Assembly (NCBI GenBank): GCA_905178155.1 | Contig: CAJINV010000001.1 | Span: forward strand, 14,942,142-15,006,141 | Reading direction: 5' to 3' | Length of the DNA: 64,000 bases | Source: Amoebophrya sp. A120 | Taxonomy: Eukaryota; Protista; Dinoflagellata | In this document: in pieces, positions 1 to 64,000 of the stretch | How the letters are laid out: each line of letters opens with the position of its first letter | Position numbering within the stretch: position 1 is the first letter of the stretch | The notes under the pieces: model-generated | Told to the model about the DNA's origin: nothing | The model's database searches: none | The model's input: the letters and a program-made list of their open reading frames with translations, nothing else | Program-made: the position numbers and the translations under genes

Positions 1-811
1 CCCGGCAGCCGCCCTTTTGTTTCACTCGGACTGCTGTTTTCCAAAATGACGAATTGCCCGGAAGCTGTTGCTCAGTAAAGTCATGTACTTTTCTTCGTAT
101 TTCCCAAACGCAGTCGAGCAAGATTGATTATGAAATGAAATTTGCTTCACGGTGGTGATGTTGCTGAGGTTCGAAAATCTTTCACCGTTAGCGTCGAGGA
201 ACACCACCCATCTTCTGTATTAAACTAACCTTACTACTCGGGAGGCAATTTCAAAAGACACACGAATATGAGAAACAGATTGGCCGCTATGAAAAAAACG
301 ATGAGCATATAGAAATTAGAGTGCGCGCCAATTTTCGTAGCCGCAGACCTGCAGCAATTTTCGCGTTGCTTGCTCCGGTTTTGCGTTGAACTAGCATGGA
401 TCCACCAAAACAAGATCGGCAACGAACCAGGAGGAGCTTTGTTTCACGATCCGATGAAGATCACAGTTACAAAGTCCTTAGAGGTCCTCTGGCTGAACAA
501 TCTTTTTTCAATGCCAGCGGCAGCAGCAGGTGGATTTCTTCATTCACAAGAGGACTTGCCTGGGATCAATTGCGTAAGTGGCCTCAGCACAGGATCATCA
601 CTGTTCTTCTTTCCTCTACTTTTGGTTGTCATCTTTTGCATCTTACACAGGCAGAGAAGATCTACAAAAATTTCTTCGTACAATTCAAGTTCAACAAGAA
701 AGTTGAAAGTCGGTACATTTTACACTTGGTGACTCCATCATAAATGGAACGCAGATGGATTTCCTTTTAAAAACTTTTTCGATGAGATGATGCATTCTTG
801 TGAGCAACCAT

Positions 812-3800
812 TCACAATTCCGCGAGCACATCGTGATCAGTGTGCATGGTGTCTGCATTCTTCGCTTCTCCCGCGCATCGCGTGTCGTCCGTTCCCGCCG
901 CAGTGCATTCATCCCGCGCCTGGTTTGCTATTTCGGTCGCTTCTGAATCTGCTTCACTAGAACGACCGCTGCTTCCCGCTGCCGCCTTGCTACTTTTCGT
1001 CAGTCTTCGATCGAACACGATGCCCTTTTGCAGGGGAAGGACGCCAATCGTGGCTCCGGGTTCCGTGCTGCCAAAAGGATGTTCGTCGACTATGCGCGCC
1101 GTTTGCTTCCGGTACTCTCCGTTCTCCACATCGAAACTTTCGTAGCGCAGCTGGAAAACCCGCTGCAGCTGTTGGTCCTCACGCGAAGTGGCTGCAGAAG
1201 TGCTATTTGTCATGTTGTTTTTGCCGGTCGTGCTGTTCACTTTCTCTACACCTGATCTCTGACCACGGACTGTACCCGAAGATTTGGCGATAATTTTCTC
1301 CGTGCGTGGATGCCATTCAGGGTAACAGAGTTTCATGATTTTCTTGTACAGCCCTACTTGAGCCGCTCTTTTGTTTTCTTGGTCCTCATGCTGGCCTCGT
1401 GGATGACCATGATCATCCTCGAGTAAACTGCTCAACAGAAATTGCTTCGTCTGTCCCAAAATCCTGGTCGACTCACTTGTGGTCTTCGCGGCCCCAATTA
1501 CACTACCAGCTGCAAAGAGTCGGCGCGCGTTTTCCAGACGGATGCGCACCGCCTCGCCGAGGCGGTAAAGGCGGCCGAGGCTCGGAATCTTCAGCGGAAT
1601 AACCTCCAACCAGACGTCCTTCGTCTCGTACAGAAACTCGATTTCGTCCTGGACCGCAGTCAAGAAGAGGAGCCGACCAGCAGCGTCTAACGTCTGCACC
1701 TTCTGCAGGTACGAAAACGAATTTGCGAGTGCTCCCTTGTTCCGATTTTCAATCTTGCTGTCTCCGCCTCCCAACAGATCCCAGAAGTGAAATGGTACCT
1801 CGTCGAGCCGCTCGAGTCGGTCTGCAGTAGTGGTCTCCGCCGTCACGGGCTTGCCCGTCCGGTGCGGCTCCCGCAATAGCCCAATTTCGCTGGAGTCTCG
1901 CAAAAGGCAAGAGCTAAAAGAGAACTTTCTTTCTGCTCCTGCTGGAACGCAGCCCAGCAACGCGTCGACGACAAAGGTGCGGGCAGCTACTTCGGTAAAA
2001 GGCGCCGGGTCCTCATCGAAAGAACCCTGGTCTTTAGCCTCAGCGTTCTTCTCCTTGTTCAGCGCAGAGGTGTGCTTCGTGCACAGCATCGCGTGCTCTT
2101 CGTGGTAGACGTTGCACACGGTGCCGATTCGTTCCTGCACAAAATGGAATTGCTTCGCATCGTTCCAAAACTCCGCCACCTCCTTTCGGAGGGTCGCCCG
2201 AACCGAAACCAGATCGAACCAGGACCTGTAGGCCAGTGCCGCTGCGTCGGTGTTCTGCAAGCGCGCGATCGGATACGCAAAAAACCGGTCGAAGGATCCG
2301 AAGCGGTCCTGGAAGATCGGCTGTCCCACGAGGCCCATCTGTAGTTCTGGTGTGTGCGACTTTGTGCCTTCGTCGTCCAGTGCCGAAACTGGCCAGAATG
2401 ATGATGAAGTCGCGCCTTCAGTAGCGCTTGAAATGCTTTTCGCCTTCTTCAACGGCAACTCCGAGTAGTCGACGCTTTCTGGCAGCGCCTTGTTCGCGAT
2501 GCCAAAAAATGCCATGCGCAGCGCCTCTCGCAGCTTCGTCCGCGGGCGGTACTCCCAAGGCTCCGAAGAAATCGCCACCGCGATGGGGATCTCGTGCGAA
2601 GGAAAACTTTTGTCACCCCGGGCCACCGCGGTCTGCACGTATTTAAGCCAGAACTTCTCGCGATCGACACATTTGTTCTCGAGAAGTTTCGCGTGCACCT
2701 CCCAGCCCTGGATCGATGGCCAGATGACAGCAACGATTCCATTCGTGTTACCCGAGCCGAAAACAACTGCGTTCTCGATCAGGAACTTGGACATAGCTGA
2801 TTTCTCGAGCTGGTCGCTTTCTACTTCTTCAACATCTTTTGCAACTACACCATTTTTGGCCTGATCTTGGTTGTCGGTCTGGTCACTTGCGAGATCAGAC
2901 TGCGGGTGGTCTTCACGCTCTTTTTCCGCTGCCAGCATTTCTTCTACTTCGTCTTCATTCCCAGCGAGGTTGAAGCTCGAGATGCGGTCCTCAATTAAGC
3001 CCGCCCGCACCCAGAGCGTGTCGTTCCTGATCTGAAATTGTCCGCTTGCTTTGTCGATCAGTTTCACGTAAAAGTGGTCCCGCCAGTCTGCTTGCCCGGG
3101 AACTGGCACTGCGGCAATGTCCGACCGCAAGGCGGCCGGAAGCCTCTCTCTGGGCAAGATCTCAACAACGTTGTTGGTCCGGAAAAGCGTCGTGGTTTCA
3201 TTTTTGCTTGTAGTGTTTTCTTGGGACTGTTCTTCCTGAGCATGATTTTTATCAAGTGCGCCCTCCTCCTGTTGAAAGCCCGTTCTCGGTATCATCCACG
3301 ACACGTTCCGCAAGTCCCGCACGAGGTTGTCCGGATTTCCCCCCGCAATCCCCGTATCAAGGAGCAAGCGGCCGATGATCTTGTCGTCTTGACTTGATGT
3401 TGATGTGTCATTTTTATCTCCCTGTTCCCAACCTCCGTACCCCCGCCAGGGCTCGATCGCCACGCGCTTCACGTTCGGCGCCATGCGGTGGATGCGGGGT
3501 GTTGCGGCGTTCCCAATCCGCTGCTGCTCGTAGGAACCCCAGCTGTGCAGGATCAGCTGACACACGTTCTTCGCCACAAGCCAGACGTGGTGCACAAGTT
3601 GCGGCATGCCTCCGCCGAGCGCGCAAAGGTGCCAATGATACTGCCACTTAGCAGTGAACAATTGCGTCGCCTCGTGGAAATTCTTCCCATCGATCAGTTC
3701 GTCTTCACTCGCTTGTTGTTCAGAAGTGACATTTGTTCCAGTAGCACTTGATGTTCCACCACTACTGAGCTTTCTCCGCTCGTCGTCCTCTCGGTCTAGA

Positions 3801-5386
3801 AACTCCGCGTGGGCCTTTTCCAGCAGGTAGTCGTGCTGCAGTGTGTCGATCTGGACGGCTGACGCCGACAAAATTCTTGCTTGCGCGAAATCCCCCAACG
3901 CCATGTACTGTGGCAAATGCCGCCGCGGGCTGCCCGGCCGCCGTGAGGGCGTTGCTTGCCGTCGGCCAATGGAGTAAATGTCCATCAGGGCGTCCTCGTA
4001 CGGGGTGAAACTAAGTAACGAGTCCTGCTTTTTGTAATTTGTCAAGATCGACTTCATCTTCTTCAGCACGGGGCTGGTGCCAGACGTTTCATGCACAGCG
4101 GCCGGCTCGGGCATCAGAAAGCCCCGAATTCTCCCTGCGTTTTCGTAATCCCAGCGGTAATTGACATCAATCACCGACAAGCGATAGAAGCTGGAGGTGA
4201 AGAACACCGCCGGCTTGCCGATCGCGAAATTGGTCGACAGAACGGCGTTCGTGTCGCCCGAGGAGAGTGGGAAGGGCAGCCACCAAACCGGCAGCCAATT
4301 TCGGTGGTACATTGCTGCGTCGGTGAAGGTCGCCATCGTCGTGTCGATCCACTGCTGGTTGTCTTTCTGCCGTTCGGTCAGGATCCCGGCGGCGAGGTTG
4401 TTGGCGCCCAGTCGCGGGTTCAGGATGATGGACTTGCACGCCGTGGCAGTGTCGTTAGCGAAGTCGTTTGTGCAGGGGGGGTGCGCGTGGAGCCACGTAG
4501 GGAGCAGAGTTGTGGGGTGTTGCTTTTGCCACGCGGCATCAACCTCTGCGAAAAGGTTTCTCCAGAGCGTCACGTGCAGACGCACATTGGATGGTGGTCG
4601 AGAGAGCCGCTTGTTGTCCTGTCCCTGTTTCTCTTCTTCGTGGTCTCGCATGATCACGATAAACAAGTTGATCTGCGGCTTATTTTTCCTTGGATCCGCA
4701 TGATAAAAAATTTCCGCACACTGCTGCACTTCTTCTGCCTCTCGAACTGTTGGTAGGAATAAGACGATTTGCCGAAAGTTGTGAAGCTCCACTCCGGTGC
4801 GCCACACGGCGTCGCACAGGTTCATGTAATTCAACACGAACCACTGGCTCAAATCACCGAGCTCCGCGGCGTAAAAAACGGCCATGTTTCGCAAGTCCTT
4901 CAGAGTCCCAAACGACATCAGCAACGTCTCTTCGCTGCGGTTCGTTGCCTTGTAAGCGGGTTGAATCGGGATAGATGTAGTTTCGTGAAGATGGTTGTTC
5001 TTTTCGACCGCCTGCAACGCTTCCATGTGGAAAAACTCGTCATCCAATAGCGTGTTCAGCACAGCGTCGGCTGCTGCAATCACCTGCCCGGCTCGGTACC
5101 ACTTCACACCGACCTCCGGGTGGGCCTCGGACGCAATCCCGAACATCGGTCGGTCGGGCTCCACTTCGGCGCGCTTTCGCATTCCGCCTCCGATGGATAG
5201 TTTCAGGGCCGGCTCGACCACCTCGGAGTACAACTTCCACTGCGACCTCAGAACCTCCTTCTCGGCCGTGAGAGGTCTGCGCGACGTCCCCGCTTTCCTC
5301 CTTTTGGAGGTGGTGCCGTCGGGAGTTGCATGGCTCCAGTAGAGCGCAACCTGAAGCACGAGGACGGATTTTGCAACCAGCGACAT
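812..5386 (-). CDS. Large intronless protein (~1520 aa) with a degenerate acyl-CoA synthetase/ANL-like adenylation region
   Basis: Uninterrupted ORF; first plausible ATG is MSLVAKSV at 5386. Segments resemble long-chain acyl-CoA ligase motifs in the correct order: CKSIILNPRLGANNLAAGILT (position of the P-loop), ALGGGMP...ILHSWGSYE (GGA...YGxTE), IENAVVFG...IVAVIWP, HEIPIAVAISSEPW. Family call is by eye. Confidence 0.7.
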   Translation of the reverse strand: MSLVAKSVLVLQVALYWSHATPDGTTSKRRKAGTSRRPLTAEKEVLRSQWKLYSEVVEPALKLSIGGGMRKRAEVEPDRPMFGIASEAHPEVGVKWYRAGQVIAAADAVLNTLLDDEFFHMEALQAVEKNNHLHETTSIPIQPAYKATNRSEETLLMSFGTLKDLRNMAVFYAAELGDLSQWFVLNYMNLCDAVWRTGVELHNFRQIVLFLPTVREAEEVQQCAEIFYHADPRKNKPQINLFIVIMRDHEEEKQGQDNKRLSRPPSNVRLHVTLWRNLFAEVDAAWQKQHPTTLLPTWLHAHPPCTNDFANDTATACKSIILNPRLGANNLAAGILTERQKDNQQWIDTTMATFTDAAMYHRNWLPVWWLPFPLSSGDTNAVLSTNFAIGKPAVFFTSSFYRLSVIDVNYRWDYENAGRIRGFLMPEPAAVHETSGTSPVLKKMKSILTNYKKQDSLLSFTPYEDALMDIYSIGRRQATPSRRPGSPRRHLPQYMALGDFAQARILSASAVQIDTLQHDYLLEKAHAEFLDREDDERRKLSSGGTSSATGTNVTSEQQASEDELIDGKNFHEATQLFTAKWQYHWHLCALGGGMPQLVHHVWLVAKNVCQLILHSWGSYEQQRIGNAATPRIHRMAPNVKRVAIEPWRGYGGWEQGDKNDTSTSSQDDKIIGRLLLDTGIAGGNPDNLVRDLRNVSWMIPRTGFQQEEGALDKNHAQEEQSQENTTSKNETTTLFRTNNVVEILPRERLPAALRSDIAAVPVPGQADWRDHFYVKLIDKASGQFQIRNDTLWVRAGLIEDRISSFNLAGNEDEVEEMLAAEKEREDHPQSDLASDQTDNQDQAKNGVVAKDVEEVESDQLEKSAMSKFLIENAVVFGSGNTNGIVAVIWPSIQGWEVHAKLLENKCVDREKFWLKYVQTAVARGDKSFPSHEIPIAVAISSEPWEYRPRTKLREALRMAFFGIANKALPESVDYSELPLKKAKSISSATEGATSSSFWPVSALDDEGTKSHTPELQMGLVGQPIFQDRFGSFDRFFAYPIARLQNTDAAALAYRSWFDLVSVRATLRKEVAEFWNDAKQFHFVQERIGTVCNVYHEEHAMLCTKHTSALNKEKNAEAKDQGSFDEDPAPFTEVAARTFVVDALLGCVPAGAERKFSFSSCLLRDSSEIGLLREPHRTGKPVTAETTTADRLERLDEVPFHFWDLLGGGDSKIENRNKGALANSFSYLQKVQTLDAAGRLLFLTAVQDEIEFLYETKDVWLEVIPLKIPSLGRLYRLGEAVRIRLENARRLFAAGSVIGAAKTTSESTRILGQTKQFLLSSLLEDDHGHPRGQHEDQENKRAAQVGLYKKIMKLCYPEWHPRTEKIIAKSSGTVRGQRSGVEKVNSTTGKNNMTNSTSAATSREDQQLQRVFQLRYESFDVENGEYRKQTARIVDEHPFGSTEPGATIGVLPLQKGIVFDRRLTKSSKAAAGSSGRSSEADSEATEIANQARDECTAAGTDDTRCAGEAKNADTMHTDHDVLAEL

Positions 5387-6159
5387 GATAATCAAGCTGC
5401 GAATCGTTTTATGTTGCTTGAGTTTGTTGTACTGTTGATATAGGGAACTGAAGCAAATTCGCAACTTCTACCACATCCTTTTGATGCTGATGCCCGACTC
5501 AGGTGTGGTAAACAGAAAACAGGAAATGCTAGTGTGTCCTCCTATTTTTTGCGAACAGAAATGCGATCTACCATACTGTGCGAGTTCGATACTGCGGAAG
5601 CGACAACCTACACCTCGTCCTTACACGAATACGATTACGAAGCCGACTTCTGAAAGGAGTTTCAATGTGGCGAGGACGACCCTACGAAATGAAAAAGTAG
5701 TGCCTCCCTTATGAAACAACCACGACGACGAAGAGTGCATTCCAAGCGACCAAAACGACGTCGGCTTTATTTCGGTTGGCGAAGATGCTGCGAACGATTC
5801 GAAAGCGTACACGCCACGACGCGCTGATCCAGATTCTTTCTGCTGTGCAGACGAGCCAAACCGGAACACACAGACACACACACATTCATAAGATTAGTAC
5901 AAAGAGCGCGATATGTAGTCGATGCTCGAGAAGTCAAAAACCTTTCTGTTTTAACATGTATTTCGCATGTGAACTATCGCACAGCGAATCATGGCTGTTC
6001 GATTCATTTGATGCCACCCATTTGAGGTGTACACGTTACTTGGTAGTAAACTTCACTTTTTCTGCACACAAATCTTGGTTTTTTCGCTTTTCCAGCAGTT
6101 CAGAAGCTCCGATTTGCAAGGCTATTACTCTTACCTGGAAATTGCAACTACTCCGCCAG

Positions 6160-8027
6160 TCACATCACACTTACGGAGACGCGGAATCGTTTCGGGTCCG
6201 TATCCCGGCGGTGCTCGACCGGAATCGGGTGTTCACAAGTTTCTTCCGGGTTTCCTAGATCCCTTGCCACTTGTTCCAGCGCGTGCCGAAACTTGCGTCC
6301 GGCCCAGAAAGACATGTCGCGGGGGATGGAGACGCGATCCCGCACGTAGCGCAAGGCCCGTGCGCTGTTCGGAGGAAGACGATCAATTTGGACCGCTTCA
6401 GGATCTCGCTCCCTGATCAGGTCCACGATCTGTGATTTTTGAAGTTGAGGTCTCTTCCTAAAACATTTGCATTTCGTTCTTGAACCAGATTCTAGCACAT
6501 CAGCTTGTCGGACCGTCATTCAAAGTCATCAGAGGGAAGGTTTATGTGTTTTGGTCATCAGAGAAACATCAGAGAACTTTGAAGACCAAAAACAACTATT
6601 TTCATCAGAGGAGGGCAGTGCGGAAACCTAGTTTACACTGCTGAGAGTGTCATCGACATTTGCCAGCTCTTTCAGAGGGAAGGTTTGTATGTTTTGGTCA
6701 TCAGAAGTCAGTGAACTTTGAAGACCAGAAACAATTTGTCTCATCCTTTCAAGCGCTGGCGTATAATTTGTACTGAGATCAGGAAAAACGACACTTTTGA
6801 TGTGTCAGAACCCATGCGCAATTTCTTTGTGTTAGTCATCAAAGTTGATCAGCGAACTTCGAAGACTTGTAACAAAAGGGACTCATCATGCTACAGTTCG
6901 TGAATTTAAACTTGGGACAATAAAAACGGAAGACCAATCACAACTCTTTGTACCTGTTGGCACGGTTCCCGCGCTGCGTGCTCTTCTACCAGCCTGGACA
7001 AGACGGCCCGCATGGCAAGATCAAACGCTTCCGACTTTCCATAAGGATTCGCACCAGCTACCTTTTCTCGGTGCCGCAGGACGCGGTACAGAATTTCCAG
7101 TCGCACGTCAGCAGGCTCGGGGAAGCAGTCCGACCTCACCTCAACGCCCTCCGGGATAGCGTCCGCGTCGCTCGCGGCACCATTCACCGGGTGGATTTTC
7201 GCATTTGCGTTCGGATGACAACCCCCTAATTGCGGCGGCAGATCGTGGACGTGCGTGTGGAAATCCGATTTCGTTCCGCGGTACACCTCTCGCGTCTCCA
7301 TCGCAGAGCACCACTTGTCCAAAATCGGATGCTCTTTCCGCAGCTGAAAGCCCTTGTAGTAATACAGGCTCGCGCACATCCGCTCCAAAAATGGTGCGAT
7401 CACACAGTCCGCGACGGTGAAGCTATCGCCTGCGAAGTAGGGACCGTTGCTCTTTGCCATGTGCGCTTCGACCTTTCCACAAACACCTTGAAAGTTCTGC
7501 CTCGCTTCCCGATCCGGGGCGTACGGATTACACAGCCAGTCGCACCAGGCGCGAAACAGCATACGCTCGAGCTTCCGACAGGCGATAATTGCCGGACTAG
7601 TGAGGCTCGCATTATTCAGCGCCCCGAATTCCTCTTCCAGTTCCTGTAGCACGTCATCCGAGTCAGTGACAAGATGCGTGATCTTCTTCGCGTCAGAAAC
7701 GTCGACAAACGCGAGGGCCGGAAGCATCCCAGAAGGAACGATTTTTTTATACCACGGCTCTTTCGCACCGTAGCAGAACATGGTAACTTTTCGCACTTCG
7801 TAGGGCACTCGCTTCTCCTCGAGCCACAGCCACACCTTTTGGCAGTAGGGACACCAGGCGTGGTTGTCGCGAAACAGCACCACCCGTGGCTGCTTCTGCC
7901 CGAACAAGCGCGCCGTCGCGTGGGCATTGGTAGTCCCGTTCACGCCATCTGGTACCTGGTACGCGCTCGCGACAATTCGCGCCAGCGAGTTCCAGCTGCG
8001 GACCAGCTGCGAGGAAGATCCAGACAT
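6160..8027 (-). CDS. Glutathione S-transferase family protein (CPYC type), 2 exons
   Basis: Motifs RDNHAWCPYCQKVWLWLEEK, VPSGMLPAL, TDSDDVL and GPYFAGDSFTVAD. GT-AG intron 6430-6953 joins ...PCQQ|IVDLIRE... in frame to the C-terminal exon (ALRYVRDRVSIPRDMS...RRDTDP). Confidence 0.9.
6529..6608 (-). ncRNA. Intronic box C/D snoRNA candidate, copy 1
   Basis: Minus strand: C box cTGATGA, guide TCTTCAAAGTTC-T, D' CTGA, C' TGATGA, guide AAACCTTCCC-T, D box CTGA; 80 nt. Confidence 0.7.
6672..6747 (-). ncRNA. Intronic box C/D snoRNA candidate, copy 2
   Basis: C box AGGATGA, guide TCTTCAAAGTTC-A, D' CTGA, C' TGATGA, guide AAACCTTCCC-T, D CTGA. Flanks form a 9/10-bp terminal stem (GCCAGCGCTT / AAGAGCTGGC). 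Confidence 0.75.
6805..6889 (-). ncRNA. Intronic box C/D snoRNA candidate, copy 3 (different D guide)
   Basis: Perfect C box ATGATGA, guide TCTTCGAAGTTC-G, D' CTGA, C' TGATGA, guide ATTGCGCATGGGT-T, D CTGA. Confidence 0.7.
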
Positions 8028-8495
8028 GGTGTTTTGAAATCGCTACGGGTGGGCTAAGGCAAACCTTGACAATGAACTTTCGAAAGGCACGAAAACAGGT
8101 AGTCGGTGTGAAAATTTAGGGAACAACTCAGATTTGTATTTCTAAAGGGAAAAGCTACACCGAGCAAAATCAGGGGATCCCATTTTCATGGGCGATGTTC
8201 CGAAGAGACCTGTGCGTTCCGGATATTAAGCTAAATCTTTAGATCGAAGATCGCCAAGTAGGACATGAGCGCGTGAGAAAACTTTTTCTAGTTATTATTG
8301 TCGCTCGAAAAAGCTCCTGGACCGACTTTTGGTTTGCAAGCCAGGGACATCTGAACTCTACTGATGTCAAAAACTCAAGCAGGCGCGAGCAACGTTCGTT
8401 GGAAACAAAATCTGATGTATGTACAGTAAGCAGGTACTTCAAGTATTTATGTTTTGCAGTATCCTACGGTTGCGCGAGACGGAATCGGAATGTCC

Positions 8496-9293
8496 TCACT
8501 CAAGCATCCAGAGCACGTTACCACTACCTCTTGTGCCGTCCATACGCGCTGTGTTCCATGGGTAGGCGTCATGCACGGTCTGGTATCTGATTTGTTGATG
8601 TGCAACCAGTGTCGAAAGAGTCTCGATACGCAAACGAATGTACATGATATCGCACACCAATCCATGAAACAAGAAAAAAAACAGCAAACGAAACTGTACT
8701 TGACGCACCACCCGCGCATGTACATGAACATGCCAAAAACGCAGCCGAAGCTGGTCAACCACATACAGGCGACATCCATCTCGTACTCGTCCTGTTCATC
8801 TTCTAAAGCTGGCATCTCACGCTGCGGTCGCCAATGCTTCAAACGATTGTACCTGGTGAGAGGGAGGGAGCATGACTGCATGTAGGACACGGGCAGATGA
8901 GTCCTCTGAGTACTTACACATTTTTCTTTTTTTTAAATCAAGCAGGGCTGAAAGGAAATCCAAAAGTATTACAAAATGAGCCGGGTAACCGCGGTGTGCT
9001 CGGGCCCCCATATCCCACTGCCCCTCAGATACATTCCCTTTTCCATTTCGTGCGCCAGAACTTTGGTTGGCCACATGGGCGCTGCCACGGCGCCGTTGTG
9101 TCTGCGGTATTTTTCGGGGAAGAAAAATAATACTGAAGTCTTCTTGCAGCTGCCACATTCACCGAAAGAAATCATTTCATTTCTGCAATGCTAAAACACG
9201 GTACATGTTGTTCGGGACCCTCTCGTATCCGTTCGCGGGGTTGATTGTCTCGTAGTGCATGTGGCGCAACCGCGCCGCTGTTCGTCTCAACAT
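8496..9293 (-). CDS. Small four-exon putative mitochondrial single-pass membrane protein (~150 aa)
   Basis: ATG at 9293 (MLRRTAARLRHMHY..., presequence-like). Introns 9102-9204 (GT-AG, boundary ambiguous), 8853-8981 (GC-AG) and 8587-8699 (GT-AG) give one frame ending ...CMWLTSFGCVFGMFMYMRGWCVKYQTVHDAYPWNTARMDGTRGSGNVLWMLE*. Confidence 0.7.
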
Positions 9294-9782
9294 CCTCTAC
9301 GCAAAAGGACGAGGTCTACTGACCCAGTCCACGCTGCAAAGCTTCACGTCGGTCAAGCCGCGGCAGCAGAGGTCGTAATGCTCATGACATTCTCGGTGGA
9401 AAACAACTTTGGCCGCAACGGTGATTTGAGACGTAAAGAAAAATGGAGTCTTTTTTCCTCCCTTACTAAGAAGGGTGGGAGGTACCACTATCTTCACTCG
9501 AAAAACACTCTCGAAAAAACCCCTCCGGCTGTCCGCCTCAAGAAAGGATTTCTCAATTGCACTTCAAAGATTCACGAAACAGAGAACAGCATCATGCCGT
9601 GCGGTGCAGAGACAGACACGGAAGAGGAGCGCAAGAAGCGAGAAAAAATTTTTCGGTATTGGCTAGGGCTCAGTTCATCATTATCCTCAATGTCCAACAA
9701 TCAAAAGATGCGCTCAGTATAAAAGTTCCGCACTCTTTCTTCTGCGCAACACAATGTCGTGACCACCTCTAAATGACCACAT

Positions 9783-10570
9783 TTAGAACTTGAGCTCGTG
9801 TGCCATCTGTCCGCTGGAGAGAGCGAACTTGGACTTCATGTACTTCTTCATGGTGGCGTCCAACTTGGCGACGATCTTCGCGTCGACAGCAGCCTGGTCG
9901 GCCTTCTTGGCGGCGGACAACTCGGACTTCTTGCCCTTGTCCAGGAACGCGGCGGCACCTGTGATGTGAAAAAGCGAGAAAATTGCGTTTAGTTTTCAGC
10001 TGCACTTATGATATGCAGCATTACCGACGCTCGATCAATTTTCAAAATTCCAAGAAAAGCGGAACCAAAATCAATCAAAAAAATCTTACCCTTCTTGCCG
10101 GACTTGTCGTCACGCTTGAAGTAAGCGTCATCGAACTTCTTGGTGTCAATGCCGGAGACATCGACCTTGGTAGAGGTGGCGATCACATACCGAGCGTTCA
10201 TGCGACGGAGCGGAATTCCGTTGACCTTGAAAGGTCCGGTGACCAACAACAAACCTGAGATTTTGGATTTAGAAAATTTAGATTTAGAAACAAAAACGGC
10301 ACTATGTCATGCACCAATACCACATCGCTCATGCGTGTCTGCTGCCTCTGCCATTTCAGTGTCTACAAAAACCAAACAACAAGTACCGCTCTTCTCGAGC
10401 TGCTTCAGCACGACGACGCGGGAGCCGCGGAACTGCCCCGTGAGGGCAATGGCGATGGTGCCCGGAGTCAGAGACTTGCGGAGCTTCTGCGGCTTGTTCT
10501 TGGCGGCCTTACGCACGCTCTTGGCCTTGCTGACCACCTGGTTCAGCTTGATCTTGTTCACACGCACCAT
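9783..10570 (-). CDS. RPL6: 60S ribosomal protein L6 (eL6), 3 exons
   Basis: [65 protein letters not shown]...MAHELKF*; GT-AG introns 10255-10386 and 9959-10089. Confidence 0.97.
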
Positions 10571-10744
10571 CTTTTGTACAATTAAGGATACTGAGTGAGG
10601 ATAGAGCCTAAATACCCCCGGTCCCTGTAAGAATAATGTCGAAAATCGTAGCAATATAAGGCAGCAATCTTCGTTAGTACGCAGTCTTCTCGATGTGATT
10701 CTAGCCCAAATTAAAGTTTAGGACTTCCCTATGGATTTCCGTTC

Positions 10745-11272
10745 AGATCATTCTCCGTCAGGAGCCGACTCTACAGCGGGCTGCAAACGCAACATTTCAC
10801 AGGATCACGGAGATCTTGGTTCGGATCCACTGCCATCACAAGACAGGAATTTAGGAACTTCTCTTGTGTCAGAGCGACTTCACGAGACGATCAGATTTGG
10901 GGACATGCAGTGGCAAATGAAGAGCAATAGCTCCGACATTTCGATCATCTACGTCAGGATTTATGTTGTATCGAGGATCTTTAAATTTTTCATCCCAATG
11001 AGATCGATACGCTCAATAGGCTCTCCGGCTCCTTTTATGAACGTGATGAGCCTGCTTTCGCAGTCAACGATCCTAGGTCACTGATCTAAAAGTCAAGCAA
11101 TAGCTGAACGAGCTTGTGCCAAGGGCATGATCACTAAACCATCCAAATAAGCGCCGACACCAACGTCGTAGTTTGGTAGGTAATCCTGCCACATGTTCAA
11201 ATGCATATCAAAATTCCACATAGACCGCAACACGTGCGCACTTCGATCTTCGCAACTCACGATCTCTGATCT
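10745..11272. promoter_or_regulatory. GATC-rich cluster upstream of RPL6 (candidate cis-regulatory region)
   Basis: 14 GATC sites counted by hand in about 530 bp, versus about 2 expected at random; several RGATTT variants also present. Confidence 0.45.
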
Positions 11273-11433
11273 GTTCTTTGGAATGCCTCTGCCGTGGCGA
11301 GCCGGTGTGTCTCACCTATTTGACTCATCCTTTGCTCCTCTGCTACTTATTCCTCGTTGAGCCCCGCGGCCGTGGGGCAGTTGCGGTCGTCTACGTGCCC
11401 AAGTATGAGGCACGTTCCTCCAAGAGCCCTTCG

Positions 11434-12868
11434 TCACGCCTTCGCAACAACTCCTTCCGGCTCTGCGTTCCCATTCCCCGTAGCGTACTTTTTGTCCTGA
11501 AACTTCCCCTGGTCGATCAGAATCTGGGCGGAGATTTTCGACACGATCTCCCCGACTGTCATATTTTTCCCGAAGAAGTCGACAAATTTTCCGTTCCGGT
11601 CCATCAGATACTGGATGATGCTGTGATCGACCAGGTAATCCTCTCCGTCTGCCCTTATCCCCTCGTTGTAGTACACTCTAAAGGCACGCGTGACCTTTTT
11701 AACCTGCTCCGGGGAGCCGGTTAAGCCCTGCAGGCGTTTGTGGAACTCCGAGCAGTAGGTGTCGACCTGGAGTGGAAACGACCTCTGCACATGATCCCCC
11801 ATAAATTAATCGTGCTCAACATCCTTGGCGCATAAGTATCCACTCTGTTTCTTTCTGTTTCGAAAAAGAACTAAAAGACCAGAAAGTTGTGCACACAGCA
11901 ACTATCAAAAAAAACCTGTGCGACAGTGTCCCTTCCGGGGTCCACTGAAATGAAGATCGGTTCCACGAGCTCCGCGCCAAACATTTTATCCAGCTTTTCT
12001 ATCACCATTCCTTGCTTTTCCATTTCCTCTGGGCAGATGTCCGGGCAGAAAGTGAATCCGAAGTATATCAGCTGGTATTTGCCACGAAAATCCGCGTCTG
12101 TCACCTGTTGTGGAGGCGAGGAAAGTAGTGACATAAGAATGATGTCGGTAAGGGTTACACGACTTTTGACACGAAGAGAGCTGTTAGCCCCAGCCCGTGG
12201 TGGTCCTGAAACATCTTACACTCCGCAGTGCGAACGAGTACCAGCTTCCCCTGCCTATTGTACAACGTCCAAGGTCCGCCGAGTTTCGGCGTCCCGATAG
12301 ATTCCTGCTCGACAATGGCCGCCCGCTGCCGCTTGGCCATGTTTTTGCTCAAGTAGTCCAAGAACCACCACATTCCGAACCCGAAAAACAGGGTGAAGGC
12401 AGCACCGTGGTACGTGAAATACGCCGGGCCGACGAGGCGGTTGCGGTTCTCGCGATGCGTGTGCCCCTTTGGCGTAATGGAATCCGCGCCGAGCCCGGGG
12501 GCGACGTTCTCCGTGTTCAGGTAGCGCGGCCTCGTCATCCCAATAGAAAGAAGCCGCTGCCTACTGCTTGCACGATAGGTTTGGATCGCACGGTTCCACG
12601 ACCTGGCGGACAGAAGAATTTCCGGTCGTAGGGACGATACATGGTAGGCGGGATAGCTGCGACAGCGTAGCGCCAGTGATGCCAGTGGGCGTTTTTGGTA
12701 CACTGGCTTTAACGATGTCGAACTGGAACTGGCGCCGCTTCCAATGAGGAGTTTCTGTGCCTGTGCATGCCGCGTCGCAGCATACAAACATGCAGTAGAC
12801 CAGGAAGCATCGGCGCCACAAGAAGAACCACGCGCCGAGCGCAGAGCAGTAGTACAAACGCCCGACAT
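11434..12868 (-). CDS. SCO1: Cytochrome c oxidase copper chaperone SCO1/SenC, 3 exons
   Basis: Long presequence-like N-terminus, TM helix, LGGPWTL, YFGFTFCPDICP (CxxxC), FISVDP and YLVDHS motifs; GT-AG introns 12105-12241 and 11767-11915. Confidence 0.95.
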
Positions 12869-13459
12869 ACTTTGGTTAGACCAAACAAACGACCAGCTGC
12901 GGCTGCTTTACTAGTTGTAGCTCCTCCGTGCGAAAACTCTGTAGTACATCACCTCTCAAAGTAGGACAATCTGAAATAGCTGTCAGTGCGTTTTGTGCCC
13001 TCTCTAAGACTCCGACTCAACAGGCAAAAAAAGTGTCAAACGAGACTAAGACCACAACGATGCTGCAAACTGCTATTTACAATGATGTCGCCGCGTCTAC
13101 AAAGACACAAACGGCCAAGCGTGTGCGCTTCAATACCCGGGGGCGATTTGCTTCCGCCTTCCGTTCGGTTGATTGTGCGCGAGAATGATGAAGCGATAGC
13201 GAATGAGCATATTGACATTAACAAGCAGACATGGTGGACATATACAAGTCTCAAGTGAAGTCCTGAATTCTCGAACTGTACTAAATATGAGGTAACTTCG
13301 CGACATGAAAACAAAAAAAGATGTTGTTGTTTTGTTGCAGCCGAAATCGCAAGAGATCCACCCAAGCGGAAGCACGATACCAATCTTTGTTTGCCTTTAG
13401 CTATTAGAACTAGTGTAGAGGGTGCTAACTACAAACTTGTTGAGTCGCTATTGGCGTTT

Positions 13460-15781
13460 ATTTTATACATCTACCGCGGGGAGATCATCCTATGGGATGA
13501 TCAATGACTCGCATGGAGTCGTCGTCGCCCCGTAGAGCGGGCGCCCACGAGATGAGCACCTGCCCCACCGACGGAGACGCAACGCGACGAAGCAACCCAA
13601 AGAACCCGCAAGTGCACACGCGTAGATGAATTTGGGTAACAACAAGTGCCCCATCGAAGAGGAGGCGGAAGTGACGACAGCACCACGAGAGACCGATACG
13701 CCAGCAGATGCTGATCATATCAAAACGCAGACGGCAAGAAGGGCGTGACCGAGCGCAAACACAGACGGGGTCTGGCACAGACGCAAGAACAGCATGTGCG
13801 GAGTCCCAGCGTGATCTCGTCGACACACATGTCGAAGGAACGAGCAGAAAAAGAAGAAGCAATCGTGTACCGAGCAGGCCTACATCAACATCAAATGTTG
13901 TAAAAGAAGTAATGTGCGCCACAGCGCGAGCCGTGGGAAACCCACCCGAAAAATCTACACAGAACACAGACCCGGAACGGAGAGCGGCGCCCTTACTTCT
14001 TATCGACTCCCGCGCCGGCGCTGCTGCTGCTGCTGCCGGTCTTCCCCTGATGAACATCCCACGCCCGGGCAGGATCGAAACGCCACCCAAAGCGCTGCAC
14101 AACCTCCCGAAGCTGCTCCAAGGACTCCGGGGCGGCATGGGAGTAGGAACACCCACGACGCGAGCAATTTCCATGCTGCAAGAAGATCGCGCAGGGGCCG
14201 GCCGGAGCGGAATCCGCTCCCGCCCGCTGGCGTTTCGAACGGCCGCCGTCCTCTTGTTCGGTGGTTACGGAATCCATGCGGGAAAAGCAAACACCCTGAA
14301 ACCACTCCCAAACCTTTAACGCGTAGGCCTTGGGGCCCTCGCTCGGGTTGCCGCTCCCTTCATAGTCGCCCGCGGCGCTCAAAGTCTTGGCGCCCCGCGC
14401 CCAAACCTTGGCAAAGATCTCGAAGGCCTGCGCGCTCAGTCCAAAACGGAAAACCCAGGACAGGCCGAAGGAATTGACAGCCCGCACGTCGCGCTCCGCA
14501 ACAAAAAGGACAACGGTGAGCATCTGGAAAACACAGCGAACGGTCTTCAGCGGCAAGCCCGCAAGGTCCATGTCGAGAACGGCCTTGTGCAGCTTGGAGA
14601 ACAAAGAAGCGGAGCAGATGATGTCAGGAGACACCCCCATCTGTGCCGCCAGGGCACTAACTTTCTTCTCTTCCTTCGCCATCGTTTCGAAGCCCTTCGC
14701 GAAAAGCTTCCCCATCATCTCTAACTGCTCCGCATTCTGCAGCTGCTGCTGGGGCTGCTGCTGCTGGCCCCCATGGTTTTGCCCTTCAATATCAGACATT
14801 TTAGCGAAAAGGATGGCACCCAAAGAAGATGCGCTTTGCTCGAAGTACACGAAAATACTCACCCAAAGGTGTCAAGGTCCCTGTGACGGATGGATGGGAG
14901 GAGGAAACAGTGAGGACAAGGGCAAGAGCCGCTCCTCAACTCCCCAGGCGAAACTACTAACAGATCTGGAAGACACGCCAGGACATTTCTTCCCGTGGGA
15001 GTGTCGATTTAAGAGCGAGCAACATATGATCAGAACCACAGAAGACCCAGAGCACCCATTTTCGATTTCGACCACGGAGAAATAGAGAGGAACCCGCCCA
15101 GATGGCGCCACATTTGCAGAACATGAGTGCGGTCATATTTCGACCCAGAGATGAACGGGACACACATACACCACCGCGCTGACCCTAGTCCGCGACTCGC
15201 GTGACACAGCTCCACAGCGTAGACATATACCAACCACAAACCCCGGGGCCTACCGCCTCACGTTTCTCCTCTCTTAGGTTTAACGGATTCAAACCGCCAG
15301 TGCCACAGAGCCGAAGTCACGCCAGTCAGTCGGACCAGGATCAGCGCCAGATGGACAGACGCGCATCAAAGCGCCGTCATCACGACAGCAGACCAAACAA
15401 CTCGCAGTGCGGGCAAAAGGCCTCACACACCGCGCCAGGACGTAAAGTAGACGCAGAAGGCAGCCTACTTCACAGAGAGAGAAACAACTGTAGATCGAGG
15501 GCGGAAAGGCTCCTCTCCCTACCCAAACGGCCGTCAACATCGGCCAGAAAACAACTGACTACCATCGGCAGGGGCGTTACTCCCTGGATCCCAGAATGAC
15601 AAAAACGAGGGGAAAAACTTCAAGCCCGGAGGCCTGGCCCCTGTCACTGTCATATCTAGGATCTGGCTACCGAGTAAGATATCGGGTCGAGGCTGGGGCC
15701 GTATAAAATATCGACCGACCAACCTCAGCCCCGACTCACAGGCTCGCGCGACTGCTGTTGCCCGGTCATAAATTTTATACA
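13460..15781. mobile_element. Candidate 2.3-kb mobile element bounded by 10-bp direct repeats
   Basis: ATTTTATACA at 13460-13469 and 15772-15781; hairpin at 13483-13502; inverted repeats at 15686-15780; contains one intronless CCCH ORF. No transposase, RT or recombinase seen. Confidence 0.3.
13993..14799 (-). CDS. Intronless protein with a single CCCH zinc finger (gag-like?)
   Basis: ORF from MSDIEGQ; motif CAIFLQHGNCSRRGCSYSH (C-x8-C-x4-C-x3-H) near the C-terminus. Confidence 0.6.
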   Translation of the reverse strand: MSDIEGQNHGGQQQQPQQQLQNAEQLEMMGKLFAKGFETMAKEEKKVSALAAQMGVSPDIICSASLFSKLHKAVLDMDLAGLPLKTVRCVFQMLTVVLFVAERDVRAVNSFGLSWVFRFGLSAQAFEIFAKVWARGAKTLSAAGDYEGSGNPSEGPKAYALKVWEWFQGVCFSRMDSVTTEQEDGGRSKRQRAGADSAPAGPCAIFLQHGNCSRRGCSYSHAAPESLEQLREVVQRFGWRFDPARAWDVHQGKTGSSSSSAGAGVDKK

Positions 15782-16360
15782 AGGCTCCATAGGTTGTAAA
15801 AAAAGCGGCACACCCACTAAAATCAGTTTGGTTTTGTTCTGGTACGCAGATGCTGCATACAAGCCTCTAGGAGCTTTAGCAAAATCATGCGCCGAAGCAC
15901 TTGCAGCTGCTAGTGTATTTCAAGAGATGTGCAAACAACTAGTGGCGGCAACGCCGCGTGATACTAGCTTTATTGTAATTTTCAGAAAGGATAACCATAA
16001 AAAGCGCCGCCTCTGCTCGCGACATTATGATCAGGCCTCTCTTAGTTGTGCAAGCTGCAACTCGTGTAAAACTGCGCACTAGCTCATTTACATGAATCTA
16101 AGCCACAAATGAAAGCACATACTGTAGTTCGAATTGAATCTCAAGTCAGGTAGCATTCAATTATTTGCATTTCTAAGCGTACTCTTGTACGTAGTTGTGC
16201 TAGTGTAGCAATGTTTGATGCTGACCGCACTATATTAGGATGCACGCCTTTAGTTTCTCGTCCGGTCTTTTTCAGATCATTTTCGATATGAATTTATGGT
16301 TCGTGGCACCGCCAGCTGCTCGCTCAGGTTCGCAAATCGATGCGTGCGGAAATCGCCTCA

Positions 16361-18322
16361 TTACCACAAACCTAACGGATTGCTTATCCAGGCAGAAATT
16401 CCCCACGGCGCAGATTCACTTTCGTTTCGGTGGTAGGGCGCGATGTCATCTTCACGCAGCGTTACTTGCGCTGGCAGGGCGATTCGCTTTTCAGCGGCAA
16501 AATCAGCCTCTTCTTCCGCAGTCGGGTCGGTGCGATCCACCATGGTGGTTGCCGCCTCTTCTGTAACCCGACCCCCGGGATTGTGCATCTCAAGCATCTT
16601 CACGGCTTCCCGCAAGAGCTTGAGGGACGTTTCGGGCGAAACCACTGCCCATGGCAAGTTTCCGACGACTGGACGCAAATCCAACTTGATATCCTTTTTT
16701 AAGCCGATGAACATGCGGAAATCCATTTTCACCGCGTTTAGCGACTTCTTCGTACTCACCAGACCGAAAAGGTCTTCGCAGAACCGTGTCCAAGGCCCGG
16801 TTTTTTTTGTCGTCACGTTCTTGTATATCCCACTGTCAGCGGGAATCCGGAACGATTTCTTCTCCTCCCGCACCATCAAGCTTCCACGACTCGCCACCGC
16901 GGAGTTCATCCTATTAACCGACGGTGGTTCATCCTTGTTGCTCCCGTCTGGGTCGACGAGCAACCCCATGCGCCACGCCATGCCGGCCAATTCCGCCATG
17001 TACAGGTACGCCACCAAGTGGTTGATCTCTTCCCGTTGCGCCGGATGATTCTGCTTGTACTGAAACCACTCGTTTCTCAGCGCGAGTTCTCTCGCTTTAC
17101 GCTGCTGAACCTTTTCTTTCACCTGCCACCAAGCCTTTCTCTCTTCTTCCTCCCCCGCACGACTTCCAGCACCGTCGTGAAGGACGCGTGGTTTCACGTC
17201 TTCTTCCGTCAGCCCCAGCGTCTCCTTCAGGCCAAGGAGACCGGCGAGCCGGAGTTTCAGCTCCAACTCCATTGTCCGCCACTGGTGGCGCGCGCAAGAC
17301 ATGCTGCCCTTGCGTCCGTAGTTGTGGCACGTCAGCGCCCAGTACCAGACAGACTGCTTCTGCAGCTCTGCAAAGGAACGCGGCCCGTTCTGCGTCAAGT
17401 ACTGGTGCAGCGGCTCGCACGTGGTCCAAAACTCTGGCGTAGAGCGCGTGTAATGCATGGCATGGAAGTCGACCACGTCCTCGGCCTCTGGTGCCCTTCC
17501 GGGTTCTTGATACTTCGCAGCCATGAACTTGTCCAAGAGGCCCTTCACATTACTGTTCGCCCATGACCGCACGTCGCTGCCGAATCCTTTTGTCTGCGTG
17601 TTCATCGACATCAGTTGCCGCAGCAGCCACCTCGTCGTGTGGTGTTCTGGAACCGGCACGCTGGTGCTGGCGGCGAAATCGCGGGACACGGGCTGCGAAT
17701 AGCCTGGGCGCTTGAATATTTTCTCAGGAGATTTGTCCACTAGCTGCTGCTCGAGCTTCGGTTTCGGGCTCAAAAAACTGTTGACGTGCGTCCAAACGGT
17801 GCGAGTGTTGTCAAGATTTGCGTCGCTTAGCCGTTTGTCTGCGCTGGAACCTTCCGGAGGTAACACGGTCTCGAAGACTTCCTTACGAGAAGTGGAAATT
17901 CTACTGCTCGCGTCTGCTCTGTTGATCGCCTCCAACTCGTCGACAGGACCTACGCGGTTTTGCTCCACTTGTTCCTCCAGAAGTGCCGCTCCCGTAAAAC
18001 TTCTGCCTCGGAAGGAGGCGTCTAGGTCCCAATCAGAAAGCTCATCTGAGCCGCCCGTATACTGCCTGTACGGATGGACGGGCGAGCACACTACACTGGA
18101 ACTGCTGGGACACCTTGTAGACGACATGGACCACTTTCGTGTGATACGAGGGCCTCCCCCCGTGTGCGGGAGTTCGTCGTCCGATAGGGAGCGTCCCCAG
18201 CACGACGTCGACCCATGATCACCATCGTCATTGTCAGTCCCTTCTCGCAAACTTTTCGCACCGGCCTTCACAATTCCCGCTGCCAGGAGCGCCAAGCAGG
18301 CTGCTACATTGGTCAGGAGCAT
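16361..18322 (-). CDS. Putative secreted protein of unknown function (653 aa, intronless)
   Basis: Long ORF with a hydrophobic signal-peptide-like N-terminus MLLTNVAACLALLAAGIVKAGA; no domain recognised. Confidence 0.75.
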   Translation of the reverse strand: MLLTNVAACLALLAAGIVKAGAKSLREGTDNDDGDHGSTSCWGRSLSDDELPHTGGGPRITRKWSMSSTRCPSSSSVVCSPVHPYRQYTGGSDELSDWDLDASFRGRSFTGAALLEEQVEQNRVGPVDELEAINRADASSRISTSRKEVFETVLPPEGSSADKRLSDANLDNTRTVWTHVNSFLSPKPKLEQQLVDKSPEKIFKRPGYSQPVSRDFAASTSVPVPEHHTTRWLLRQLMSMNTQTKGFGSDVRSWANSNVKGLLDKFMAAKYQEPGRAPEAEDVVDFHAMHYTRSTPEFWTTCEPLHQYLTQNGPRSFAELQKQSVWYWALTCHNYGRKGSMSCARHQWRTMELELKLRLAGLLGLKETLGLTEEDVKPRVLHDGAGSRAGEEEERKAWWQVKEKVQQRKARELALRNEWFQYKQNHPAQREEINHLVAYLYMAELAGMAWRMGLLVDPDGSNKDEPPSVNRMNSAVASRGSLMVREEKKSFRIPADSGIYKNVTTKKTGPWTRFCEDLFGLVSTKKSLNAVKMDFRMFIGLKKDIKLDLRPVVGNLPWAVVSPETSLKLLREAVKMLEMHNPGGRVTEEAATTMVDRTDPTAEEEADFAAEKRIALPAQVTLREDDIAPYHRNESESAPWGISAWISNPLGLW

Positions 18323-20201
18323 GGTTTTAGTTAATTCGTAAATTCTTTGTTGTCTGATTTTAGAAGTGTGATTCTAATTTATGATTTTACCTTTTGAGTG
18401 AACTTCTATGTATATCTTTCACTTGCAAGAGCCTGCGTTTTTTATTCGAGCTTCTAGGTGCTCGTCTTGCTTGCGTTTTTTATTCGAGCTTCTTAGGTCT
18501 TGCTGTAGGAACTGTAGCCTGCGTTACAGCTTCAATTGAAATTTGCGAAATCAATGTAGCAGGTGCTGATGCAGATTTCGACTTTAGAACATTAAATTAT
18601 ACAACGTCCTTGCTTCGATACACTGACTAAAGTTTTCTTACCGCGAAAAGCCATGCGTTCCTGGCTAGCTAAATCTGTAAAATTCTGAATGGTGAATATG
18701 ATGCAAAACGATGTAAAAAAATGAACAAAACATTTAACAAATGTAAACTTCAAAGAATACAAGTGAGAGTGAGACTGTAGTAGCCGGAGCGGGCTAAAAA
18801 AATAGAAACGATGAAGTTGGAAACAAAGTTCAAGGAATGAGTCGGTGGATCAGGATGATTCGTGCGCATGCAACTGACCACAATAGTAAATCAGATTCTA
18901 CATGCAGGCTCAAGGGCTTATTTTTCATTCGTGCTTGTGCTTGCATTCTCCTTGCACGTTGAGAAGTTTTGAAAAAGAACAGGCGTTTTCAGAAGCTCTT
19001 GGCTGCTGTCATGGTGAATAGAGTCCGCGGTAGGACGAGCCGCGCCACCTTGTCCACTAAAGAAATTCAAATTTCGGAACTCTCTTAGAAGGTGTGACTA
19101 TTTCTTTTTGGTAGAGCTTGTTGAAGCGCAGTGGGAAAATTTTTCTTATTTTACGTTTTTGTTACACAACAAGGAGGACAAAGATCAGACTGCGTTTCCT
19201 CTGTGAAACTTCCCCGTCTTCCGCTTGTCCAAAGTAGGTTTGGTTGCGGGATGCGAGAGTTCACCTCTTGCCCTTTCTTATCGTCCGACACCGTTCTTTC
19301 CCGATACGTCCTCGCTTCACTTCCCGTCCGTCTCGGGCATATTCGTACGGCGCGTCGGCAGCCGCCACATCGATTTCGCGGCGTCCAAACGCTCCGATAT
19401 TTTCTTCACGAACGACGGCGTTGCGCCGCGACCCGCCACGTGATCGAGTGGCAAGGCGGTCTTGCTGTTCTTCTGGGGCGCAGTGCGGAACGTCCGCGTG
19501 ATAAACGCGGAAATCCCGCTGGGGACACCGGTGTGCGGCATCTTATGAAGATTGGCAGTTTACTTGGTTTCAAGGAAAATCGGACGCAAGCGTGCTACTG
19601 TCACTCGGAGTCGGAACGGACGAAATCAAAAAATTAGTTTGGTGGGACAAACCTAGACGTGGTAGAAATTGCAGAAGCCGCAGTGAAGATCTAGCACAGT
19701 TCACGGAACAAACTGCGACCCCAAGAACACCACGTCTACTTCCACGTGTTTACCTGGGACACCACCGTAACCGTATGCGATTGGTCATCTCGCATAACGA
19801 AAGCGAAACCCCGAATGAGGTCAAGTGAGCTCGAAGTAAAATCTCTTTTGCGCGCAGCTGCCGTATCTATCAACTATTTTTCTTGTATTATCAATCCCAG
19901 TTTTTCCTTTTTCCGTGATCCAAGACCAAGGTCTTTCAAACAATATCGAGCCATAACATCAAATTCAAATTCGTTGTCCATGAAGAAAATTTGGTTGCGT
20001 CGAAAAAGAACTATGTAGTGATGCGTTTGCGTTTGGAAGAGTCCGCGCTCCTCTACTATGTCAAAATAGGCCTTCCATCTTTCCAGATCGAATGCGCTCC
20101 GTGTCCGTACTCAACTTCTTTTGCGCAGAATTGTTTCTGCAGAGAAAGATGGTTGCAACTACACCCAGCACTCGGCAGGCGTCCTCCTCCGGTCTGCAGA
20201 C

Positions 20202-23200
20202 TCAGTCGGCCGCTGGGAAATCCGCCACACCGGCGTCTTCCTCCTCGACACTGCGACTGGGTTGCCGCGCCGCGATCTTTGGTTTGGCCGCGCCGGCCAT
20301 GTTGCGGGGCGCCGAGGTTTTTCTCTTTCGTGCCTCCCGGTTCGCGTGGTACTTTGGCAGGTGGTAGTCCGCGTCCCCAGGCTGCGGCTCCGTGATCTCT
20401 CCAGTCGTGCGATCGACCCACACCTTCGCGGACTTAGCCGGCTCGTCCCGATCGAGCGTGTTGCGGTGCACCAAAACACGGTTCTCTTCGCGGGGCAGTT
20501 CTTTCGCCACGAGGGCGAACATTTCCACCTCGGAGTCCTTCGGCGCACGTCGGTGCAATTCCTTGTAGGACGCGTTTTTCCTTCCGAGAAACTTCTCCAA
20601 ATACCGGGCCTCCACGATGCGAAACCTGTGTTCATCCGTCGTTATTTTCATCGATCTTCAAAACATCAGTCATCAAATTCCGCAACTCAAACACGAAGAG
20701 CATGCGAATATTGGAGTACAAAATTGGATACTAAGTTCGAGAGAATGAAAAACAAAAATCTTCGTACAAACCACAAAAAGATGAAGAAAATCATACTGTC
20801 GGCTGACGCGGCCGACCACGTAGGGAAGGACACCGTCGGTGCAGTGAACTTGCACTTCCTCGTTGCTCTCCATCACGACAATTTGGTTCAATCTTCCCAA
20901 CCCTGTCTCTTCGCATTCCGCGCGGATTTCCTGTTGTTACAGAAGAAGTACAAAATGCAACTTCCATTTCATTTTACAACAATGAGAAGTAAGCCATTCA
21001 CGACATGCTGACTCTGGGTGGTGTTGTGCGAAAAAAAATATTTGGATGTGTGTGGCTCACAGAATGACACGCATCAAAACGAAATTCTGAAGTAGAATAC
21101 CCGGACGAGCCACCCGTCCTTGCCCAGGATGTCCTGTTTCGTGATGCCCTTGGGCAGCGCCAGCTGGAACGCGCGTTGCCGCTGTCGCTCCACTGGGATG
21201 TCGGGACACGTGGACCACATCTTGTCCAGTCCCGGCTCGCTGGGCCAGCTTCGCGGCTTCCGGGTCTCGTCGTTCCCGGGGTCCGCGATGCGCTTCGACG
21301 CGATTCTCTTCGTGCTTTTGCGCTGCGACACCTCCGCGTCATCGTCGCGGAACGGATTGTTCTCGTGATGCACAGGCGCTACATCCGACTCCTCGTCGTG
21401 GGCACTACTCTTCTCGCTCTTGCTGTCCTCCCGATCGTCCCCGAAGTCCTCCTCCTCGACGACCTCCTTGCTACCCCGCTGCGACGCTTTGTCCGCATCT
21501 ACTCCTGCTTCGTCCCCCTCCTTCTCGCGGTCGCCGCCCTGGCTCTGCTCCTGGCTGCTCTCCAAATCCGCGTCACCCGCAGCCTTGCTGGTTCTTTTTG
21601 ACACGGGCGCAGCGGACACCTTGGACTGCTCCTCTTTCTCTTCCAACTCGTAAGTTTTCGCGCCCGGGATCAGGTCGCCGCCTGTAGTCAGTGAGGAAAG
21701 TGATTTTTTCGAAAATTATTCATCTTCGCACGGTCCGCCTCTTTTCGTGCAGATGAAATTCAATGGCTCTGTGTATTCCAAGCTGATGATTTCGATAGAC
21801 TCACCAGGACAATATCAAAAGTGAAGATGAAGTACAGGTACACCCAAAAGAAAACATACCTTTCGCGTTTTCCTTGATGAGCTTGTTAGCCTGCAGCACT
21901 TGCGAGGCTCGCTGGTCCTCGCGGTCGATGTTGGCCCAGTACACTTTCAGCACGTCGTTCAGCTGGTTCAGCACCGCCTCGATGTTCTTCAGACTTCCCT
22001 TGAACAGCACCTCCTCGTCGTACTGGCCGTGCGGCGGCTTGGTCAGCTGGATGTCCACGTCGTGGTTGTTCTTCACCTGCGCCACGCGGCTGCCTTTGGG
22101 CCCGATGATCAGCCCGGCGCAGTTGGCCGGCGCTAGCACCACACACTTGTGCACCCCGTCCTTCTCCTTTTCGACGTGCGGAAATGCCTCCTGCATCACC
22201 CGGCACAGCGCCCGGGTGCACTGCTCGATGGCGTTCTTCCACTTGCTGTCGCCTTTCTTGCCGTCTGCGTCCATGGGGCAGATCGACACCACGCGGTCGG
22301 TGCAGTGGTCATTCGTCTTGAAGGGCTGCGAGGAGATTTTGATGAACACGTGGCACTCCTGCCCGATTCTCCGCACCACGTCGCCGCGCTCACCTGTGGA
22401 TGGGAATAGAAAAAAATTTCCAGCGAAGATATAAATGTGCTACAAGAGGGCGAGAAAAAGTAGCCGCTGCAAGAACGCAACTCAGCATGTCGCTTCTAAG
22501 ACGAGTTGTAAGTACTTACCAATGACTCTCTGCACATACTGGTCCGGGATCAGAAGACGCAAACTATTCACAAGCCCCTGCGGATATCTCGGATCAAAAT
22601 TTTCGCCGTGCGTGTTTCTGCTGCCCGCCGGCGGATCGTAAGCACTGCGACCGCCCTTCCCTTCACGGTAACTGCTGTAAGCGCGCGGACGGTCTCTGTC
22701 GCCCTTATCTCGCCTTTTTGTTATTTTGGTTTTATTTGGGGACTCTTTTCATTTGAATGGATGAAGTAGCTGCTGGCTGCTGTGCTACTTTTTTTCTCGC
22801 GGATGACGTACAACTAGCGGCGCAGGGCGGTTTCTGTCGCTTCTAGCGACGCCGCATGGGAGGGACTTATTCAGTGAAGTTGTGGATCTGATTTTCCGGC
22901 GACAAGGGTTTTAATCTTTGCCCTGATCGACTCACGTCACCCACTCCAGCGTCCTCGTCTAGGCGACAAGTGTCGTTGTTTACGTTCCTGTGCACTGCCA
23001 CTGCACGGCGGTTCTTATTTTTTGCATGAAACCAGAACGAGGAAGCGTGTACAACGCAAGAGAAAGGCTAATGCCCCAATTTTCATCTCTTACCGTCGAG
23101 AATATCAAAGAGGATGAAAACGCTCTTATGTCAAATTTCGGATCCATATCTGAGTGGACCACGGGATTTTATCTACTTCGGCCTCTTCAGGAGCGATTGT

Positions 23201-23668
23201 TCTCAGTTGCTCATCAAGACTACTTCTACTGCTCGTTATTATTCACCGCCTTGAGGGAGTCATTGTCAACATGCCTGTTCTTTTCATTCCTGATCTTCCT
23301 CTGCACTAGTGGATTTTTGGTTCTTTGTTTTACCAACCCTACTGCCGGAATATCATCAGCCAGGTTGTACTTGTAGTAGTGGCCAGACTGTTCTTTGTGA
23401 TATGTCACGACCTTCGCAGCGAGCTATTCGTATGCGGAGAAAGAGCAGGAAAACTGTTATTATACCCGCCACGCCCATAATCGTCGCCTCGCGCATCGTA
23501 GTAACCGCCTTTGGATCCGCGCGACCGCGGGTAGTCACGGTCGTCCCGGTAGTTGCTGCCGTACCCGTCTTTGCCCCGCGGAGGTTCAGGGCCACGGGAC
23601 CGGCGCTTGTACTCCGGTCCGTAATAGTCGTCGTCGCGGTAGTCGCGCCCGCGCCGATAACTGCTCAT
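20202..23668 (-). CDS. KH-domain RNA-binding protein with R/G/D/Y-rich N-terminus, 6 exons
   Basis: KH motifs RLLIPDQYVQRVIGERGDVVRRI and CAGLIIGPKGSRVAQV, plus a third KH-like ILGKDGWLVREI. GT-AG introns 22714-23465, 22394-22519, 21682-21859, 20931-21099 and 20626-20796 keep the frame. Confidence 0.88.
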
Positions 23669-25153
23669 CTTTTTTCTACTCCGTTGCAGTGACGGCAACT
23701 ACTATTATTTCCCGCGTAGGTAAGTAAGTACGTGTCCGCGCACCGGTTTGTTCAGTGAGTAGAATTTGTTCTAGGTGTTGTAAGGTGCGTCGACAGTCTT
23801 CGTCTGCACGAAACGAAATCAGAATCACTGTTGGGTGCTGCTACTACTGCTTCTGTTATTTTTCCTGCAGCTCCGAGAAAAAAAATTACGTGTGGGTCCT
23901 GGATTCATCAAAAAAAGGAAGGCGAGGATGTGACTGGCACAGACAAAACAGCACGCCGGGTTTTGGTGATGGTTCCTTTATGTTGTTCGATACTCAACTC
24001 ACAATAGCGCGCCGTGAGTAGAGTAGTCATTTTGCGGCGATGAGAAAAATCTTCTTGTATATTTCCATCGGGTTTCATATTCTTTCAGAACATGCGCAGC
24101 ACAGCTCTCAACTTATTTCTGATCTTGACTTCATTGCTCATTCCGCACTTTCAGTTTTCGAACCAACGACGAGCTCCAGTCCCAGAGCAGCGATTTGATC
24201 CTCATACTCCAGTGTTTCTGATCTTGTTTTCGAAAGCAAGTAGATGAAGAACGGCACTTGAATAAAAAACAGATCTTGCGCGACCTAACACTGTCGCACC
24301 GGGAAATTACCAATTAGTCGCGGGCTGCGCAGTCACGATAAAGCATGGAACAGTTTTACTACAAAGACTTCCATTTCAGCCTAATTCCCGCGCAGTTGAC
24401 TGATAGATCGGGTCTGTATCAAGGCTCGCTATTCCACGAACAGGGGCGCCGAGAGAATATCTGAAATTTCATCGGCTTTCTCTGTCCGGCCGCAGCAATG
24501 TGTCGTAGTCGCGGTTTTTTGCCTGGCTTGGTCAGGTCAACATCAGAAGCAAAATTTTTCAGGCGTCCCGGAGAATCGGACGGTTGGGTGAGTCGTCGAT
24601 CGTGCTGGCAAAAAAAATCACTGGAAGCGAATCATAGAAAATAGTGACTCACAGAGAAGGTGAGCAATAAAGGGAAGCGTGGAGAGTGTGCATGATTGCA
24701 AGAAGGAAACTCAGCTAACACGAACGTCCTATTGCTTTCCTAGTGACGGCATCTACACATGTTTCATCTCGCTTTTCAATGCACAGAATCCTCAGTAGAG
24801 TTCACACAGGATTTAAAAATTCAGGAGCCCGTGCAAGGCTGTCGCCCGAAGCTTCCGTTGCACACGCGGTCTCCTCTGGTATGCGAACGCAGAGGCCCCC
24901 GCGCTGGCTTTACTTGCGAAGTACGACATGGCTCATGATCGCACTTTGCTAAAAAAACACACTATTGTAAGCCGGAGTACTTCTTCTATGGGCCTTGCAT
25001 ACTCATTAATTCACTTCTTCTAGCCTTACTGTAAAAAATAAAAGCGAGCGCACGCTTGTTTGCAATCGATTGTAAAAAACTGTGGTGTATCTGTGGTGTA
25101 TCTTCGGACCGGGACTGAAAAACAGACAAACGGGACATGGTGTACACTGCTCC

Positions 25154-26285
25154 CTAGGACTCGACTTTTTTGGCCGACCATTCCAGCAGCTCACCGATCT
25201 CTGTCGCCGTGAGGCCAGCACGATCCTTGACGAAGCAGGTGTCAAGCCCAGCTTTTTCACCCTTCTTTATCTCGTCGCGATCATCCTCGACAAGCATGCA
25301 GGGTCGCCCGTTCGCCAGTTTCAAACACACTTCCGCTTTCGAACTCCACTTCGCGCAGTCTTTCCGGTCGATATGCGTCTCCACCTCTGGTGCGAACTTA
25401 GTCCTGACAAATAGTTTTTCTTGTTTGGTTGATATGGTGATAGAAAGTAATTAAGCGTGCACAATTCGGTCTCATGTCCAACCAAAAAAAATTCACGACT
25501 GAGAGGAAGACTACTACTAACTACTGGTAGCTTTAGGTTTAGCAGAGACAAAAATCAGCGCAATAAAATCGTGCTTACTGCATTGCATTGAGGTCGTATT
25601 CTCTGGCATCCTGCATGCTCGTGTAGTCGTCGATTCTGGCGTACACATCGTCAAAGTGCGGCAACAACTTCGTTTTCTCCAAAATCAGTCACTATCCACA
25701 GCAACTGTGCCTGGGTTTGGATGAATGCCAATGCGTCGAGCAAATCTAAATCATCAATCTGGGTGATGCAAAAATAAACTGCCACGTGGCAGATACCCGC
25801 ACTCCTTCAAACCCAGACGCATTTGCATTTGATAATCGTATTGGCGCAACTAAACCCTTGGAACAGACGACCAGGGAACACCCGTTCGTTCGTAGTTTCT
25901 TGAAGGTCTTCTCCATCTCTGCAATCTGTTCCTTCCCGCCGAGACAATGCTCGTAGAATTTGCCTGTCGGAGGGAGTTAGCACAACATAGAAAGGGAATT
26001 TGGATTGCTAGTACGAGTTTGAAAACCTCCAATGGTAACGACAAGATCAAGGGTCGGGCGAGTGGTACCTTTCATTTCCTCGTCCGCCTCGAAGCACTTC
26101 TGGATCTGCCCTCTCTCTGAGAGCGCGTAGGGCCCATCAAGAAAGTTCCCCCGTCCGAGCGTGACAAAACCGGCGAGGCACTTGAAGACGTGACACTGGG
26201 AAATGGTCTGATCAAAGTCAAAAACTATTACTTTCGTCTTCGGAACCTGCCCGCCCCGTGGCGTACCTTTCCGCGAGCCTGGCAT
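25154..26285 (-). CDS. HAD-superfamily phosphatase-like protein, 4 exons
   Basis: Motif I VIVFDFDQT, motif II VVCS and motif IV LVEDD. GT-AG introns 25964-26068 and 25404-25578, plus a 147-nt non-canonical intron around 25690-25836 joining GLVAPIR|LILEKTK. Confidence 0.85.
25693..25834. mobile_element. Degenerate introner/MITE, TIR family A, in the HAD gene
   Basis: Ends TATCAAATGCAAATGCGTCTGGGTTTGAAG and TATCCACAGCAACTGTGCCTGGGTTTGGATG are inverted and match the TIR of the 45647 and 51134 elements. Flanks are ACGAT/GTGAC (eroded TSD). In-frame stop inside. Confidence 0.75.
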
Positions 26286-27169
26286 GATGGTTCGAGCAGA
26301 ATAGCCGCCTTTGCGGAATTGAGAGAAGAGGCAAGCTCAAATTGTGTGGCGGCCACGTAGATGCTGTGCAAAAACACCTAAGGCCCGAGTGAAAGCGTTA
26401 TTAGGATTCAAGCAGTGTCATCGCGGTTGTCGTGTGCTTTGTCTGAAGTGAGTCCCACAAGCTCAAATAACTGCTTTATTCAGAAGACAAATTTGCAGTG
26501 CAATATCGCAGAGTAACACACCGTGGCCGTGCCTGTTTTCGGTATAATCTTTTTTGTTGCAGAACCACTGCCGCTTCAGTATACCTGGATATCAAGCTCG
26601 CGCCGCTAGTGCTAAGGCTAGGATTTCTCGCTTACGAAAGCAATTTGCACAAGTTTCAGACAGACCGCATTTTTGGAATCGGTTTGAAGCAGAGAGGAAG
26701 ACCATTTCGGAACTGCGATGCGTTTTTTCAGGAGTTACCGCTTCACGACTCTGAGCCGACTTCCGATTGACAAGAGATTTCTGCGATGGACAAAACCCCC
26801 AATATTATACACTGTACCAGTAGATCCCATACGAACACAAGTTCAGTGAATCGACAGAGCCACCCAGGGCATGAAAACACGCCAACAGCAGCACTCACAT
26901 TTTGTTTTTAGTTGGAGTCTAAGTACGCAGCACTCTGGTTTTGTGTCAACATGGTCAGGTTTGGTAGAAGTTCAGTATGAATCCATGATTCCCTTCAAAT
27001 CGGAAAGGCTTGCCTTCAAACCCGGTAACATCACTCTTATCCCACAAAGGAACAATTCGTCGGCTTCGTATTGTGTATTAAAATTCCACACGCATAACTA
27101 CCGAAGATTGGACAACATTCCGAAACAACACGAAGGTTCTCATCAGGACAGATGATGAATCAGACAAGC

Positions 27170-29121
27170 TTATTCTTCCTCTTCCTCCTCTTCGGCGTCA
27201 CCCATCTCGGCCATGAGCTTGGTGCGAGCGGTGGCCTATTACAGTGAAAAGTGCCCCCCACCCCTGAAATTGTAGCAAGGATTTGTGATGCAAAGTTTCC
27301 AAATGAAAACTTTTTGTCATGCATGAAAGGAGTATGAACCTTTCTGAGGCAAGGTCTAGGCGTGTGTCGCAGCGCTTGCATGACAAGCGCCGCTTTTGCT
27401 GGGATCTTTTGCAATACAAATTTTTGCTATTCACGATCGGAAATCTGTGATGCTGATAGATGCAGTAGGGCGAATGTTTCATTTGGAAAGGTTTGCAATA
27501 CAAATGCTCCGAACTTCGGGGGTGGGGGCATTTTTCCTCGCGATATGGCCAGCTTCTGCTTGACGCGGTCCTTGCGCTGGGCGTTGGACCGCTTGATGCA
27601 GCGGGTGTAGCTAGTTCCCTTGGAGGTTTCGATGGTGTTTCCCTTGCGCGTGTTGGTGATACCCGCGCTCTCCTTCTTCACGAACTTCGGGTCCTCGCGA
27701 ATCTTGGTGTGGCACTCCTTGTACAAGTCCTCCAGGCCGTCCGCCTCAATGTCGTTCTCAATGAACGCGGAAAAAGCGACCTTGTAACCTGTTTTTAGTG
27801 TTTGGAAAGGGCGTGTTTTCGCTGGTGAGTCGGAAAATCCGTGTGTATACACTATCTTTATGTTCTTGCACTCTCTCATCTCCAATAGCAAAAGTTCTCA
27901 TTCTCTTCCAAACAACTCATGCAAAAAAAAACCGAGACACATCTGTTGACGTGAAATGTCGAAAAGAAGTATTAAATCGAGAAGAGTTAATCGCAAAATC
28001 AAGTACGTTCCGGATCCTCCTCGGACAGCATCTCCATGTACTCGGAGACGTGGTTGCCCAAGATGCGCTCCAAGTGCGCCGGGGCATCGTACTCGTAGTC
28101 CTGACCCTTCTCTTCCGGCTCCTTGTAGCCCGGGAACTTGGAAACGGAGTGGGGCACGTGCAGGCCACCGTCGACGGCGCCCTTCAGCATACCGAACACG
28201 CGGGAACCTGGAATTGGTTTTTTGAGGAACATAAATTCTTGTCCTACCGTCAGCACGCAGGAAACAGGAACAATTCCTAAACGAAACTACCGACAAGTCT
28301 AGCGATATTCTTTTCCTAAACCGCGGATTCGGATTGGTGCAAGAAATACAAATATGCACCACGCCGTCACCTACGCTGTAAAGAAAAAAAAAATATGTAC
28401 CCGGAATGGTGCGGATGAGGCCGACATCCAGGATGCACTTGAACGGGCGGCGCTCGTTGTCTTCCTCTTCGACGTGGAATTCCTCGGCGGTGCACTCTTC
28501 AACACCCTCAATGGAGTCTGCCAGTCCGACGATATCCAGGGCACGGCGAGCGATCAACAGACCTGATATGGTTTTAGTGTTTTTTTACCAGACTATCATG
28601 TGTTCCGCATTGGTATCTGCGGCCGCGACGATAGCACAGAAAGAACCTTCAGTGCACCCCATAAGTAACCATGAAACTAATTCACAAGAGCCACACTGCT
28701 CTGGCCAGTATCCGAACTCACTCTCTTCCATGCAACAGAGCCACTACCTAAACTGCTTCCGATTCTAAATTTCCTAGATTAGGTAAAAACACAAAAATGT
28801 CAAGCGAAGTTGTATACCGGTAGCGTAGCCGGCGGCGTAGTTAGTGTGGCCGCACGGGACGCCGTACTTGCCGAGTTCGGAAGACATAGCCTGGCACAAA
28901 ACCTTGTCACCCTGAATGGTGGCGTAGACAATCTGGCAGATCATCTTCTTGTTGGTGATGCGGCACACCAAGCGGTACTTCGGGGTGTTGTACTTGTTTT
29001 TGTCCTGAGCGACCATCTTGCGACGGGCATGGTAGTCGGTCTTACCCTCGCGGCGGCGGCGGTACTTGGTCTGCAAGCGCTTGTAGTAAGCCTTGTTCTT
29101 CTGCACCTTCACGAACGGCAT
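27170..29121 (-). CDS. RPL5: 60S ribosomal protein L5 (uL18), 5 exons
   Basis: [47 protein letters not shown] introns 28563-28817, 28208-28400 and 27789-28006; a fourth intron 27236-27549 (GC-AG compatible, TIR element) restores the tail [23 protein letters not shown]. Confidence 0.97.
27237..27545. mobile_element. Introner/MITE, TIR family C, in RPL5
   Basis: 309 bp with TAT...ATA ends, an imperfect ~70-bp inverted repeat (GAAAA.TGCCCCCACCCC...TTTCCAAATGAAA) and a perfect 5-bp duplication tggcc at 27232-27236 and 27546-27550. Confidence 0.9.
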
Positions 29122-29287
29122 CTTGTTTTGTGAGTGTTGTTTCTACCAAATGTTGACCCAAAAGTTCTCGTACAAAAGAACTCCACTAACAAATGTCCCT
29201 GTGTAAGCGAGTAGGAAGACGATACGTTCGGCGGTGACAGATACATTTTGACAAAAGGTGCAATTTTTTAGGTTTGTGTATTATCAG

Positions 29288-29550
29288 GCGATCGGAAACG
29301 TTTCAGAAAAGTTGCGCGAGATCGTAGCAATTTAGGATCCATTTAATAGAAGCGGAGCGTCGTCTTGCACCCGACGCAAGAGTGAACATTTAGATCTTAG
29401 CGGATTTGGAATTTGGATCGCTTTGCGTCGCATCGCTCAGTGAGCTGCCTGTCGCGATTTGGATTTGATCAAATCTAATTCTTCTCGTGCATAGGACGGA
29501 TCTTCGCTTCACCTACTCTCGTGATCTTGTGGTGCTGGCGGAACGATCAA
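29288..29550. promoter_or_regulatory. GATC-rich cluster upstream of RPL5 (candidate cis-regulatory region)
   Basis: 9 GATC sites counted by hand in about 260 bp, versus about 1 expected; GGATTT variants also present. Confidence 0.45.
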
Positions 29551-32076
29551 CAGTTTCAATTTTATTCGCTCACAATCATCCATTTTCACGAACTCACGAT
29601 GACACGGAGGAAGGTTATCCTGATTGACACCATAAGGTATCAATTCGTATTGACTTTGACGGTCACCGAATTAGAACATTTGGCTTGTCGCCGGTGCGGA
29701 CAAAGAGATCGGTTCACGAGAGAGTTCCTCCAATTTCATTCTGATGACCTTATCCTTTTGTTCACAATCCCAACCGACGACGGGACGCGAACCTTCACGA
29801 CTAGCAGATACATCCTTTTCCACCGACGAAAAATGTGCCGGACGAACAAATTGGATCCTGTGCGCCCCTGCCTCAAGGGATGCGCTGAATCGCGCAGCGA
29901 TGAAGCCGCTGAAAGGGCGGCATTTTTCACGTCAAATCATATATTTGCCCAAAGCACTGGGATAAAGTCTTGCTCAAAGATACGAAACCGGGATATCAAA
30001 CGACACCACAGGGCTTATGAGTCCTGTTCAAAAACGAAAAAAGACCTAAATCATAGAAAAATATTAGTAAAAGCCCATTTACAACAACAAAAATAGACCC
30101 TTCTTGAGAGCATCTAGTAAATCAAATATTCCTCCTGGTTCAGAACTACTTCAGTTGTGTTTTACCAGTTTTCGCGCACCGGCTATACTTAAGCGAAGTC
30201 TGTGGTTAGCTAGCGTTTTTACTTTGTGTCATTTGATTTGCCTTTCTAAGTACGACTGACTAATCACATCTTTCTACCGTCCTTCGTCCATCATGGAACT
30301 CGTTTTGTGGAGAATCGCTCTACTGCACCGTCGCGGCTCTGCACATATCGAAGCTCAGCTGGTTAGGTTTAGAATTTTGTGCTAAATTCTCCTGTGTTAG
30401 CGTGCGATTTTCCTTAATTTTTGCTGTGTGCGATGCATTTGACGATCTTAGTCTAGTAGAAGAAGTGGTCGTAGTGTACGCAAAAACAAGCCGCATTTTC
30501 AAGATTGTTCGATTTACAGTTTACAAAGAAAGCTGCAAAATAGACATTGCGCTCTCACATACTCGTGTACGTTCTATCTGGTTACAACTGCATTCTGCTT
30601 TTCGAGATTATGGACTTGGGTCGAGAGATTATGGACTTGTATTACAGTCAGGAGCAAAAGATCGAAAGAACTTCACACAACAAGTCTAAATTGCAATCAC
30701 CCCGCCCTTCTATTTTTTCGTCCACGACCAAGAGTAGTTTTAGGGCTGCTATTCATCATAACTTCGCACCCAAAGCTTTTTCCCAGTACTCTATATTTCC
30801 CGCACAGCAAAAGACTAGTGTTGACATTCTAGTATTCATATTTTAAACTTTAGGACTTGTCTGCCTACAACTATAGCCAGCCAAGCCCGAAGCGACAAGC
30901 CACCCACAGCACTCCTCTCGGCTCTGCTTCGGTTGTATTTGTAGTTGTCGTTCCGTCTAAATACTCCACCGGCTGTTCCCGGACACGCCGCTGCGTGACG
31001 TGCTACAAATTAATCATTGCACTCACAGCGCAACGGGCGTGTCTGAACTGAGTAAACAAAAGGCAAATTGACATGAGCTGCACACGGGGGGGACATGCCA
31101 ACTCGCCAGTTCACTTGGAAGTAATATTGGTTCTAGGATAGTATCAAAAGTTCGAATGCAGCCAGGCAGTATGGCAAAGTCCAGCAGAGGGGTGGTGCGT
31201 CTTTCGCTTTAAAAGTGCTCAGTCATGTTCTTCTGGAGTAGAGGGGTCCAAATGAATCTAGCTCGCGAAACAGCGATCTAAATTAATACTTAAAGAGATG
31301 CAAGAGTAGCAGTTTCTGTGATAGAATTTGAAATTTCTATCGAGCATTTTTTCGGATACAAGTCAAATGATGTACGTACCTCTCGCTCGTGTTGAGTTTG
31401 ATTCTCCATTCTAGAGCATTAGTAGGAGTGGAAGAAGCAAACAGGATTTACATTTCAGTCTTTGTACGTTCTGGATACAAAATGTGTGATCCATTTTCAA
31501 CATGTAGGTAGGAATCATTTGAAAAGCATTTGAGTATCTCCATCAAACGCAACAAAACCTCGCTGCACACGGGGCCGAGGTGGCAGAGCGCTGTCTGATG
31601 GTACTTGCCGGGGGTAAGAAAGGTAAGACTTTCGGGGTGGGTATAGATGAGACGAAGCCCCACATTTGCACAAAACTAGGTCCTTTTTATTTGCGGGTAG
31701 AGGAAGTTGCATTATTGCTCCACATTGCTGTCTTTGCCATAAGTTACGAGCATAACTTTTGGAAAGGGCAGCATGAGCTCTTCTACCAGCCGGGGGGGAA
31801 GTATTCAAAAAAAAAACACCTGCCGAATCTGGTACTTGTCATTTACGTATTTGCCATTCCGAGCACGGAAGTAGTGCTTGTAGCCATGTTCAAATTTCTA
31901 AATTAGAGCCGCCTTATTCCAATGAGTCAAAATCTTTCAAACATGCTGTTGCTGCAGTGGTCAACGCCATCGCGGATGTACTGACGCTGATTCTGCGGAA
32001 ACATTCACCTAGCAGAAGTACTGGAATTGTCAACATTTCATCATGCAGCAAATTATCGAAAAGCTTAAGCGATCTT

Positions 32077-35000
32077 TTAGCCCGCCTCGGTTCCCTCGGA
32101 GCCGTTGGATACGGTGCTGGCCTTTTTGTTGTTATCGGCGAAGCCGAACTCTCCCTCACGCAGCGCAAACAGAATGTGCCGTCCATATGGTAACCGCTCG
32201 AGCGTTTCAATGTACTGTCGCATCAGCTCCACAATCTCGTCGCGGACCTGGCCCTCCGCGACCTGCATCAACTTCTGGACCACATAGTTTCCATACTTAT
32301 CCTTCATCATCGTCACCGCTGGTGGCACCGCGTTGGCGCGCATCAACGGCGTCGTCGGATCTTCATCGCCGTCTTCCTTCAGCTGTTCAGGGTTATGTTG
32401 AGTTTATTGTCACTCTGTGTTCACTGCTCCAGTTAGCCAGGATTAAAGTGATCATACTATACAGGGAGTTGCTAGTTGAGCCTTCACAGTTATAAAAACT
32501 GCAACGACGAGCCGCGTACAGGATGTTTGAATGCGAAAAACTGTCATACACAAAAAAACAAGAAGATTCTGTCAGTTCTTCCTCGCAAATAAACCAATAC
32601 CGGCTTTCCGATCGAGACTGTGACGAAATTCTGTCGGTCCTTTCGATTGGCCTGTTGGATACTCTTCTCCACCACGTTGGATGCGAACTTGTGGCAACTC
32701 ATGGCCGCCATGTTCTTGTTCACGATCGCGAACACGCGGTCCCGGTCCTCCTGCCTTCCGTACTCCACCATATTCTGGATCACATAATTGCCATACGCGT
32801 CGTGGATGAATACGCTCAGATTGTTGGCGTGAATCTCGTCGTAGATTTTTGCCACCTGCTCCGGGTCGCAATACTCGATGATCCGCTGCAATACGCGCGA
32901 GCCGTAGCAGTGCGTCGCCATCCGCGGGACGTGGCCCCGGAACGCGTCAATGATGAATTGCACCTGTGGTTGTACATGTAATCGAGTATTGATGTGAGGG
33001 ATCATCAGAGTCATCCCTTTCTAACGCCACGATGTTTCATCTCAACTTATCGGCTGGATACAACTCGTATTAATTGGGGTGCTGAAAAAAAGGAATGAAG
33101 GGAATTCATGAACAAACCTTCCCGGTGGGCATCCGCTCGAAGAATTTTTGCAGAACGTGATTTCCGTTCTGGTCCTCGACGGCATCCAGCACCTGGCCGG
33201 ACATATCCTTGGCGAGCTCCAGCTGCAAATCCACGTTTAACACCTCCAGAATGCGCTGCAGAGTGCGGCACCCCGTCTCGTGGACAGCGATATCGAAGAC
33301 CTGTGTTTTAATCGGAGAACAGACTAATGGAAATAGAACTACCCGGATCGGTTTTTGCACAATAAACTTTCTTGAAAAGGGTGGAAGTCGAAGTGTAAAT
33401 GGTAGCGGTAACACAACCAACAAATACTTTTCCGTTGACATTCGCTCTCGCATGACCAAAAAGCGGCGAAATCACGGATAATACCTTTGTCTTCATGGCG
33501 TTAATCAACATGGTTTTCTGTTCCAGGGGGGACATACCGCAGCTGGCGGAACTCTCGAACAAACTCCGCACGATGTTATGCGCGAATACGTCGTTGCACA
33601 AGGAGACCTGTTGTTATGCGTTTGACAACCTTGAGTCGCAAGTCATTCCGATCAAAAGCAGCTTGTTTGCATCATCAGCAAATTCAACGACTACAGCTTG
33701 CTTGAAAGAGAGGTGAAGGTGCGCCACGCAAAAAGTTGCAACATAGGAAAAATTTTACGATGTTGTTCGCGAAAATCTCGAGCGCCGCACGACGCAACTC
33801 CACAGAGGTGTCATCGTTTTCCATGGCACGCACCACGGCCTCGTGCGCGTCCGGGCACTTGGAGAATTCCATCAGCTCTTCGCCGCTGCCCTTCTGGACA
33901 ATGTGCGAGAAATCGAAGGTCCCCTTGTCCCGCCACTCTTCCAGTTCCTGCAGAGGAGTTCACAGACAAGCTCACATTCATTCTATCTTAATTACTTGCC
34001 TTTCCAAGGGCAGAAAAAAGTCTCTTTATTCAATTTTGTACACCTCATTTTTCCGACGAAAGAAAGACGAAAAACTGTCTTCGGGTCTACTTGCGAAAGG
34101 AACGGCTTTTGTACCTTGGAAGCGGGCTGACCTCGGCGGCGAGACGCTTCGGCCTCTTCCAACTTCTGCAGGTGCTTGCCCGGTTCTGGCTTGGAATTGT
34201 TGTTGCCCGGTCTGGAAGGACCGCCAATCATGGTACTCTTGCCTTTCTTGGCCGCATTACCTGTGAAAATAGAAGTTTCGCCCAATTTTCTTCATGACGC
34301 AACGGAAACGAACTGCCTCACGAGGAGGCGCTGCGTACATCTGTGGTGAACAACGCTGGTTGCTGGCGCTGATGCTTTATCAGCTCCTGTGCAACTTATC
34401 CGCGGCGTATATGCAAATGAAAAATCGCGCACGTAAAAATCATGGCTATCTGCGGGATTTTCCTACCTCAACCTCAAACTCTAACTTATCGATCATGCAG
34501 TCTATGCGAAGTAAAAAACTTCTCGTATCTATACTGTTCTTCCCCTTGCCTTTGCCCTTTCCCTTCCCGTCGCTGGACGTGGAGTTGTACTTGCGATCAC
34601 CGGACGATCCGTCGGTGTACCCGCTCTGCGGCGACATGCGGGGATTTTTGCCCTTCCCCTTACCTTTTCCAGCGCCCTTGCTGTTGCCGCCCGAGCTGTT
34701 GCCCTTGCTGATCCGCTTGCTGGGGTGGTAATTGTCGTTGTAGTTATTCCCATTGTCCTTCGAAAACTGGCTGTACTCGGTGAACCCTCGACCGTTCTGC
34801 GGACCCCCGCGCGGACCACCACCGTCGCCACCGTCCATGAAATTGTTGCTGTTGTAACTGGTCATGCCGCCCGAGGTGGTGTTGGTGGTGGACAAACTGC
34901 CCCGCTGCTGCAGCTGCGACTCGTAGTACGCGAGATCCAGCTGGCGGTTGTTGTAGTTGTCCATCTGATCGCGGTAGTTCGCCGGCGAGGCGTTGAAGTT

Positions 35001-35738
35001 GCCCGGATACCCGCGCGGCGTGGACCCGTTCTGGCTCGGGTTCCCGAACTCGTAGCCGGAATCCAACCGCATCGCGTTGTTGTACCCGCGCTGGTTGTTG
35101 CGCTGGTGGGCCAGCAGCTGCAATGCCTGCTCCGCGGCCGCCGCGGTCTCGCGGTTCATCTGGTTTTCGTAGGCCGGGTTGCGAAAGCCCTGGTTCACCG
35201 TGGTGCTCATCATGTTATTGCGATTTCCACCCGGTCCGCCACCCCCACCACCCATCAGGTTGTTCGGGTTCGGCCCGTTGTTGTTACCGCCGTTCGCGAC
35301 CGCCCACTGCGCGCGCAACGTCATCTCGTCGACCAGCCGCTGCTGGTCGCTGTAGTTGCTGCGGTCGCGGACCAGCTGCTGCCGCATCAGGTTGTTGGCG
35401 TTGTTCCCCAAGTCGAGATTATTACTGTTGTTCCCGTAATTCGGGGGCATCCCGTTACCGTAGTCCTGCTTGGTCATCATGTAGTCAGACAGACTGTACT
35501 GCTGGTCCTGGAAGTTATTGTGCACCATGTTATTGTTGATGTCACGGGGACCTCCATTGTTGTTGCCGTTTCCCGGTGGACCACCGTTGTTGCCGTTTCC
35601 GTTCCGCATGATGCCGTTCCGCTCACCCGAGCGCTGGTGCGGGACCCGCATGATGCGACCCTCCGGCGCAAACGTGGTACGGATGGAGCGCTGCTCCACG
35701 ACCGGACCGCCGTTGTTGTAGCCGCGCTGTTGCTGCAT
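32077..35738 (-). CDS. Pumilio/PUF RNA-binding protein with N/G/Q-rich low-complexity N-terminus, 7 exons
   Basis: PUF repeats HETGCRTLQR, DQNGNHVLQK, HCYGSRVLQR, DAYGNYVIQ, HKFASNVVEK, DKYGNYVVQK, LPYGRHIL. GT-AG introns 34261-34534, 33948-34131, 33608-33758, 33301-33484, 32964-33117 and 32383-32600. Confidence 0.93.
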
Positions 35739-38516
35739 AATGTCGCTGTGCGAAAGTCAGATGATTTTCTCCGAAATTAGAGAAGAAAATTCCCTGCTCA
35801 CACCACAGGTCGCGTGTCCGCAAAGCTTGCTCCTTCAACGACGCTTGGCTCTGCGGCTTTCGGAGGTGTTCTTCAATTGGATTTTTCCCTATCGTCTAGT
35901 GTACGTAGTAAAGTTGAAGTATATTTGCTTCGATAAAGAACAGGGATAATGGTGTTTCTCAAAAAGTTAAAATCGTTGTAGAATTACAAATTGAATCCGC
36001 GAGGCTCGTTGTATCTGCACAAGCGAACCAGCCTCGTGAATTCGAAAATTTGTGAATGTTGAAGTGAATACAAAAAGTTCCGTTTTTTACTCGATATGCT
36101 TGATGTACACACGTCCCGGGTTATCAAGAGTGGCAAAAAAGGAATCACTAAAGTAAAATCTTCTATCTAGATGTACAATTTTTTGAAGAATTTCTGGGAA
36201 GAGGAATTTTTCCAATGTTTTAGTATTTTCGCGGACGTATATTACAGTCAGTAGTATTCTTACCCTTTTTGGTTTCCAAATTTCAAACAAGATGAGTGTG
36301 GACAGTTTCAGTTACAACAGTATCGAAGTAAAATAAACGAGAACTGCGCCCAAGGAGGTTTCCCGGTGCTGGGAAAAATCGGACCTTGTTGCAGGACTCG
36401 CTCAAATGGCAGCTAGTGGCAACTCGAATGAAGTTGATGAGCTCTACTAAAAATAATCTCTTCGGTATGCTTCTTATTGATCACCACGAGACCCTTCGCC
36501 TCGGAATTTTTGTGGATTGTCAAAGTAGTCGGTCTATACTAAAATTATGCAGGCTGCGTAACTCTACAACCCGAATTGTTTCACTACAGAACTACTATTC
36601 TACAAAAGTCGCCGAGCCCGCAAAGAAAGATGCTGGTAGTCGCGTATCCTTTCGCAAGCAAACTCGAACCGACTGGCCTTGGAATTTGCGTTTCGTTGGT
36701 TTCTACACCGGCGCTTTCCTTCGGTGGTCTTCCGATTTTTGTGTATCAATAATGTGCTTAATACCCGTGACAGATTAAGAGAGGCAGAGCGGTGTCCTAC
36801 GGTTTTGGAAGTTGGAAAAAAGATTCGGTTTCCGGATAGAAGATTATTTTTTCACACTAACTTTACTAAACCTTATTAGAGAATCGATGGACTCTCTCGA
36901 AGCGGAATTTCTTTTCACAACAACGCTGTTGAGTGTTGATATGTGCTGTGTTCAAACAAATGCGCAGAAAAAAAGATGCTGTGTCGCCGCTCGTCTCTTC
37001 GCTTTGCTGTGACGCAATAGTACAACGAGCTTGGATGTGTACAGACTACTTCTCGCTTTGCCTTAGTAATTGCTGCGCTGTTGAGATCCTCGCGTTCTAG
37101 TGCGGTCTTGGTGGAAAAAACCGTCGAGAGCTAGAGCCGCGCCGCTTCGTCTTTGATGTTCTACGCAGAACGACTAGGAGAAGATTCTTGAACCTTTTTT
37201 GTTTACGCGGGTTGGTTGCTGGATACACAGCACCAGAGAACGACCTATACTTCGTCGCGAATCACACTAAAAGCTGTGTCTGTGGGTAGAAAAGGTATGG
37301 GGGGGATGCATATGCAATTAAGTGAACTTACTAGATCTTGCACGCAACACTTCGATACAAGATCCGGCTTCAAGCTTCAAAGAACTGCTACCAGAGCGTT
37401 CCAAAAGTTTCACTATCAGATAGGTTCTGCACAAACTATCTTTCTTGTGTGTGTGGGATAATGAAAACCGAAACAGGGATGTAGTCCGGCTGAGAAACAA
37501 ATTAGGAGGATCGGAATTATGTCAACTACTAGTTTCAAGCTGGGTCTTTATCTTGAAACAAAAGCGGATCGCGATTGAAGCAGTAAACTTTTATTGGTAC
37601 ACAAACTAAGCTGTTTTTTGATAGCTCGCTAGACACGTTTGCGTGAAGGAACAGTCAGGAAAGCTGGCACACGGAATACTTCCTTCCGGCTCTATGGATA
37701 GAAAAATCTCTTTGCAACGTAGTTCTACACTTACCTTAATAGTCCGGCTCTCGGGCTCGGGACCTGTTTTGCTCTACAAATAATATAATATGCAAATGTG
37801 GGAAAGGGGGTCTCACACGGGGCTTGAGTCCTGTATTCGGCATCGCAGAAGAAAACGGAAATTATCGAGGAATGTTTTTGTTATTTTGATGCAAAAAAAA
37901 TGATAAAGAAAAAATGCCGAAGCAATTTGCTTTAGCGACGATTGTTCGCATGCAGTTTTGTTGCGACAATTACGAAACTCCGACTCGCACAACTTCTGCT
38001 TGTTTGGCAATATCACGTCGGTAGCGAAAACTCTCTCATTCTGCTTGCCCGAAGTTTTTCGAAAAGGACCGAGTTCGAATTCAGCAAAAAGCAAATCAGA
38101 CCGATCAGATGTTGCCAACGAGAAAAACCGAGTCATATATAAATTCATCTGGGCCACGGTTCCGGTTGGCTACTCCTTTGACGAGTTTTTCAACACAGAA
38201 CTAGCTCGTGCGTCTTTCGATTTTGGCCGACAGGAAAGCCACGGTCGGTCCAAACAGGAACACGGTAAGAAAGCGCAACTGCAAATCAGTCGCCTAGCTC
38301 ATTCGTCCTGTTTTATCTCAGCTTTGCACCATCTTGGCTGCAAAACAACAAAACTTACACAAAGCAAGGAGTACATTCTTCCAGGTCAACATAAACGCAG
38401 CCCTAGCTTCACACGGCTGATACAAAACTCCCAGTTGTTCGTACAAGTAAGTCTTGCGGCGGGCGGAAAATTCATAGTCGACGCAGCAGTGAGTGGGAAC
38501 GGCGACATTGTTTCAT

Positions 38517-40148
38517 TCACTGCGCCGCTGCTGCTGCGCTCTTCAGCTCGAGCGCTCGTCGCTGCTGCGCACGGTCTTTCTCGACCATGCGAGTCAGAAA
38601 TAGTTCGCCGGCTCGGTAACTGCTTCGCACCATAGGGCCGCTGGCTACCATGTCAAATCCTATCTCCCGCGCCATCTGATCATAGGCTTCAAAAACCTCG
38701 GGCTCGATGAACCTGATGTATGAAGATACGGAAAAAGGTCGCGATAAAGTCATTGTTTTTACACTTCGATCATAGGAATTCGCACTCGCAATGCGGTGCT
38801 GTCGGGTGCATTCGGCTAGCAAGAAACAAGACATGCGAATTTCAATTCAGCAAAAACTTGCTTCCAAGCGGCATCTGACAACAGTGTCCCATCAATTTCA
38901 TATGTTGTTCGATAAAACAAAATACCTATCCACGCGCATGTGCTTTTTCGTGGGCTGCAGGTACTGTCCCAGGGTTACTGCCCGCACGCCGACGCTGTGC
39001 AGGTCGCGCATGGTCCGGTAGATTTCTTCGTCTGTCTCCCCCAAGCCGACGATGATGGAGGACTTCGTGATGATCCCGTTTTTGCCCTGCTGGATTCGCT
39101 TTTCGTTCTGCTTGTTCACGTGCTCCAGCACCGACATGCTCTGTTTGTAGTTCGCCCGGCGGTCCCGGACCGTGCTGTTAAGTCGTTCTACCGTCTCGAT
39201 GTTGTGCGCGAACACGTCCATGTTCCCCTCGAGGGTGATGTCCACCAGTTTCAAATCGCCCCGAAAGTCTCCCAGCAGGGTTTCCACCAGCACCTCCCCT
39301 GTGGCCGTGCTGTGGCCGTCTTCCATCAGGCTGTTGGTCACCGGTCGCCGGATTTTCTTCACATTTTCGACCACCTTCTTGATGTGCACCGCTCCGAAGT
39401 CCATCAAATCGTCCCGGTCCACGCATGTGATCACCACGTACTTCAGCTGGTCCCACTGCGCGATCGCATTCGCGACCCGGGTGGGCTCGTCGAACAGTTT
39501 GGTGCCCTCCTCGATGCCCTCCGGCCTCCGCGCCGTCTTCACACTGCAGAACCGGCAGGCGCGCGTGCAGGTGTCCCCGAGGATCATCACTGTTGCGGTG
39601 CCCTCGCCCCAGCACTCGTTCAGGTTCGGGCACTTGGCCTCGACGCAGACCGTCGCGAGCCCGAGGCCCTTCAGCGTTTCCTTGGTGTCCTTCCAGTTCT
39701 CCCGGGCTTCGGGTGTGCGGTTAATGTTTTGCATCCGAAACCAATTCGGGAGTTTCGGTCGCGGCTTCCCGCGCGTGGGAAGTATCACATCCTCTTCTTG
39801 TTCTCCTTCTATCGAGCTTGACGCCGTGGCTCCTGCTGCACAGCCGGAAGACGGCAGTGGCTCGGAGACGGGCGGCAAATCAGGCGCCACTGGTGGAAGG
39901 TTTGGGGGCGCGACGCTTGAGGAGGAAGACTGCGCCGGTGCAGCGGCTCCCGACTCGGAAAATCTAGTGGGCTTCGATGTGGAAGATGTCCATCTTCGGG
40001 GTTGGTATAATTGGTTTGCAGGACTGCAAGCGGGTGAAGATGCGAACCACCCGGGTCGCGAGGAGGACGAGGTGCTGGGGTGGGAAACATTTTTCCGGTA
40101 CGCCGACCGCACGGCGGCCGAGTTTCGGAACCGAAGTGCTTGCATCAT
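38517..40148 (-). CDS. LIAS: Lipoyl synthase (radical SAM), organelle-targeted, 2 exons
   Basis: [12 protein letters not shown] auxiliary-cluster motif, [25 protein letters not shown] and RSSY; GT-AG intron 38713-38925; long S/R/P-rich N-terminal extension. Confidence 0.96.
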
Positions 40149-41280
40149 CGTGGTTGTTCGCCAGCGAACAGTGATATTGTTCCAATTGTTGTGCTGATGA
40201 AACTACACAACTAGGCTGGTGGGGAGAAGAAAGTAGTGAAAAACAAGGTATTTTATTCAGGTTATATTTTGTGTCGTAAGTGTGCAATCGAACCGGAAAA
40301 GATCGCACTCCCGTCGAAGAGCTGCTTCTCCTGCTCCTCTCGCAATTGAAACTAGGAAAAAAAGGGTATCGATAGGTAGTACACAGGGGGGGACGTACTT
40401 ACACTGGATGGTAGGTGATAAGGAAAGTTGATTGAATCCAGAAAAAACCGCCCGTAATCTTGACAGAGACAGAAGCCAACTCAAAATACTCTAAAGTTCT
40501 AGGCTCTCGTCGTGAGCTAGTACCGACTTGGAAATTTCGAAAGGTGGACGAGTAGGTTTTTTTGTTGGTGTACGATGCAGTTTCTTGCTCAAGAAAATGC
40601 TACCGACTTTTCTGTTGTGCAGCAGATTTTTCGTACTTACGTAGACACACTTGAATCAAAACATGAGATCATGCTAGACCGAAAGAAGTACAGACTGATA
40701 AAGGCTTTTGTGAACGACTTTTGTTGACCAGAGTTGAGTACTCAAATCGATTTACGAACGGCCTCGATTGCTCTACTGTGCCTTCAGCCTGAGCGCAGCT
40801 TGGAGCAAAGCGTCGAATAAATGCTTCCATTGATTTTTCCGGTCGCGGAACTTTGTTTTGTGCATTTTGTTGTCGTGTTTCTTTCACAAATTTTCCGGGT
40901 TTTTTTGTTGGGGATGGGGGAGCTATCTGTACGATGGAAAGGGAGGCCGCAAGTTTTGCGCAAGTTCTTTGAGGCTGTCACTATCCCAACCGGAATCCGT
41001 AAAGAAACATGACACCAAATGAGCCACTCGCTGCTTGTTTCGCGGCCTTACCTACATATCAGATTGGTGCATCCACGACGGCTCTACGAAAAATGCAGCG
41101 ATTGTTCTTACGACTCTAAATTGTTGATACAGTGTGGTCTAGTTCGTTTTGTTGAAATTGGTCTATCACAACTTGTTTCAAATTTCCTCGTTTATAGCAG
41201 CTCCAACGTCGCTAGATGTAGTATGTAAAATCTTTAGATTTGGTCACGCGTGTGACAGCTCTGGTAATTAGTGAAACAAC

Positions 41281-42355
41281 TTATCCTCGGCGCAGACCGA
41301 GCAAAAAAGTGCCCGCAAAGGCTCCCGTAGCGGTATTCTTAGCGGCGGCACCTATGGTAGTAAAAGCAGACGCTAGTGTCTTTGTACTGAGAATTTCCGG
41401 CAAGAACACTTGGAATTCAAGTATAGGTATGGGCTGCTCAATCATGCTGCAGTCGCTGTGTCTACATACATACGCAAAAAAAAGATTAATCAATACCTTC
41501 GAGCTCGTCATTTGCAAGAACATCTAACACCTTCTGAAGCCAGACGCCAGCATCCTTCTCGTCGAGCTTTCCGTCGCCGTTTGTGTCCAGGGCCTTCATC
41601 ACGTCATTTTCTACCTGAAAGAATTTTGTGCGTAGTTGCAACATGCGTGGACCCAAGAATCCTCGGAGGTAACGCTAATCATACATGAACACGCGAAGGA
41701 AGCGCCACAAAATGGCTCACGCATTGTCTACCTTTTTCCAGTTAATTGTGACGTAGCCGTAGCTCGCGGCGACCTGGAATAGACAGTAAAGGGAGCCCAC
41801 ACCGACCGCAACCGCTTTTCCGATTTTTTTGCACGCGTAGCCTGCCGCGAGTCCTGATGCGCCACCGAAGGTGAGACCTGTGATTCTATGTTTCGTGTAC
41901 AAGAAACGGAAAAAGATACTGGAGTGCTCTTTCGCTTGTAGACTGCTGTACACGATCAAGCAAAATAATGGCGATAGTGAAACTTCATCTGTACTAGCGC
42001 AGCACAATTTCTTCTACCTCCCGTCAGTGGCTTCATGGTGTCTGGCGTAATCCAATCTGGTTTTCCGATCATGTCCTGAATTTTCGCAAGATCGAAGCTG
42101 GACTTGTCCTCGCAAAATACTGTCTGTCTTCTTCTGATGTAGCTCGACTGCGACGCTGTGTACCTGCGATTTGGAAGTCGTTTGCTAACGAAATTCAACA
42201 TAGCAAGGATGGGGAGCAAAGGACAATGCAAAGGCATACTCAATGCGCGAGCGTGACGTTGACAAAATCCTTACTATCGATACTTACCCAGCGAAACCGC
42301 ATCCGGCCGCCAATCCCACCCGGCTTGGCGTGGCAAATCTCGTAAGGAAGGACAT
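41281..42355 (-). CDS. FUN14-family mitochondrial outer membrane protein with EF-hand-like loop, 5 exons
   Basis: GGASGLAAGYACKKIGKAVAVGVG...GYVTINWKKVE, DTNGDGKLDEKD, GAFAGTFLLG. Introns 42164-42287, 41878-42017, 41615-41731 and 41352-41496 (the last acceptor is less certain). Confidence 0.88.
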
Positions 42356-43090
42356 TCTTGTAGGGTCACTTAGAAAAGGGAGGACGAAACAAAGTCTCGA
42401 CGAAAGGCTTTAGAAGACGGCGCAGATTCACACCGGAATGGAAAGGAAGCAAGGTAGACCTCGTTCAAAACGAGGGGTAATCAAACAACTAGAAGTTTTT
42501 TTTGAGTAGAAGAAAATTCCTCGAATGAAGATCGGCGTGGAGATCTTCTTCTCCGCCCTCGTGGGCCCTCATCAGTTTGCACCTACTCACAGGTTCCAGT
42601 TTCCCGTCCGCTCCTATGGCTATGCCCTCACAGCTCGAACACTATACCATAAAATGAGCTACCCCAGATGCAGCGGCACTATAGGTGGCTTCTGTAGTAC
42701 CTCTTAGGTTTTTTCGTACGTACATTCACTGTGCTTGTTCTGGATAAAAAAGGTTTGGAAAAAAATGGCTCTTGTACTTTTAGATGAGTGTGAAACGACG
42801 CATTCTTCGAATGCGATTTTTTTTTTTTTGGCATTGGCTTCGGGTTCGGCCCCTAGTTGTCCGACTACTGCTGCACTATGCCGCCGCAGGCGGATACGAG
42901 ACGTCGTGCGAACCTCCCCCAAACAAATTCCTCCCGCCGCCGATTCCTGGGGTTGCTAGGCTTCCGTAGTTCATAGGTTGCGTCTCCGTGTTGCCTTCCG
43001 AAATAGCTGCGACGGCTGCAAGCGAAGGAGGTTTTTTGTATTTTTTTTTCAACTACCTTTGATTTTGAAGCTCACAATAAATACGCCGGC

Positions 43091-43908
43091 TCAGAGATTA
43101 CTTGGCGTCAGAGTACAACACATGGCTGCATCTTCGTATGCATCATGTAAAGCAATGTTTCTATTCCTACCATCTCCGAGCAGATTCTTCCCGGGCTTCC
43201 CCGCGGCGAGCAGTTCCGGAAAGCCGGTCCCCGCACCTCCCTGCCGAATGTCCTCACACTGGCTCCAGATCACGTGAATGCAGTAGAGCTGGAAAATGAA
43301 CAGTGTGAAGGAAAAAAGAATCACGAAGCTCCGCGTCACCCCGCACGCGAAGGCTGCACCCTGCTGCTTCACCGATTCCGGCATCATGCTGCAGGCGTCG
43401 TTGATGAAGAGATAGTAGATGACGTACCCAAAATCCATCAGAAACGAGAGGGTCACATAGTACAGGTAGAGTCGCAGGTGCGGCTCCTGGCGGTAATACA
43501 CACCATACAGTGCGGCGCAAATGAAGGGAAGCCCGAAAAGGCAGTACCTGGAAAGAAAAATGGAATGGTGATGATCTTGCCGTATGCCAAACAATTTGGA
43601 GAAATCATTAATCATAGCATGAAGCGACACGAGCTGGATATATATCCTCTTTATGCTTTTGGTTCTGTGCAAACATGATGATACGCTGCGTTGAAGACTT
43701 GATGCCCGATGTCGTCGCCGAACCCGACAGTGGGGATTTTTAGAATGATTGAAGAGACCGCAGCGGCAATGTAAAAGACGTTCATCAGCAAGTTTCCAAA
43801 CAGAATCAGCTTGGCTCCGGTGGAAAGCTGGCAGCCGCAGCAGAACTGCGTCATGGGCCGACATGAGCAGCACCAGGCCAGCAGCCCGCCCTTCCGTGCG
43901 GGCGGCAT
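43091..43908 (-). CDS. Four-TM membrane protein with Cys-rich N-terminus, 2 exons
   Basis: FCCGCQLSTG followed by four hydrophobic segments; GT-AG intron 43548-43684 joins VFNAA|YCLFG in frame. Confidence 0.8.
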
Positions 43909-44566
43909 GATGGTGCTCGCTGCTTCTGAAAGGTCAAGCTTTTAGCGCAGCGAAAATTGTGACGAGTGTGTGTGTGGCTGAAGAACAAGAAACTGTAGGC
44001 AAATTGTACTCCGTTTTAGATCTCTTGTGGAGGAGCGAGGTGCCACGGTGTTGCTTCATGCGTAAAGAAGCAAGCGTTTGTTACGGTGTGATCTCAGAGT
44101 ACACTCTTCTCGTCTTCGGATGAGTTTCTCAATATCACTCACTTACCCGTATATCTGGCCCGGTATTTGAACACAACAGAACACGGCACCATTTAGACCC
44201 GGTAAAGCCGCGGTCAAAGAAACGAGCTGCAAGCTGTGAGTGAGAGTACGTCTGCGTCTGCGTGCAGCTAGTGTGACAAAAGAGACAAGGTTCAAATGCG
44301 GCAGAAATTCCAGAGAATCTCAATCTTTATGTTCCAAAGTGCGACTCGATCGCGCGGACTTGTCATTTCTTCAAGACAGGGGTAAAGACATGTACCTACC
44401 TGCACCCGAAGACAATGACGTAAGGAAAGGGAAAGATTATGCTGCGAGTGGGAATGGGGTGAATAAATTCAGTGGGCCTTACTACAAAAACTTGCGAAGC
44501 GTTTATTACATTCGATCCTCACAGACATGTGGTGGATCTTTTCCTGATATGAAAAGCCTCCCCGCT

Positions 44567-46672
44567 TTACGACGTCGTTTTCGCGACTCCGAAGGTACTT
44601 GACTCCAACACGTTCGGCGCGAACGCCTGCCCCGACGCCACTGTGCGGCGCAGTAGTCTTGATAGCGTGTTCAGCTTACTCATTTCGCCGAGCCTCCGCT
44701 CCCGCGCCCAGTTGTTGCTAGTCCGGGCCACTTGCGCAGCCTTTTCAATTTCCGCCTCGTAAAAGGCCATCATGTTTTCCTCCTTCTTGACGTCTTCCAT
44801 TTTGTGCGTGAAAATCCTCTGTGGGCCGAACTTCCAGGGCTGCAGAAACGTTTTTCGGACCTTGTAGCGGTCCCCGAGGATATCTTTGGCTTCGGCCAGT
44901 TGGGTTTTGGACAGCAGCTGCAGGTGCTTCGACGGCTGGTATCCGTGTCCGTGTGGGTCGTCCATGGCCAGGAAGGGCTTTACCGCCCCGCGCATGAACT
45001 TCGCGGTTTTGTTTAGGTCCTTCACCTCCGGAATCTTCTGGTTCTGCAGCCGGTACGTTGTACTGCTATCCTTCGAAAGGAGGACGGCGGTCTGACTCTG
45101 CGGCACCTGTTGAGAGGGGAAGGAGAGAAATAGTAGATGTAGAAGATGGGGCCAAGCTTACAATACACACGAAAAGGCGCGGCGCGCGACCCTGCTACAA
45201 GGTGGCGCAAAGGATGAGGGCGGCGGGCGGCAGCGGACGCGGACGCTCGCTGCCTCCCCCGCGGCGTTTTGGAAATAAAAACGCAGCGGAGGAGGAATCG
45301 AACCCCTGGGCGTCACCGCCCCCCGCGGGTTGAAGCCGCGTCCGAGCACCAGCCCGGCTCACCACTGCCCTGAGCGGATATACAACCTAAGGAAAAGCCT
45401 TCACCCGGGTAGCCAGAATAGCTACTGCTAAAAACGGCATTCGGGCAAAAAAAGCGCACCATATCTTTTTTTGAGGGTATTTATTCGTAAAAAAGAAAAA
45501 AAAACCTACAAGTAGATGTACCTTCTCCCCGCCAATGACGCCTACCGTCTCGTTCGTTTCAAAATGGCCATAGGGGTTCATGGCCACTTGCCTTTCCGGG
45601 TGCGTCCGCTCCGCTAGGTTTATTGGCCCGCCGATCTTATCCTTCGTATCAAGTGTAAAAATGTCTGGGTCTGGAAGGTGTGATGCGCATTTCAGAACAC
45701 AGAAAAATCTCTCATGCATAGGCAGCAAAAGTTGCCCATTTTCTGTCACCAAAGTCAGGGATTTGTCATGCAGATTCGGCATTGCGAACGCTTCTCGAAA
45801 CCTGTGATGCTAGAGCTTCCATGCCAGACCTTCTGTGTCATGCAAAAGCAGCATGATTCTTCCAGACCCAGACATTTTTACATTTGATACTTCGCCGTCT
45901 GCTTCCATTTCCGCCCTGAGGTGCGGTTCGCTTCCTGCTGCGAGACAAAGCTGTCGGTGGGAAAGCCGTGGACGTCGAACGGGAGATCCAGCCCCGGGGT
46001 CGCGCTGGAGGAAGCGGAAGATCCCAGCACCAGGCTCGACGCGCTGCCGCCAGAGGGGGACGGCGTCTGGCGCTTCGTGGGGGTCTCAATTTGCGAGGAT
46101 GCGGTAGGGGAAACGATCGGGGAGGGCGCAGTAGTCGCGGTTTTAGCGGACGTAGGGGAGGGGGCGGCACCTGAGAAAATGTTGGAAAGTAAAAATTAAG
46201 AGCGACTTTTCAACTCATGGGATCATGATCAGCAAAACTCACAAACTATTTTTTCGGAAAAAAGTAAGTACATTCATCCTTGCTGGGTATAGGATGGCAG
46301 TACAAGACAGAAGTGATCAAGAAGTTGGAGTTTTACTACACGCTAATCAATACCTTTTGCTTGGTCCTTGCTGTCGTCCTCGTCCTCGGCTTTGGGCTCG
46401 ACTTTCTTCCCCTTTTTTTCCCAAATATCGTCCGCCCGGGTTAGCACTGCAAACCTCTCGGCCCGCTGTTGCAGGAAGGCTTCCACGTCCCGCTGTCCGC
46501 GTTTCTTAAACTGGTTGGTCTGCTCTTTTAGCCATCGGTCGCTACGCTGGCCGTACATGGAACGGTACTTGCCGCACCGGAATTCCCAGTTCTTGAACTG
46601 CTTTCCAGCCAACATTTGGCCTTCGCGCAGCTGGACCTCCGGCCCGGACTCGACATGTTGTCCGCGACCCAT
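44567..46672 (-). CDS. Hypothetical protein, at least 4 exons; host of tRNA-Sec and an introner
   Basis: ATG at 46672 (MGRGQHV). GT-AG intron 46171-46353, 248-nt non-canonical intron around 45643-45890 and GT-AG intron 45107-45521 give one continuous frame to the stop at 44567. Confidence 0.8.
45277..45281 (-). terminator. Pol III oligo-T terminator of tRNA-Sec
   Basis: TTTTT immediately after the discriminator base on the minus strand. Confidence 0.7.
45282..45368 (-). tRNA. tRNA-Sec: tRNA-Sec (selenocysteine, anticodon UCA)
   Basis: 87-nt 9/4 cloverleaf: acceptor GCAGTGGTG/CTCCGCTGC, 6-bp D stem CCGGGC-TGGT-GCTCGG, anticodon arm CGCGG-CT TCA AC-CCGCG, long variable arm GGGCG-GTGA-CGCCC, 4-bp T stem GGGG-TTCGATT-CCTC, discriminator G. 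Confidence 0.96.
45647..45889. mobile_element. Introner/MITE, TIR family A
   Basis: 243 bp; 31-bp TIR TATCAA(A/G)TGTAAAAATGTCTGGGTCTGGAAG with 1 mismatch; 5-bp duplication cttcg at 45642-45646 and 45890-45894. Removal restores QTAK|DKIGG. Confidence 0.93.
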
Positions 46673-47339
46673 TTTTGTGAGGGTGTGATACAGGAGATGA
46701 GCTGTGTCCGGTAACACTTATGGGGGAGTCAAGACAAAGTGTTGAAAGAGTAAGTGAAAGAAAAATAGTAACGTCAAGAAAAAGAAACAGTCAATGGAAA
46801 GAGTCAAAAATGAGCTGGGGGTCTTGATGAAGATCCTGTGGGGGTGTCTTGAAAGCAACTTACTTGATTACGAATGTTGCGCGCAACGACAGCTTCTGGA
46901 CGGACCGAGGTTAGTACTCCTTCAGATTTGGTGTTTTCTGTACGAGCTATTAGCACTAGAGCACAACGAAAGCAGAATCGAAGAACGATCCACGAACCAG
47001 TGAAAACAGGGACGATGAGGAGAACGAATTGAACGAAAACCAGGGACGACAAGAAGCATGAACGGGTAAGAATGAACAGAACCGACAATTCTCATCGAAT
47101 GCGGTACGAGAGATGAACAAGAGCACCAGAGTCTACCATCTTTTTTTCTTTCCGTGGTTGACGAGTTGTGAAATCAATGTCTTCATTCTCTAGTTGGTGG
47201 TTGCCTCATTCTGCACAAGTTCCAAGTCGGTAGTTTACACAAACATTTTTTACGTATGACAATCGGTTTCATCTGATACACTCTGTAACAACAACTTGAG
47301 CAAAAAAATATTTCTTTAGTCTTTACGTATATCAACTGC

Positions 47340-50300
47340 TTACCCTGCGGTGGTATCATCGTGAAAGTTCTGTGCGAAGAATCCGCCAGACCGGAGCAGC
47401 TCCTGTGGCGTTCCGAACTCCGCCGCGCGCCCGTTTTGCATGACCAAGACTTTGTCACATCGTGTCAAAGTCGCCAGTCGGTGCGCAATGAGAAACACCG
47501 TGTGATTCCTCAAAGTCGTCCTCAGCAATGATGTGATGCGCTGGTCCGTGGCCGCGTCCAGGTTTGAGGACGGCTCGTCCAGTAACACGATCTGTGCCTC
47601 GTCTTTTCGCAAGACCATCCGCGCGAACGCGATCAGTTGTGCCTCTCCCGCCGATAAGTTTGCGCCGCCGGCCTCGATTCTTGTGTCAAGCGTGATCGTG
47701 TGGGAATCTTTTTTGGCACCAGCTTTCGTCGGAGACTGCGAAGTGGAAGTAAATACAGGAGGATTTAGATTCATTTCATCTGTTCTATTTCCAGTAGCTG
47801 TAGTCTGTAGTCCATCATCATCTTCCAAATCGACGTCGACAAACACCAAAGAGAAGGCGGTCTCAATCTCCTCGGGCAGAAACTCGTCGAAGGGATCGAG
47901 GTTTTCCCGCACCGTACCGTCCATGAGGAAAGGTTTTTGCGGCACCATGAAAAGATTCCGCCTCAAGTGGTACAGCGGGAGGTGCTTTGTGTCATACTCG
48001 CCGATCTTTATCGTCCCCGTTTCGACGTTGGCAAAGCGAAACAGCATGGCACACAAACTTGACTTCCCGGCACCGGTTGGCCCGCAAACCCCAATGTGTT
48101 CCCCCTGCGTGATCTTGAGATTAAAATCTGAAATCGCGAGCGGAAAGTTCTCCGAGTAGCGCAACGAGCAGTTCTGGAAACGGATTTTCGCAGATTTCAT
48201 CTTCTTGCCTTGCTTGATGTGTGCAGCCGCAGTGCCATCGGTGTCTTCCGCAACATGATCCAACCGTGGCAACAGCGAGGGAACATTGAGCACGTTTTTT
48301 GCAGTCTGGCTAATAGTGCTCTCCTTACTCGGTGAGCGTTGTTCGAAAGAATCTGCCGTGATTGCGACGGGTGGCCCACCGGATTGTTCGGTGTAGGAAA
48401 ATTGGTAAGATCGGCGTCTTGTCAGCTTCGAATCTGTGAGACTCGATGTTGATGTCGTACTGCTGCTTCTTGCAACTACGTTATTTCCCTTTTGAAGATG
48501 ATTCTTCGCCGCGTAGGTGAGCATGAATTTCTCGTGCTGTCTCCGAAACTCGGCCAGGGGCTCTTCTTGCGGCGTCTCTTGAAGGCGGAAAACGCGCTCG
48601 CACTGCATCAATCCCAGGGAGAGAATGAAGTAGAACTGCGCGATCAAATTGAACATGAAGGGCATGATGAAGCAGTAGCCCACAATCAACCCGATGATCG
48701 GGCGCGGGATCGATTCCCTGGCGTTGTAAAGGAACAAAACCAGCGAGGCGGCGACGATGGCAGACAGGAAGTAGCAGCACAGATTCGAGAAGATGGTGAT
48801 TTCCTGAGCGGCGTACCAGCACCGCAGGTACGTGTTCATTCGGTCGCAGTGCTTGTCCAGAAAGTATTTTTCCAGTTTCATAATCCGCGAGAGCGACGCC
48901 CCGTCGATGGCCTCACTCACGTTGGCGACCACGGGGGACAACGCGAGGGAGGCCAGCCGCTTCGTGTCCCGAATTCCGTACAACACGAGCTGGCAGAGCT
49001 TCAAGTACACCAGCGCGACGATGACAATCACGATCGAGGTAAACGGGACGACAAAAATTTGCAGTCCGAGGATCGTCACGCCCAGTCCGCAAAACTGCAT
49101 CCACACTTCGGTGATGGTGGAAAATTGCACATCTACTCCGCTCAAGTCGGTGGATAGCGGGCCGTACACCTTCCCACTACTCGCTTCGTCAAAAAAGAGG
49201 AGTGGTGCGCCGAAAACGCGGATCACAGAGAGATCGTGCAAAGCTCGCCCCGCTCGGGCAGCACCGTGGTAGTACAGCAGGCCGAAGCAGCTGGACAGAA
49301 TCGCGAACGCCAACGCACAGCCGAAGTACAGGACAAACCACGTGCTCTCAAATGTCTCCAAGTTTCGGTCGTTCCCCTTGCGGAGCCACTCCGCGAGAGC
49401 CAGTTCGCTTGAGGCCAGCACGCCGTAGGTGGTGAGCCAGGAAAAAACCATCAGCAACAAGTTGGTCGTGCCGAAAAGGAGAAAGTACTCGCGAATGTAT
49501 TTGCGCCCGGTGCCCGTATTTTTCTGTTCTTCTTTCAGGAATTTTCGCGAATACTCGTCTTTTTCAAGAACAGAAGATTGCTCTTGGCCCACCTCCTGTG
49601 TCCTTGTTTTGCTTCCCCTGGTTGTACTGTTAAGCGATGTTGCGCCGTCCAGTGACACTACGGTGCCGACGGTTTCGTCGCTCTCCTTGGACACACGACT
49701 GGTATCTCTGATCAAGCTCGGATCGAGCAAGTCTGGCAGAGAATTCTTGTTTTTCGTTCTGGCGAGTCCAAGCGTTTTAGTCACATCTGGTGCCGCGCCG
49801 TCTTCAAGTTGTTGTATGTTAGTACCGGGCACGACGTCTACTTCTTCTTGCAATTCTATGTCCGTCGGGCCCGTTGCTGTCGATGATTCGGGCAGCGCAG
49901 TTTTTAAAACTCCTTTGTCTAGTTGCAAGACAAAGTCGGTCTGGGACAGCAGCGCGGCTTGGTTGAAAGCGAGAAACACCAGCTTTCCGTCCTTGGCGTA
50001 ATGGCGCAAATTGTCAAAAATTGCAACTCCAGTCGTGTGGTCGACCGCCGCTAACGGGTCGTCTGCGACCAGAATGTCCGGGTCGCCGGCCCACGCGCGC
50101 GCCAAATTCAGCCGAGCCTGTTGCCCGCCCGAAAGCGTTACGCCGCCCTGGCCGATCTCCGTGTAGAGCGTCAGCTCCTGCTGCGGTTGGGCGGATTCGT
50201 TCTTGGTTTCGCGAGAATGAGCACTGTCATCCTTCGTGATTGGCGATACACTTGGATGCGCGGCAATCGATGTAGAAGTTCTCGTATCTTCCGTGCCCTG

Positions 50301-52597
50301 ATCTGCGAAAGAAGTCAACAGCCTTGCACGGATCAACGCCTCTTGGATTTGCGCCAATGACAAGTGTTTTCGGCCCATCCGCACATTCTCTTCGATCGTT
50401 CCGGTGACGACAAAAGCCCGCTGCGGACAGTAACCGACGTTACACGTCGAAAACTTAATTTTTCCGCTGGTTGGGCACTGCTCGCCGAGCCAGGTCAACA
50501 GCAAAACCGTCTTTCCCGAACCCACAGCGCCGACTACGCCGATCAGTTTGGATTGCGGCGGCAGGGTGACGGAAGCATCAGTCAGCGCAACAACCATCGT
50601 CGTCTCCACTCCTGATGTGCTGACCAGTGTTTCGTCTTTTTTCGCAACCGCCGATGAGGTTATCGTTTCTTTCTTTGCATCAGATGAATTTTTGTTTTGC
50701 GCGGCTAAATCCCCGGACTTTGTTGTGCTTTGCCGCTGCAACTTCACTTCCACATCGGTCATCGCGCAGGCCTCCGTCGTAGCTGTTCCTTCGTCCATTA
50801 ATTTTCTGTATTCCTCCCGCTCTGGCAGGTTCAAATACTTCTCCAAACGCTGCAACGTTTGCACAAAGACCACCATGTTCACGACATTTATGGGAATCAG
50901 GACCATGGCGCCCCGCATCCCCTGCAGCACCGCGAGCACCGGAAACACGAGCTCCACGGTCAAGGGCTCGGCTCCGTCGTGCCAGTAGAGATACGTTGTG
51001 AGGGCGAACACCGCCGCGAGGACGGGCAGACACCGGCCTAAGTTACTCCCGAGCACCTTGTACTGCTGCCACAGTTCGATGGCGCGCGTTTCTTTGTTCC
51101 GAAACTCCTGCAATTTGTGGAAATACCTACCCTTATCAAATGCAAAAATGTCTGGGTCTGGAAGAGTCGGGACTTGTCATGCACATTTTGCATGACCCGT
51201 GAGGTCTGTGATGCTGGTGCTAGCATCACAGATTTTTTGAGAGCTTCTTGATGCTGATTACGCATGAGAGATGCCCTCTCCGCGTGCCAAGAACTGACTC
51301 CTCTTGCTGCTCATGCAACACAGATATTTCTAGAATCCGCAGACAGCATTACAAGTTCCACTCTTCCAGACCCAGACATTTTTGCAATCCATAACCCTCC
51401 CAGCACGCGTATTTCACGCCCCGGATGTTCGCCAGCGCCTCCTATGGAAGCGTCAGGATTGAAATCGACAAAGTTGAAATAATTCCTCATGCAAAAATTG
51501 CAAGGCATGAAGTGCCTCTCTTGCAGGCATGGCAAGCGAGGCCGACTGCCAGCCTGTTTGGGGTCTGCGATAGAGCTGCTAAAGTAGCATGACAAAAGAC
51601 GCCTTCTGTCCCTAAACAGCATAACAAACAGGATTTAGACGGTGCCGAAATTTGTCATGCACCGCTGAGAAATGGGGCTTTTAACTGGTATCGATTTTAT
51701 GCATTACAAGTTATTTCAACTTTGACGATTTCAATCCTGACGCTTCCATACCTCCCGTAGGCACTGCAGTCTCCCGCCGGCGTGCACCACGGCCTGCGCC
51801 TCGTATTTTCGCGAGGTGATCAAACGATGGAAGGACACCCCGATGCCGCAAAGCACGAACAGGACGGTCCACACGCCGACGATGTCAAGGAGAACCATCA
51901 GGTAGGCTGACCCGACGGTCAGGGAGACGAAACTGCTCGGGATCCAGCCGAAGACAAAGCCGACGAGATTTGCCTTGCCCAAAATTTCCACAGAAATCAG
52001 CATCTGCGCATCCGCGGCTTTCGGCGCGGGCGTTGCGGCGGGTGGATCAGGTTTATTTTTGCCTTCGTTTTTGGTACCTGATGTTGCAGTTGTAGCAGCG
52101 GGAGCACTGCCAGTATGATGATCCTGCACGCGCTGCATCTTCCACACGATCAACGCAGAAAGCATGCCCTGGAGTTTCGTCCAGAATTTCGCGACCAGCA
52201 CATCGTTTCCGTGCAGCCAGCAGCATCCCTCAAAAAGGATGGGGCCGACAATCGCGAGTAGTATCAGTTCCAGTCTCGGACTCTCCGCATTCATCTCTTT
52301 CAACACAAATCGCACGGCCTCTGGTCGGGCGATCACCATCACCAATCCCTGCATCGTGCCCCAGAATAGGCCGCGAATCACCAGCCCGCGGGTCATGCGC
52401 CAAACCGTCTTCGGTAAGTTTCCCCCGCATTCCTTCAGAACCGGTAGCGTTTCCCGAAGAAGCTTTTCACTGTCTACATCCAGAAGATGGTTCACATCGG
52501 GGAAGTCGAGACTGCCCTCCTTGTAGTTCTTCCAGATCACCGGCGCGACGTCGGTCTTGAAGAGCACATCGAAAATGCGCGAACAAAAAGGAGCCAT
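47340..52597 (-). CDS. ABC transporter, ABCC/MRP-like (TMD-NBD-TMD-NBD), 3 exons
   Basis: NBD1 GAVGSGKT / LSGGQ / ILVADDPL; NBD2 GPTGAGKS / LSAGE / IVLLDEP / IAHRL. Removing two TIR introns gives CLREALANIRGVKYACWEGRYFHKLQEFRNKE, matching the ABCC TMD1 IR.IK.YAWE region. Confidence 0.93.
51134..51393. mobile_element. Introner/MITE, TIR family A, in the ABC transporter
   Basis: 260 bp; TIR TATCAAATGCAAAAATGTCTGGGTCTGGAAGAGT versus TATGGATTGCAAAAATGTCTGGGTCTGGAAGAGT; 5-bp duplication accct at 51129-51133 and 51394-51398. Confidence 0.93.
51443..51750. mobile_element. Introner/MITE, TIR family B, in the ABC transporter
   Basis: 308 bp; 40-bp TIR TATGGAAGCGTCAGGATTGAAATCG(A/T)CAAAGTTGAAATAA; 5-bp duplication cctcc at 51438-51442 and 51751-51755; compatible with a GT-AG intron 51439-51751. 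Confidence 0.93.
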
Positions 52598-53343
52598 GGC
52601 TGATTGATTTTTTGTAACAACGGGAAGTAAGGTGGGTATTTTAAGGATATGAAAACGGATCACTTGTTACACATTGGATGAGCGCGCGGGCGAATGATCG
52701 GCAAGAACTGAATTAATACTATGCCCTGAACAAGTAATTCCAACTTAGTTCATGTTAGTCCATGAGTGAAAACAGTAGAAGTCGTTTCACAAAAAATAAA
52801 TACTTAGATACGAGCCTAGTATGAAGCACGTAAAACGCTAGAATATTAAGTGGCGCATTATTTCCTTTCTTGCGATATAGCCAAAAGAGACTGCGATTGA
52901 TTTTGTTTTTTCATGGGGTACTGCGACAAAAGATTTTGACGAGGTTCAAGCACCTTCTTGACCTTCTAGACCGCCGTCACCAAATGAATTCCATATATCC
53001 GCTTCACAATTTCCTTGTTTCGCAAAACAAACACAGAAACATCACCACCGACAACTGATCTCGTACAGCATGGGAACACCTTACGACTCAATTTCGTGTC
53101 ACTCGAAGAGCGCAGTAGAAGTTTGAGCAACTTTTTCAGAATCTTTCGAAGAAATAGAAAAGACGTCCCGATTGCAAAGAACGTATGTGTCCATGCGCAA
53201 GTTACAGCTATAAGGAGAAAAGGAGTAATCGAAAAATCCTGCTCCAGAAGAAGCAAAATTCGAAAACATCACTTCCCTCCTCTACTACCATGCGGTGAAA
53301 TCGTTGTAACTACTTGACACCCCCCAGGATGAACAACCTAGTG

Positions 53344-56300
53344 CTACAGGGTAACAACTAACAGTATGACTAGACAGCAAGCGGGTAGAGTGATTAAGAA
53401 TGCAAGGGGTTTCCAGATTTCCACTAGCAAGCTCCAAAAATCAGCCAGGACCAGGAGCAAAGAAAACATGATGACCCACCAGACCGCGAGCAAAATTACT
53501 TCCGGCTTCCGCACCTGCCGTAAGAAATACTCTAGAAACGTCTTTTTTCTTCGTGATCTGTTCTGGAGCTGGTTCGCCCCCCTGCTCGTATTCGCACTGC
53601 GCGTGTTCGGAGTCACTGCGAGAGCCGGATCCCCGATGAAATTCCCCGCTGCGTCGTACAAGTGCGCCGAAAACGGGCCCGGCGCGGCTTGTCCGCGGTT
53701 TCGCAAAAACCGGGCTCGGCTCGCCCCAATGAGTAGCGGCTGGTCTTCCTGGTCTGCCTCGAAGTTGTACGCTGCATACGGAGACGAGTAGGGAGACGAC
53801 GCTTGTGGCGCTGCTGCTTGATTGCCGTAAAAACCATACTGCTGCTGTTCTTGCTGCTGTGCGTATTCTGCTCCCGATACTAAGTATTCTTGGGGGTCGT
53901 ACCCAACAACGCCACTTCTAAGAGCGGGCTGTGGCACGGACGACCTGCTTGGTTCCCCGGGTTGCGAGGGCCTTTTAGCCGCGCCAGGCTTCTGATTTTG
54001 GAACTGCTGCTGAGGGCGAAATTCTTCTGCGGGTCTTGACGGCGGGCCAGAGAGCGCCTGGGGCGGAAGCGAAGACCGCTGCGGGTCTGCTGGCTGTGAG
54101 CCTCTCTTGTCCGAAGGAAGTTTGATGTTTCCTGCGCTGCCAAGAGCGCCGACCTGCAGCTGGGGAACTGGTGGCGGGGTCCGTTGCTGCGGCGTCTGGG
54201 AGTTGTTCTGGCCCATCACAAGTGCTGGGGCCGGTGGAACATTTTTAAACGTGGTTGGAACCGCCGCGTCAGAGCCTGCTCCAGTCGTTCCAAAAACTGG
54301 ATTTATCACATCACTTTTTCCGCCCTCCACACCCGTCGGTGCCACGACACGGTTTTGCGGGAGCGGACTGCTGAGTCGCTGCGGCTCGCCCAGTTTTGGT
54401 TGCAGGAATTCGTCAATTATGGCAGTGGAAGGCGAGCGACTTTCCAAACTGCTCGATGCCTTGTTTGTTCCGCTCATCCGCTCCCCTTGCTGGTCACCTC
54501 CCCGGCTTTTCGCAGCAGACGAGCCAGCACCCAAGCGCTGCTCGAGACTGACCCCGGCGCCAAACGTGAACGACGCACTCAGCAGAGACGACTCCGGCGA
54601 GTCACTGCGCACCGACGCGTTTTCTCCGCGGCCACTCTCCTTGCTGTCGCGGACGGTCACGTAGTCGCTTGCATGTGTAACAGACGAGGACCCGCGCGCC
54701 GGGAAAGTCCGGCTCGAGTTTCTGTTCACTGGAGCTTTTGGCTCAGATTTTTCGTCTTCCTCGTCTACTTCCAGAAAATCGTCCGGAAAGAGGACAGCCT
54801 CCGCGGCAGACATCAATACTGTCGTTCTGCGCTCGAGGAGGTCCTCTTGCACAACCTCCGAAGCTGCCGAACTAGTTCCTCGTACATGCGACTCCCCGGA
54901 CGACGACGGCCCAGAGGAGCGTTGGCTCCCAACAACGTTCGAGGAACTCGTCGCCATGCCGGCGGCCTGACCAAAAGCCGGCCCGCTATCTCGCAAGTTG
55001 TCCTGCGAGTCTTCTTCCGGCGGGCCGTTCTCGAGAAGGTTCCTCGCGATCGCGGACTGACCACGAACAGGCACTAGTTCTGGCACAGACGCTATCGAGT
55101 CGGAGGCTCGCAGGCTGGGCATCGTTCCGATGGAAGATGAATTTCCCCTGTCAACTACAGCAACGTCAGCGAAAACACTTATCTCGCTGTCCCGGAGGAT
55201 ATTATCATCGCCAGCACCCTCCTCGAAACTATCCGCAGGCGGGCCCTCTTCGAGGAGGTTCTTTGTTACCAGGGATTGTCCTCGAGCACCGACGAGATCG
55301 TCCTCCACCTGGGACGACTTCGTGGAGTCTAGTCTTGCAGGCAATAAAGGCGGTGGACTTTTCCTAACATCATCCAGAAAAATACTTTCGCCCTTGCTAC
55401 TGTTCGTTCTATTGCTCGTTGAATGGTTCCTATCTTCTCGAAGAGCTGCGACAATGCTCCCTGCGCTGTCGCGCGCGTCCTCCAGTCCATTAGCTGCAGG
55501 TGGACCACCAGTAGCCAAAATGCTTTTCATAACTTCCGACTGTCCACGAAAGCCGACCGGAACGCTACTCTCCTCGTCGTTGGATTTCTCCGGATCGGAG
55601 TCGTCCTGCCGGCTCACGCGAAGCACGTCTCCGACCAGGCGAGGGGATCCCTCGGGCGCTTTCGGCGAATTCCTATGATCATCAACCGAAAGATGATTCC
55701 CCGGGCTGTCTCCTAAAGCAACTCCGCTGCCGGCTGTCGCGCGATCGGGTACAGCATTTCCGCTCGCAAGAAGCACGGGCGAAGTTAGCCGCGCACTCGA
55801 ATCCGTGGTCAGCTGCTGCACAAAAACCTTCCCGCTGGCCTGGCTCCGGGCACTGACTGCCTCGATCACCTCTTCGTCATCGTCCGTCCTGCGCACCACT
55901 GAGGTCAGCGGCATGATGCGGATCATTTGGTTCTCACTTCCCGCCGGACCAGATTGACTTGACGGGCTGCCTCTACTGAGCTCTGCGCCCTGGCTGTTCA
56001 TGTTAGGTGGAAATGAGTTTATCTGCGAAAAAGCACCACCCGTGGCCGATTGGTCAAGTTCCTGGCCCATAGCTGTGCTTCCATCTTCGACAACCATCGT
56101 GGTTCCGGGAATAAAGTATTCCCTTTGATTCTTCTGTTGCTGTCTATTTCGAGCCAGCACTTCTTCCGAGCGCGCCATCACGGTCGTGTAGCTCAGCTCG
56201 TTCGGGCGCTGGCTAACATCGTGCTCGCTGCGCGAGGATATTGTGCTCGCCGTCTCCGGTCGTGTTCTATCCAAATCAAGCTGGGACCCACTCAGTTGCG

Positions 56301-57039
56301 TTGTTGGAACAGAAAGGAGCCGTACACTGTCACCGATTGGCGTTTTCGCAAGTAGGCTATCCGTGCGATCAACTAAGTGATTCAGCATCGAAACCAGCCG
56401 CGCGTCGTCAACTGAGCTTCCGCTACTTCCGGTGCTGTTCTTCTTGTTTTCTGTTCCAACAACAAGTTCCACTTTGACTTTATCGCCCGTCCGCCTTTCA
56501 GGATCGATAATTCCTGCTCCTGGATTGCTTCCGAGCTCGAAAAACTGCTCGGCATCCTCATAAACCTCTGCACTCCCATCCTCGTCGTGATTCAGAAATT
56601 CTCGCTGCGCAGAGTCCTGCGGATCGTACTCGTCCCGCGGCGTCACCAGGCTGTAGAAGTGCGTGAGAGTCAGCGTGGGCTTGGATGGAACGGCGGACTC
56701 AACTTCCGTCTGGCTAGTGTGCGAGTTCTTGCTGCCCCCCGCGACAGGAAAACCGCCTTTGCTCCCTGGTGCAGTTGTGGGATCAGCTTCAACGATGTCC
56801 CCTTCTACCCCGTCAGCACGAGCACTCCATCGCTCCAGGTCTTCCATGGTCTCAACGCCTATACGGTCCAGCAACTGGTTGGTCGGACTGCGTACACTGT
56901 CGAGGAGCTCGTTATTTCCGAGTGGGGAACTTAGTGGCGGCGCGGCGATCTGGAACCCAGAGAAGATCCGGCGATTGCGATTGTTCGGAGGACTAGACTG
57001 ACTGAAGCTGCTGTAGTTACCGCCTCCTGGGGCGCTCAT
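53344..57039 (-). CDS. Low-complexity protein (1231 aa) with C-terminal hydrophobic hairpin; paralog of 61628-63259
   Basis: Intronless S/D/E/P-rich ORF ending RRKKTFLEYFLRQVRKPEVILLAVWWVIMFSLLLVLADFWSLLVEIWKPL...VVTL. Confidence 0.85.
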   Translation of the reverse strand: MSAPGGGNYSSFSQSSPPNNRNRRIFSGFQIAAPPLSSPLGNNELLDSVRSPTNQLLDRIGVETMEDLERWSARADGVEGDIVEADPTTAPGSKGGFPVAGGSKNSHTSQTEVESAVPSKPTLTLTHFYSLVTPRDEYDPQDSAQREFLNHDEDGSAEVYEDAEQFFELGSNPGAGIIDPERRTGDKVKVELVVGTENKKNSTGSSGSSVDDARLVSMLNHLVDRTDSLLAKTPIGDSVRLLSVPTTQLSGSQLDLDRTRPETASTISSRSEHDVSQRPNELSYTTVMARSEEVLARNRQQQKNQREYFIPGTTMVVEDGSTAMGQELDQSATGGAFSQINSFPPNMNSQGAELSRGSPSSQSGPAGSENQMIRIMPLTSVVRRTDDDEEVIEAVSARSQASGKVFVQQLTTDSSARLTSPVLLASGNAVPDRATAGSGVALGDSPGNHLSVDDHRNSPKAPEGSPRLVGDVLRVSRQDDSDPEKSNDEESSVPVGFRGQSEVMKSILATGGPPAANGLEDARDSAGSIVAALREDRNHSTSNRTNSSKGESIFLDDVRKSPPPLLPARLDSTKSSQVEDDLVGARGQSLVTKNLLEEGPPADSFEEGAGDDNILRDSEISVFADVAVVDRGNSSSIGTMPSLRASDSIASVPELVPVRGQSAIARNLLENGPPEEDSQDNLRDSGPAFGQAAGMATSSSNVVGSQRSSGPSSSGESHVRGTSSAASEVVQEDLLERRTTVLMSAAEAVLFPDDFLEVDEEDEKSEPKAPVNRNSSRTFPARGSSSVTHASDYVTVRDSKESGRGENASVRSDSPESSLLSASFTFGAGVSLEQRLGAGSSAAKSRGGDQQGERMSGTNKASSSLESRSPSTAIIDEFLQPKLGEPQRLSSPLPQNRVVAPTGVEGGKSDVINPVFGTTGAGSDAAVPTTFKNVPPAPALVMGQNNSQTPQQRTPPPVPQLQVGALGSAGNIKLPSDKRGSQPADPQRSSLPPQALSGPPSRPAEEFRPQQQFQNQKPGAAKRPSQPGEPSRSSVPQPALRSGVVGYDPQEYLVSGAEYAQQQEQQQYGFYGNQAAAPQASSPYSSPYAAYNFEADQEDQPLLIGASRARFLRNRGQAAPGPFSAHLYDAAGNFIGDPALAVTPNTRSANTSRGANQLQNRSRRKKTFLEYFLRQVRKPEVILLAVWWVIMFSLLLVLADFWSLLVEIWKPLAFLITLPACCLVILLVVTL

Positions 57040-57992
57040 CCTTTGCGCATGGTCGGGCTGCTTCTACCAGGGATGATCATGATCGGAGAAGGTACGGGTC
57101 TCGGCATGGTTGCTCATTTAGAGAGTCTGAACTTCTACTATTTTTCTATTACGCCTCGATGTTGGCATCGTTTTCTTGCGCACTGAAAGTAACAACCACG
57201 ACAAATAGGAAAATCAAGATCGAGAAACATCACGCATAATTCATTTCTACGCTACTGTCAATAAGCTCACGAAGACGATAAAGTCGAAATTCAAATCACA
57301 AAAGTGTACAGCATGGTACGTCAACATGCACTGTCCAGGGAGGAAGAAAAAATTATGATATTGACTCGAGTACTAGACAAGAGAGACGATGATCGGGAAA
57401 AACGAAGTGAATTCTGAATTTTTGGCACAGCATATGCTGCACGAGAAGTGGGACGGACTGAATATGCACGAAGACAAACACGCTTGTGCACGAGGATACG
57501 GAACGCAAACACGATATAAGCAAGAACTGAAACGACGAACTGAAGAAACGACTGACGATCCTTTCTCAAAGCACGGTGCACGATGAGTGAAAATGAAATG
57601 AATTATCTTCATGCGACCAACAAGACGAAACGCATAATCTGCATGCGTGGAGAAGAGCGAATGTAAGTAGAGTGATGAACTCGCATGATTGCTGGAACGA
57701 AAACAAAAGGAACAGTGATAAAGTTGCTGCATGTGTAGTCGCAGCAATATTAGAGGCGTCTTATTTATTGTATTATTGTGGTGTGGTCCGTACCGGCTTG
57801 AGCGTCTACTACTGTGGTGCGTCTACTACTTGTACTTATACCTGTACGTGTGCGAAGTATCCATTGGAATTAACAACCTTTGTCTCGTACTCTGCAGTTA
57901 CAACATCGAAGCTCGTACACGTCTCGCATCAACTACAAATCTGGAAAAAGCATTCATGTCCTTCGTGTTCATCGCAGTTCACTGGATCATGG

Positions 57993-60760
57993 TCATGTTC
58001 TGTTCAGACGCTCCCTTTGTGTGGTTTCTGCCGCCTTCTTTTCGTGCTTTTGTTTTTGTTCTGCGGCATCCGGGCAACACAAGTCTACACTACAGCGTAG
58101 CTGGGGCGGTGTCGTATCCGACCGCTCGACGAAATTCCATCCGATCCAGCACTTTTTGTCGCTATCGGGAATGCGCATCAGCGACCCACAGACGGTATTC
58201 ATGGCAGCGTTGCACGTCGTCTTCACACCATCGCGCGCCCTCTCAATCAGCGTCTGCAATGGAGTCGTCGCCACGTCAAGACATTGCCTGGTAATTTTGT
58301 GTTGATAGTCCACACGACTCGGACCATTTATTTACATTGCATTTACGACGAGTCGATCGAGAAGTATATCATCAATCATTGCGGCTTTACTCTCACTGCG
58401 AACGGCGCAGACAAATTCTGTGGCCGTAACAAGATCTGATCATCTAGACGATGTCCTTCTAGACCAGGTGGATGCTAAGAACGTAGCAAGAAAGCATAAA
58501 AAATGAGTTTTATTTATACCTGTAGAGTCCGGCGCAATTGGCGGCTGGGTTTCCCATAGCTAACTGGCAACTCGCCCCCAGTCCGCCCGTCGCGGAGGCG
58601 TTCCAAGAGTTCGCATCGAAAAGCTGACTGCAGGCGTGGTGCGGCTCAAGATCATTGGCGTTGGTAAACGCGTAAATTTCGTAGTGGAAGTCCTCGGCGA
58701 TGCCCCGCACCTCGTCCCGCCGCGTTTTCACCGTGAGGTGGATCGCGCGCGGATCCAGGTCGTCGATCTGGATCACGTCGATGGACCGGAGGTTGCTAAA
58801 CAGCCGCTCACTGTTGGCGCCGTACCCTTGGTTCACATCCACCGCGTCCGCGGGATCCAAGCCGCCCCGACCAATCGACTCGTACAGCTGGTCGAAACTC
58901 CACTGGTACGCGAAAATTCGGCGAATTTTGGTCGGATCCTGTTGGTCCTCCGGGTACTTGCGCTGCAGCATGCGAATCGCTGCCCCCAGACCCGTCCCCT
59001 CCACCGTCTCACCGCTGGCAAGAGCGAACCGCGGCCGCCCGGCGTCCCCACGATCCCCCCCGCAGCAAGACTCCGAGGAAAAATCGACGTCCCCGTCGTA
59101 CTCGCCAACCCTGGATTATGGGGATACGAGAAACAAATAAAAATAGATACCCCAGCATCTTCGGCAATCACACAAAAATATAACCGAAATCAAAGCTACA
59201 CGAATTTGGTGCCCACTCTCTGACACCGTTTTGCTTTTGCTCAAAGCTCACATGAATCGGCGGGCGCGAGAAAATTTAAATTTTCGTATCAAAAAACAAA
59301 GTCAGAGTATACACGTCCACATCAATGGATGAGCCAAACAGTAACAAATATTACTGCAGAACGTCAGCCGCGAAGAATTTCTGCTCCCACTGATTGAACG
59401 GCGCCCTGGTTTTCTCGGTCCTCATGCTCCCCGTCTGATTCACAAACATTCCGTATGCCAGAGACTTCTGCGTTCCCGGATACGAGAGCAAGTGCGGAAA
59501 GGTTCCGTTGTCGGCGTACGCCCGAAGAATTGCGCGTTTGAGCAGACCGATGGAAGTCTTCGAGTTCCATTTCCCCCCCTGCGCGTCCACCAGCTCCATG
59601 CGCACGCTGGTTTTCTTGCGCCAGGCGGGGATGCTCACGTCCATGTTGTCAATGCTGGCGCCCGTGTTGTGGCCCTCGTTGCGCTCGCTGTAGTTACTGG
59701 TAAAGTCAAAATACACCGGGATCACCTTGGCACCCGTGAAGCTGGAAAAATTCGCGCTGGGCGGCGCGTGTTTGTCCGGATCGGCCGCGGCACCGAGGTA
59801 GGCGAACTGCGGCAGGGCGGTTTGCTGCGCCCACCGCAGCCGCCCCATGTCCACGACCGTGCGGGACAAGGTTTCCTGCGCCGCCAAGTTCGCCCGGCAC
59901 ACGTAGCGCCACGCGAGGTTGCGCTTCGCGTCCGGGTTGCCGACCGGGAGGGACGCAATTTCCGCCGGCGCCTTCGAAAGCACAAATTGCTGGACGTTCC
60001 AGGGAAGGTAGGAGGCGTTCGGCTCGGACTTGGTGACGTCCCAGACCGTCACGTTGCCGCCCGACGCAGCGACTGCATCGGCAACCAGCTTTTCATACCG
60101 GTCCCCGATCGCCTGGAGGTACCCCGTCATGGCGGCCGGAAACGCGGCGGAGGTGGTGCGGAGCACGTCATGCAGACTCTGGTCGAATAGCAAGGCCTGC
60201 ACGAACCAGGAACCGCCATCCGAACTGCCGATGCACGTGTTTTTCACCAGTGAAGCGACGGCCAAATCCCCACCCCCGATCGCGTTGGTGAGCCCCCGAA
60301 AGGCCTGCGCCGCCCCGAGAAACACGGCGTGGCCACCGCGCCCGAACGCGAAGGCATCGAAAAACTCGCCGTGGTTACCGTCTCCGTCGTTGCCGATTTC
60401 CACCTCCTCATTGTTGCAACAGTCTGCGCAAGAGGCGCTCGAGTCATCCGCCCCAATGGTGTTATTCGTTAGGGGCGCATCATCGGCAAAGGTGTCGGAC
60501 GCCATCGGAATCGCGATCTTTCTTTTGGTGACGTGTTCCAAAAAGTTGTTGTTTCCGGCGAGGTCGACATCCGCGGAATAAACATTCTCTGCTGCTCCCG
60601 CACTTCCCGGTGCGGTTTCGGTGTCAACAACATGCGCTTCATGTTCTGTGTTCAGGAAAGTGATCCCAGCGACTTGCTGGTTGTGATGTCCTGGCAGGAG
60701 CAATAAAGCAACAGAGAAAAGCGCTGATTGCTGCAAAAAGAGTGAATCTAAATGTACCAT
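57993..60760 (-). CDS. Secreted patatin/cPLA2-lysophospholipase-like protein, probably catalytically altered, 3 exons
   Basis: Signal-peptide-like N-terminus; AFAFGRGGHAV and IGSSDGGSWF occupy the positions of the SGGGxRA and S-G-G-S-W motifs. GT-AG introns 59111-59354 and 58288-58519 keep the frame; the 3' end is less certain. Confidence 0.7.
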
Positions 60761-61627
60761 ATTGGAAAAAGGAATGCGATGAAAAAATTTGAATTCTTAT
60801 GCAACTTCGTCAGATGATCTTGCCAGAATGAAGGGAAAACTGAGACGAATTTCGAAGTTTTTCCGTGAAACAGTACGTCTCATGTATCAACGCAAGGTCG
60901 TGACGCGATGTAGTCGTGAAAAGAGAACTTACTAGATGTGGTACCTGTACCAACACAGCCTCGACCGACTACCAGAAAGGGAATGAGTAAAAACCGACAA
61001 TCGATGTGGTCTAGGAAAGTGTTACAACGGAAATTTTCCTACCGAGGCAAAAGAAGATGGAGTACCACACCGACACAGAATTGCAGCACACCGACTGTTC
61101 CGCATATCAAGAAGCTTCCGACTGCGCTTCACACTCGTAGCGACCGACATTTTCAGAATCGACAGGTATACATGCAGCTCTGACGCTGAGGGAGCCACTG
61201 ACACATGAGCGCAGAGGCGAATGAAGAACCGTTAGCAACCGAAGATGTAGAAATCAGAGATTGACCAGAAAAGAGACCCGAACTCGTCCGCGCAGCTGAC
61301 AAGAATTTACCGTCGTCGCTAGAAAAAAAAACTGTTTTGTTTTTACCCTGGCGCAAAAGCGTTTCATGGCCAGCACAATTCGGTTTCGGTTTCGAGATTC
61401 TACGTAGCGGTCTACGGCATCGACCTCAGAAGAAATGTTCACCTCGAAGAAAATAAATCCGGCATTTACGCGACCTCTTCCAACGACGGGAGGCTCTTTG
61501 TCATCCATATCGTCTGAAAGAATCTTCGAAATGCATCAAGATAACTAGTTCACGAGTAAAAGTGCTAAAGTTCATATTTTGGTTTTGCGCAATTCATCGA
61601 TAAAACGTTGGCTGTGGCGAGCTGGTG

Positions 61628-63259
61628 CTACAGTGTAACGACAAGAACTACAATAAAGCACGTCACCGGCACTGCGACGAGGAAGAGCAGTGGCTTCCAG
61701 ATGAGCACCAGTAGTGACCAGAGATCGGCCAGGAAAAGAAGCAGAGAGAACATGATGAGCCACCACACGGACAGGAGAATTACTTCGGGTTTCTGCATCT
61801 TGCGCAACAAATACTCGAGCATGGTTTTCTTCCTTCTCTTCTTGTTGTTACGCGCGGAGTTGAGGGTGGTCGTGCTGCGCGCGCTGAGGCTACCGCTTGG
61901 CGGCCGCATCAGCCCCGGGGTGCCTGCGGGTAGCAAGCTCGGATCGGAGTGCACACCCACGTAGTTGCCCTCTCCATCGTAGAGGTGGGAGGAAAACAAG
62001 CCCGCGTGCTGCCGTCGTTCGCGATGCCGGGCCCGGTTTTGCGCCAAGGACGGTGCCTGGAGGAGCGGCTCCTCGACCTCGTTGCCCACCTGGTACAGTT
62101 GCAAGTGGTTGTAGTAGTAATTGTAGGCTGCCGGATGGTGTCCCCCGCCACCGTGGTCGCCGCCCGCGCCGTTTGCTCCGGGCACGGGGGCCGGCACGTC
62201 CGCTGGTATTCCGCGACTGGACGGCGGCCCCGTCCGCATCTGGGAAGCCTGATGAAGGTCCGGTGTGGCCACGCCTCCTCCTGCGGCTGAGACTGGATTA
62301 TTTTTGAAGCCGTTCGACGCAGCATATGCGGAATCCTGGTGCGGCGTGTGCGGTTGACCACCCGGCACTGGACCAACCGGCGCTCCCGCCGGTTTGCTGG
62401 TTTGTTTTGGGTACGGGTAGGGCTGCTGGTGGTGCTGCTGGAACACTAGATTGCCGGTGTTCATGGTCGGTGCGTGGGGGGTATTGCCGTGGTTGTTTTG
62501 TTGCGGCGCAGGTGGTCCGCTGTAACCAGGCACAGGAGCAGCTGCTGTTCCAGCAACAGGGATGACGTTCTCCCTGAGTTGAGTCGTCGCCGGTGCTGGT
62601 GGCTGTTTCCTGTGGTCAGGCAGTGCTTCGTCGTTGGGATTGTGCTTTGTTTCCACGACTTGGTTGAACAGGCCCGAACCTCCGACTGGTTCTTGCCCGG
62701 ACGTCGCCATTTTTCTGGTGTCCCCGCCACGAAAATTCGCAAAATCTTGGAGTGACAGTTCTGTGTCTGGAAACAGTGTGCTGCTAGCTTGTTCTTGGTT
62801 CACTTTCGGACTGATGTTGTTATCCACCTTTTGCAATACCACGCGGTCGTCCGTGACGGAAGGTGGTTCGTCGTAGGACGCAGGCGAAGCTTTGTTTTCC
62901 GACGAACTCGGACTAGCGCTGGGGCTCGGTGAGACGGAATGTTGATCTCGTCCCCCACCGCCAGCCGACAAAATGCGCGTACCAGGCCCTGTGGCAAAGT
63001 ATGTTGCCGAGGAATTGTTTCTTGTGCTGCCGCTCGCGGTGTCGCGTATCTCCAGACTTGCGACCGCCTCCGGGCTGCTCAACGGCGACCCGGGCACTTC
63101 GGTTGTCTTCGAGGACCCCTCTTCCCCGGAGGAAGCGGCTGCAAACGGCGGCCCGAGCGGGTCGGAGGACGTTGCAGTCAGGCCCTTGATGTTCCCTTTG
63201 GAAGATGCAGTAGCGGCGGACGTAGGCACGGCGGGAAACAAAACCTCTCCGTCATTCAT
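61628..63259 (-). CDS. Low-complexity protein (543 aa) with C-terminal hydrophobic hairpin; paralog of 53344-57039
   Basis: Intronless S/P/Q-rich ORF ending RRKKTMLEYLLRKMQKPEVILLSVWWLIMFSLLLFLADLWSLLVLIWKPL...VVTL. Confidence 0.85.
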   Translation of the reverse strand: MNDGEVLFPAVPTSAATASSKGNIKGLTATSSDPLGPPFAAASSGEEGSSKTTEVPGSPLSSPEAVASLEIRDTASGSTRNNSSATYFATGPGTRILSAGGGGRDQHSVSPSPSASPSSSENKASPASYDEPPSVTDDRVVLQKVDNNISPKVNQEQASSTLFPDTELSLQDFANFRGGDTRKMATSGQEPVGGSGLFNQVVETKHNPNDEALPDHRKQPPAPATTQLRENVIPVAGTAAAPVPGYSGPPAPQQNNHGNTPHAPTMNTGNLVFQQHHQQPYPYPKQTSKPAGAPVGPVPGGQPHTPHQDSAYAASNGFKNNPVSAAGGGVATPDLHQASQMRTGPPSSRGIPADVPAPVPGANGAGGDHGGGGHHPAAYNYYYNHLQLYQVGNEVEEPLLQAPSLAQNRARHRERRQHAGLFSSHLYDGEGNYVGVHSDPSLLPAGTPGLMRPPSGSLSARSTTTLNSARNNKKRRKKTMLEYLLRKMQKPEVILLSVWWLIMFSLLLFLADLWSLLVLIWKPLLFLVAVPVTCFIVVLVVTL

Positions 63260-64000
63260 GATTTTTGAACAACTGAGTTGAGGCCTAGAGCAGAATCAGC
63301 ATACTTTCGATAGACATCTCTCCAATACTCGCTGGATCTCGCCACAGCGAAAGAAATTCAGTGCTATTTTCGAACAGGTTCATCTCCTGTGCCTGTGGGT
63401 GATTACATAATCACGAGCCAGAAACTGCTTAGGAGTGAAGGGCCGTTCTTTCTTTCCGTTTCCATACGATCAACATCGGGAAGACAAGTTTATTGAACGA
63501 ATGCAACAGGGTGATGCATACCAACAGTGTGGTGCGACGATAACGTAGTTAATGAGGTGCGAATAACAATAATTCCTAAGCATAACTAAAATAATTGTCG
63601 TAGTCATTGTGAAAAATATCGACTCATGCATTATCATCAAAAAACAGTCATATTGACATGGGTGCCGCCAGAGCTCGCGGCTTCACCGCCCTGTAACTAC
63701 AGAGGCAACGGTCAGACGCGAAAGCATCGGAATGGGGCATGGATGAATGTGCTGGTACAGCTAGGTAAGATGCTGACATGTTAAGTACGTCGACACCACA
63801 GGCGAGAGCTAGCATGCACGTGCACAAAATCAAAATCGGGTAGGCAAAAATCAAAATCGGGTAGGTGGGAGCTGCATAAAATTTTAGTATGTTCGAAATG
63901 CTGCGTAAAAGAGCCACCTGGCTGAGAAGTGCATGGTAAAGTCTCTCGTCGCTCGTGGACGTTGTTCCTCCTCTCGCTCTATATCTTGACAGATCACTCG

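Follow-up and report, generated by a model that had tools for sequence, protein, structure and literature searches.

The window, i.e., the whole stretch of 64,000 nt analysed here, carries on its minus strand a two-exon GST gene with three box C/D snoRNA-like units in its intron (Table 1). The joined exon translations (358 and 89 aa) are identical, junction included, to a 447-aa Amoebophrya sp. A120 record (P0003), and Pfam finds GST N and GST C domains in the protein. The intron has a GC content of 40% and is spliced: a 524-nt skip is present in the contigs of two runs, X1 and X2 (RNA by automated guess), with contig depths of 777-898 in the exons versus 8.4 in the intron for X1, and 110 versus 3.6 for X2. 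The joint was found in these two of the four runs examined; the other two barely cover the GST gene, with part of exon 1 only in the metatranscriptome X5 and 2 reads on the gene in the raw-read run X10. A preliminary description of this DNA had spoken of an unusually long 524-nt intron. The length is correct, but the adjective overstates what is only a mild excess, since A120 introns average 335 nt, with a median of 247 nt and GT-AG borders in 30% (Table 1 of PMC7789003).

Most named homologues of the host GST family come from cyanobacteria. A quick tree built from 27 of the 120 homologues groups the host protein with other eukaryotes, apart from the 16 named cyanobacteria, so that the gene is not a recent transfer. 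A plastid-derived origin of the gene in this plastid-lacking parasite is possible. Elsewhere in the window, a selenocysteine tRNA gene lies at 45283-45368 on the minus strand (Rfam RF01852, 67.1 bits; ARAGORN anticodon TCA).

Table 1. Coordinates in the window of the GST gene, the snoRNA-like units and associated elements
Feature	Position	Strand	Details
GST gene exon 1	6954..8027	minus	358 aa; GST_N_2/GST_C_5 family
Intron with snoRNA-like cluster	6430..6953	minus	524 nt, GT-AG, spliced
GST gene exon 2	6160..6429	minus	89 aa + stop
Probable decayed fourth copy	6929..6949	minus	18/21 nt equal to 5' half of copy 1
Copy 3 (5'-most)	6805..6889	minus	85 nt
Copy 3 boxes	C 6883-6889, D' 6849-6852, C' 6836-6841, D 6805-6808	minus	
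Copy 3 guides	D' guide 6854-6866; orphan D guide 6809-6835	minus	
Copy 2	6672..6747	minus	76 nt
Copy 2 boxes	variant C 6741-6747, D' 6708-6711, C' 6698-6703, D 6672-6675	minus	
Copy 2 guides	D' guide 6713-6726; D guide 6677-6686	minus	
Copy 2 plus closing stem	6662..6760	minus	arms 6751-6760 and 6662-6671
Spacer hairpin, copies 2-1	6616..6642	minus	fold z = 0.25, not above shuffles
Copy 1 (3'-most)	6529..6608	minus	80 nt
Copy 1 boxes	variant C 6602-6608, D' 6569-6572, C' 6555-6560, D 6529-6532	minus	
Copy 1 guides	D' guide 6574-6587; D guide 6534-6543	minus	

Boxes, similarity and folds of the three units

A strict C/D'/C'/D pattern has three matches in 128 kb (both strands of the window), all in sense orientation within the GST intron; 60 Markov shuffles gave a mean of 0.017 matches and a maximum of 1. 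Looser box patterns occur six times elsewhere in the window, compared with a null of 2.6 +/- 1.7. The strict pattern is absent from the introns of two sets of minus-strand ORF pieces, at 9989-10717 and 11434-12907, which bear a tentative resemblance to an SCO1-type copper chaperone and ribosomal protein L6 (second and first set, respectively). The preliminary description had reported three related units of 76-85 nt, about 140 nt apart, each with sense boxes C, D', C' and D, and this is what we find: the unit starts are 142 and 139 nt apart, and the units have the terminal boxes and the size (approximately 60-100 nt) of box C/D snoRNAs. None of the three copies departs from the consensus in box D' (CUGA), C' (UGAUGA) or D (CUGA). 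Box C reads AUGAUGA in copy 3 but has one mismatch to RUGAUGA in copy 2 (AGGAUGA) and in copy 1 (CUGAUGA). The GST intron has the arrangement of an intronic cluster, with several sense units in one spliced intron.

Identity amounts to 64 of 80 columns between copies 1 and 2, 53 of 86 between copies 1 and 3, and 56 of 86 between copies 2 and 3 (62-80%), and is concentrated on the boxes and guides. Within the 12-nt core of the D' guide, the sole change in copy 3 still pairs, as G-U, and the base adjoining box D' differs among the copies (U/A/G), in line with the variation noted earlier. Searching the window by nhmmer with the three units gave no additional copy at E < 1.2. The closing stem previously described for copy 2 is present (9 of 10 pairs; fold z = -4.42) but is missing from copies 1 and 3, whose fold z values are -0.49 and -1.59, respectively. 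In the protein-free fold of all copies, an internal stem joins the D' guide with C' and would hide four guide bases; its comparative support is 1 compensatory pair of 14, from three sequences only. The hairpin between copies 2 and 1 may serve as a processing signal. An extra snoRNA in the same spacer was rejected, as its 8 bp to rRNA are reached by approximately 30 of the 417 CUGA boxes in the window by chance.

The comparison with Rfam proposed in the preliminary description did not yield a family at its gathering score in the GST intron. There are eight sub-threshold matches, seven of them to C/D-box families, all on the sense strand. Since A120 is rich in introner elements (PMC7789003), the units could in principle be devoid of RNA function and represent either an introner-type element or a tandem repeat of low complexity, and CUGAUGA does recur in the intron and 4 letters are repeated at the exon-intron borders. 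Taking a terminal inverted repeat of 8-20 nt plus a short direct repeat as the mark of an Amoebophrya introner element, the best match between the intron ends is 7 nt and offset, and 83 of 1,000 shuffles pair as well. Conservation of the units is, moreover, concentrated on boxes and guides, and a 14-bp match to rRNA (below) is reached at none of the remaining boxes among the 417, making an origin as repeat or introner extremely improbable. The CUGAUGA repeats were also considered as a hammerhead and rejected, with no Rfam match and no fitting core by eye.

Predicted targets in domain III of LSU rRNA

In box C/D snoRNPs, methylation falls on the target base that pairs with the fifth nucleotide before box D or D', and intronic C/D snoRNAs are processed from the excised intron along an established pathway. 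We searched metagenomes for the complement of the D' guide, a gap of 5-7 nt and the complement of the D guide. In every one of the 42 loci obtained, the gap is 6 nt and the flanks are of LSU type; RF02543 was found in all nine loci tested. The D' guides of copies 1 and 2 each form 14 Watson-Crick pairs with LSU helix 47 of these relatives, and that of copy 3 forms 13 pairs including one G-U. All three exceed 10 bp to eukaryotic or related rRNA with a Watson-Crick pair at position 5, and, of all 417 CUGA boxes of the window, none but the D' boxes of copies 1 and 2 reaches 14 Watson-Crick pairs. Because the loci were chosen by their match to the guides, their domain III scores are partly circular. 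Independent support comes from the Rfam eukaryotic LSU consensus, read from its alignment with a retrieved LSU fragment, in which model positions ~1477-1492 are complementary to the D' guide irrespective of locus selection, and from the methylation map of plants.

The base opposite the fifth nucleotide before box D' is C1482 of the model in all three copies. We equate it with Arabidopsis C1479, because C1450, A1462 and G1463 (offsets 0, +12 and +13) are spaced like At Cm1447, Am1459 and Gm1460; At Cm1518 (= human Cm2422), human Am2401 and human Um2415 also fall on the right letters. By offset, model position 1482 corresponds to yeast C1469 and human C2383. Cm1479 of Arabidopsis 25S rRNA was mapped by RiboMethSeq and has an assigned fibrillarin-bound guide (PMC8583080), and the corresponding Cm1480 in helix 47 is listed for tomato and tobacco, with none for human, yeast or Ostreococcus (PMC11542601). 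By complementarity, the helix 47 C that equals plant Cm1479 is the best-pairing and likely target of the D' guide.

The preliminary description had placed the targets in the LSU 5' domain. This domain does hold a similar 10-mer, often the second-best site for the D' guide, and the look-alike chosen there lies approximately 1,200 nt upstream of the helix 47 site, which pairs better. With a score of 1 per Watson-Crick pair, 0.5 per G-U and -1.5 per mismatch, the D' guide of copy 1 scores 7-10 in the 5' domain of the 32 of 42 loci that reach it, compared with 14-14.5 in domain III, and 10 straight Watson-Crick pairs occur in the 5' domain of only one of the 32. For the D guide, the site first proposed scores 2.5-6.5 and the next look-alike in the 5' domain 2-8, versus 10 in domain III. 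Pairing would shrink to about 10 nt if the last four bases of the guide were hidden by the internal stem, which would favour the 5' domain; the C in domain III, however, is a mapped methylation site in plants. We regard targets in the 5' domain as very unlikely for these genes. What survives is the idea of two near-adjacent LSU sites for copies 1 and 2, placed in domain III instead of the 5' domain.

The D guide of copies 1 and 2 forms 10 Watson-Crick pairs at a site 20 nt 3' of the D' target C; the D guide of copy 3 does not reach 10 bp. The guide of copies 1 and 2 matches the variant GGGGAAGGUUU and not the Rfam consensus GGaGAAgGGUU, which lies directly 3' of the D' site and is three changes away from the guide's ideal partner. 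An exact match to a MALV-II probe is present in six of the seven loci that cover the SSU region, the exception being L158. This suggests that the D guide suits a variant of the rRNA that occurs largely within the group to which the parasite belongs. Immediately past the fixed search pattern, at a position that was not selected, 39 of 42 loci have a C, again complementary to the guide of copies 1 and 2. On its own the 10-bp duplex is weak, as at least 10 bp are also reached by chance at 3 (locus L139) or 1 (locus L162) of the other 413 boxes. The base opposite the fifth nucleotide is A at model position 1502 (At A1499, human A2403). An equivalent of A1499 is absent from the plant methylation table of PMC11542601, human 2403 did not turn up in a text search of one human map, and a text search of PMC11014333 gave no match to the site numbers. 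Human SNORD68 directs Am2401 of 28S rRNA (PMC5597630), two nucleotides from the D target of copies 1 and 2 and on a different nucleotide; the Am2401 position is G in the 42 retrieved loci.

From the conserved boxes, the sense orientation and the complementarity to rRNA, we consider it highly probable that the spliced GST intron contains three tandem-duplicated box C/D snoRNA-like genes, predicted to guide 2'-O-methylation in LSU domain III. The excised intron would be debranched, cleaved within the 57- and 63-nt spacers and trimmed, and Snu13, Nop56/58 and fibrillarin would assemble on the trimmed RNA. Methylation would then fall on the base opposite the fifth nucleotide before D or D', i.e., the helix 47 C equivalent to Cm1479 for the D' guides of all three copies and the A1499 equivalent, 20 nt downstream, for the D guides of copies 1 and 2. 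Together with the 6-nt linker between them, the two duplexes occupy 31 nt of rRNA, and their order would let a single snoRNP bind the two sites simultaneously. A preprint reports that snoRNP proteins are expressed in Amoebophrya spores (10.1101/2025.04.10.648098).

Several observations were made on the retrieved contigs themselves. In L133 (1211-6560) and L139 (1-7765), the rDNA is linked to 5S and to an snRNA block with U1, U2, U4 and U5, which in L133 additionally includes U3. L139 fits the MALV-II probe yet carries U1. In A25 and A120, U1 was not detected (PMC7789003). In L148 and L160 the rDNA is repeated in tandem, and a 5S gene sits in the short spacer that separates the LSU from the following SSU. 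Viral contigs contain 120 stretches complementary to 15 nt of the guide, none of which was judged to be rRNA by its flanks, and 11 matches to a two-part pattern, two of them with an LSU fragment. In L124 (4115-4503) and L126, which are filed as viral, a piece of eukaryotic LSU ends abruptly just 3' of the predicted target site; the break may mark an intron insertion. A pattern for snoRNA homologues had no match in viral contigs, and no orthologous cluster from another species was obtained.

Divergence among the copies

The D guide of copy 3 has diverged, as the preliminary description had stated. Against nine long rDNA loci its best scores are 7-9, none conserved between loci, with no clean match of at least 10 bp; a site 8 nt past the target of copies 1 and 2 offers only 8 bp with two G-U and was rejected. 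This guide is a drifted orphan. With eukaryotic U6 it pairs at 11 of 12 positions of an arm of the internal stem-loop, raising the tentative and rather doubtful prospect that copy 3 has been retargeted to the C62 equivalent of U6 and is a dual rRNA/snRNA candidate. The perfect complement of the guide would have A-U in place of the C-G pair that closes the U6 stem. Against canonical U6, the one mismatch adjoins the target base, and the hand score of approximately 9 equals the best chance score in the rDNA loci (9.0). In the relatives represented by L133 and L139, the U4 5' ends point to a canonical U6 arm; U6 itself was not found in the 42 rDNA loci, and the U6 motif had no match in viral contigs.

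Close to the 5' border of the intron lies a stretch that is probably a decayed fourth copy, judging from its likeness to copy 1. It holds half a guide only and no box C; its score is reached by 7 of 2,000 shuffles and 1 of 446 window blocks, for a match that was found post hoc. The splice donor lies where box C of this remnant would be expected (within 6929-6956), hinting that the 5' border of the intron arose inside a snoRNA copy.

Such a remnant is also what one would expect if only one or two of the copies were functional and the remainder were decaying duplicates, i.e., snoRNA pseudogenes. The variant box C of copies 1 and 2, the missing closing stem in copies 1 and 3 and the orphan D guide of copy 3 point in the same direction. 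On the other hand, every copy has flawless D', C' and D boxes, the only change in the guide core of copy 3 pairs as G-U, and it is the unpaired base that varies. A mixture of working and decaying copies seems unlikely, if less so than the alternatives for the rRNA target and the nature of the units discussed above.

Known systems and significance

The closest counterpart by target is Arabidopsis At1gCDbox23.1 (AtsnoTAIRsnoRNA6; PMC8583080), which like the A120 units has a predicted target in helix 47. There, however, the target is on the 3' (D) guide and a second target is lacking, whereas the A120 units use the D' guide and, in copies 1 and 2, a second guide directed 20 nt downstream. In Rfam snoR160 (RF00203), the 3' guide plus box D equal 20 nt of the D' guide plus box D' of copy 1. 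The match scores 22.8 bits against a gathering score of 42 (E = 0.67), the guide sits at D instead of D' and the rest is unrelated. Arabidopsis AtsnoR160 (PMC7464842 and PMC2875012) is an unrelated H/ACA RNA that shares its name with RF00203.

The cluster in a non-ribosomal host gene, called notable in the preliminary description, is real but less notable than it appeared, given precedents in PMC2656528 and PMC2875012. In the alveolate Plasmodium falciparum, the paralogous C/D snoRNAs PFS15 and PFS16 share one intron and a common target (PMC2656528); they differ from the A120 units in comprising two copies, in having ribosomal protein S27a as host and in targeting the equivalent of yeast Cm2337. 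Arabidopsis snoR79a-c and snoR90a/b (PMC2875012) are intronic paralogues that also occupy non-ribosomal hosts, but they are H/ACA RNAs. Ostreococcus has two intronic snoRNA clusters (PMC7671301), and Chlamydomonas reportedly has intronic clusters too. These plant and algal clusters resemble what is predicted for A120 in their polycistronic processing and differ in lineage and host gene.

The RNA class and the gene arrangement are already known; what is new is their occurrence in this lineage. A search of mainly openly accessible literature found no description of a snoRNA in Amoebophrya, the nearest joint mention being the title of a reference, and term searches of the text and supplement text of the A120 genome paper (PMC7789003) found no mention of snoRNAs. 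One could go further and see in the cluster a dual guide clamping a 31-nt stretch of domain III, combining the plant-only Cm1479 with an unreported A1499 equivalent, with copy 3 retargeted to a compensatorily changed U6; these would be the first modification guides of Syndiniales, in a parasite with no detectable U1. This full combination seems improbable to us.

The analysis yields two testable predictions of rRNA methylation for an abundant group of marine parasites. It also suggests that Cm1479 in helix 47, listed only for plants, is shared by plants and alveolates, by ancient origin or by convergence. The cluster shows the birth and death of snoRNAs within a single intron, where three copies are intact, one guide has drifted and a further stretch is probably a remnant. 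Finally, the cluster may explain why a canonical intron has been retained in a genome in which two thirds of the introns are non-canonical.

Follow-up and report, generated by a model that had tools for sequence, protein, structure and literature searches.

How do short transposon copies that lie within coding sequence leave the messenger RNA, at which bases do the cuts fall, and what moves such copies? These questions are raised by five elements, E1 to E5, in a stretch of 64,000 nucleotides from Amoebophrya sp. A120 (contig CAJINV010000001.1, positions 14,942,142 to 15,006,141), called the window here. In the explanation that we favor and consider highly probable, short transposon copies with 5-bp target site duplications leave the mRNA together with exactly 5 bases, likely by way of their paired ends and not of GT and AG signals, and are likely moved by one cut-and-paste transposase. 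The elements, with their terminal inverted repeats (TIRs), and their duplications are as follows.

25693..25834, no strand assigned: E1, 142 bp, decayed; its family has the inner TIR AAAAATGTCTGGGTCTGGAAG
25688..25692, minus strand: downstream E1 duplication copy, GTGAC; positions 1 and 2 differ from the mRNA (ACGAC) and are intronic
25835..25839, minus strand: upstream E1 duplication copy, ACGAT; position 5 is intronic and has another base than the mRNA (ACGAC)
27237..27545, no strand assigned: E2, 309 bp, second TIR family, six copies of the motif TGTNWTGC
27232-27236 and 27546-27550, minus strand: E2 duplication, GGCCA
45647..45889, no strand assigned: E3, 243 bp, TIR family of E1 and E4, four motif copies
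45642-45646 and 45890-45894, minus strand: E3 duplication, CGAAG
51134..51393, no strand assigned: E4, 260 bp, orientation opposite to E3, five motif copies
51129-51133 and 51394-51398, minus strand: E4 duplication, AGGGT
51443..51750, no strand assigned: E5, 308 bp, third TIR family with 55-nt arms, four motif copies
51438-51442 and 51751-51755, minus strand: E5 duplication, GGAGG

Structure of the inserted elements

A preliminary description of the window had given these coordinates, with TAT and ATA at the ends, inverted repeats, four perfect duplications, and a fifth that was eroded. All of this was borne out, including the eroded pair at E1, where ACGAT and GTGAC agree at 2 of 5 positions. 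When all positions of the window were scanned (lengths of 60 to 1199 nt, complementarity at 16 or more of the 25 end bases), TAT...ATA ends with a 5-bp duplication were found in four matches, which are E2 to E5; five further matches with a 4- to 5-bp duplication were internal to TIRs or at the 16/25 floor. The top four inverted repeats within 3 kb in the window (55, 35, 32, and 36 nt, the 55-nt one at E5) are given by the elements other than E2, and E2 has a gapped 65-nt arm at 78%. The arms of E1 are 75% complementary, and the exact TGTNWTGC motif is absent from it. The proposed division into three TIR families also stood: a common TIR is found in E1, E3, and E4, where E3 and E4, which are oppositely oriented, match at 68% over 257 nt, and the TIRs of E2 and E5 are distinct. 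TAT followed by seven variable bases and at least three A's is present at both ends of E2, E3, and E4 and at one end of E1; E5 has the TAT only, and its A-run at positions 11 to 15 is absent. Hairpins that pair the ends are predicted for all five elements (z of -2.6 to -12.4, 30 shuffles). Relatives in another assembly are 88 to 92% alike for E2 to E5, and E1 has end matches only.

Removal of the elements from mRNA

All five elements are absent from the RNA contigs, in each case together with exactly 5 nt. The RNA data are contigs from four runs, covering two samples of one study and presumably derived from cDNA; none of the runs is recorded as RNA, and X3 to X6 were treated as such because their contigs lack GT-AG introns. 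The RNA joint at E1 (25688>25836) skips 147 nt, or 142 + 5, and that at E2 (27231>27546) skips 314 nt, or 309 + 5. Both were found in 4/4 RNA-type runs, in contigs that also lack the GT-AG introns, and no RNA contig lay over the E1 interior in any of these runs. For the remaining elements the removal is read from arithmetic on the listed pieces of run X3: record 10 leaves 401 nt at E3, equal to 281 + 120 between the pieces, while record 11 fits removal of E4 plus 5 nt and leaves 44 nt at E5, equal to the 49-nt exon minus 5. The earlier claim of precise removal at the RNA level is upheld by these joints and sums. Raw reads of X12 matched TIR pieces only and not the host genes.

E3, E4, and E5 are present in DNA and absent from RNA. 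Their presence in DNA was checked with run X1, which has an even depth of ∼43 across genes, introns, and spacers. Unique X1 contigs extend 24 to 27 nt into each of the three, and the summed depth in their element bins is 56,000 to 175,000, indicating that they are repeated in the genome. The host genes are the following.

25157..26336, minus strand: E1 host gene, spliced 251-aa stop-free frame, two GT-AG introns, DxDxT motif
27163..28563 (part covered by RNA), minus strand: E2 host gene, ribosomal protein L5 (RPL5), Pfam PF17144 and PF14204, two GT-AG introns
44570..46717, minus strand: E3 host gene, spliced 434-aa stop-free frame
47343..52666, minus strand: ABC transporter gene that carries both E4 and E5, Pfam PF00005 and PF00664, spliced 1582-aa stop-free frame

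Retention of E1 would give 161 aa in place of the 251 aa of the spliced frame, retention of E3 would give 275 aa in place of 434 aa, and the ABC transporter frame is broken up with E4 and E5 retained. E2 sits in the C-terminal tail of RPL5, where retention swaps the tail (241 versus 222 aa in the modelled part) with no truncation. RPL5 and the ABC transporter, as named in the preliminary description, are confirmed by their Pfam matches; its third label, HAD, rests on the DxDxT motif, as the three exons of the E1 host gene, each taken singly, gave no Pfam match. The E3 host gene had no Pfam match. At other loci, elements lie mid-domain in essential genes, namely RPB1 (L060) and an SNF2 helicase (L011; Pfam positions 225/228), and in RPB1 the sequence GTIA/AQSVGEPATQMTLNTF is restored once the element plus 5 nt is taken out.

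Position of the cut and splice signals

It had been proposed that removal of an element plus one duplication copy restores the reading frame. The restored stop-free frames and the loss of 5 nt hold; however, E1 mRNA keeps part of each duplication copy and not one whole copy. The cut at E1, the one locus that provides evidence on its position, falls inside the duplication, 1 to 3 nt before TAT, with three registers possible. A TAG one base past the end of E1 is unused, and its use would give a stop. Among the five elements, a GT-AG reading is possible for E5 only, and one of the five can be GC-AG. E1, E3, and E4 have no GT/GC-AG register and so do not have the ends of U2 introns.

In coding copies outside the window, with coding frames that are model calls, the possible ends were GT-AG in 6/92 and GT/GC/GA-AG or AT-AC in 16/92, and in 11/92 a G start and an AG end were both impossible. 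The composition of the duplication in these 92 copies resembles that of the flanks, and there is no preferred end dinucleotide. The four perfect copies in the window would all fit an intron start at a G in the second position of the duplication, but this was rejected as a rule, as E1 excludes that register and 34% of the 92 copies have this G, like the flanks.

Eroded duplications with 3 to 4 of 5 matches occur in 56/349 copies. Among duplication mismatches, 16/24 are synonymous, against an expectation of 8.5 if only the free intronic copy mutates (P 0.001) and of 12.3 once silent changes in the exonic part are also allowed for (P 0.08); the excess may reflect a sliding cut. Mismatches that change an amino acid number eight, two of them in recognizable genes (SNF2 and FadB-like), and neither of the two fixes the register. 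As a control on frame, removal of the element plus 5 nt was stop-free in 60/69 cases versus 29 to 51 for +0, +3, +4, and +6, a comparison that is partly circular since the +5 model had served to choose the frames. Among sense-strand TIR mismatches, G.U was not in excess over A.C (72 versus 80; 112 versus 133), which gives no support for selection on an RNA hairpin. E1 is removed in spite of its imperfect arms and missing exact motif, so the motif and a perfect stem are dispensable for removal.

Copies in another assembly

A wider survey covered 141 loci (488 kb) of another assembly, and there the general rule suggested by the window elements was sustained, and the copy number was high. Of 138 copies of one family, located by their inner TIR, 126 have TAT and ATA. 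The duplication in these 138 is a perfect 5 bp in 114, with 4/5 matches in 13, 3/5 in 6, and fewer in 5; an exact 4-bp duplication was seen in 2/138 and an exact 6-bp duplication in 0/138, as well as in 0/349 pairs. When TAT...ATA matches were collected without fixed ends, 200/201 had 5 bp. Colinear empty sites, with a single copy of the 5-mer, were found in paralogous gene copies for five elements (313 tested). Orientation relative to the gene was with it in six cases and against it in nine.

The internal motif TGTNWTGC is in 298/298 copies, at 15.6 per kb inside elements versus 0.54 outside. It begins 30 to 50 nt off the ends and is found in all 15 clusters tested, and interiors do not align between families. 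Column identity in family 0 is 87% in the motif versus 65%. Private changes are depleted in TAT (4 versus 12.8), the inner TIR (35 versus 89), and the motif (52 versus 85), where the first two figures are biased by copy retrieval and "private" includes changes of unsampled active parents. The spacer at positions 4 to 10 hardly co-varies between ends (5.05 versus 4.90 of 7). The A-run at TIR positions 11 to 15 is absent in the E5 family and in family 5 in a profile of the 349 pairs.

Class of element and relation to known systems

The elements are non-autonomous, MITE-like TIR DNA transposons, as described earlier, with TIRs, a duplication of fixed length, empty sites, and no coding capacity. 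A search for long copies encoding a DDE transposase had been suggested. The 488 kb of loci contained no autonomous partner with the same ends, and the long copies in L015 (1104 bp) and L060 (972 bp) had no transposase-sized frame and no Pfam match. TIR patterns had no match in the viral contigs and prokaryote genomes that were scanned. Unpaired TIR ends, tried as edges of long autonomous copies, were mostly locus or contig ends or decayed partners, and a 6197-bp pair in L058 was a chance match between internal ends that enclose other elements. The claim of one transposase type gains indirect support from a motif common to families with non-aligning interiors, and on its other side stands the lack of any transposase among these loci, which leaves hAT5 and IS3EU as resemblances and not demonstrated memberships.

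Repeated subterminal motifs are typical of hAT elements, and hAT TIRs are usually shorter than the TIRs of the present elements. No hAT transposase was found in the 488 kb of loci. Ginger1 and Ginger2 have TG..CA-type termini and a 4- or 5-bp duplication, whereas the ends here are TAT...ATA. The suggested fit to hAT5 holds for the 5-bp duplication, which is given for hAT5 in the accessible part of a paper citing Repbase Reports (PMC12730594). IS3EU and GingerRoot, as far as the available sections describe them, have TA..TA termini and TIRs of >30 bp, as here, and fungal IS3EU ends in TAYGG, as does the E5 family; their duplication is usually 6 bp, however, in contrast to 5 bp here (PMC10045372, PMC12730594).

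The element class is already described in Amoebophrya, and the rule on termini and duplication, which had been thought possibly unreported, is already in print. The accessible portions of Farhat 2021 (PMC7789003) describe A120 introners with TAT starts and a 5-bp direct-repeat example (Fig. S19 legend). Like the window elements, those introners have inverted repeats of TAT, seven variable bases, and an A-run, with direct repeats of 3 to 5 nt, non-canonical ends, lengths of ∼240 nt, and many families. The genes are co-oriented in both, and the GC content of 51.3% in the window compares with an AT content of 48.8% in A120 (PMC7789003). The five elements are most likely among the 29,850 copies catalogued there. 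That description, in the same portions, gives inverted repeats of 8 to 20 nt, direct repeats that vary, and no defined border (PMC7789003). Here the arms are 30 to 65 nt, setting the ends at TAT/ATA makes the duplication a uniform 5 bp, three registers are left for one border, and an internal motif is common to the families. In the available part of Gozashti 2025 (PMC12130899), a supplement row annotates family 38 as "Ginger; 5-bp TSD, TA/TA Termini," with frames similar to Copia/Gypsy integrase regions and without Ginger termini; family 19 has a TSD of 5 by manual inspection, and most A120 rows read "TIR DNA, Unknown." The TSD calls there are automated, concern other families, and scatter from 2 to 6, and that part does not give the rule for all families.

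Euglenid nonconventional and Fritillaria non-canonical introns, in the part of the source consulted (PMC11282704), likewise have a MITE-like origin, pairing ends, TSD-like junction repeats, and non-canonical ends. Pairing in the euglenid introns follows a CAG/CTG consensus, and these introns are released as circles; the Fritillaria introns favor AG-AC/AG-AT (PMC11282704). By contrast, no end dinucleotide is preferred here. In the accessible literature on Amoebophrya introners, we found neither the register from eroded copies, nor the 6/92 and 11/92 end counts, nor TGTNWTGC, although Farhat Fig. S19 to S25 or Roy et al. 2023 (Curr Biol) may show the motif or register. Literature matches to TGTNWTGC were unrelated primers only, and no paper on the splicing mechanism of Amoebophrya introners was found.

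Mechanism and alternatives

In the mechanism that we propose, a DDE transposase would cut at TAT, insert with a stagger of 5 nt, and bind both the inner TIR (positions 11 to 31) and the repeated TGTNWTGC. As a first guess, with even chances, this enzyme is integrase-like, on the IS3EU/GingerRoot/Ginger side. In the transcript, pairing of the TIRs, whatever the orientation of the element, would place the two duplication copies next to each other; cuts in the RNA 1 to 3 nt before TAT and 2 to 4 nt after ATA, followed by rejoining, would restore the pre-insertion codons. We lean toward TIR pairing as what defines the intron ends. By analogy with the proposal for euglenid nonconventional introns, the catalyst may be a non-spliceosomal cut-and-join activity, to which we give nearly an even chance. 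The more sweeping idea that all TAT...ATA/5-bp families form one system, with a single undescribed integrase-like transposase reading TGTNWTGC and a sequence-independent, non-spliceosomal ruler cutting 1 to 3 bases outside the hairpin, appears rather unlikely.

The combination of TIRs, duplication, and exact removal resembles the internal eliminated sequences of ciliates, and the elements could likewise be lost from the DNA of the life stage that expresses the genes, given that the X1 DNA and the RNA runs are different samples. This is very improbable, since X1 contigs, which drop rare variants, pass the duplication and end only within E3 to E5 with no break at the boundary, the point at which an empty allele would branch off, and since hundreds of filled sites occur in another assembly too. 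Even less probable is an artefact of library preparation, in which the transcripts keep the elements and reverse transcriptase jumps over the hairpin from one direct repeat to the other. A hairpin with a direct repeat is a known setting for this artefact (PMC13149111, in the part consulted), and all of the RNA data would be exposed to it; yet E1, whose hairpin is the weakest and whose usable homology is just 2 nt, still has one exact joint in 4/4 runs, and retention would shorten the E1 gene, split the ABC transporter, and break RPB1 and the SNF2 helicase.

A more serious contender differs from our preferred explanation in the catalyst alone: a divergent, U1-independent spliceosome would pick sites loosely within the duplication. 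We consider this a real possibility, at somewhat less than even chances. GT-AG introns are spliced in the same transcripts, and Farhat, in the accessible portions, found most spliceosome proteins and U2, U4, and U6 but no U1 (PMC7789003); in Fritillaria, the U2 spliceosome is reported to remove the non-canonical introns (PMC11282704, as accessible). Whichever way an element is inserted, the A-run puts a stretch of U close to the 3' end; in 5/5 window elements, some register that the RNA allows would begin with G; and the synonymous excess in the duplication mismatches would fit sliding sites. Against this, the 11 coding copies noted above have no possible G start or AG end, no single register gives a G in all five elements because E1 excludes register 1, and two families lack the A-run. 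A different departure, which we consider unlikely, concerns mobility: several unrelated transposases or a copy-paste route, with the common TAT...ATA ends and 5 bp selected by RNA removal. In the parts consulted, Farhat found no transposase in A120 (PMC7789003), and Gozashti 2025 puts A120 introners in several classes and lists as introns also a Mutator-like A120 family with 8- to 9-bp duplications and GG/CC ends (PMC12130899). The depletion of private changes in TAT, inner TIR, and motif could be host selection; however, E1 is removed without the motif, and one internal motif in 15/15 clusters fits a common DNA-binding protein.

Implications

Relative to the accessible literature, what is new is a set of useful handles (register, end counts, and motif) on the splicing of a known class. 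For copies with eroded duplications, ordinary RNA-seq can show where the cut really falls, at a border left undefined in Farhat 2021, and the motif common to all families can serve as bait for the missing transposase. Both bear on how tens of thousands of introns leave RNA without GT-AG ends or detectable U1, and on what moves them. Should removal prove independent of sequence and of the spliceosome, it would be the second such route of nuclear mRNA splicing after that of the euglenids, and if the single system with its ruler were true, insertion of a transposon would be free of cost at every codon of every gene.

Five intron-forming elements in the window

The five elements are real and were correctly described, yet they are members of an already known class. 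All lay where the preliminary description placed them, beginning with TAT and ending with ATA, and all sat in minus-strand genes:

25693-25834, E1, minus-strand gene lacking a Pfam match
27237-27545, E2, minus-strand RPL5 gene
45647-45889, E3, minus-strand gene lacking a Pfam match
51134-51393, E4, minus-strand ABC transporter gene
51443-51750, E5, same minus-strand ABC transporter gene

Pfam bore out the host labels RPL5 and ABC transporter and gave none for the hosts of E1 and E3. The 5-bp target duplication was perfect in E2 to E5 and eroded in E1 (ACGAT upstream, GTGAC downstream). The four best inverted repeats of up to 3 kb within the window were E5, E4, E3, and E1; the E2 arm was 65 nt and gapped. 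When every window position was scanned for end-complementary stretches of 60 to 1,199 nt, no additional TAT...ATA element carrying a duplication emerged. The grouping into three terminal inverted repeat (TIR) families also stood, with one TIR common to E1, E3, and E4 and with E2 and E5 each separate. E3 and E4 were 68% alike across 257 nt, in opposite orientations. The left end of E1 (25693-25728) begins TATCCACAG and resembles family 9 of another assembly, and the inner arm and the right end of E1 belong to family 0; E1 may be a hybrid of the two or merely decayed. Window GC was 51.3%, in line with that of A120.

Retention of E1 or E3 would shorten the host frame from 251 to 161 or from 434 to 275 amino acids, respectively, and retained elements would split the 1582-amino-acid ABC frame; in RPL5, retained E2 would swap the tail and nothing more. 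One GT-AG intron of the E3 host gene (45107-45521) contains a selenocysteine tRNA gene (anticodon TCA, 45283-45366), likewise on the minus strand. Every reading frame above 1300 nt in window 1-64000 is on the minus strand, as in the gene blocks of uniform direction that have been reported from Amoebophrya.

Removal from RNA and position of the cut

Contigs from four runs (X3 to X6; two samples, one study) were taken as RNA because GT-AG introns were absent from them. In all four, the E1 joint (25688>25836) skipped 147 nt (142+5) and the E2 joint (27231>27546) skipped 314 nt (309+5). Among the joints listed, none was for E3 to E5, where removal of element plus 5 nt was read from arithmetic on X3: record 11 left a gap of 44 nt between pieces, 5 short of the 49-nt exon, and the 401 nt (281+120) left by record 10 was consistent with loss of E3 plus 5. 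Run X1 behaved like DNA, with a depth of ∼43 throughout. Its unique contigs entered E3, E4, and E5, the three elements this comparison covers, by 24 to 27 nt, and these sites are therefore filled in X1 DNA. Summed X1 depth across element bins reached 56,000 to 175,000, roughly indicating a very high copy number. Raw RNA reads of X12, a run from 2026 labeled as the same species, matched TIR pieces only (45858-45889 and 51345-51393; 141 reads, mostly one locus), and the host genes were unmatched; X12 probably represents a different strain, or else a contaminating relative, with the E3/E4 TIR family.

Because the duplication copies of E2 to E5 are perfect, their junctions are ambiguous, and the resolved cut comes from a single locus, E1. 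Its mRNA reads ACGAC, combining both copies. The proposal that removing an element plus one duplication copy restores the frame held for the length removed, and not for E1 as a choice of one copy. Numbering cut positions within the duplication 0 to 5, the mRNA permits only 2, 3, or 4 (introns GA-GT, AT-TG, or TT-GA). It rules out cuts at the element edges (0 and 5) and at position 1, despite a TAG acceptor there. The simplest history would start from an ancestral ACGAC, followed by three transitions that each fell in the intronic part. Duplication mismatches showed a synonymous excess (16/24), which may reflect a sliding cut.

Splice signals were assessed in 92 perfect copies placed in frame with confidence, all equivalent registers considered; these are model calls unchecked against RNA. 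GT-AG was possible in 6, and GT/GC/GA-AG or AT-AC in 16; an AG end was impossible in 42, and neither a G start nor an AG end was possible in 11. An earlier coding model gave GT-AG in 3/74. Duplications had the base composition of their flanks, and family 0 occurred in both orientations (6 and 9 copies). The modeling suggests that the elements carry no splice signal. Nine GT-AG introns were observed in the RNA; they were of the ordinary GTA...CAG/TAG type, lacking the TGTNWTGC motif described below.

Copies and a shared motif in another assembly

A scan with the E3/E4 TIR gave at least 141 loci (488 kb, GC 49%) from one other assembly, across which the rule of TAT...ATA ends and a 5-bp duplication held generally. 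Anchoring on the inner TIR alone gave 138 copies, 126 with both TAT and ATA; duplications were perfect over 5 bp in 114, 4/5 in 13, 3/5 in 6, and lower in 5, with exact 4-bp duplications in 2 and 6-bp in none. Ends left free by the search pattern started with TAT in 136/147 cases. A second search, fixing neither ends nor length, required a direct repeat of at least 4 alongside the inverted repeat and returned 478 candidates, of which 183 were discarded for weak terminal pairing. TAT...ATA was present in 201 of the remaining 295, with a 5-bp direct repeat in 200 of these; the other 94 appeared mostly to be pairings of neighboring elements or TIR-internal starts. A TAT-anchored catalogue, whose pairing step favored perfect duplications, held 349 pairs (259 perfect, 43 at 4/5, 13 at 3/5, 34 lower) in at least eight families, with a median of 260 bp. 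Elements made up about one-quarter of the locus sequence, the loci having been selected for containing one.

Colinear empty sites with a single 5-mer were found in paralogous genes for 5/313 copies; two more matches were rejected as self-overlaps. One copy interrupts the conserved RPB1 motif GTIA/AQSVGEP and another an SNF2 domain. Loci L005 to L007 hold tandem paralogous genes, 73 to 94% alike, a natural empty-site set; their elements differ in kind and site, and the insertions are therefore younger than the gene duplication.

TCATGCA and its relatives are conspicuous in the window elements. In the other loci, TGTNWTGC occurred in 298/298 elements with a duplication of at least 4/5 and a length under 600 bp (51 of 349 excluded), 81 of them from six families without a member in the window. 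Its density was 15.6 per kb in elements versus 0.54 outside. The first motif lay 30 to 50 nt from element ends, and motif copies faced inward about 2:1. Main-family interiors seldom aligned over more than 60 nt, except families 3, 6, and 7 with one another. Family-0 column identity was 87% in the motif versus 65% in the other interior, and TIR identity was 95 to 96% at positions 11 to 31 and ∼79% at positions 4 to 10. The outer TAT, loose spacer, conserved inner TIR, and subterminal repeats would fit transposase cleavage and binding sites. E1 is removed despite having no exact TGTNWTGC.

Long same-TIR copies encoding a transposase, a proposed check, were not found in these loci. At L015:505-1608, a copy of 1104 bp bearing E5-type ends and a perfect duplication has an additional ∼800 bp of GC-rich, repeated interior, which recurs in L072:5910-6784 (88% over 543 nt); three frames tested had no Pfam match. 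Long family-0 copies (631 to 1255 bp) were L006:4001-5255, L060:5024-5995, which is the copy interrupting RPB1, and L039:3862-4492. The L006 copy appears to contain an E5-family element, by which nesting occurs. Modeling predicts that element ends pair in RNA. G.U was not in excess on the sense strand and the spacer hardly covaried, so these tests gave no sign that the predicted pairing is selected.

Relation to known systems

The terminus and duplication rule, thought possibly unreported, is already in print. Farhat 2021 (PMC7789003) describes A120 introner inverted repeats as TAT, seven variable bases, and then at least three A, with 3- to 5-nt direct repeats (5-bp in the Fig. S19 legend) and borders left undefined, and found neither U1 nor a transposase in A120. 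In Gozashti 2025 (PMC12130899), A120 family 38 carries the annotation "Ginger; 5-bp TSD, TA/TA Termini." IS3EU/GingerRoot shares the TA..TA termini but usually has a 6-bp duplication, unlike the 5 bp here (PMC10045372, PMC12730594), hAT5 shares the 5-bp duplication (PMC12730594), and the closest functioning parallel is the nonconventional introns of euglenids (PMC11282704). Neither the TGTNWTGC motif nor a resolved register was met in the literature text searched, and published figures may show them. With eroded duplications and a shared motif, the questions of removal and mobility become testable.

What the first reader, a model, noticed from the sequence alone, without database searches (positions are those of the whole stretch)
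25688..25839. Eroded introner constrains the splice point and cannot be GT-AG
Seen: the two duplication copies have diverged (minus strand ACGAT upstream, GTGAC downstream). The downstream AG is followed by an in-frame TGA and the element contains an in-frame TAG. The simplest junction is ...ATA CGA|CTG..., so the cut falls within the shared GA, giving intron ends GA-GT, AT-TG or TT-GA. The element is shortened to 142 bp, has decayed TIRs and contains a 14-bp palindrome CTGCCACGTGGCAG (25779-25792). Inference: an old insertion that is still excised without a perfect TSD, perfect TIR or canonical dinucleotides, which constrains the mechanism.
Basis: partly seen in the sequence, partly recalled or inferred. 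Interest (0 to 1): 0.7.

Follow-up and report, generated by a model that had tools for sequence, protein, structure and literature searches.

The report
Worn hairpin intron narrows cut site
A worn-down mobile element inside a predicted enzyme gene of a marine parasite is missing from the assembled transcript at a junction without the usual splice signals, and its mismatched flanks narrow the cut to three positions, a small clue to a known but unexplained kind of splicing that likely relies on an RNA hairpin.

Summary
Real feature, known class. The spliced frame equals an NCBI protein named Amoebophrya sp. A120, and 145 of 145 homologues covering the junction have no indel there. The insert is a short, old copy of a TIR family with 5-bp duplications (125 of 150 perfect). 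This is the non-canonical intron class of Farhat et al. 2021, whose cut positions that paper calls unknown.

Corrections: being unable to be GT-AG is generic (77 of 80 oriented intact copies). The TIR stem is still strong (-38.7 kcal/mol; 25 of 149 relatives are weaker). The palindrome is at chance level.

What it adds: both cuts lie outside the TIR, 2 nt of repeat suffice, and a reverse-transcription artefact is unlikely. Support is one contig, with no raw reads. The scan noted a similar case in another dinoflagellate genome (e1-7693921, unchecked).

The parts
25689..25837 (-). Non-canonical intron, 147 nt, in one of three registers: 25689-25835 (TT..GA), 25690-25836 (AT..TG) or 25691-25837 (GA..GT)
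   Evidence: joint in run X4 contig; ends listed
25693..25834 (-). 142-bp non-coding TIR element (MITE-like), old short copy of a TAT...ATA family
   Evidence: first 78 nt 73% alike to L111, E 5e-7
25799..25834 (-). 5' TIR arm (about 36 nt), begins TAT + 7 nt + AAA
   Evidence: motif described for A120 in PMC7789003 section 11
25693..25728 (-). 3' TIR arm (about 36 nt), predicted to pair with the 5' arm
25835..25839 (-). Upstream copy of the 5-bp target duplication (ACGAT); positions 1-2 are in the mRNA, position 5 is not
25688..25692 (-). Downstream, diverged copy of the duplication (GTGAC); position 5 is in the mRNA, positions 1-2 are not, and using them would give a TGA stop
25746..25748 (-). 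In-frame TAG inside the element (codon 145 if retained)
25779..25792 (.). 14-bp palindrome, chance level, no role shown
26069..26285 (-). Coding exon 1 of a 234-aa HAD-like protein (P0001)
25964..26068 (-). Canonical GT-AG intron 1 (105 nt)
25836..25963 (-). Exon 2 (3' border 25836-25838)
25579..25688 (-). Exon 3 (5' border 25688-25690)
25404..25578 (-). Canonical GT-AG intron 3 (175 nt)
25154..25403 (-). Coding exon 4 to the stop codon

Best explanation
This is an old TIR-transposon insertion in a conserved coding exon that is absent from the assembled transcript as a 147-nt block with non-GT-AG ends, and it is likely removed from the pre-mRNA by the unexplained Amoebophrya non-canonical splicing route, guided by the predicted TIR stem. 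Shown: the junction in one cDNA contig, the restored conserved frame, the family link and the 5-bp duplication habit of the family. Inferred: (1) the element inserted after the split from A25 and made a 5-bp duplication; (2) in the transcript the two arms pair and bring the two duplication copies together; (3) the machinery cuts at a set distance outside the stem, taking 1-3 nt of the upstream copy and 4-2 nt of the downstream copy, without reading dinucleotides and without needing more than 2 nt of repeat; (4) because the register is steady, the intronic parts of the two copies were free to mutate, including a change that would give a stop if the cut slid upstream. The enzyme is not identified. 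I favour a second, structure-reading machinery over the ordinary GT-AG spliceosome.
For: Junction in X4 with no added letters and no 99%-alike record over the insert. The frame built from those joints equals P0001. No indel across residues 106-122 in 145 of 145 homologues that cover them, out of 150 examined; R115 is the commonest residue, 99 of 145. Cuts after duplication position 0 or 1 give a stop, positions 2-5 give the conserved peptide, and the contig's letter at position 5 excludes the last. The stem is retained: pair probabilities 0.95-1.0 over most of arm positions 9-36, and 0.77-0.78 for the terminal four, while 5 of 5 canonical introns give only -5.5 to -7.1 kcal/mol. Family duplications have even base composition and copies sit in coding sequence in both orientations (31 and 48 of 83, 4 unclear), which fits a symmetric signal rather than a linear motif. 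Four in-frame GT-AG and ten GC-AG pairs nearby are not what the contig uses. Class, DR/IR anatomy, undetected U1 snRNA and unknown borders are in PMC7789003.
Against: The RNA evidence is one contig from one run whose RNA status is a guess by the tool. Contigs drop rare forms, the one raw-read run laid gave 0 reads, and X5 and X6 do not cover the junction. The NCBI model may rest on the same data, so it is not independent. A test for RNA-level selection on the stem was null: G-U against A-C mismatches in the sense strand were 77 against 82 in 83 oriented copies, and sense duplexes were no stronger (41 against 41). The whole-region fold is only z = -2.15, with 6 of 200 shuffles as good. Junctions of intact siblings were not measured in RNA. 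Exclusion of the TIR-flush cut rests on a single C/T letter that U-to-C editing could mimic; PMC7789003 Table S5 reports possible editing near 4% of A120 intron ends.
Confidence: 0.57

Rival explanations
1. The ordinary U2-type spliceosome, with relaxed end recognition and the stem standing in for U1, removes it as a lariat.
For: Nearly all spliceosome proteins and most snRNAs are reported in A120, with U1 snRNA undetected (PMC7789003). GA is listed there as a rare donor (GA-AG 1.5%), and one register starts GA. Non-canonical tunicate introns are described as spliceosomal (PMC11282704 passage).
Against: No register ends in AG or AC. The 5 neighbouring introns keep strict GT-AG. Family copies occur in both orientations with unbiased duplications. 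No CTRAC branch motif was sought in the insert as such; one looser YTRAY match lies mid-element.
Confidence: 0.2
2. Removal is homology-driven (copy-choice or repair-like joining at the duplication), so the crossover falls wherever the two copies match, here the shared GA, and there is no fixed register.
For: The junction lies in the only 2 matching letters, and 125 of 150 family copies keep a perfect duplication.
Against: Two letters is very little homology for what appears to be the only assembled form. Single and double mismatches in other copies fall at all five positions (17 copies). The copies were found by an exact pattern, so the sample is biased to young ones.
Confidence: 0.1
3. The junction is a reverse-transcriptase skip across the hairpin (falsitron), and the gene is in fact disrupted.
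For: A hairpin with repeats at its base is the known signature. Such products reached 70% of cDNA reads, and 22 of 57 had no direct repeat (PMC8240250 passages). All RNA evidence here is cDNA-based.
Against: The repeat is 2 nt (3-16 nt in that paper, where breaking a repeat abolished the product). No retained-form contig was laid. Retention would cut the protein at residue 145, yet the downstream exons are intact, 61 of 112 residues identical to the A25 orthologue, and keep the LVEDD motif, while the insert itself is heavily diverged.
Confidence: 0.07
4. The element is cut out of the DNA (transposase-like programmed excision) in the stage that expresses the gene, so the RNA never contains it.
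For: TIR plus one duplication copy is what precise DNA excision would remove. Orientation independence and the lack of G-U asymmetry fit a DNA-level signal.
Against: PMC7789003 reports no transposase in A120. A sixth, under-90%-alike record over the 5' arm in X4 suggests family sequence exists in that library.
Confidence: 0.06

Closest known systems
Non-canonical introns (NCIs) and introner elements (IEs) of Amoebophrya sp. A120 and A25 (Farhat et al. 2021, PMC7789003; abstract, passages, sections 11, 12, 16 and supplement part 3 of 5 read; figures not held)
   Same: Same organism label on the encoded protein; non-GT-AG ends; terminal inverted repeats starting TAT + 7 nt + AAA; 5-bp direct repeat in the family; cuts 1-5 nt from the IR (legend of Fig. 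S23). The intron is already implied by the public gene model.
   Different: The direct repeat is down to 2 of 5 letters and the perfect terminal IR to 4 nt, so it fails the paper's strict IE definition. Because of that, the border, which the paper's Fig. 3 legend calls unknown, is limited to 3 of 6 positions. None of the three end pairs is among the motifs named in Table S4.
Nonconventional introns of Euglena (PMC12501133, abstract and outline; PMC11282704, passages)
   Same: Works alike: non-GT-AG ends, a terminal stem set a few nucleotides inside both cut points, TSD-like repeats, probable MITE origin, unknown machinery.
   Different: The N3CDG / CH'GN5-6|R signature is absent in all 3 registers. 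The stem here is about 36 bp and 1-4 nt from the ends; the lineage is unrelated.
TIR DNA-transposon introners in general (PMC12130899, passages)
   Same: A non-autonomous TIR element with TSD that makes new introns; Amoebophrya A120 is named there as rich in them.
   Different: That survey checked for consistent splice sites and treats GT/GC/GA/AT and AG/AC as the usual ends; this family carries no splice dinucleotides. The superfamily and transposase were not identified here.
Falsitrons, reverse-transcription artefacts (PMC8240250, passages)
   Same: Hairpin with short repeats at its base, non-canonical junction in cDNA.
   Different: Only a 2-nt repeat, no retained form assembled, and removal is needed to make a conserved protein.

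Membership tests
Amoebophrya A120 non-canonical intron (NCI) | RNA-supported intron whose ends are not GT-AG | tested here: met
   (one contig, depth 124)
Amoebophrya A120 non-canonical intron (NCI) | Lies in the A120 genome | tested here: met
   spliced frame identical to P0001, named Amoebophrya sp. A120 by NCBI
Amoebophrya introner element (IE), strict definition | 8-20 nt inverted repeat at the two ends | tested here: inconclusive
   perfect for only 4 terminal nt; a perfect 9-nt run at arm positions 19-27; 29 of 36 positions can pair
Amoebophrya introner element (IE), strict definition | 3-5 nt direct repeat overlapping the borders | tested here: not met
   2 of 5 letters match; filed as a degenerate derivative of an IE family, not a strict IE
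Amoebophrya introner element (IE), strict definition | A120 IR motif TAT + 7 nt + AAA | tested here: met
   5' arm fits; 3' arm has AAC
Amoebophrya introner element (IE), strict definition | Belongs to a repeated family | tested here: met
   2 siblings in the window, 147 full copies in 165 loci of the metagenome collection
MITE / TIR DNA transposon | Fixed-length target duplication in the family | tested here: met
   5 bp perfect in 125 of 150; lengths 6-9 in 0 of 150
MITE / TIR DNA transposon | Cognate transposase and superfamily | not tested
   no whole genome held
U2-type spliceosomal intron | GT/GC-AG ends | tested here: not met
U12-type intron | AT-AC or GT-AG ends | tested here: not met
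   no register ends in AC or AG; minor snRNAs reported absent
U2-type spliceosomal intron | Excised as a lariat | not testable with these tools
   needs intron-end sequencing
Euglena nonconventional intron | N3CDG ... CH'GN5-6|R signature | tested here: not met
   0 of 3 registers
Falsitron | Direct repeat of 3 nt or more at a hairpin base | tested here: not met
   2 nt; hairpin present
Falsitron | Absent from direct RNA sequencing | not testable with these tools
   none of the 14 listed runs is described as direct RNA
HAD-like hydrolase (host gene) | Pfam match above the curated cut-off | tested here: inconclusive
   PF00702 E 7.5e-5, 23.6 bits against cut-off 26.4; DxD and DD motifs conserved in 4 of 4 aligned (motif roles recalled)

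The most novel reading that the evidence does not exclude
Amoebophrya has a second, non-spliceosomal splicing machine that measures from the base of a TIR stem and cuts at a fixed register inside the target duplication, needing neither dinucleotides nor repeat homology. Old copies with diverged duplications like this one are natural mutants that would map that register genome-wide.
Probability: 0.3. Interest if true: 0.75.

Novelty: new member of a known kind. Interest (0 to 1): 0.4.

Why it matters
About two thirds of A120 introns lack GT-AG, and how they are removed is open. Perfect duplications hide the cut point, and the hairpin-plus-repeat anatomy is also the signature of a cDNA artefact. 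This copy gives a partial answer to both problems: the cuts lie outside the TIR within three positions, and removal appears complete with only 2 nt of repeat, in a gene that needs it. One locus settles little. The value is the method, which existing genome and RNA data could extend to many old copies. In five full-text searches I saw no paper that maps the register this way, but I read only listings and passages, and Roy et al. 2023 (Curr Biol) was not held.

Tried and rejected
Palindrome as a signal: rejected, chance level. Canonical sites nearby: 61 in-frame GT/GC-AG pairs exist across exon 2 to exon 3, of which 14 keep both flanking motifs (4 GT-AG, 10 GC-AG); all 14 lose the conserved LILE stretch, and the contig uses none. 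Pseudogene: rejected; the 2 coding differences in X5 (1 silent, 1 replacement) say nothing. Raw reads: X12 laid 0 reads; X5 and X6 miss the junction. Empty-site allele: no HAD orthologue in the 165 loci; the record behind L021 is not held for search; no genome for the window. Viral collection: 0 matches to the TIR pattern. First open-frame test of element+3/+4/+5 was not discriminating (p 0.26 and 0.08, n = 89). The Markov version gave 31 of 33 same-strand cases for +5 (121 tested, 75 below margin, 13 strand clashes), but this shows only that copies sit in coding sequence, not that they are spliced. G-U asymmetry test: null. Extension of the stem into the duplication as a family rule: not supported (35 and 35 of 125 complementary, both in 6). 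Slight excess of GT-AG-compatible duplications when unoriented (17 of 125 against 10.7 expected, p 0.038) vanished when oriented (3 of 80). Reading the register from other diverged copies failed without orthologues or RNA. RNA junctions of the intact siblings in the window remain unmeasured.

Full report
Observation. The minus strand shows a 142-bp element at 25834-25693 between ACGAT and GTGAC, inside a coding exon. Read through, the frame meets TAG at 25748-25746 and TAG TGA at the far end. The 14-bp palindrome at 25779-25792 is there, but the window has 4 palindromes of 14 bp or more against 1-5 in each of 10 shuffles.

RNA test. Fourteen runs were listed for 24900-26500; four were laid on 21500-27200. 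X12 (raw reads) laid nothing, and X5 and X6 cover only the last exon. X4 (assembled contigs, RNA by the tool's guess) gave 6 joints. Five are GT-AG. The sixth joins 25688 to 25836, skips 147 nt and has 2 letters that fit both sides. The contig positions leave no room for added letters, and no 99%-alike record covers the insert. This is one contig from one run; contigs show presence, not absence of minor forms.

Host gene. The frame built from those joints is 234 aa and identical to P0001, an NCBI protein named Amoebophrya sp. A120, so the intron is already implied by the public model. That model may share data with X4. It is HAD-like, below Pfam's cut-off. The A25 orthologue is 60% identical and has the same residues across the junction. 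Of 150 homologues cover residues 106-122 and none has an indel. Retention stops at codon 145; downstream exons remain 61 of 112 identical to A25 against 67 of 99 upstream.

Family. Two intact siblings lie in the window (45647-45889, 51134-51393), each with a perfect 5-bp repeat. One non-repeat stretch is 80% alike to the window, so this is a related but distinct genome. Pairing arms gave 150 full copies (147 + 3). Of these, 125 have a perfect 5-bp duplication, and the other 149 are 240-481 bp long against 142 here. The sample is biased to young copies by the exact pattern. The focal arms score 34 and 24 bits against 49-54 for the siblings, and share T14-G15-T25, seen in 0 of 298 other arms: an old copy, probably of an older subfamily, with a likely but unmapped internal deletion.

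What is generic. Of 125 perfect copies, 108 cannot be GT-AG in either orientation, and 77 of 80 cannot in the inferred sense orientation. PMC7789003 gives 65% non-canonical introns for A120. The title claim is therefore true but ordinary. The stem is not lost either: -38.7 kcal/mol against a family median of -46, with 25 of 149 weaker, and -5.5 to -7.1 for five canonical introns.

What is specific. With a perfect duplication the cut could be at any of six positions. Here positions 1-2 of the mRNA come from the upstream copy and position 5 from the downstream copy, so the cut follows position 2, 3 or 4. The intron then holds 1-3 nt before the TIR and 4-2 nt after it, and neither cut is flush with the TIR. 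Cuts at position 0 or 1 would give a stop, so the divergence could be fixed only if the register is steady (inference). Position 5 is silent, so a minor flush cut, or editing of that one letter, is not excluded. Four in-frame GT-AG pairs nearby are bypassed.

Mechanism. Copies lie in coding sequence in both orientations (31 and 48 of 83, orientation from a Markov model trained on window ORFs) and duplications have no base preference, so the signal is likely the symmetric TIR. Against a simple RNA-stem story, G-U and A-C mismatches are equally common in the sense strand (77 and 82); the stems may be far above any threshold, but no RNA-level selection was shown. I put stem-guided removal at a steady register by a non-GT-AG machinery at 0.57, a relaxed spliceosome at 0.2, homology-driven joining at 0.1, a cDNA artefact at 0.07 and DNA excision at 0.06.

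Literature seen. PMC7789003: abstract, passages, sections 11, 12, 16, a supplement search and supplement part 3 of 5. PMC12130899, PMC12005148, PMC11282704 and PMC8240250: passages. PMC12501133: abstract and outline. Roy et al. 2023: not held, not seen. PMC12005148 notes that other Amoebophrya strains use GT-AG, so the class is confined to part of the genus. Earlier findings: none near this place or alike in sequence; one unchecked note of a similar hairpin intron in another dinoflagellate.

Verdict. A confirmed, ordinary member of a known but mechanistically open class. It is a useful natural mutant that limits the cut to three positions and weakens the artefact reading. Interest 0.4.

Noticed in passing
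window 51443-51750 and 51134-51393: A second TIR family (308 bp, perfect 5-bp repeat) lies 49 nt from a sibling of the focal family. Removing each plus 5 nt gives a 1582-codon open frame on the minus strand; one other of the nine combinations tried (+3/+4) is also open. The second family also occurs in L014, L027, L057 and L069.
   Followed up: partly
window 45647-45889: Intact sibling (243 bp). The frame test could not tell +4 from +5; its RNA junction is unmeasured.
   Followed up: partly
L061:1-302 and window 27237-27534: 80% identical non-repeat match about 1 kb from the HAD-like gene, but the HAD orthologue is not in the fetched loci.
   Followed up: partly
window 25799-25835: A sixth, under-90%-alike record of run X4 has a loose end at 25799, probably another copy of the family in that library.
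   Followed up: no
window 6529-6745: Two near-identical units about 140 nt apart (34 nt at 94%, 38 nt at 84%), probably a local tandem duplication.
   Followed up: no
window 56300-56463, 39470-40061, 40866-41019: Short inverted repeats (15-19 nt arms) without TAT...ATA ends; scores are within the range of shuffled controls.
   Followed up: no
L134, L153, L159, L055, L088, L004: Family copies with strong arms but 0-2 of 5 matching flank letters, some looking shifted by one. They are candidates for the register test if RNA of that genome is available.
   Followed up: no

Follow-up and report, generated by a model that had tools for sequence, protein, structure and literature searches.

The window, a 64,000-nucleotide stretch of the Amoebophrya sp. 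A120 assembly, contains four introners with TAT...ATA termini and a perfect 5-bp target-site duplication (4/4), features that place them in one structural class. The first (27237..27545, 309 bp, TIR group 1) lies within a minus-strand gene for 60S ribosomal protein L5, whose pieces have their best solved-structure match in 5xxb, which we take to be an apicomplexan ribosome. The second (45647..45889, 243 bp) belongs to TIR group 0, as does the third (51134..51393, 260 bp), which shares a minus-strand ABC transporter gene with the fourth (51443..51750, 308 bp, TIR group 4, 55-bp TIR). The initial annotation had described three TIR families that differ at their ends; three TIR groups (0, 1 and 4) are present, but their ends are not wholly different, as all four elements have the TAT...ATA termini and 5-bp duplication. 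An eroded group-0 copy with approximate ends (25690..25834) is flanked on each side by a reading-frame piece of a DxDxT-motif gene, and neither piece has a Pfam match. This copy carries one GGTGATGC, at 25762, as had been reported for an eroded "HAD copy", and no site up to the matrix threshold.

The four elements share an internal octamer, TGTNATGC. On both strands of the whole window it has 21 matches, compared with 7.53 ± 2.90 in shuffled sequence, and at least 21 were reached in 0 of 100 shuffles; 16 of these matches fall within the four elements, four apiece. Its density there is 12.65/kb (16 in 1,265 bp), against 0.08/kb both in the long ORFs of the window (3 in 36,741 bp) and in its introns and intergenic DNA (2 in 25,994 bp), and neither of the two window GT-AG introns defined by contig gaps holds a strict site. 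The claim that TIR introners of several families share an octamer commoner in them than in background is thus borne out, and the positions given for it needed only two corrections by one base (27316 to 27315; 45680 to 45679). The 27237..27545 element has strict sites at 27284+, 27315+, 27378- and 27446+ and variant sites at 27411- and 27495-. In the 45647..45889 element, the sites are 45679+, 45710+, 45764+, 45803+ and 45836+, all strict except 45710+, and the first two lie 33 and 64 bp from the left end. The 51134..51393 element contains a full four-site lattice (51175+, 51190-, 51207+ and 51223-, the second a weak variant) and further sites at 51262-, 51315- and 51346-; its strict matches are 51175+, 51207+, 51223- and 51346-. 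The strict sites of the 51443..51750 element are 51587-, 51619-, 51653+ and 51701-, the first two 32 bp apart.

Three of the four elements (45647, 51134 and 51443) are precisely absent from contigs of run X1. In one contig (record 2), 44 letters separate 51751 from 51128, the exact remainder when the 51134 and 51443 elements and one duplication each are taken out, which indicates precise removal. A second contig (record 1) is missing the 45647..45889 element, with lengths that add up exactly, and also lacks GT-AG introns of 415 and 183 nt. Provided that X1, which is taken as RNA by guess, is indeed RNA, the window elements absent from it are introns that the transcript loses, in many cases at non-canonical ends; X1 depth in two non-exonic bins is 0.42 and 0, versus ~149 and 46 in run X5. 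The 51443..51750 element has a GT-AG register available and the 27237..27545 element a GC-AG register; the 45647..45889 and 51134..51393 elements have no GT-AG, GC-AG or GA-AG register, so that such a register is missing in two of the three elements removed in X1. In the raw RNA runs X9 and X10, coverage at this locus is confined to repeat ends.

A larger sample was drawn with one TIR 20-mer, which returned at least 151 stretches. The 145 loci analysed came to 628 kb once merged, and the sample is biased to group 0. Repeats and tRNA-Sec are all that these loci have in common with the window, so they may derive from another strain. An element caller that is blind to the motif and requires TAT found 325 elements, and 0 in reversed sequence; dropping 20 duplicates left 305 unique elements, 301 of them from related contigs. 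With duplicated stretches included, strict sites occur at 12.4/kb inside elements and 1.4/kb outside, the latter falling to 0.32/kb once element-homologous DNA is masked. Only 10 of the 325 elements have no strict site, and in all 10 TIR groups with at least two members the word is enriched at least 20-fold over the group's own shuffles (1.2–4.0 sites per element by group versus 0.01–0.10). The interiors of different groups seldom align, with few cross-group alignments. The full site approximates AAAYYTGT[CGA][AT]TGC and occurs about five times per element, as scored by a matrix trained on the same set. The elements have the features of MITEs: they are short (109–330 bp mostly) and non-coding, with TIR and TSD, in 305 unique copies.

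In their end signature, duplication and length classes, the window elements match published A120-type introners of Amoebophrya. The passages cited from PMC7789003 give the signature as an inverted repeat of TAT, seven variable nucleotides and at least three A, with direct repeats of 3–5 nt and non-canonical splice ends; TAT followed by seven variable bases and an A run, 5-bp direct repeats and non-canonical ends are common to the published and present elements. Across the 325 sampled elements, A occupies end positions 11–13 at 88–94% of ends; the 51443–51750 element lacks the A run after TAT. Of 84 arm pairs called with no duplication length presupposed, 74 have a 5-bp duplication and 0 a 6-bp one. 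Our length classes of about 109, 150, 210, 252–262, 279, 308 and 321 bp match the published family lengths of 106, 148, 208–214, 252–260, 278, 305 and 319 (24 of 58 A120 rows of PMC12130899). The same rows mostly class A120 families as "TIR DNA, Unknown". The TA..TA termini recall IS3EU and GingerRoot as described in passages of PMC10045372 and PMC6839031; however, the usual duplication in those groups is 6 bp, and GingerRoot TIRs measure 100–150 bp. Given the 5-bp rather than 6-bp duplication, we do not file the present elements as IS3EU/GingerRoot members.

The sites form a lattice. Same-direction pairs peak at 31–33 bp, and at 31 bp in eight TIR groups; such a 31–33-bp pair is found in 252 of 294 elements shorter than 340 bp. 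Inverted partners lie downstream at 15–16 and 47–48 bp and upstream at 17, 34–35, 50 and 66–67 bp. With weighting by TIR group, spacings of 30–33 bp make up 46% of same-direction pairs no more than 70 bp apart; random placement gives 6.6%, and 0 of 2000 nulls reached the observed share. Inward-reading sites also keep phase with the terminus (R=0.51 at 10.5 bp; null 0.18, 0/2000), and the period scan has its maximum at 10.5; since TIR groups may share ancestry, these permutation tests overstate independence. First sites cluster 33–34, 41–45 and 54–56 bp from the element end and are in phase at 60 of 71 subfamily ends and in 18 of 25 distinct group-distance pairs (p=3e-4, for windows picked after seeing the data). 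The smallest family, at 109 bp, consists of two TIRs and one 32-bp pair. A DNA-binding site had been expected to lie symmetrically about the element centre; instead, the lattice is phased mutually and to the termini and runs through the interior. Searches of viral contigs for the group-0 TIR and for a three-site lattice pattern gave 0 matches. The single lattice match in prokaryote genomes (L146) was treated as chance, with no element-like context seen.

The initial annotation had offered an RNA signal for non-canonical excision as one function of the octamer. On this account, which we consider highly doubtful, the word is a protein-binding site or hairpin module that marks introns in the transcript. 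Inverted pairs 15–16 nt apart could form hairpins, and the predicted folds of interiors are more stable than those of shuffles (mean z -2.8 over 24 representatives), with motif bases paired at 76% versus 61%; part of this stability follows from the presence of inverted copies of one word. Moreover, both orientations are present in 259 of 294 elements, so most transcripts would carry the word either way. Yet the commonest spacing joins same-direction copies, which are unable to pair, and inverted partners showed no hairpin covariation at variable positions (0.31 vs 0.31; 0.39 vs 0.40). A favoured sense strand, proposed as the mark of an RNA signal, is not seen either: with the transcript strand confidently called for 215 of 305 elements (within-locus agreement 166/181), sense strands carry 343 forward and 330 reverse sites, or 86 versus 87 by element, and of the elements with a single reading on the transcript, 12 are forward only and 14 reverse only. 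Large subfamilies are inserted 12:11, 12:10, 9:10 and 7:10 by orientation. Splice-site class is likewise unrelated to the word. The 209 stranded elements comprise 10 GT-AG, 12 GC/GA-AG, 87 xx-AG, 41 GT-xx and 59 with neither end, averaging 4.2, 3.3, 3.1, 2.8 and 3.1 sites, respectively; no rise in site number was seen among them where canonical splice ends are missing, and site number is highest in the GT-AG-capable class. AG-capable insertions (109 of 208) exceed the 99.4 expected from flanking coding sequence by a margin that is not significant (p=0.19).

Patterns of substitution bear on two further accounts of the lattice. Common ancestry is plausible given the TAT ends and 5-bp duplication in all families, and the few cross-group interior alignments also fit a word that persists as a neutral relic of that ancestry or of internal tandem duplication. 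Lineage-level conservation largely refutes this reading, to which we give hardly any credence. In the five largest subfamilies, variants common to at least two copies affect 12 of 140 motif columns, versus 68.5 expected, and shared variants per core position number 0–6 of 58, compared with 513 of 1753 elsewhere. Spacers within pairs are barely more alike than controls (identity 0.31 vs 0.24), leaving a tandem-duplication origin of the pairs unsupported. These data show strong constraint on sites in lineages that kept transposing. Among 194 copies of 14 subfamilies, T0/G1/A4 have about as many copy-private changes as controls (73 vs 76.7) but fewer occur at T2/T5 (26 vs 51.4) and at G6/C7 (20 vs 51.1), in a test that is not clean insofar as private variants include unsampled lineages. 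A possible weaker constraint after insertion, including one on the terminal GC, would allow the host to use the sites in a second role. On such an account, a DNA-binding or chromatin protein of the host, sitting on the lattice, could mark element DNA for a U1-less spliceosome, which would remove it co-transcriptionally in any orientation, and might also license transposition. Such an account is compatible with the phasing and strand symmetry, with a G6/C7 deficit that is similar whichever way the element is transcribed (0.44 and 0.33 of control), and with 187 of 209 stranded elements in which GT-AG, GC-AG and GA-AG registers are all missing; U1, moreover, is described as undetected in A25 or A120 in the passages cited from PMC7789003. 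We nonetheless regard it as unlikely, as single copies show T0, G1 and A4 decaying as fast as controls, low-divergence copies have a weak G6/C7 deficit (12 vs 19.3, p=0.053), elements that lack canonical splice sites carry no more motifs than others, the word is not enriched in host DNA, and the eroded copy between reading-frame pieces, a putative intron, is without an above-threshold site. It is also quite improbable that one DNA-binding protein recognises the phased lattice of every introner and does two jobs, building the transposition complex and tagging the element on the chromosome for excision from nascent RNA by a U1-less spliceosome in either orientation; if true, this dual-role protein would amount to a DNA-encoded intron-definition code.

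We propose that the octamer is the core of a helically phased lattice in non-autonomous TIR transposons and a putative double-stranded DNA site for a single transposition protein used in common; the likeliest candidate is an integrase-like DDE transposase acting in trans. We consider this reading probable. The 10.5-bp phase, the orientation symmetry and the conservation between lineages agree with an array of protein along duplex DNA on which mobility would depend. The DNA-binding side of the proposal that these are subterminal transposase-binding sites is therefore upheld, and we infer that the binder is a transposase. An integrase-like enzyme is the best candidate on account of A120 family 38, which is annotated in the cited rows of PMC12130899 as "5-bp TSD, TA/TA Termini", with a 49–53-bp TIR and reported homology to Copia/Gypsy ORFs (integrase-like). 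A cofactor from the host may also take part. Several subunits may load on one helix face, in a geometry that would follow the 31–33-bp repeat, the inverted partners at ~16 and ~48 bp and a first site set in from the end by 3, 4 or 5 turns, and the loaded subunits could help to assemble a paired-end complex. With this array in common, many families that differ in their TIRs could draw on one set of machinery, and splicing would depend less on the octamer than on features such as the TIR stem and duplication. We have counted several observations against this transposition reading: the failure to find a transposase, the G6/C7 and T2/T5 deficits, the stable folding, one of 20 tabulated subfamilies that is inserted 11:1 in one orientation, sites that occupy the whole element interior beyond the subtermini, and first-site distances that are out of phase in 7 of 25 distinct cases.

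A search of ~0.63 Mb of loci found no transposase or autonomous element, and the passages cited from PMC7789003 likewise record no transposase in A120. The 11 called elements longer than 340 bp look composite or carry non-coding filler, and six ORFs from two of them have no relevant Pfam match. A 6.2-kb TAT...ATA pair in L066, considered as an autonomous element, is actually two short-element interiors flanking host sequence.

Repeated sites at constrained spacing from the ends recall the subterminal arrays of hAT, Emigrant/Lemi1 and IS607-family elements. In the cited passages, these consist of multiple short sites inside the ends where transposase binds, as with the helically phased motifs 20–60 bp from the end of IS1535 (IS607-family; PMC6188088) and the cooperative binding of subterminal motifs in the Emigrant MITE/Lemi1 system (PMC1636448); here, binding is inferred. 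The present lattice differs in that one word is common to families with different TIRs, with a three-turn repeat, alternating orientation and an array that continues through the interior, and hAT subterminal repeats are reported to vary in spacing (PMC6188088). Published descriptions of A120-type introners, in the parts of PMC7789003 and PMC12130899 cited here, cover ends and repeats and mention no internal motif or lattice; the passages of PMC9860276 and PMC12005148 describe none either, and among the matches listed in the introner literature we found no earlier description of the internal word, the lattice or TGTCATGC. The elements themselves are already known, and the internal word with its lattice is a real, general feature of them. 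The cited part of PMC7789003 treats as an open question both the movement and the splicing of Amoebophrya introners, which number tens of thousands in some two thousand families. That a single internal word is conserved among them at a fixed helical geometry speaks for one system, with one protein serving the families. The lattice provides a precise bait for finding the binder and a marker for detecting eroded copies, and it makes the mobility signal separable from the splicing signal in a testable way.

We propose that the ends of some introners may themselves carry a degenerate form of the internal octamer site. In groups 0 and 2, almost every end has TGC or TGT at TIR positions 8-10, and this trinucleotide precedes the site class lying 33-34 bp from the end by 31 bp. 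Such spacing points to a possible degenerate site within the element end in groups 0 and 2. The TGC/TGT pattern at TIR positions 8-10 is absent from groups 3-6. In a 1,104-bp group-4 element (L016:505-1608), the motif array is confined to the first ~260 bp and is followed by GC-rich short repeats. It may have arisen by deletion from a longer element, and two of its ORFs have no match in Pfam.

After element removal, the frame is open across the junction in 204 of the 215 confidently stranded insertions in loci L001-L145, a count biased upward because the strand caller penalises stops. Subfamily 4, which includes the window element at 45647-45889, is oriented 11:1 relative to the transcript, unlike the four larger subfamilies, which lack such a skew. 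Given that 20 subfamilies were considered, this ratio may reflect chance.

Intact elements are sparse in the window, with just 4 in 64 kb, each within coding sequence, compared with a density of ~1 per 2 kb across loci L001-L145, each of them selected for carrying an element. At L066:5039-11235, more than 10 introners of several families break up host sequence over ~4.5 kb.

The window also holds two near-identical units of ~75 bp each, ~140 bp apart (6529-6745; repeat families D1 and D11), that have no relation to introners. A tRNA-Sec gene (45283-45366, minus strand) sits within a 415-nt GT-AG intron (45107-45521), inferred from a gap in the RNA-like contig X1 record 1, and its host gene runs in the same direction.

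Follow-up and report, generated by a model that had tools for sequence, protein, structure and literature searches.

An inverted copy of the tRNA-Sec 3′ half lies downstream of the tRNA-Sec gene in a spliced intron of Amoebophrya sp. A120

How can a tRNA gene lie in sense orientation inside an intron without the host pre-mRNA being cut by the enzymes that process tRNAs? Sense-nested tRNA genes are common, and the escape of the host pre-mRNA from such cutting is rarely addressed. The question is posed by a tRNA-Sec gene of Amoebophrya sp. A120 that lies within an intron of a protein-coding gene, on the same strand, in the 64,000-nt stretch of DNA analyzed here (the window; positions count from its first base). 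This locus offers a concrete answer, together with a genome-wide prediction. The reading that we favor, and to which we would give an even chance of being right, is that the gene in the spliced intron likely works as a Pol III unit of its own, and that an inverted arm beyond its terminator is predicted to conceal the tRNA within the host pre-mRNA.

Introns make up about 57% of the non-exonic DNA of A120, as computed from Table 1 of PMC7789003. In C. elegans, 264 of 608 tRNA genes are nested (PMC3342880), 56% of the intronic tRNAs are in sense orientation (PMC4999229), and tRNA-Sec itself is intronic (PMC2943599). Within the genus, a genome survey of Amoebophrya sp. ex Karlodinium veneficum gave one UGA-reading tRNA-Sec, accompanied by selT, selM, and selO transcripts (PMC6394959); the terms SeC and TCA do not occur in five supplementary files of that study, and a supplementary figure may hold more. 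Thus, both the tRNA and its nesting are of a familiar kind.

The host gene consists of four coding exons and three introns, all on the minus strand:

46354 to 46672, minus strand: coding exon 1 (transcript contig, which starts at 46919), with the ATG at 46672
46171 to 46353, minus strand: intron 1, 183 nt, GT-AG (transcript contig and sequence)
45890 to 46170, minus strand: coding exon 2, with a low-complexity Ser/Pro/Thr stretch (transcript contig)
45642 to 45889, minus strand: intron 2, a 248-nt non-canonical introner with 32-nt terminal inverted repeats and a 5-nt direct repeat
45522 to 45641, minus strand: coding exon 3 (transcript contig)
45107 to 45521, minus strand: intron 3, which holds the tRNA-Sec gene, 415 nt, GT-AG, phase 0, between codons 240 and 241 (transcript contigs and sequence)
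44567 to 45106, minus strand: coding exon 4, ending in TAA (transcript contig, which continues to 44246)

A contig of run X1, 1828 nt long and with a depth of 63.5, extends from 46919 to 44246, joins the four exons, and skips 183, 248, and 415 nt. A contig of run X4, which is a different sample of the same study, has the same 415-nt and 248-nt joints. Both runs are RNA by a guessed label only, and their contigs are without the three introns; the raw-read runs X7 and X8 matched introner repeats only and did not cover the host exons. On the plus strand the joints have CT..AC ends, which places the tRNA-Sec gene and its host on the same strand. The spliced frame encodes 419 aa and agrees letter for letter with the A120 protein GSA120T00011397001 (P0005), and retention of intron 3 would bring a stop in all three frames less than 100 codons from the start of exon 3. 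The first-pass annotation had described a 415-nt GT-AG interval between two in-frame exons on the strand of the tRNA, and the X1 and X4 contigs and the 419-aa frame confirm it. It had also named the observation that would overturn this arrangement, namely flanking exons on separate transcripts, and the X1 contig has them on a single one. An intergenic tRNA between two genes is ruled out by the spliced contigs.

The host protein has orthologues in Amoebophrya AT5.2 (P0002, 52% identity) and A25 (P0003, 39%). A search with exon 4 returned four proteins, and the one from outside the genus (P0004) is a weak repeat-protein match with an E value of 1e-4. None of the three orthologues has a Pfam match, and for function the Atlas gave no usable match and the structural model a pTM of 0.13. 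Nothing that we found links the protein to selenium, and in our reading it would play no part in selenium metabolism.

A strict sequence pattern, which reaches close relatives only, returned three metagenome loci (L001, L002, and L003), all recognized as tRNA-Sec by Rfam. L002 is the sister of the window: its exon 4 is identical at 518 of 540 positions, and it carries the same tRNA in the same intron, there 413 nt long. L001 belongs to an Amoebophrya-like lineage, its host protein being most similar to proteins of A25 (40%) and A120 (35%). Its tRNA-Sec gene also lies in sense orientation, within a predicted 253-nt GT-AG intron (3858 to 4110) of a KH-domain gene; this join ranks first of 67 in-frame candidates, and six of eight homologues continue across it within two residues. 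In L003, the tRNA-Sec gene shares its strand with both neighbors, an open frame upstream that ends at 197 and a sedlin-like frame downstream; a search for the lineage of this locus matched only L003 itself. That the gene has changed hosts argues against a special tie to the A120 host. The coupling of selenoprotein synthesis to the host gene, proposed when the locus was first annotated, loses its footing here, since the host has no Pfam match and the L001 tRNA sits in an unrelated KH-domain gene. Several smaller features of these loci deserve record. In the L001 intron, G73 lies just 40 bases from the 3′ splice site, and an A precedes the four Ts of the T-run; a fucosyltransferase-like frame (PF00852) occupies 1615 to 2175 of the same locus, upstream of the KH host gene. 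The sedlin-like frame of L003 runs from 1130 to 1456 (PF04628, E 5e-5), downstream of the tRNA-Sec gene and co-oriented with it.

The features of the tRNA gene and its immediate flanks are the following:

45369 to 45401, minus strand: fast-changing 5′ flank
45282 to 45368, minus strand: tRNA-Sec gene with the eukaryotic 9/4 fold (ARAGORN, Rfam), 87 of 87 bases the same in L002
45333 to 45331, minus strand: anticodon UCA, with the discriminator G at 45282
45329, minus strand: C at anticodon-loop position 38, also C in L001 and L002, A in L003
45294 to 45304, minus strand: consensus B box (from sequence), invariant in four of four aligned sequences
45277 to 45281, minus strand: five-T run, a candidate Pol III terminator, four Ts of which also close the fold-back stem described below

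ARAGORN calls a single tRNA gene in the window, tRNA-SeC(tca) at 45283 to 45366 on the minus strand. The only Rfam match at gathering level in the window is RF01852, at 45283 to 45368 on the same strand, with 67.1 bits (gathering score 47) and an E value of 1.6e-11. The acceptor stem has 9 bp, including one U-U; the D stem has 6 bp with a 4-nt loop, the variable stem 5 bp, and the T stem 4 bp. G73 is followed directly by the five Ts. The complete 9/4-fold tRNA-Sec with a T5 terminator that had been claimed is thus borne out by ARAGORN, Rfam, the stems, and G73, and the covariance model, whose rejection of the structure would have undone the claim, accepts it. The window shares the 9/4 fold, the 6-bp D stem, the long variable arm, UCA, and G73 with eukaryotic tRNA-Sec as described by RF01852. 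It differs in a variable arm about 5 nt below consensus length and at position 38, where eukaryotic tRNA-Sec has A and the window, L002, and L001, but not L003, have C. The motif A36-A37-A38 is required for i6A37 (PMC10275265), and since C38 breaks it this tRNA-Sec may be without i6A37.

The gene is conserved as well as recognizable. None of its 87 bases differs between the window and L002, against a background of 7.3% (P 0.0014), and 5 of its 29 stem pairs have changed on both sides among the three distinct sequences. Across the alignment, 96.6% of the cells are paired in a structure that was itself derived from the same sequences. The tRNA-Sec of the spliced intron is real and conserved, and probably functional.

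Beyond the T-run, the intron contains a feature that is absent from the first-pass annotation, as is the introner of intron 2 (45889 to 45642): the segment 45270 to 45220 on the minus strand is an inverted copy of the tRNA-Sec 3′ half and T-run (36 of 51 alignment columns, score 39). It starts seven bases beyond the T-run and can be divided as follows:

45252 to 45270, minus strand: proximal inverted arm, 19 nt, with 16 Watson-Crick pairs, 1 G-U, 2 mismatches, and a 7-nt loop
45220 to 45251, minus strand: distal inverted arm, a partial complement of the T loop, variable arm, and anticodon 3′ strand, with a hairpin of its own possible
45172 to 45219, minus strand: rest of the G+C-rich island, with a second hairpin of putative role

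With three choices of region, and 2000 dinucleotide shuffles for each, no shuffle reached the score of 39, nor did any of 1179 other segments of the window. This test was chosen after the feature had been noticed, and L002 repeats the result (38 of 50 columns, score 49, 0 of 1000 shuffles). No significant inverted copy is present in L001 (602 of 1000 shuffles) or L003, or in the upstream control regions of all four loci. The proximal arm complements the T-run, the acceptor 3′ strand, and the T-stem 3′ strand. In L002 the complementarity is perfect, with 19 of 19 pairs, and all three proximal differences between the two sequences make the window arm the weaker one.

The arm lies in a region with 76% G+C over 45176 to 45270, and the four Ts at 45175 to 45172 are a possible back-up terminator. 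Between 45172 and 45251, this island also forms two hairpins of its own, 2 of whose 25 pairs have changed on both sides between the window and L002; these could represent a structured RNA in its own right or another conformation open to the arm. A second tRNA or other known RNA in the island was considered and discarded, with no ARAGORN call and no Rfam match above gathering score; eight further Rfam matches (E 0.23 to 6.5) are at chance level. Equally discarded was a convergent full-length tRNA on the plus strand or an inverted pseudogene. No plus-strand cloverleaf is present, and similarity of the arm to the tRNA 5′ half is not significant (311 of 5000 shuffles in the window, 4705 of 5000 in L002). 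Among the best-ranked literature matches no paper title describes such an arm, which is weak evidence of absence. A likeness is found in intronic snoRNAs, where an embedded noncoding RNA pairs with its flanking intron, as in the window (PMC10324135). Those snoRNAs are cut from the intron, whereas here the embedded RNA is a tRNA and its partner an inverted copy of itself.

The consequences of the arm were explored by predicted folding, with an equilibrium model that leaves out tertiary structure and kinetics. When the RNA stops at the T-run, the cloverleaf is predicted, with an acceptor stem probability of 0.996. The energy gap by which the fold-back is favored over the cloverleaf is 0.2 kcal/mol up to 20 trailer bases. 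At 25, 30, and 35 trailer bases, it is 5.5, 13.2, and 13.1 kcal/mol in the window and 8.6, 17.0, and 18.2 kcal/mol in L002, and the 35-base gaps of both were reached by none of 300 shuffles each. The corresponding gaps at 35 bases in L001 and L003, which lack the arm, are 0.2 and 0.6 kcal/mol. At 70 trailer bases, 7 of 300 shuffles reach the window gap, and the L003 gap is 5.4 kcal/mol (5 of 300). In read-through RNA, as in the host pre-mRNA, the fold-back is predicted to be favored by 11–23 kcal/mol. The zero acceptor probability in long RNAs was discarded as support for the arm, since shuffled 120-nt trailers also break the acceptor stem (159 of 200) and the arm-less loci behave alike. This quantity being unspecific, energy gaps were compared with shuffles instead.

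These predictions suggest how one stretch of DNA might serve two polymerases. Pol III would start just upstream of the gene, use the B box, and stop in the T-run, and its arm-less product would fold as a cloverleaf. Pol II transcribing the host would read through; after 25–30 more bases the arm could invade by way of the single-stranded G73 and T-run and displace the acceptor and T stems. The pre-mRNA would then present no substrate to RNase P or RNase Z and would be spliced intact. The arm itself may have arisen by inverted duplication of the tRNA 3′ end after the A120 lineage had split from L001 and L003.

Whether selection has shaped the arm for this purpose is a separate matter. We put forward tentatively, as a possibility that falls well short of probable, that the arm is a selected anti-tRNA mask, so that the one sequence yields a tRNA if Pol III terminates and an inert hairpin if Pol II continues past the terminator. 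If so, an essential tRNA gene could be tolerated in sense orientation in a host intron, with the pre-mRNA spared cutting by RNase P and RNase Z, and a tRNA would possess a folding switch that depends on the polymerase. Such arms should then be enriched behind sense intronic tRNAs in Amoebophrya and elsewhere. Two considerations temper the proposal. Being made first, the cloverleaf might be cleaved before the arm has been transcribed, which counts against a mask. Moreover, the L001 gene is intronic in sense orientation without an arm, and with 56% of intronic tRNAs in C. elegans in sense orientation, a mask is not generally required. Caenorhabditis intron-nested tRNAs resemble the window in that the tRNA gene lies wholly within an intron of a Pol II gene, and the available text of PMC3342880, PMC4999229, and PMC2943599 describes no fold-back copy of a tRNA 3′ half. 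The Amoebophrya host differs from those of Caenorhabditis in being lineage-specific and in changing between relatives.

A rather unlikely alternative is that the tRNA is made wholly or partly by Pol II and that RNase P and RNase Z then release it from the excised intron, in the manner of tRNA-Sec production from Pol II transcripts in trypanosomatids. In that case, the arm would hold back folding until after the intron had been spliced out or the 3′ end trimmed, and tRNA output would depend on the host promoter. There are precedents: Pol II produces tRNA-Sec in T. brucei, where it is cut from Pol II transcripts (PMC2943599), both polymerases act on that of L. major (PMC6463643), and an intronic C. 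elegans tRNA is under host-promoter control (PMC4999229). The trypanosomatid genes resemble the window in lying in sense orientation in a Pol II unit, at a site that varies by lineage, among co-oriented gene blocks. They differ in being intergenic, with a degenerate B box and proven Pol II dependence (PMC2943599, PMC2695483, PMC6463643), whereas the tRNA-Sec of the window is intronic and has a consensus B box. Placement also speaks for Pol II to some degree. The gene is co-oriented with its neighbors in three of three independent contexts, two of them intronic and with different hosts. However, three sense placements would arise by chance 1 time in 8, and the intron share of the non-exonic DNA is high.

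The B box is intact, whereas that of the Pol II-made trypanosomatid tRNA-Sec is degenerate, with two changes (PMC2943599, PMC2695483); since the B box doubles as the T loop, its conservation is not independent evidence of a promoter. The T-run is at position +1 or +2 in three unrelated contexts (T5 in L002 and L003, A followed by T4 in L001). A T-run follows every trypanosomatid tRNA gene (PMC2695483), so that its presence is compatible with Pol II as well. Vertebrate-type Pol III units of tRNA-Sec carry an upstream TATA, a proximal element, and an activator; inspection by eye of the 130 upstream bases of the four loci revealed no TATA-like motif in common, which would suit Pol II. A conserved block at the start of the intron (116 of 120 identical) was considered as a promoter and rejected, since 13 of 110 non-coding windows match it.

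Change concentrated right at the tRNA 5′ flank points to Pol III. Relative to L002, 13 of 32 aligned bases of this flank are substituted, against a background of 119 of 1635 (7.3%; binomial P 1.5e-7), although patches with at least 13 changes in 33 bases occur elsewhere in 31 of 6645 windows, or about three places in 8 kb. A fast-changing flank beside a conserved tRNA is the pattern of active Pol III tRNA genes (PMC6130373). Production from the intron is further opposed by the predicted preference of the arm for a non-tRNA fold there, and human intronic mitochondrial-type tRNAs are reportedly not processed as tRNAs (PMC7722341). The first-pass annotation had left the choice between an independent Pol III unit and a tRNA processed from the intron. 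The intact B box, the T-run at +1 or +2, the fast-changing 5′ flank, and an arm predicted to block the cloverleaf in the intron favor the former, and the latter fares less well. Beyond that choice, the tRNA-Sec gene is now located in Amoebophrya A120, and within the group it has moved between host introns, echoing the trypanosomatids. Amoebophrya is thus a place to ask whether Pol II production of tRNA-Sec arose again.

It is also unlikely, in our estimation, that the gene is an independent Pol III unit and the arm an inert relic of an inverted duplication or template switch, with no effect on host or tRNA. Quasi-palindrome repair keeps the part nearest the loop matched, and complementarity does fall away with distance from the loop; changes on the tRNA side would be purged by selection on the tRNA. 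The arm differs between the window and L002 at 3 of 19 proximal positions and, farther from the loop, at 17 of 76, no less often than background. It is missing from two of the three related loci, one of them a sense intron, and the A120 genome is rich in inverted-repeat elements (PMC7789003). Against a relic, L002 keeps its 19 of 19 pairs inside a zone otherwise changed at 22–23%, the arm covers the strands that processing enzymes require, and the energy gap is large and arises right after the terminator. In a comparison of two sequences the arm is no more conserved than background, and selection for it is at most a possibility. If the arm is neutral, the annotation of an ordinary nested tRNA-Sec remains.

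Finally, a single copy is the usual assumption for tRNA-Sec, with exceptions (PMC5330540), and it is very improbable that the window copy is silent or spare and the working gene elsewhere in the genome: C38 breaks the motif for i6A37 (PMC10275265), and neither X1 nor X4 has contig depth on the intron, which contigs cannot turn into evidence of absence, but C38 also occurs in L001, the stems are compensated, and all 87 bases have been kept while both flanks diverged.

The long gene-like frames of the window are mostly on the minus strand, in line with the 98.5% of A120 genes that lie in co-oriented blocks (PMC7789003), and no viral contigs matched. Two small direct-repeat families (34 and 38 nt), with a spacing of about 140 bases, occupy 6529 to 6954. 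Directly upstream of the host is an ABC transporter gene (47340 to 52666, minus strand; ABC_tran, ABC_membrane).

Amoebophrya introners have non-canonical ends, terminal inverted repeats of 8–20 nt, and direct repeats of 3–5 nt, and they are strain-specific (PMC7789003). Intron 2 of the host fits this description in its ends, inverted repeats, 5-nt direct repeat, and strain specificity, being absent from the sister locus L002; its 32-nt inverted repeats are longer than those described. It belongs to a family with three members in the window (45642 to 45889, 51133 to 51394, and 25693 to 25840) that have terminal repeats in common. A second inverted-repeat element, with 55-nt arms that are 89% complementary, lies at 51443 to 51750 inside the ABC transporter gene. 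It is about 50 bases from the family member at 51133 to 51394, and the gap between the two is either a very short exon or part of a compound intron.
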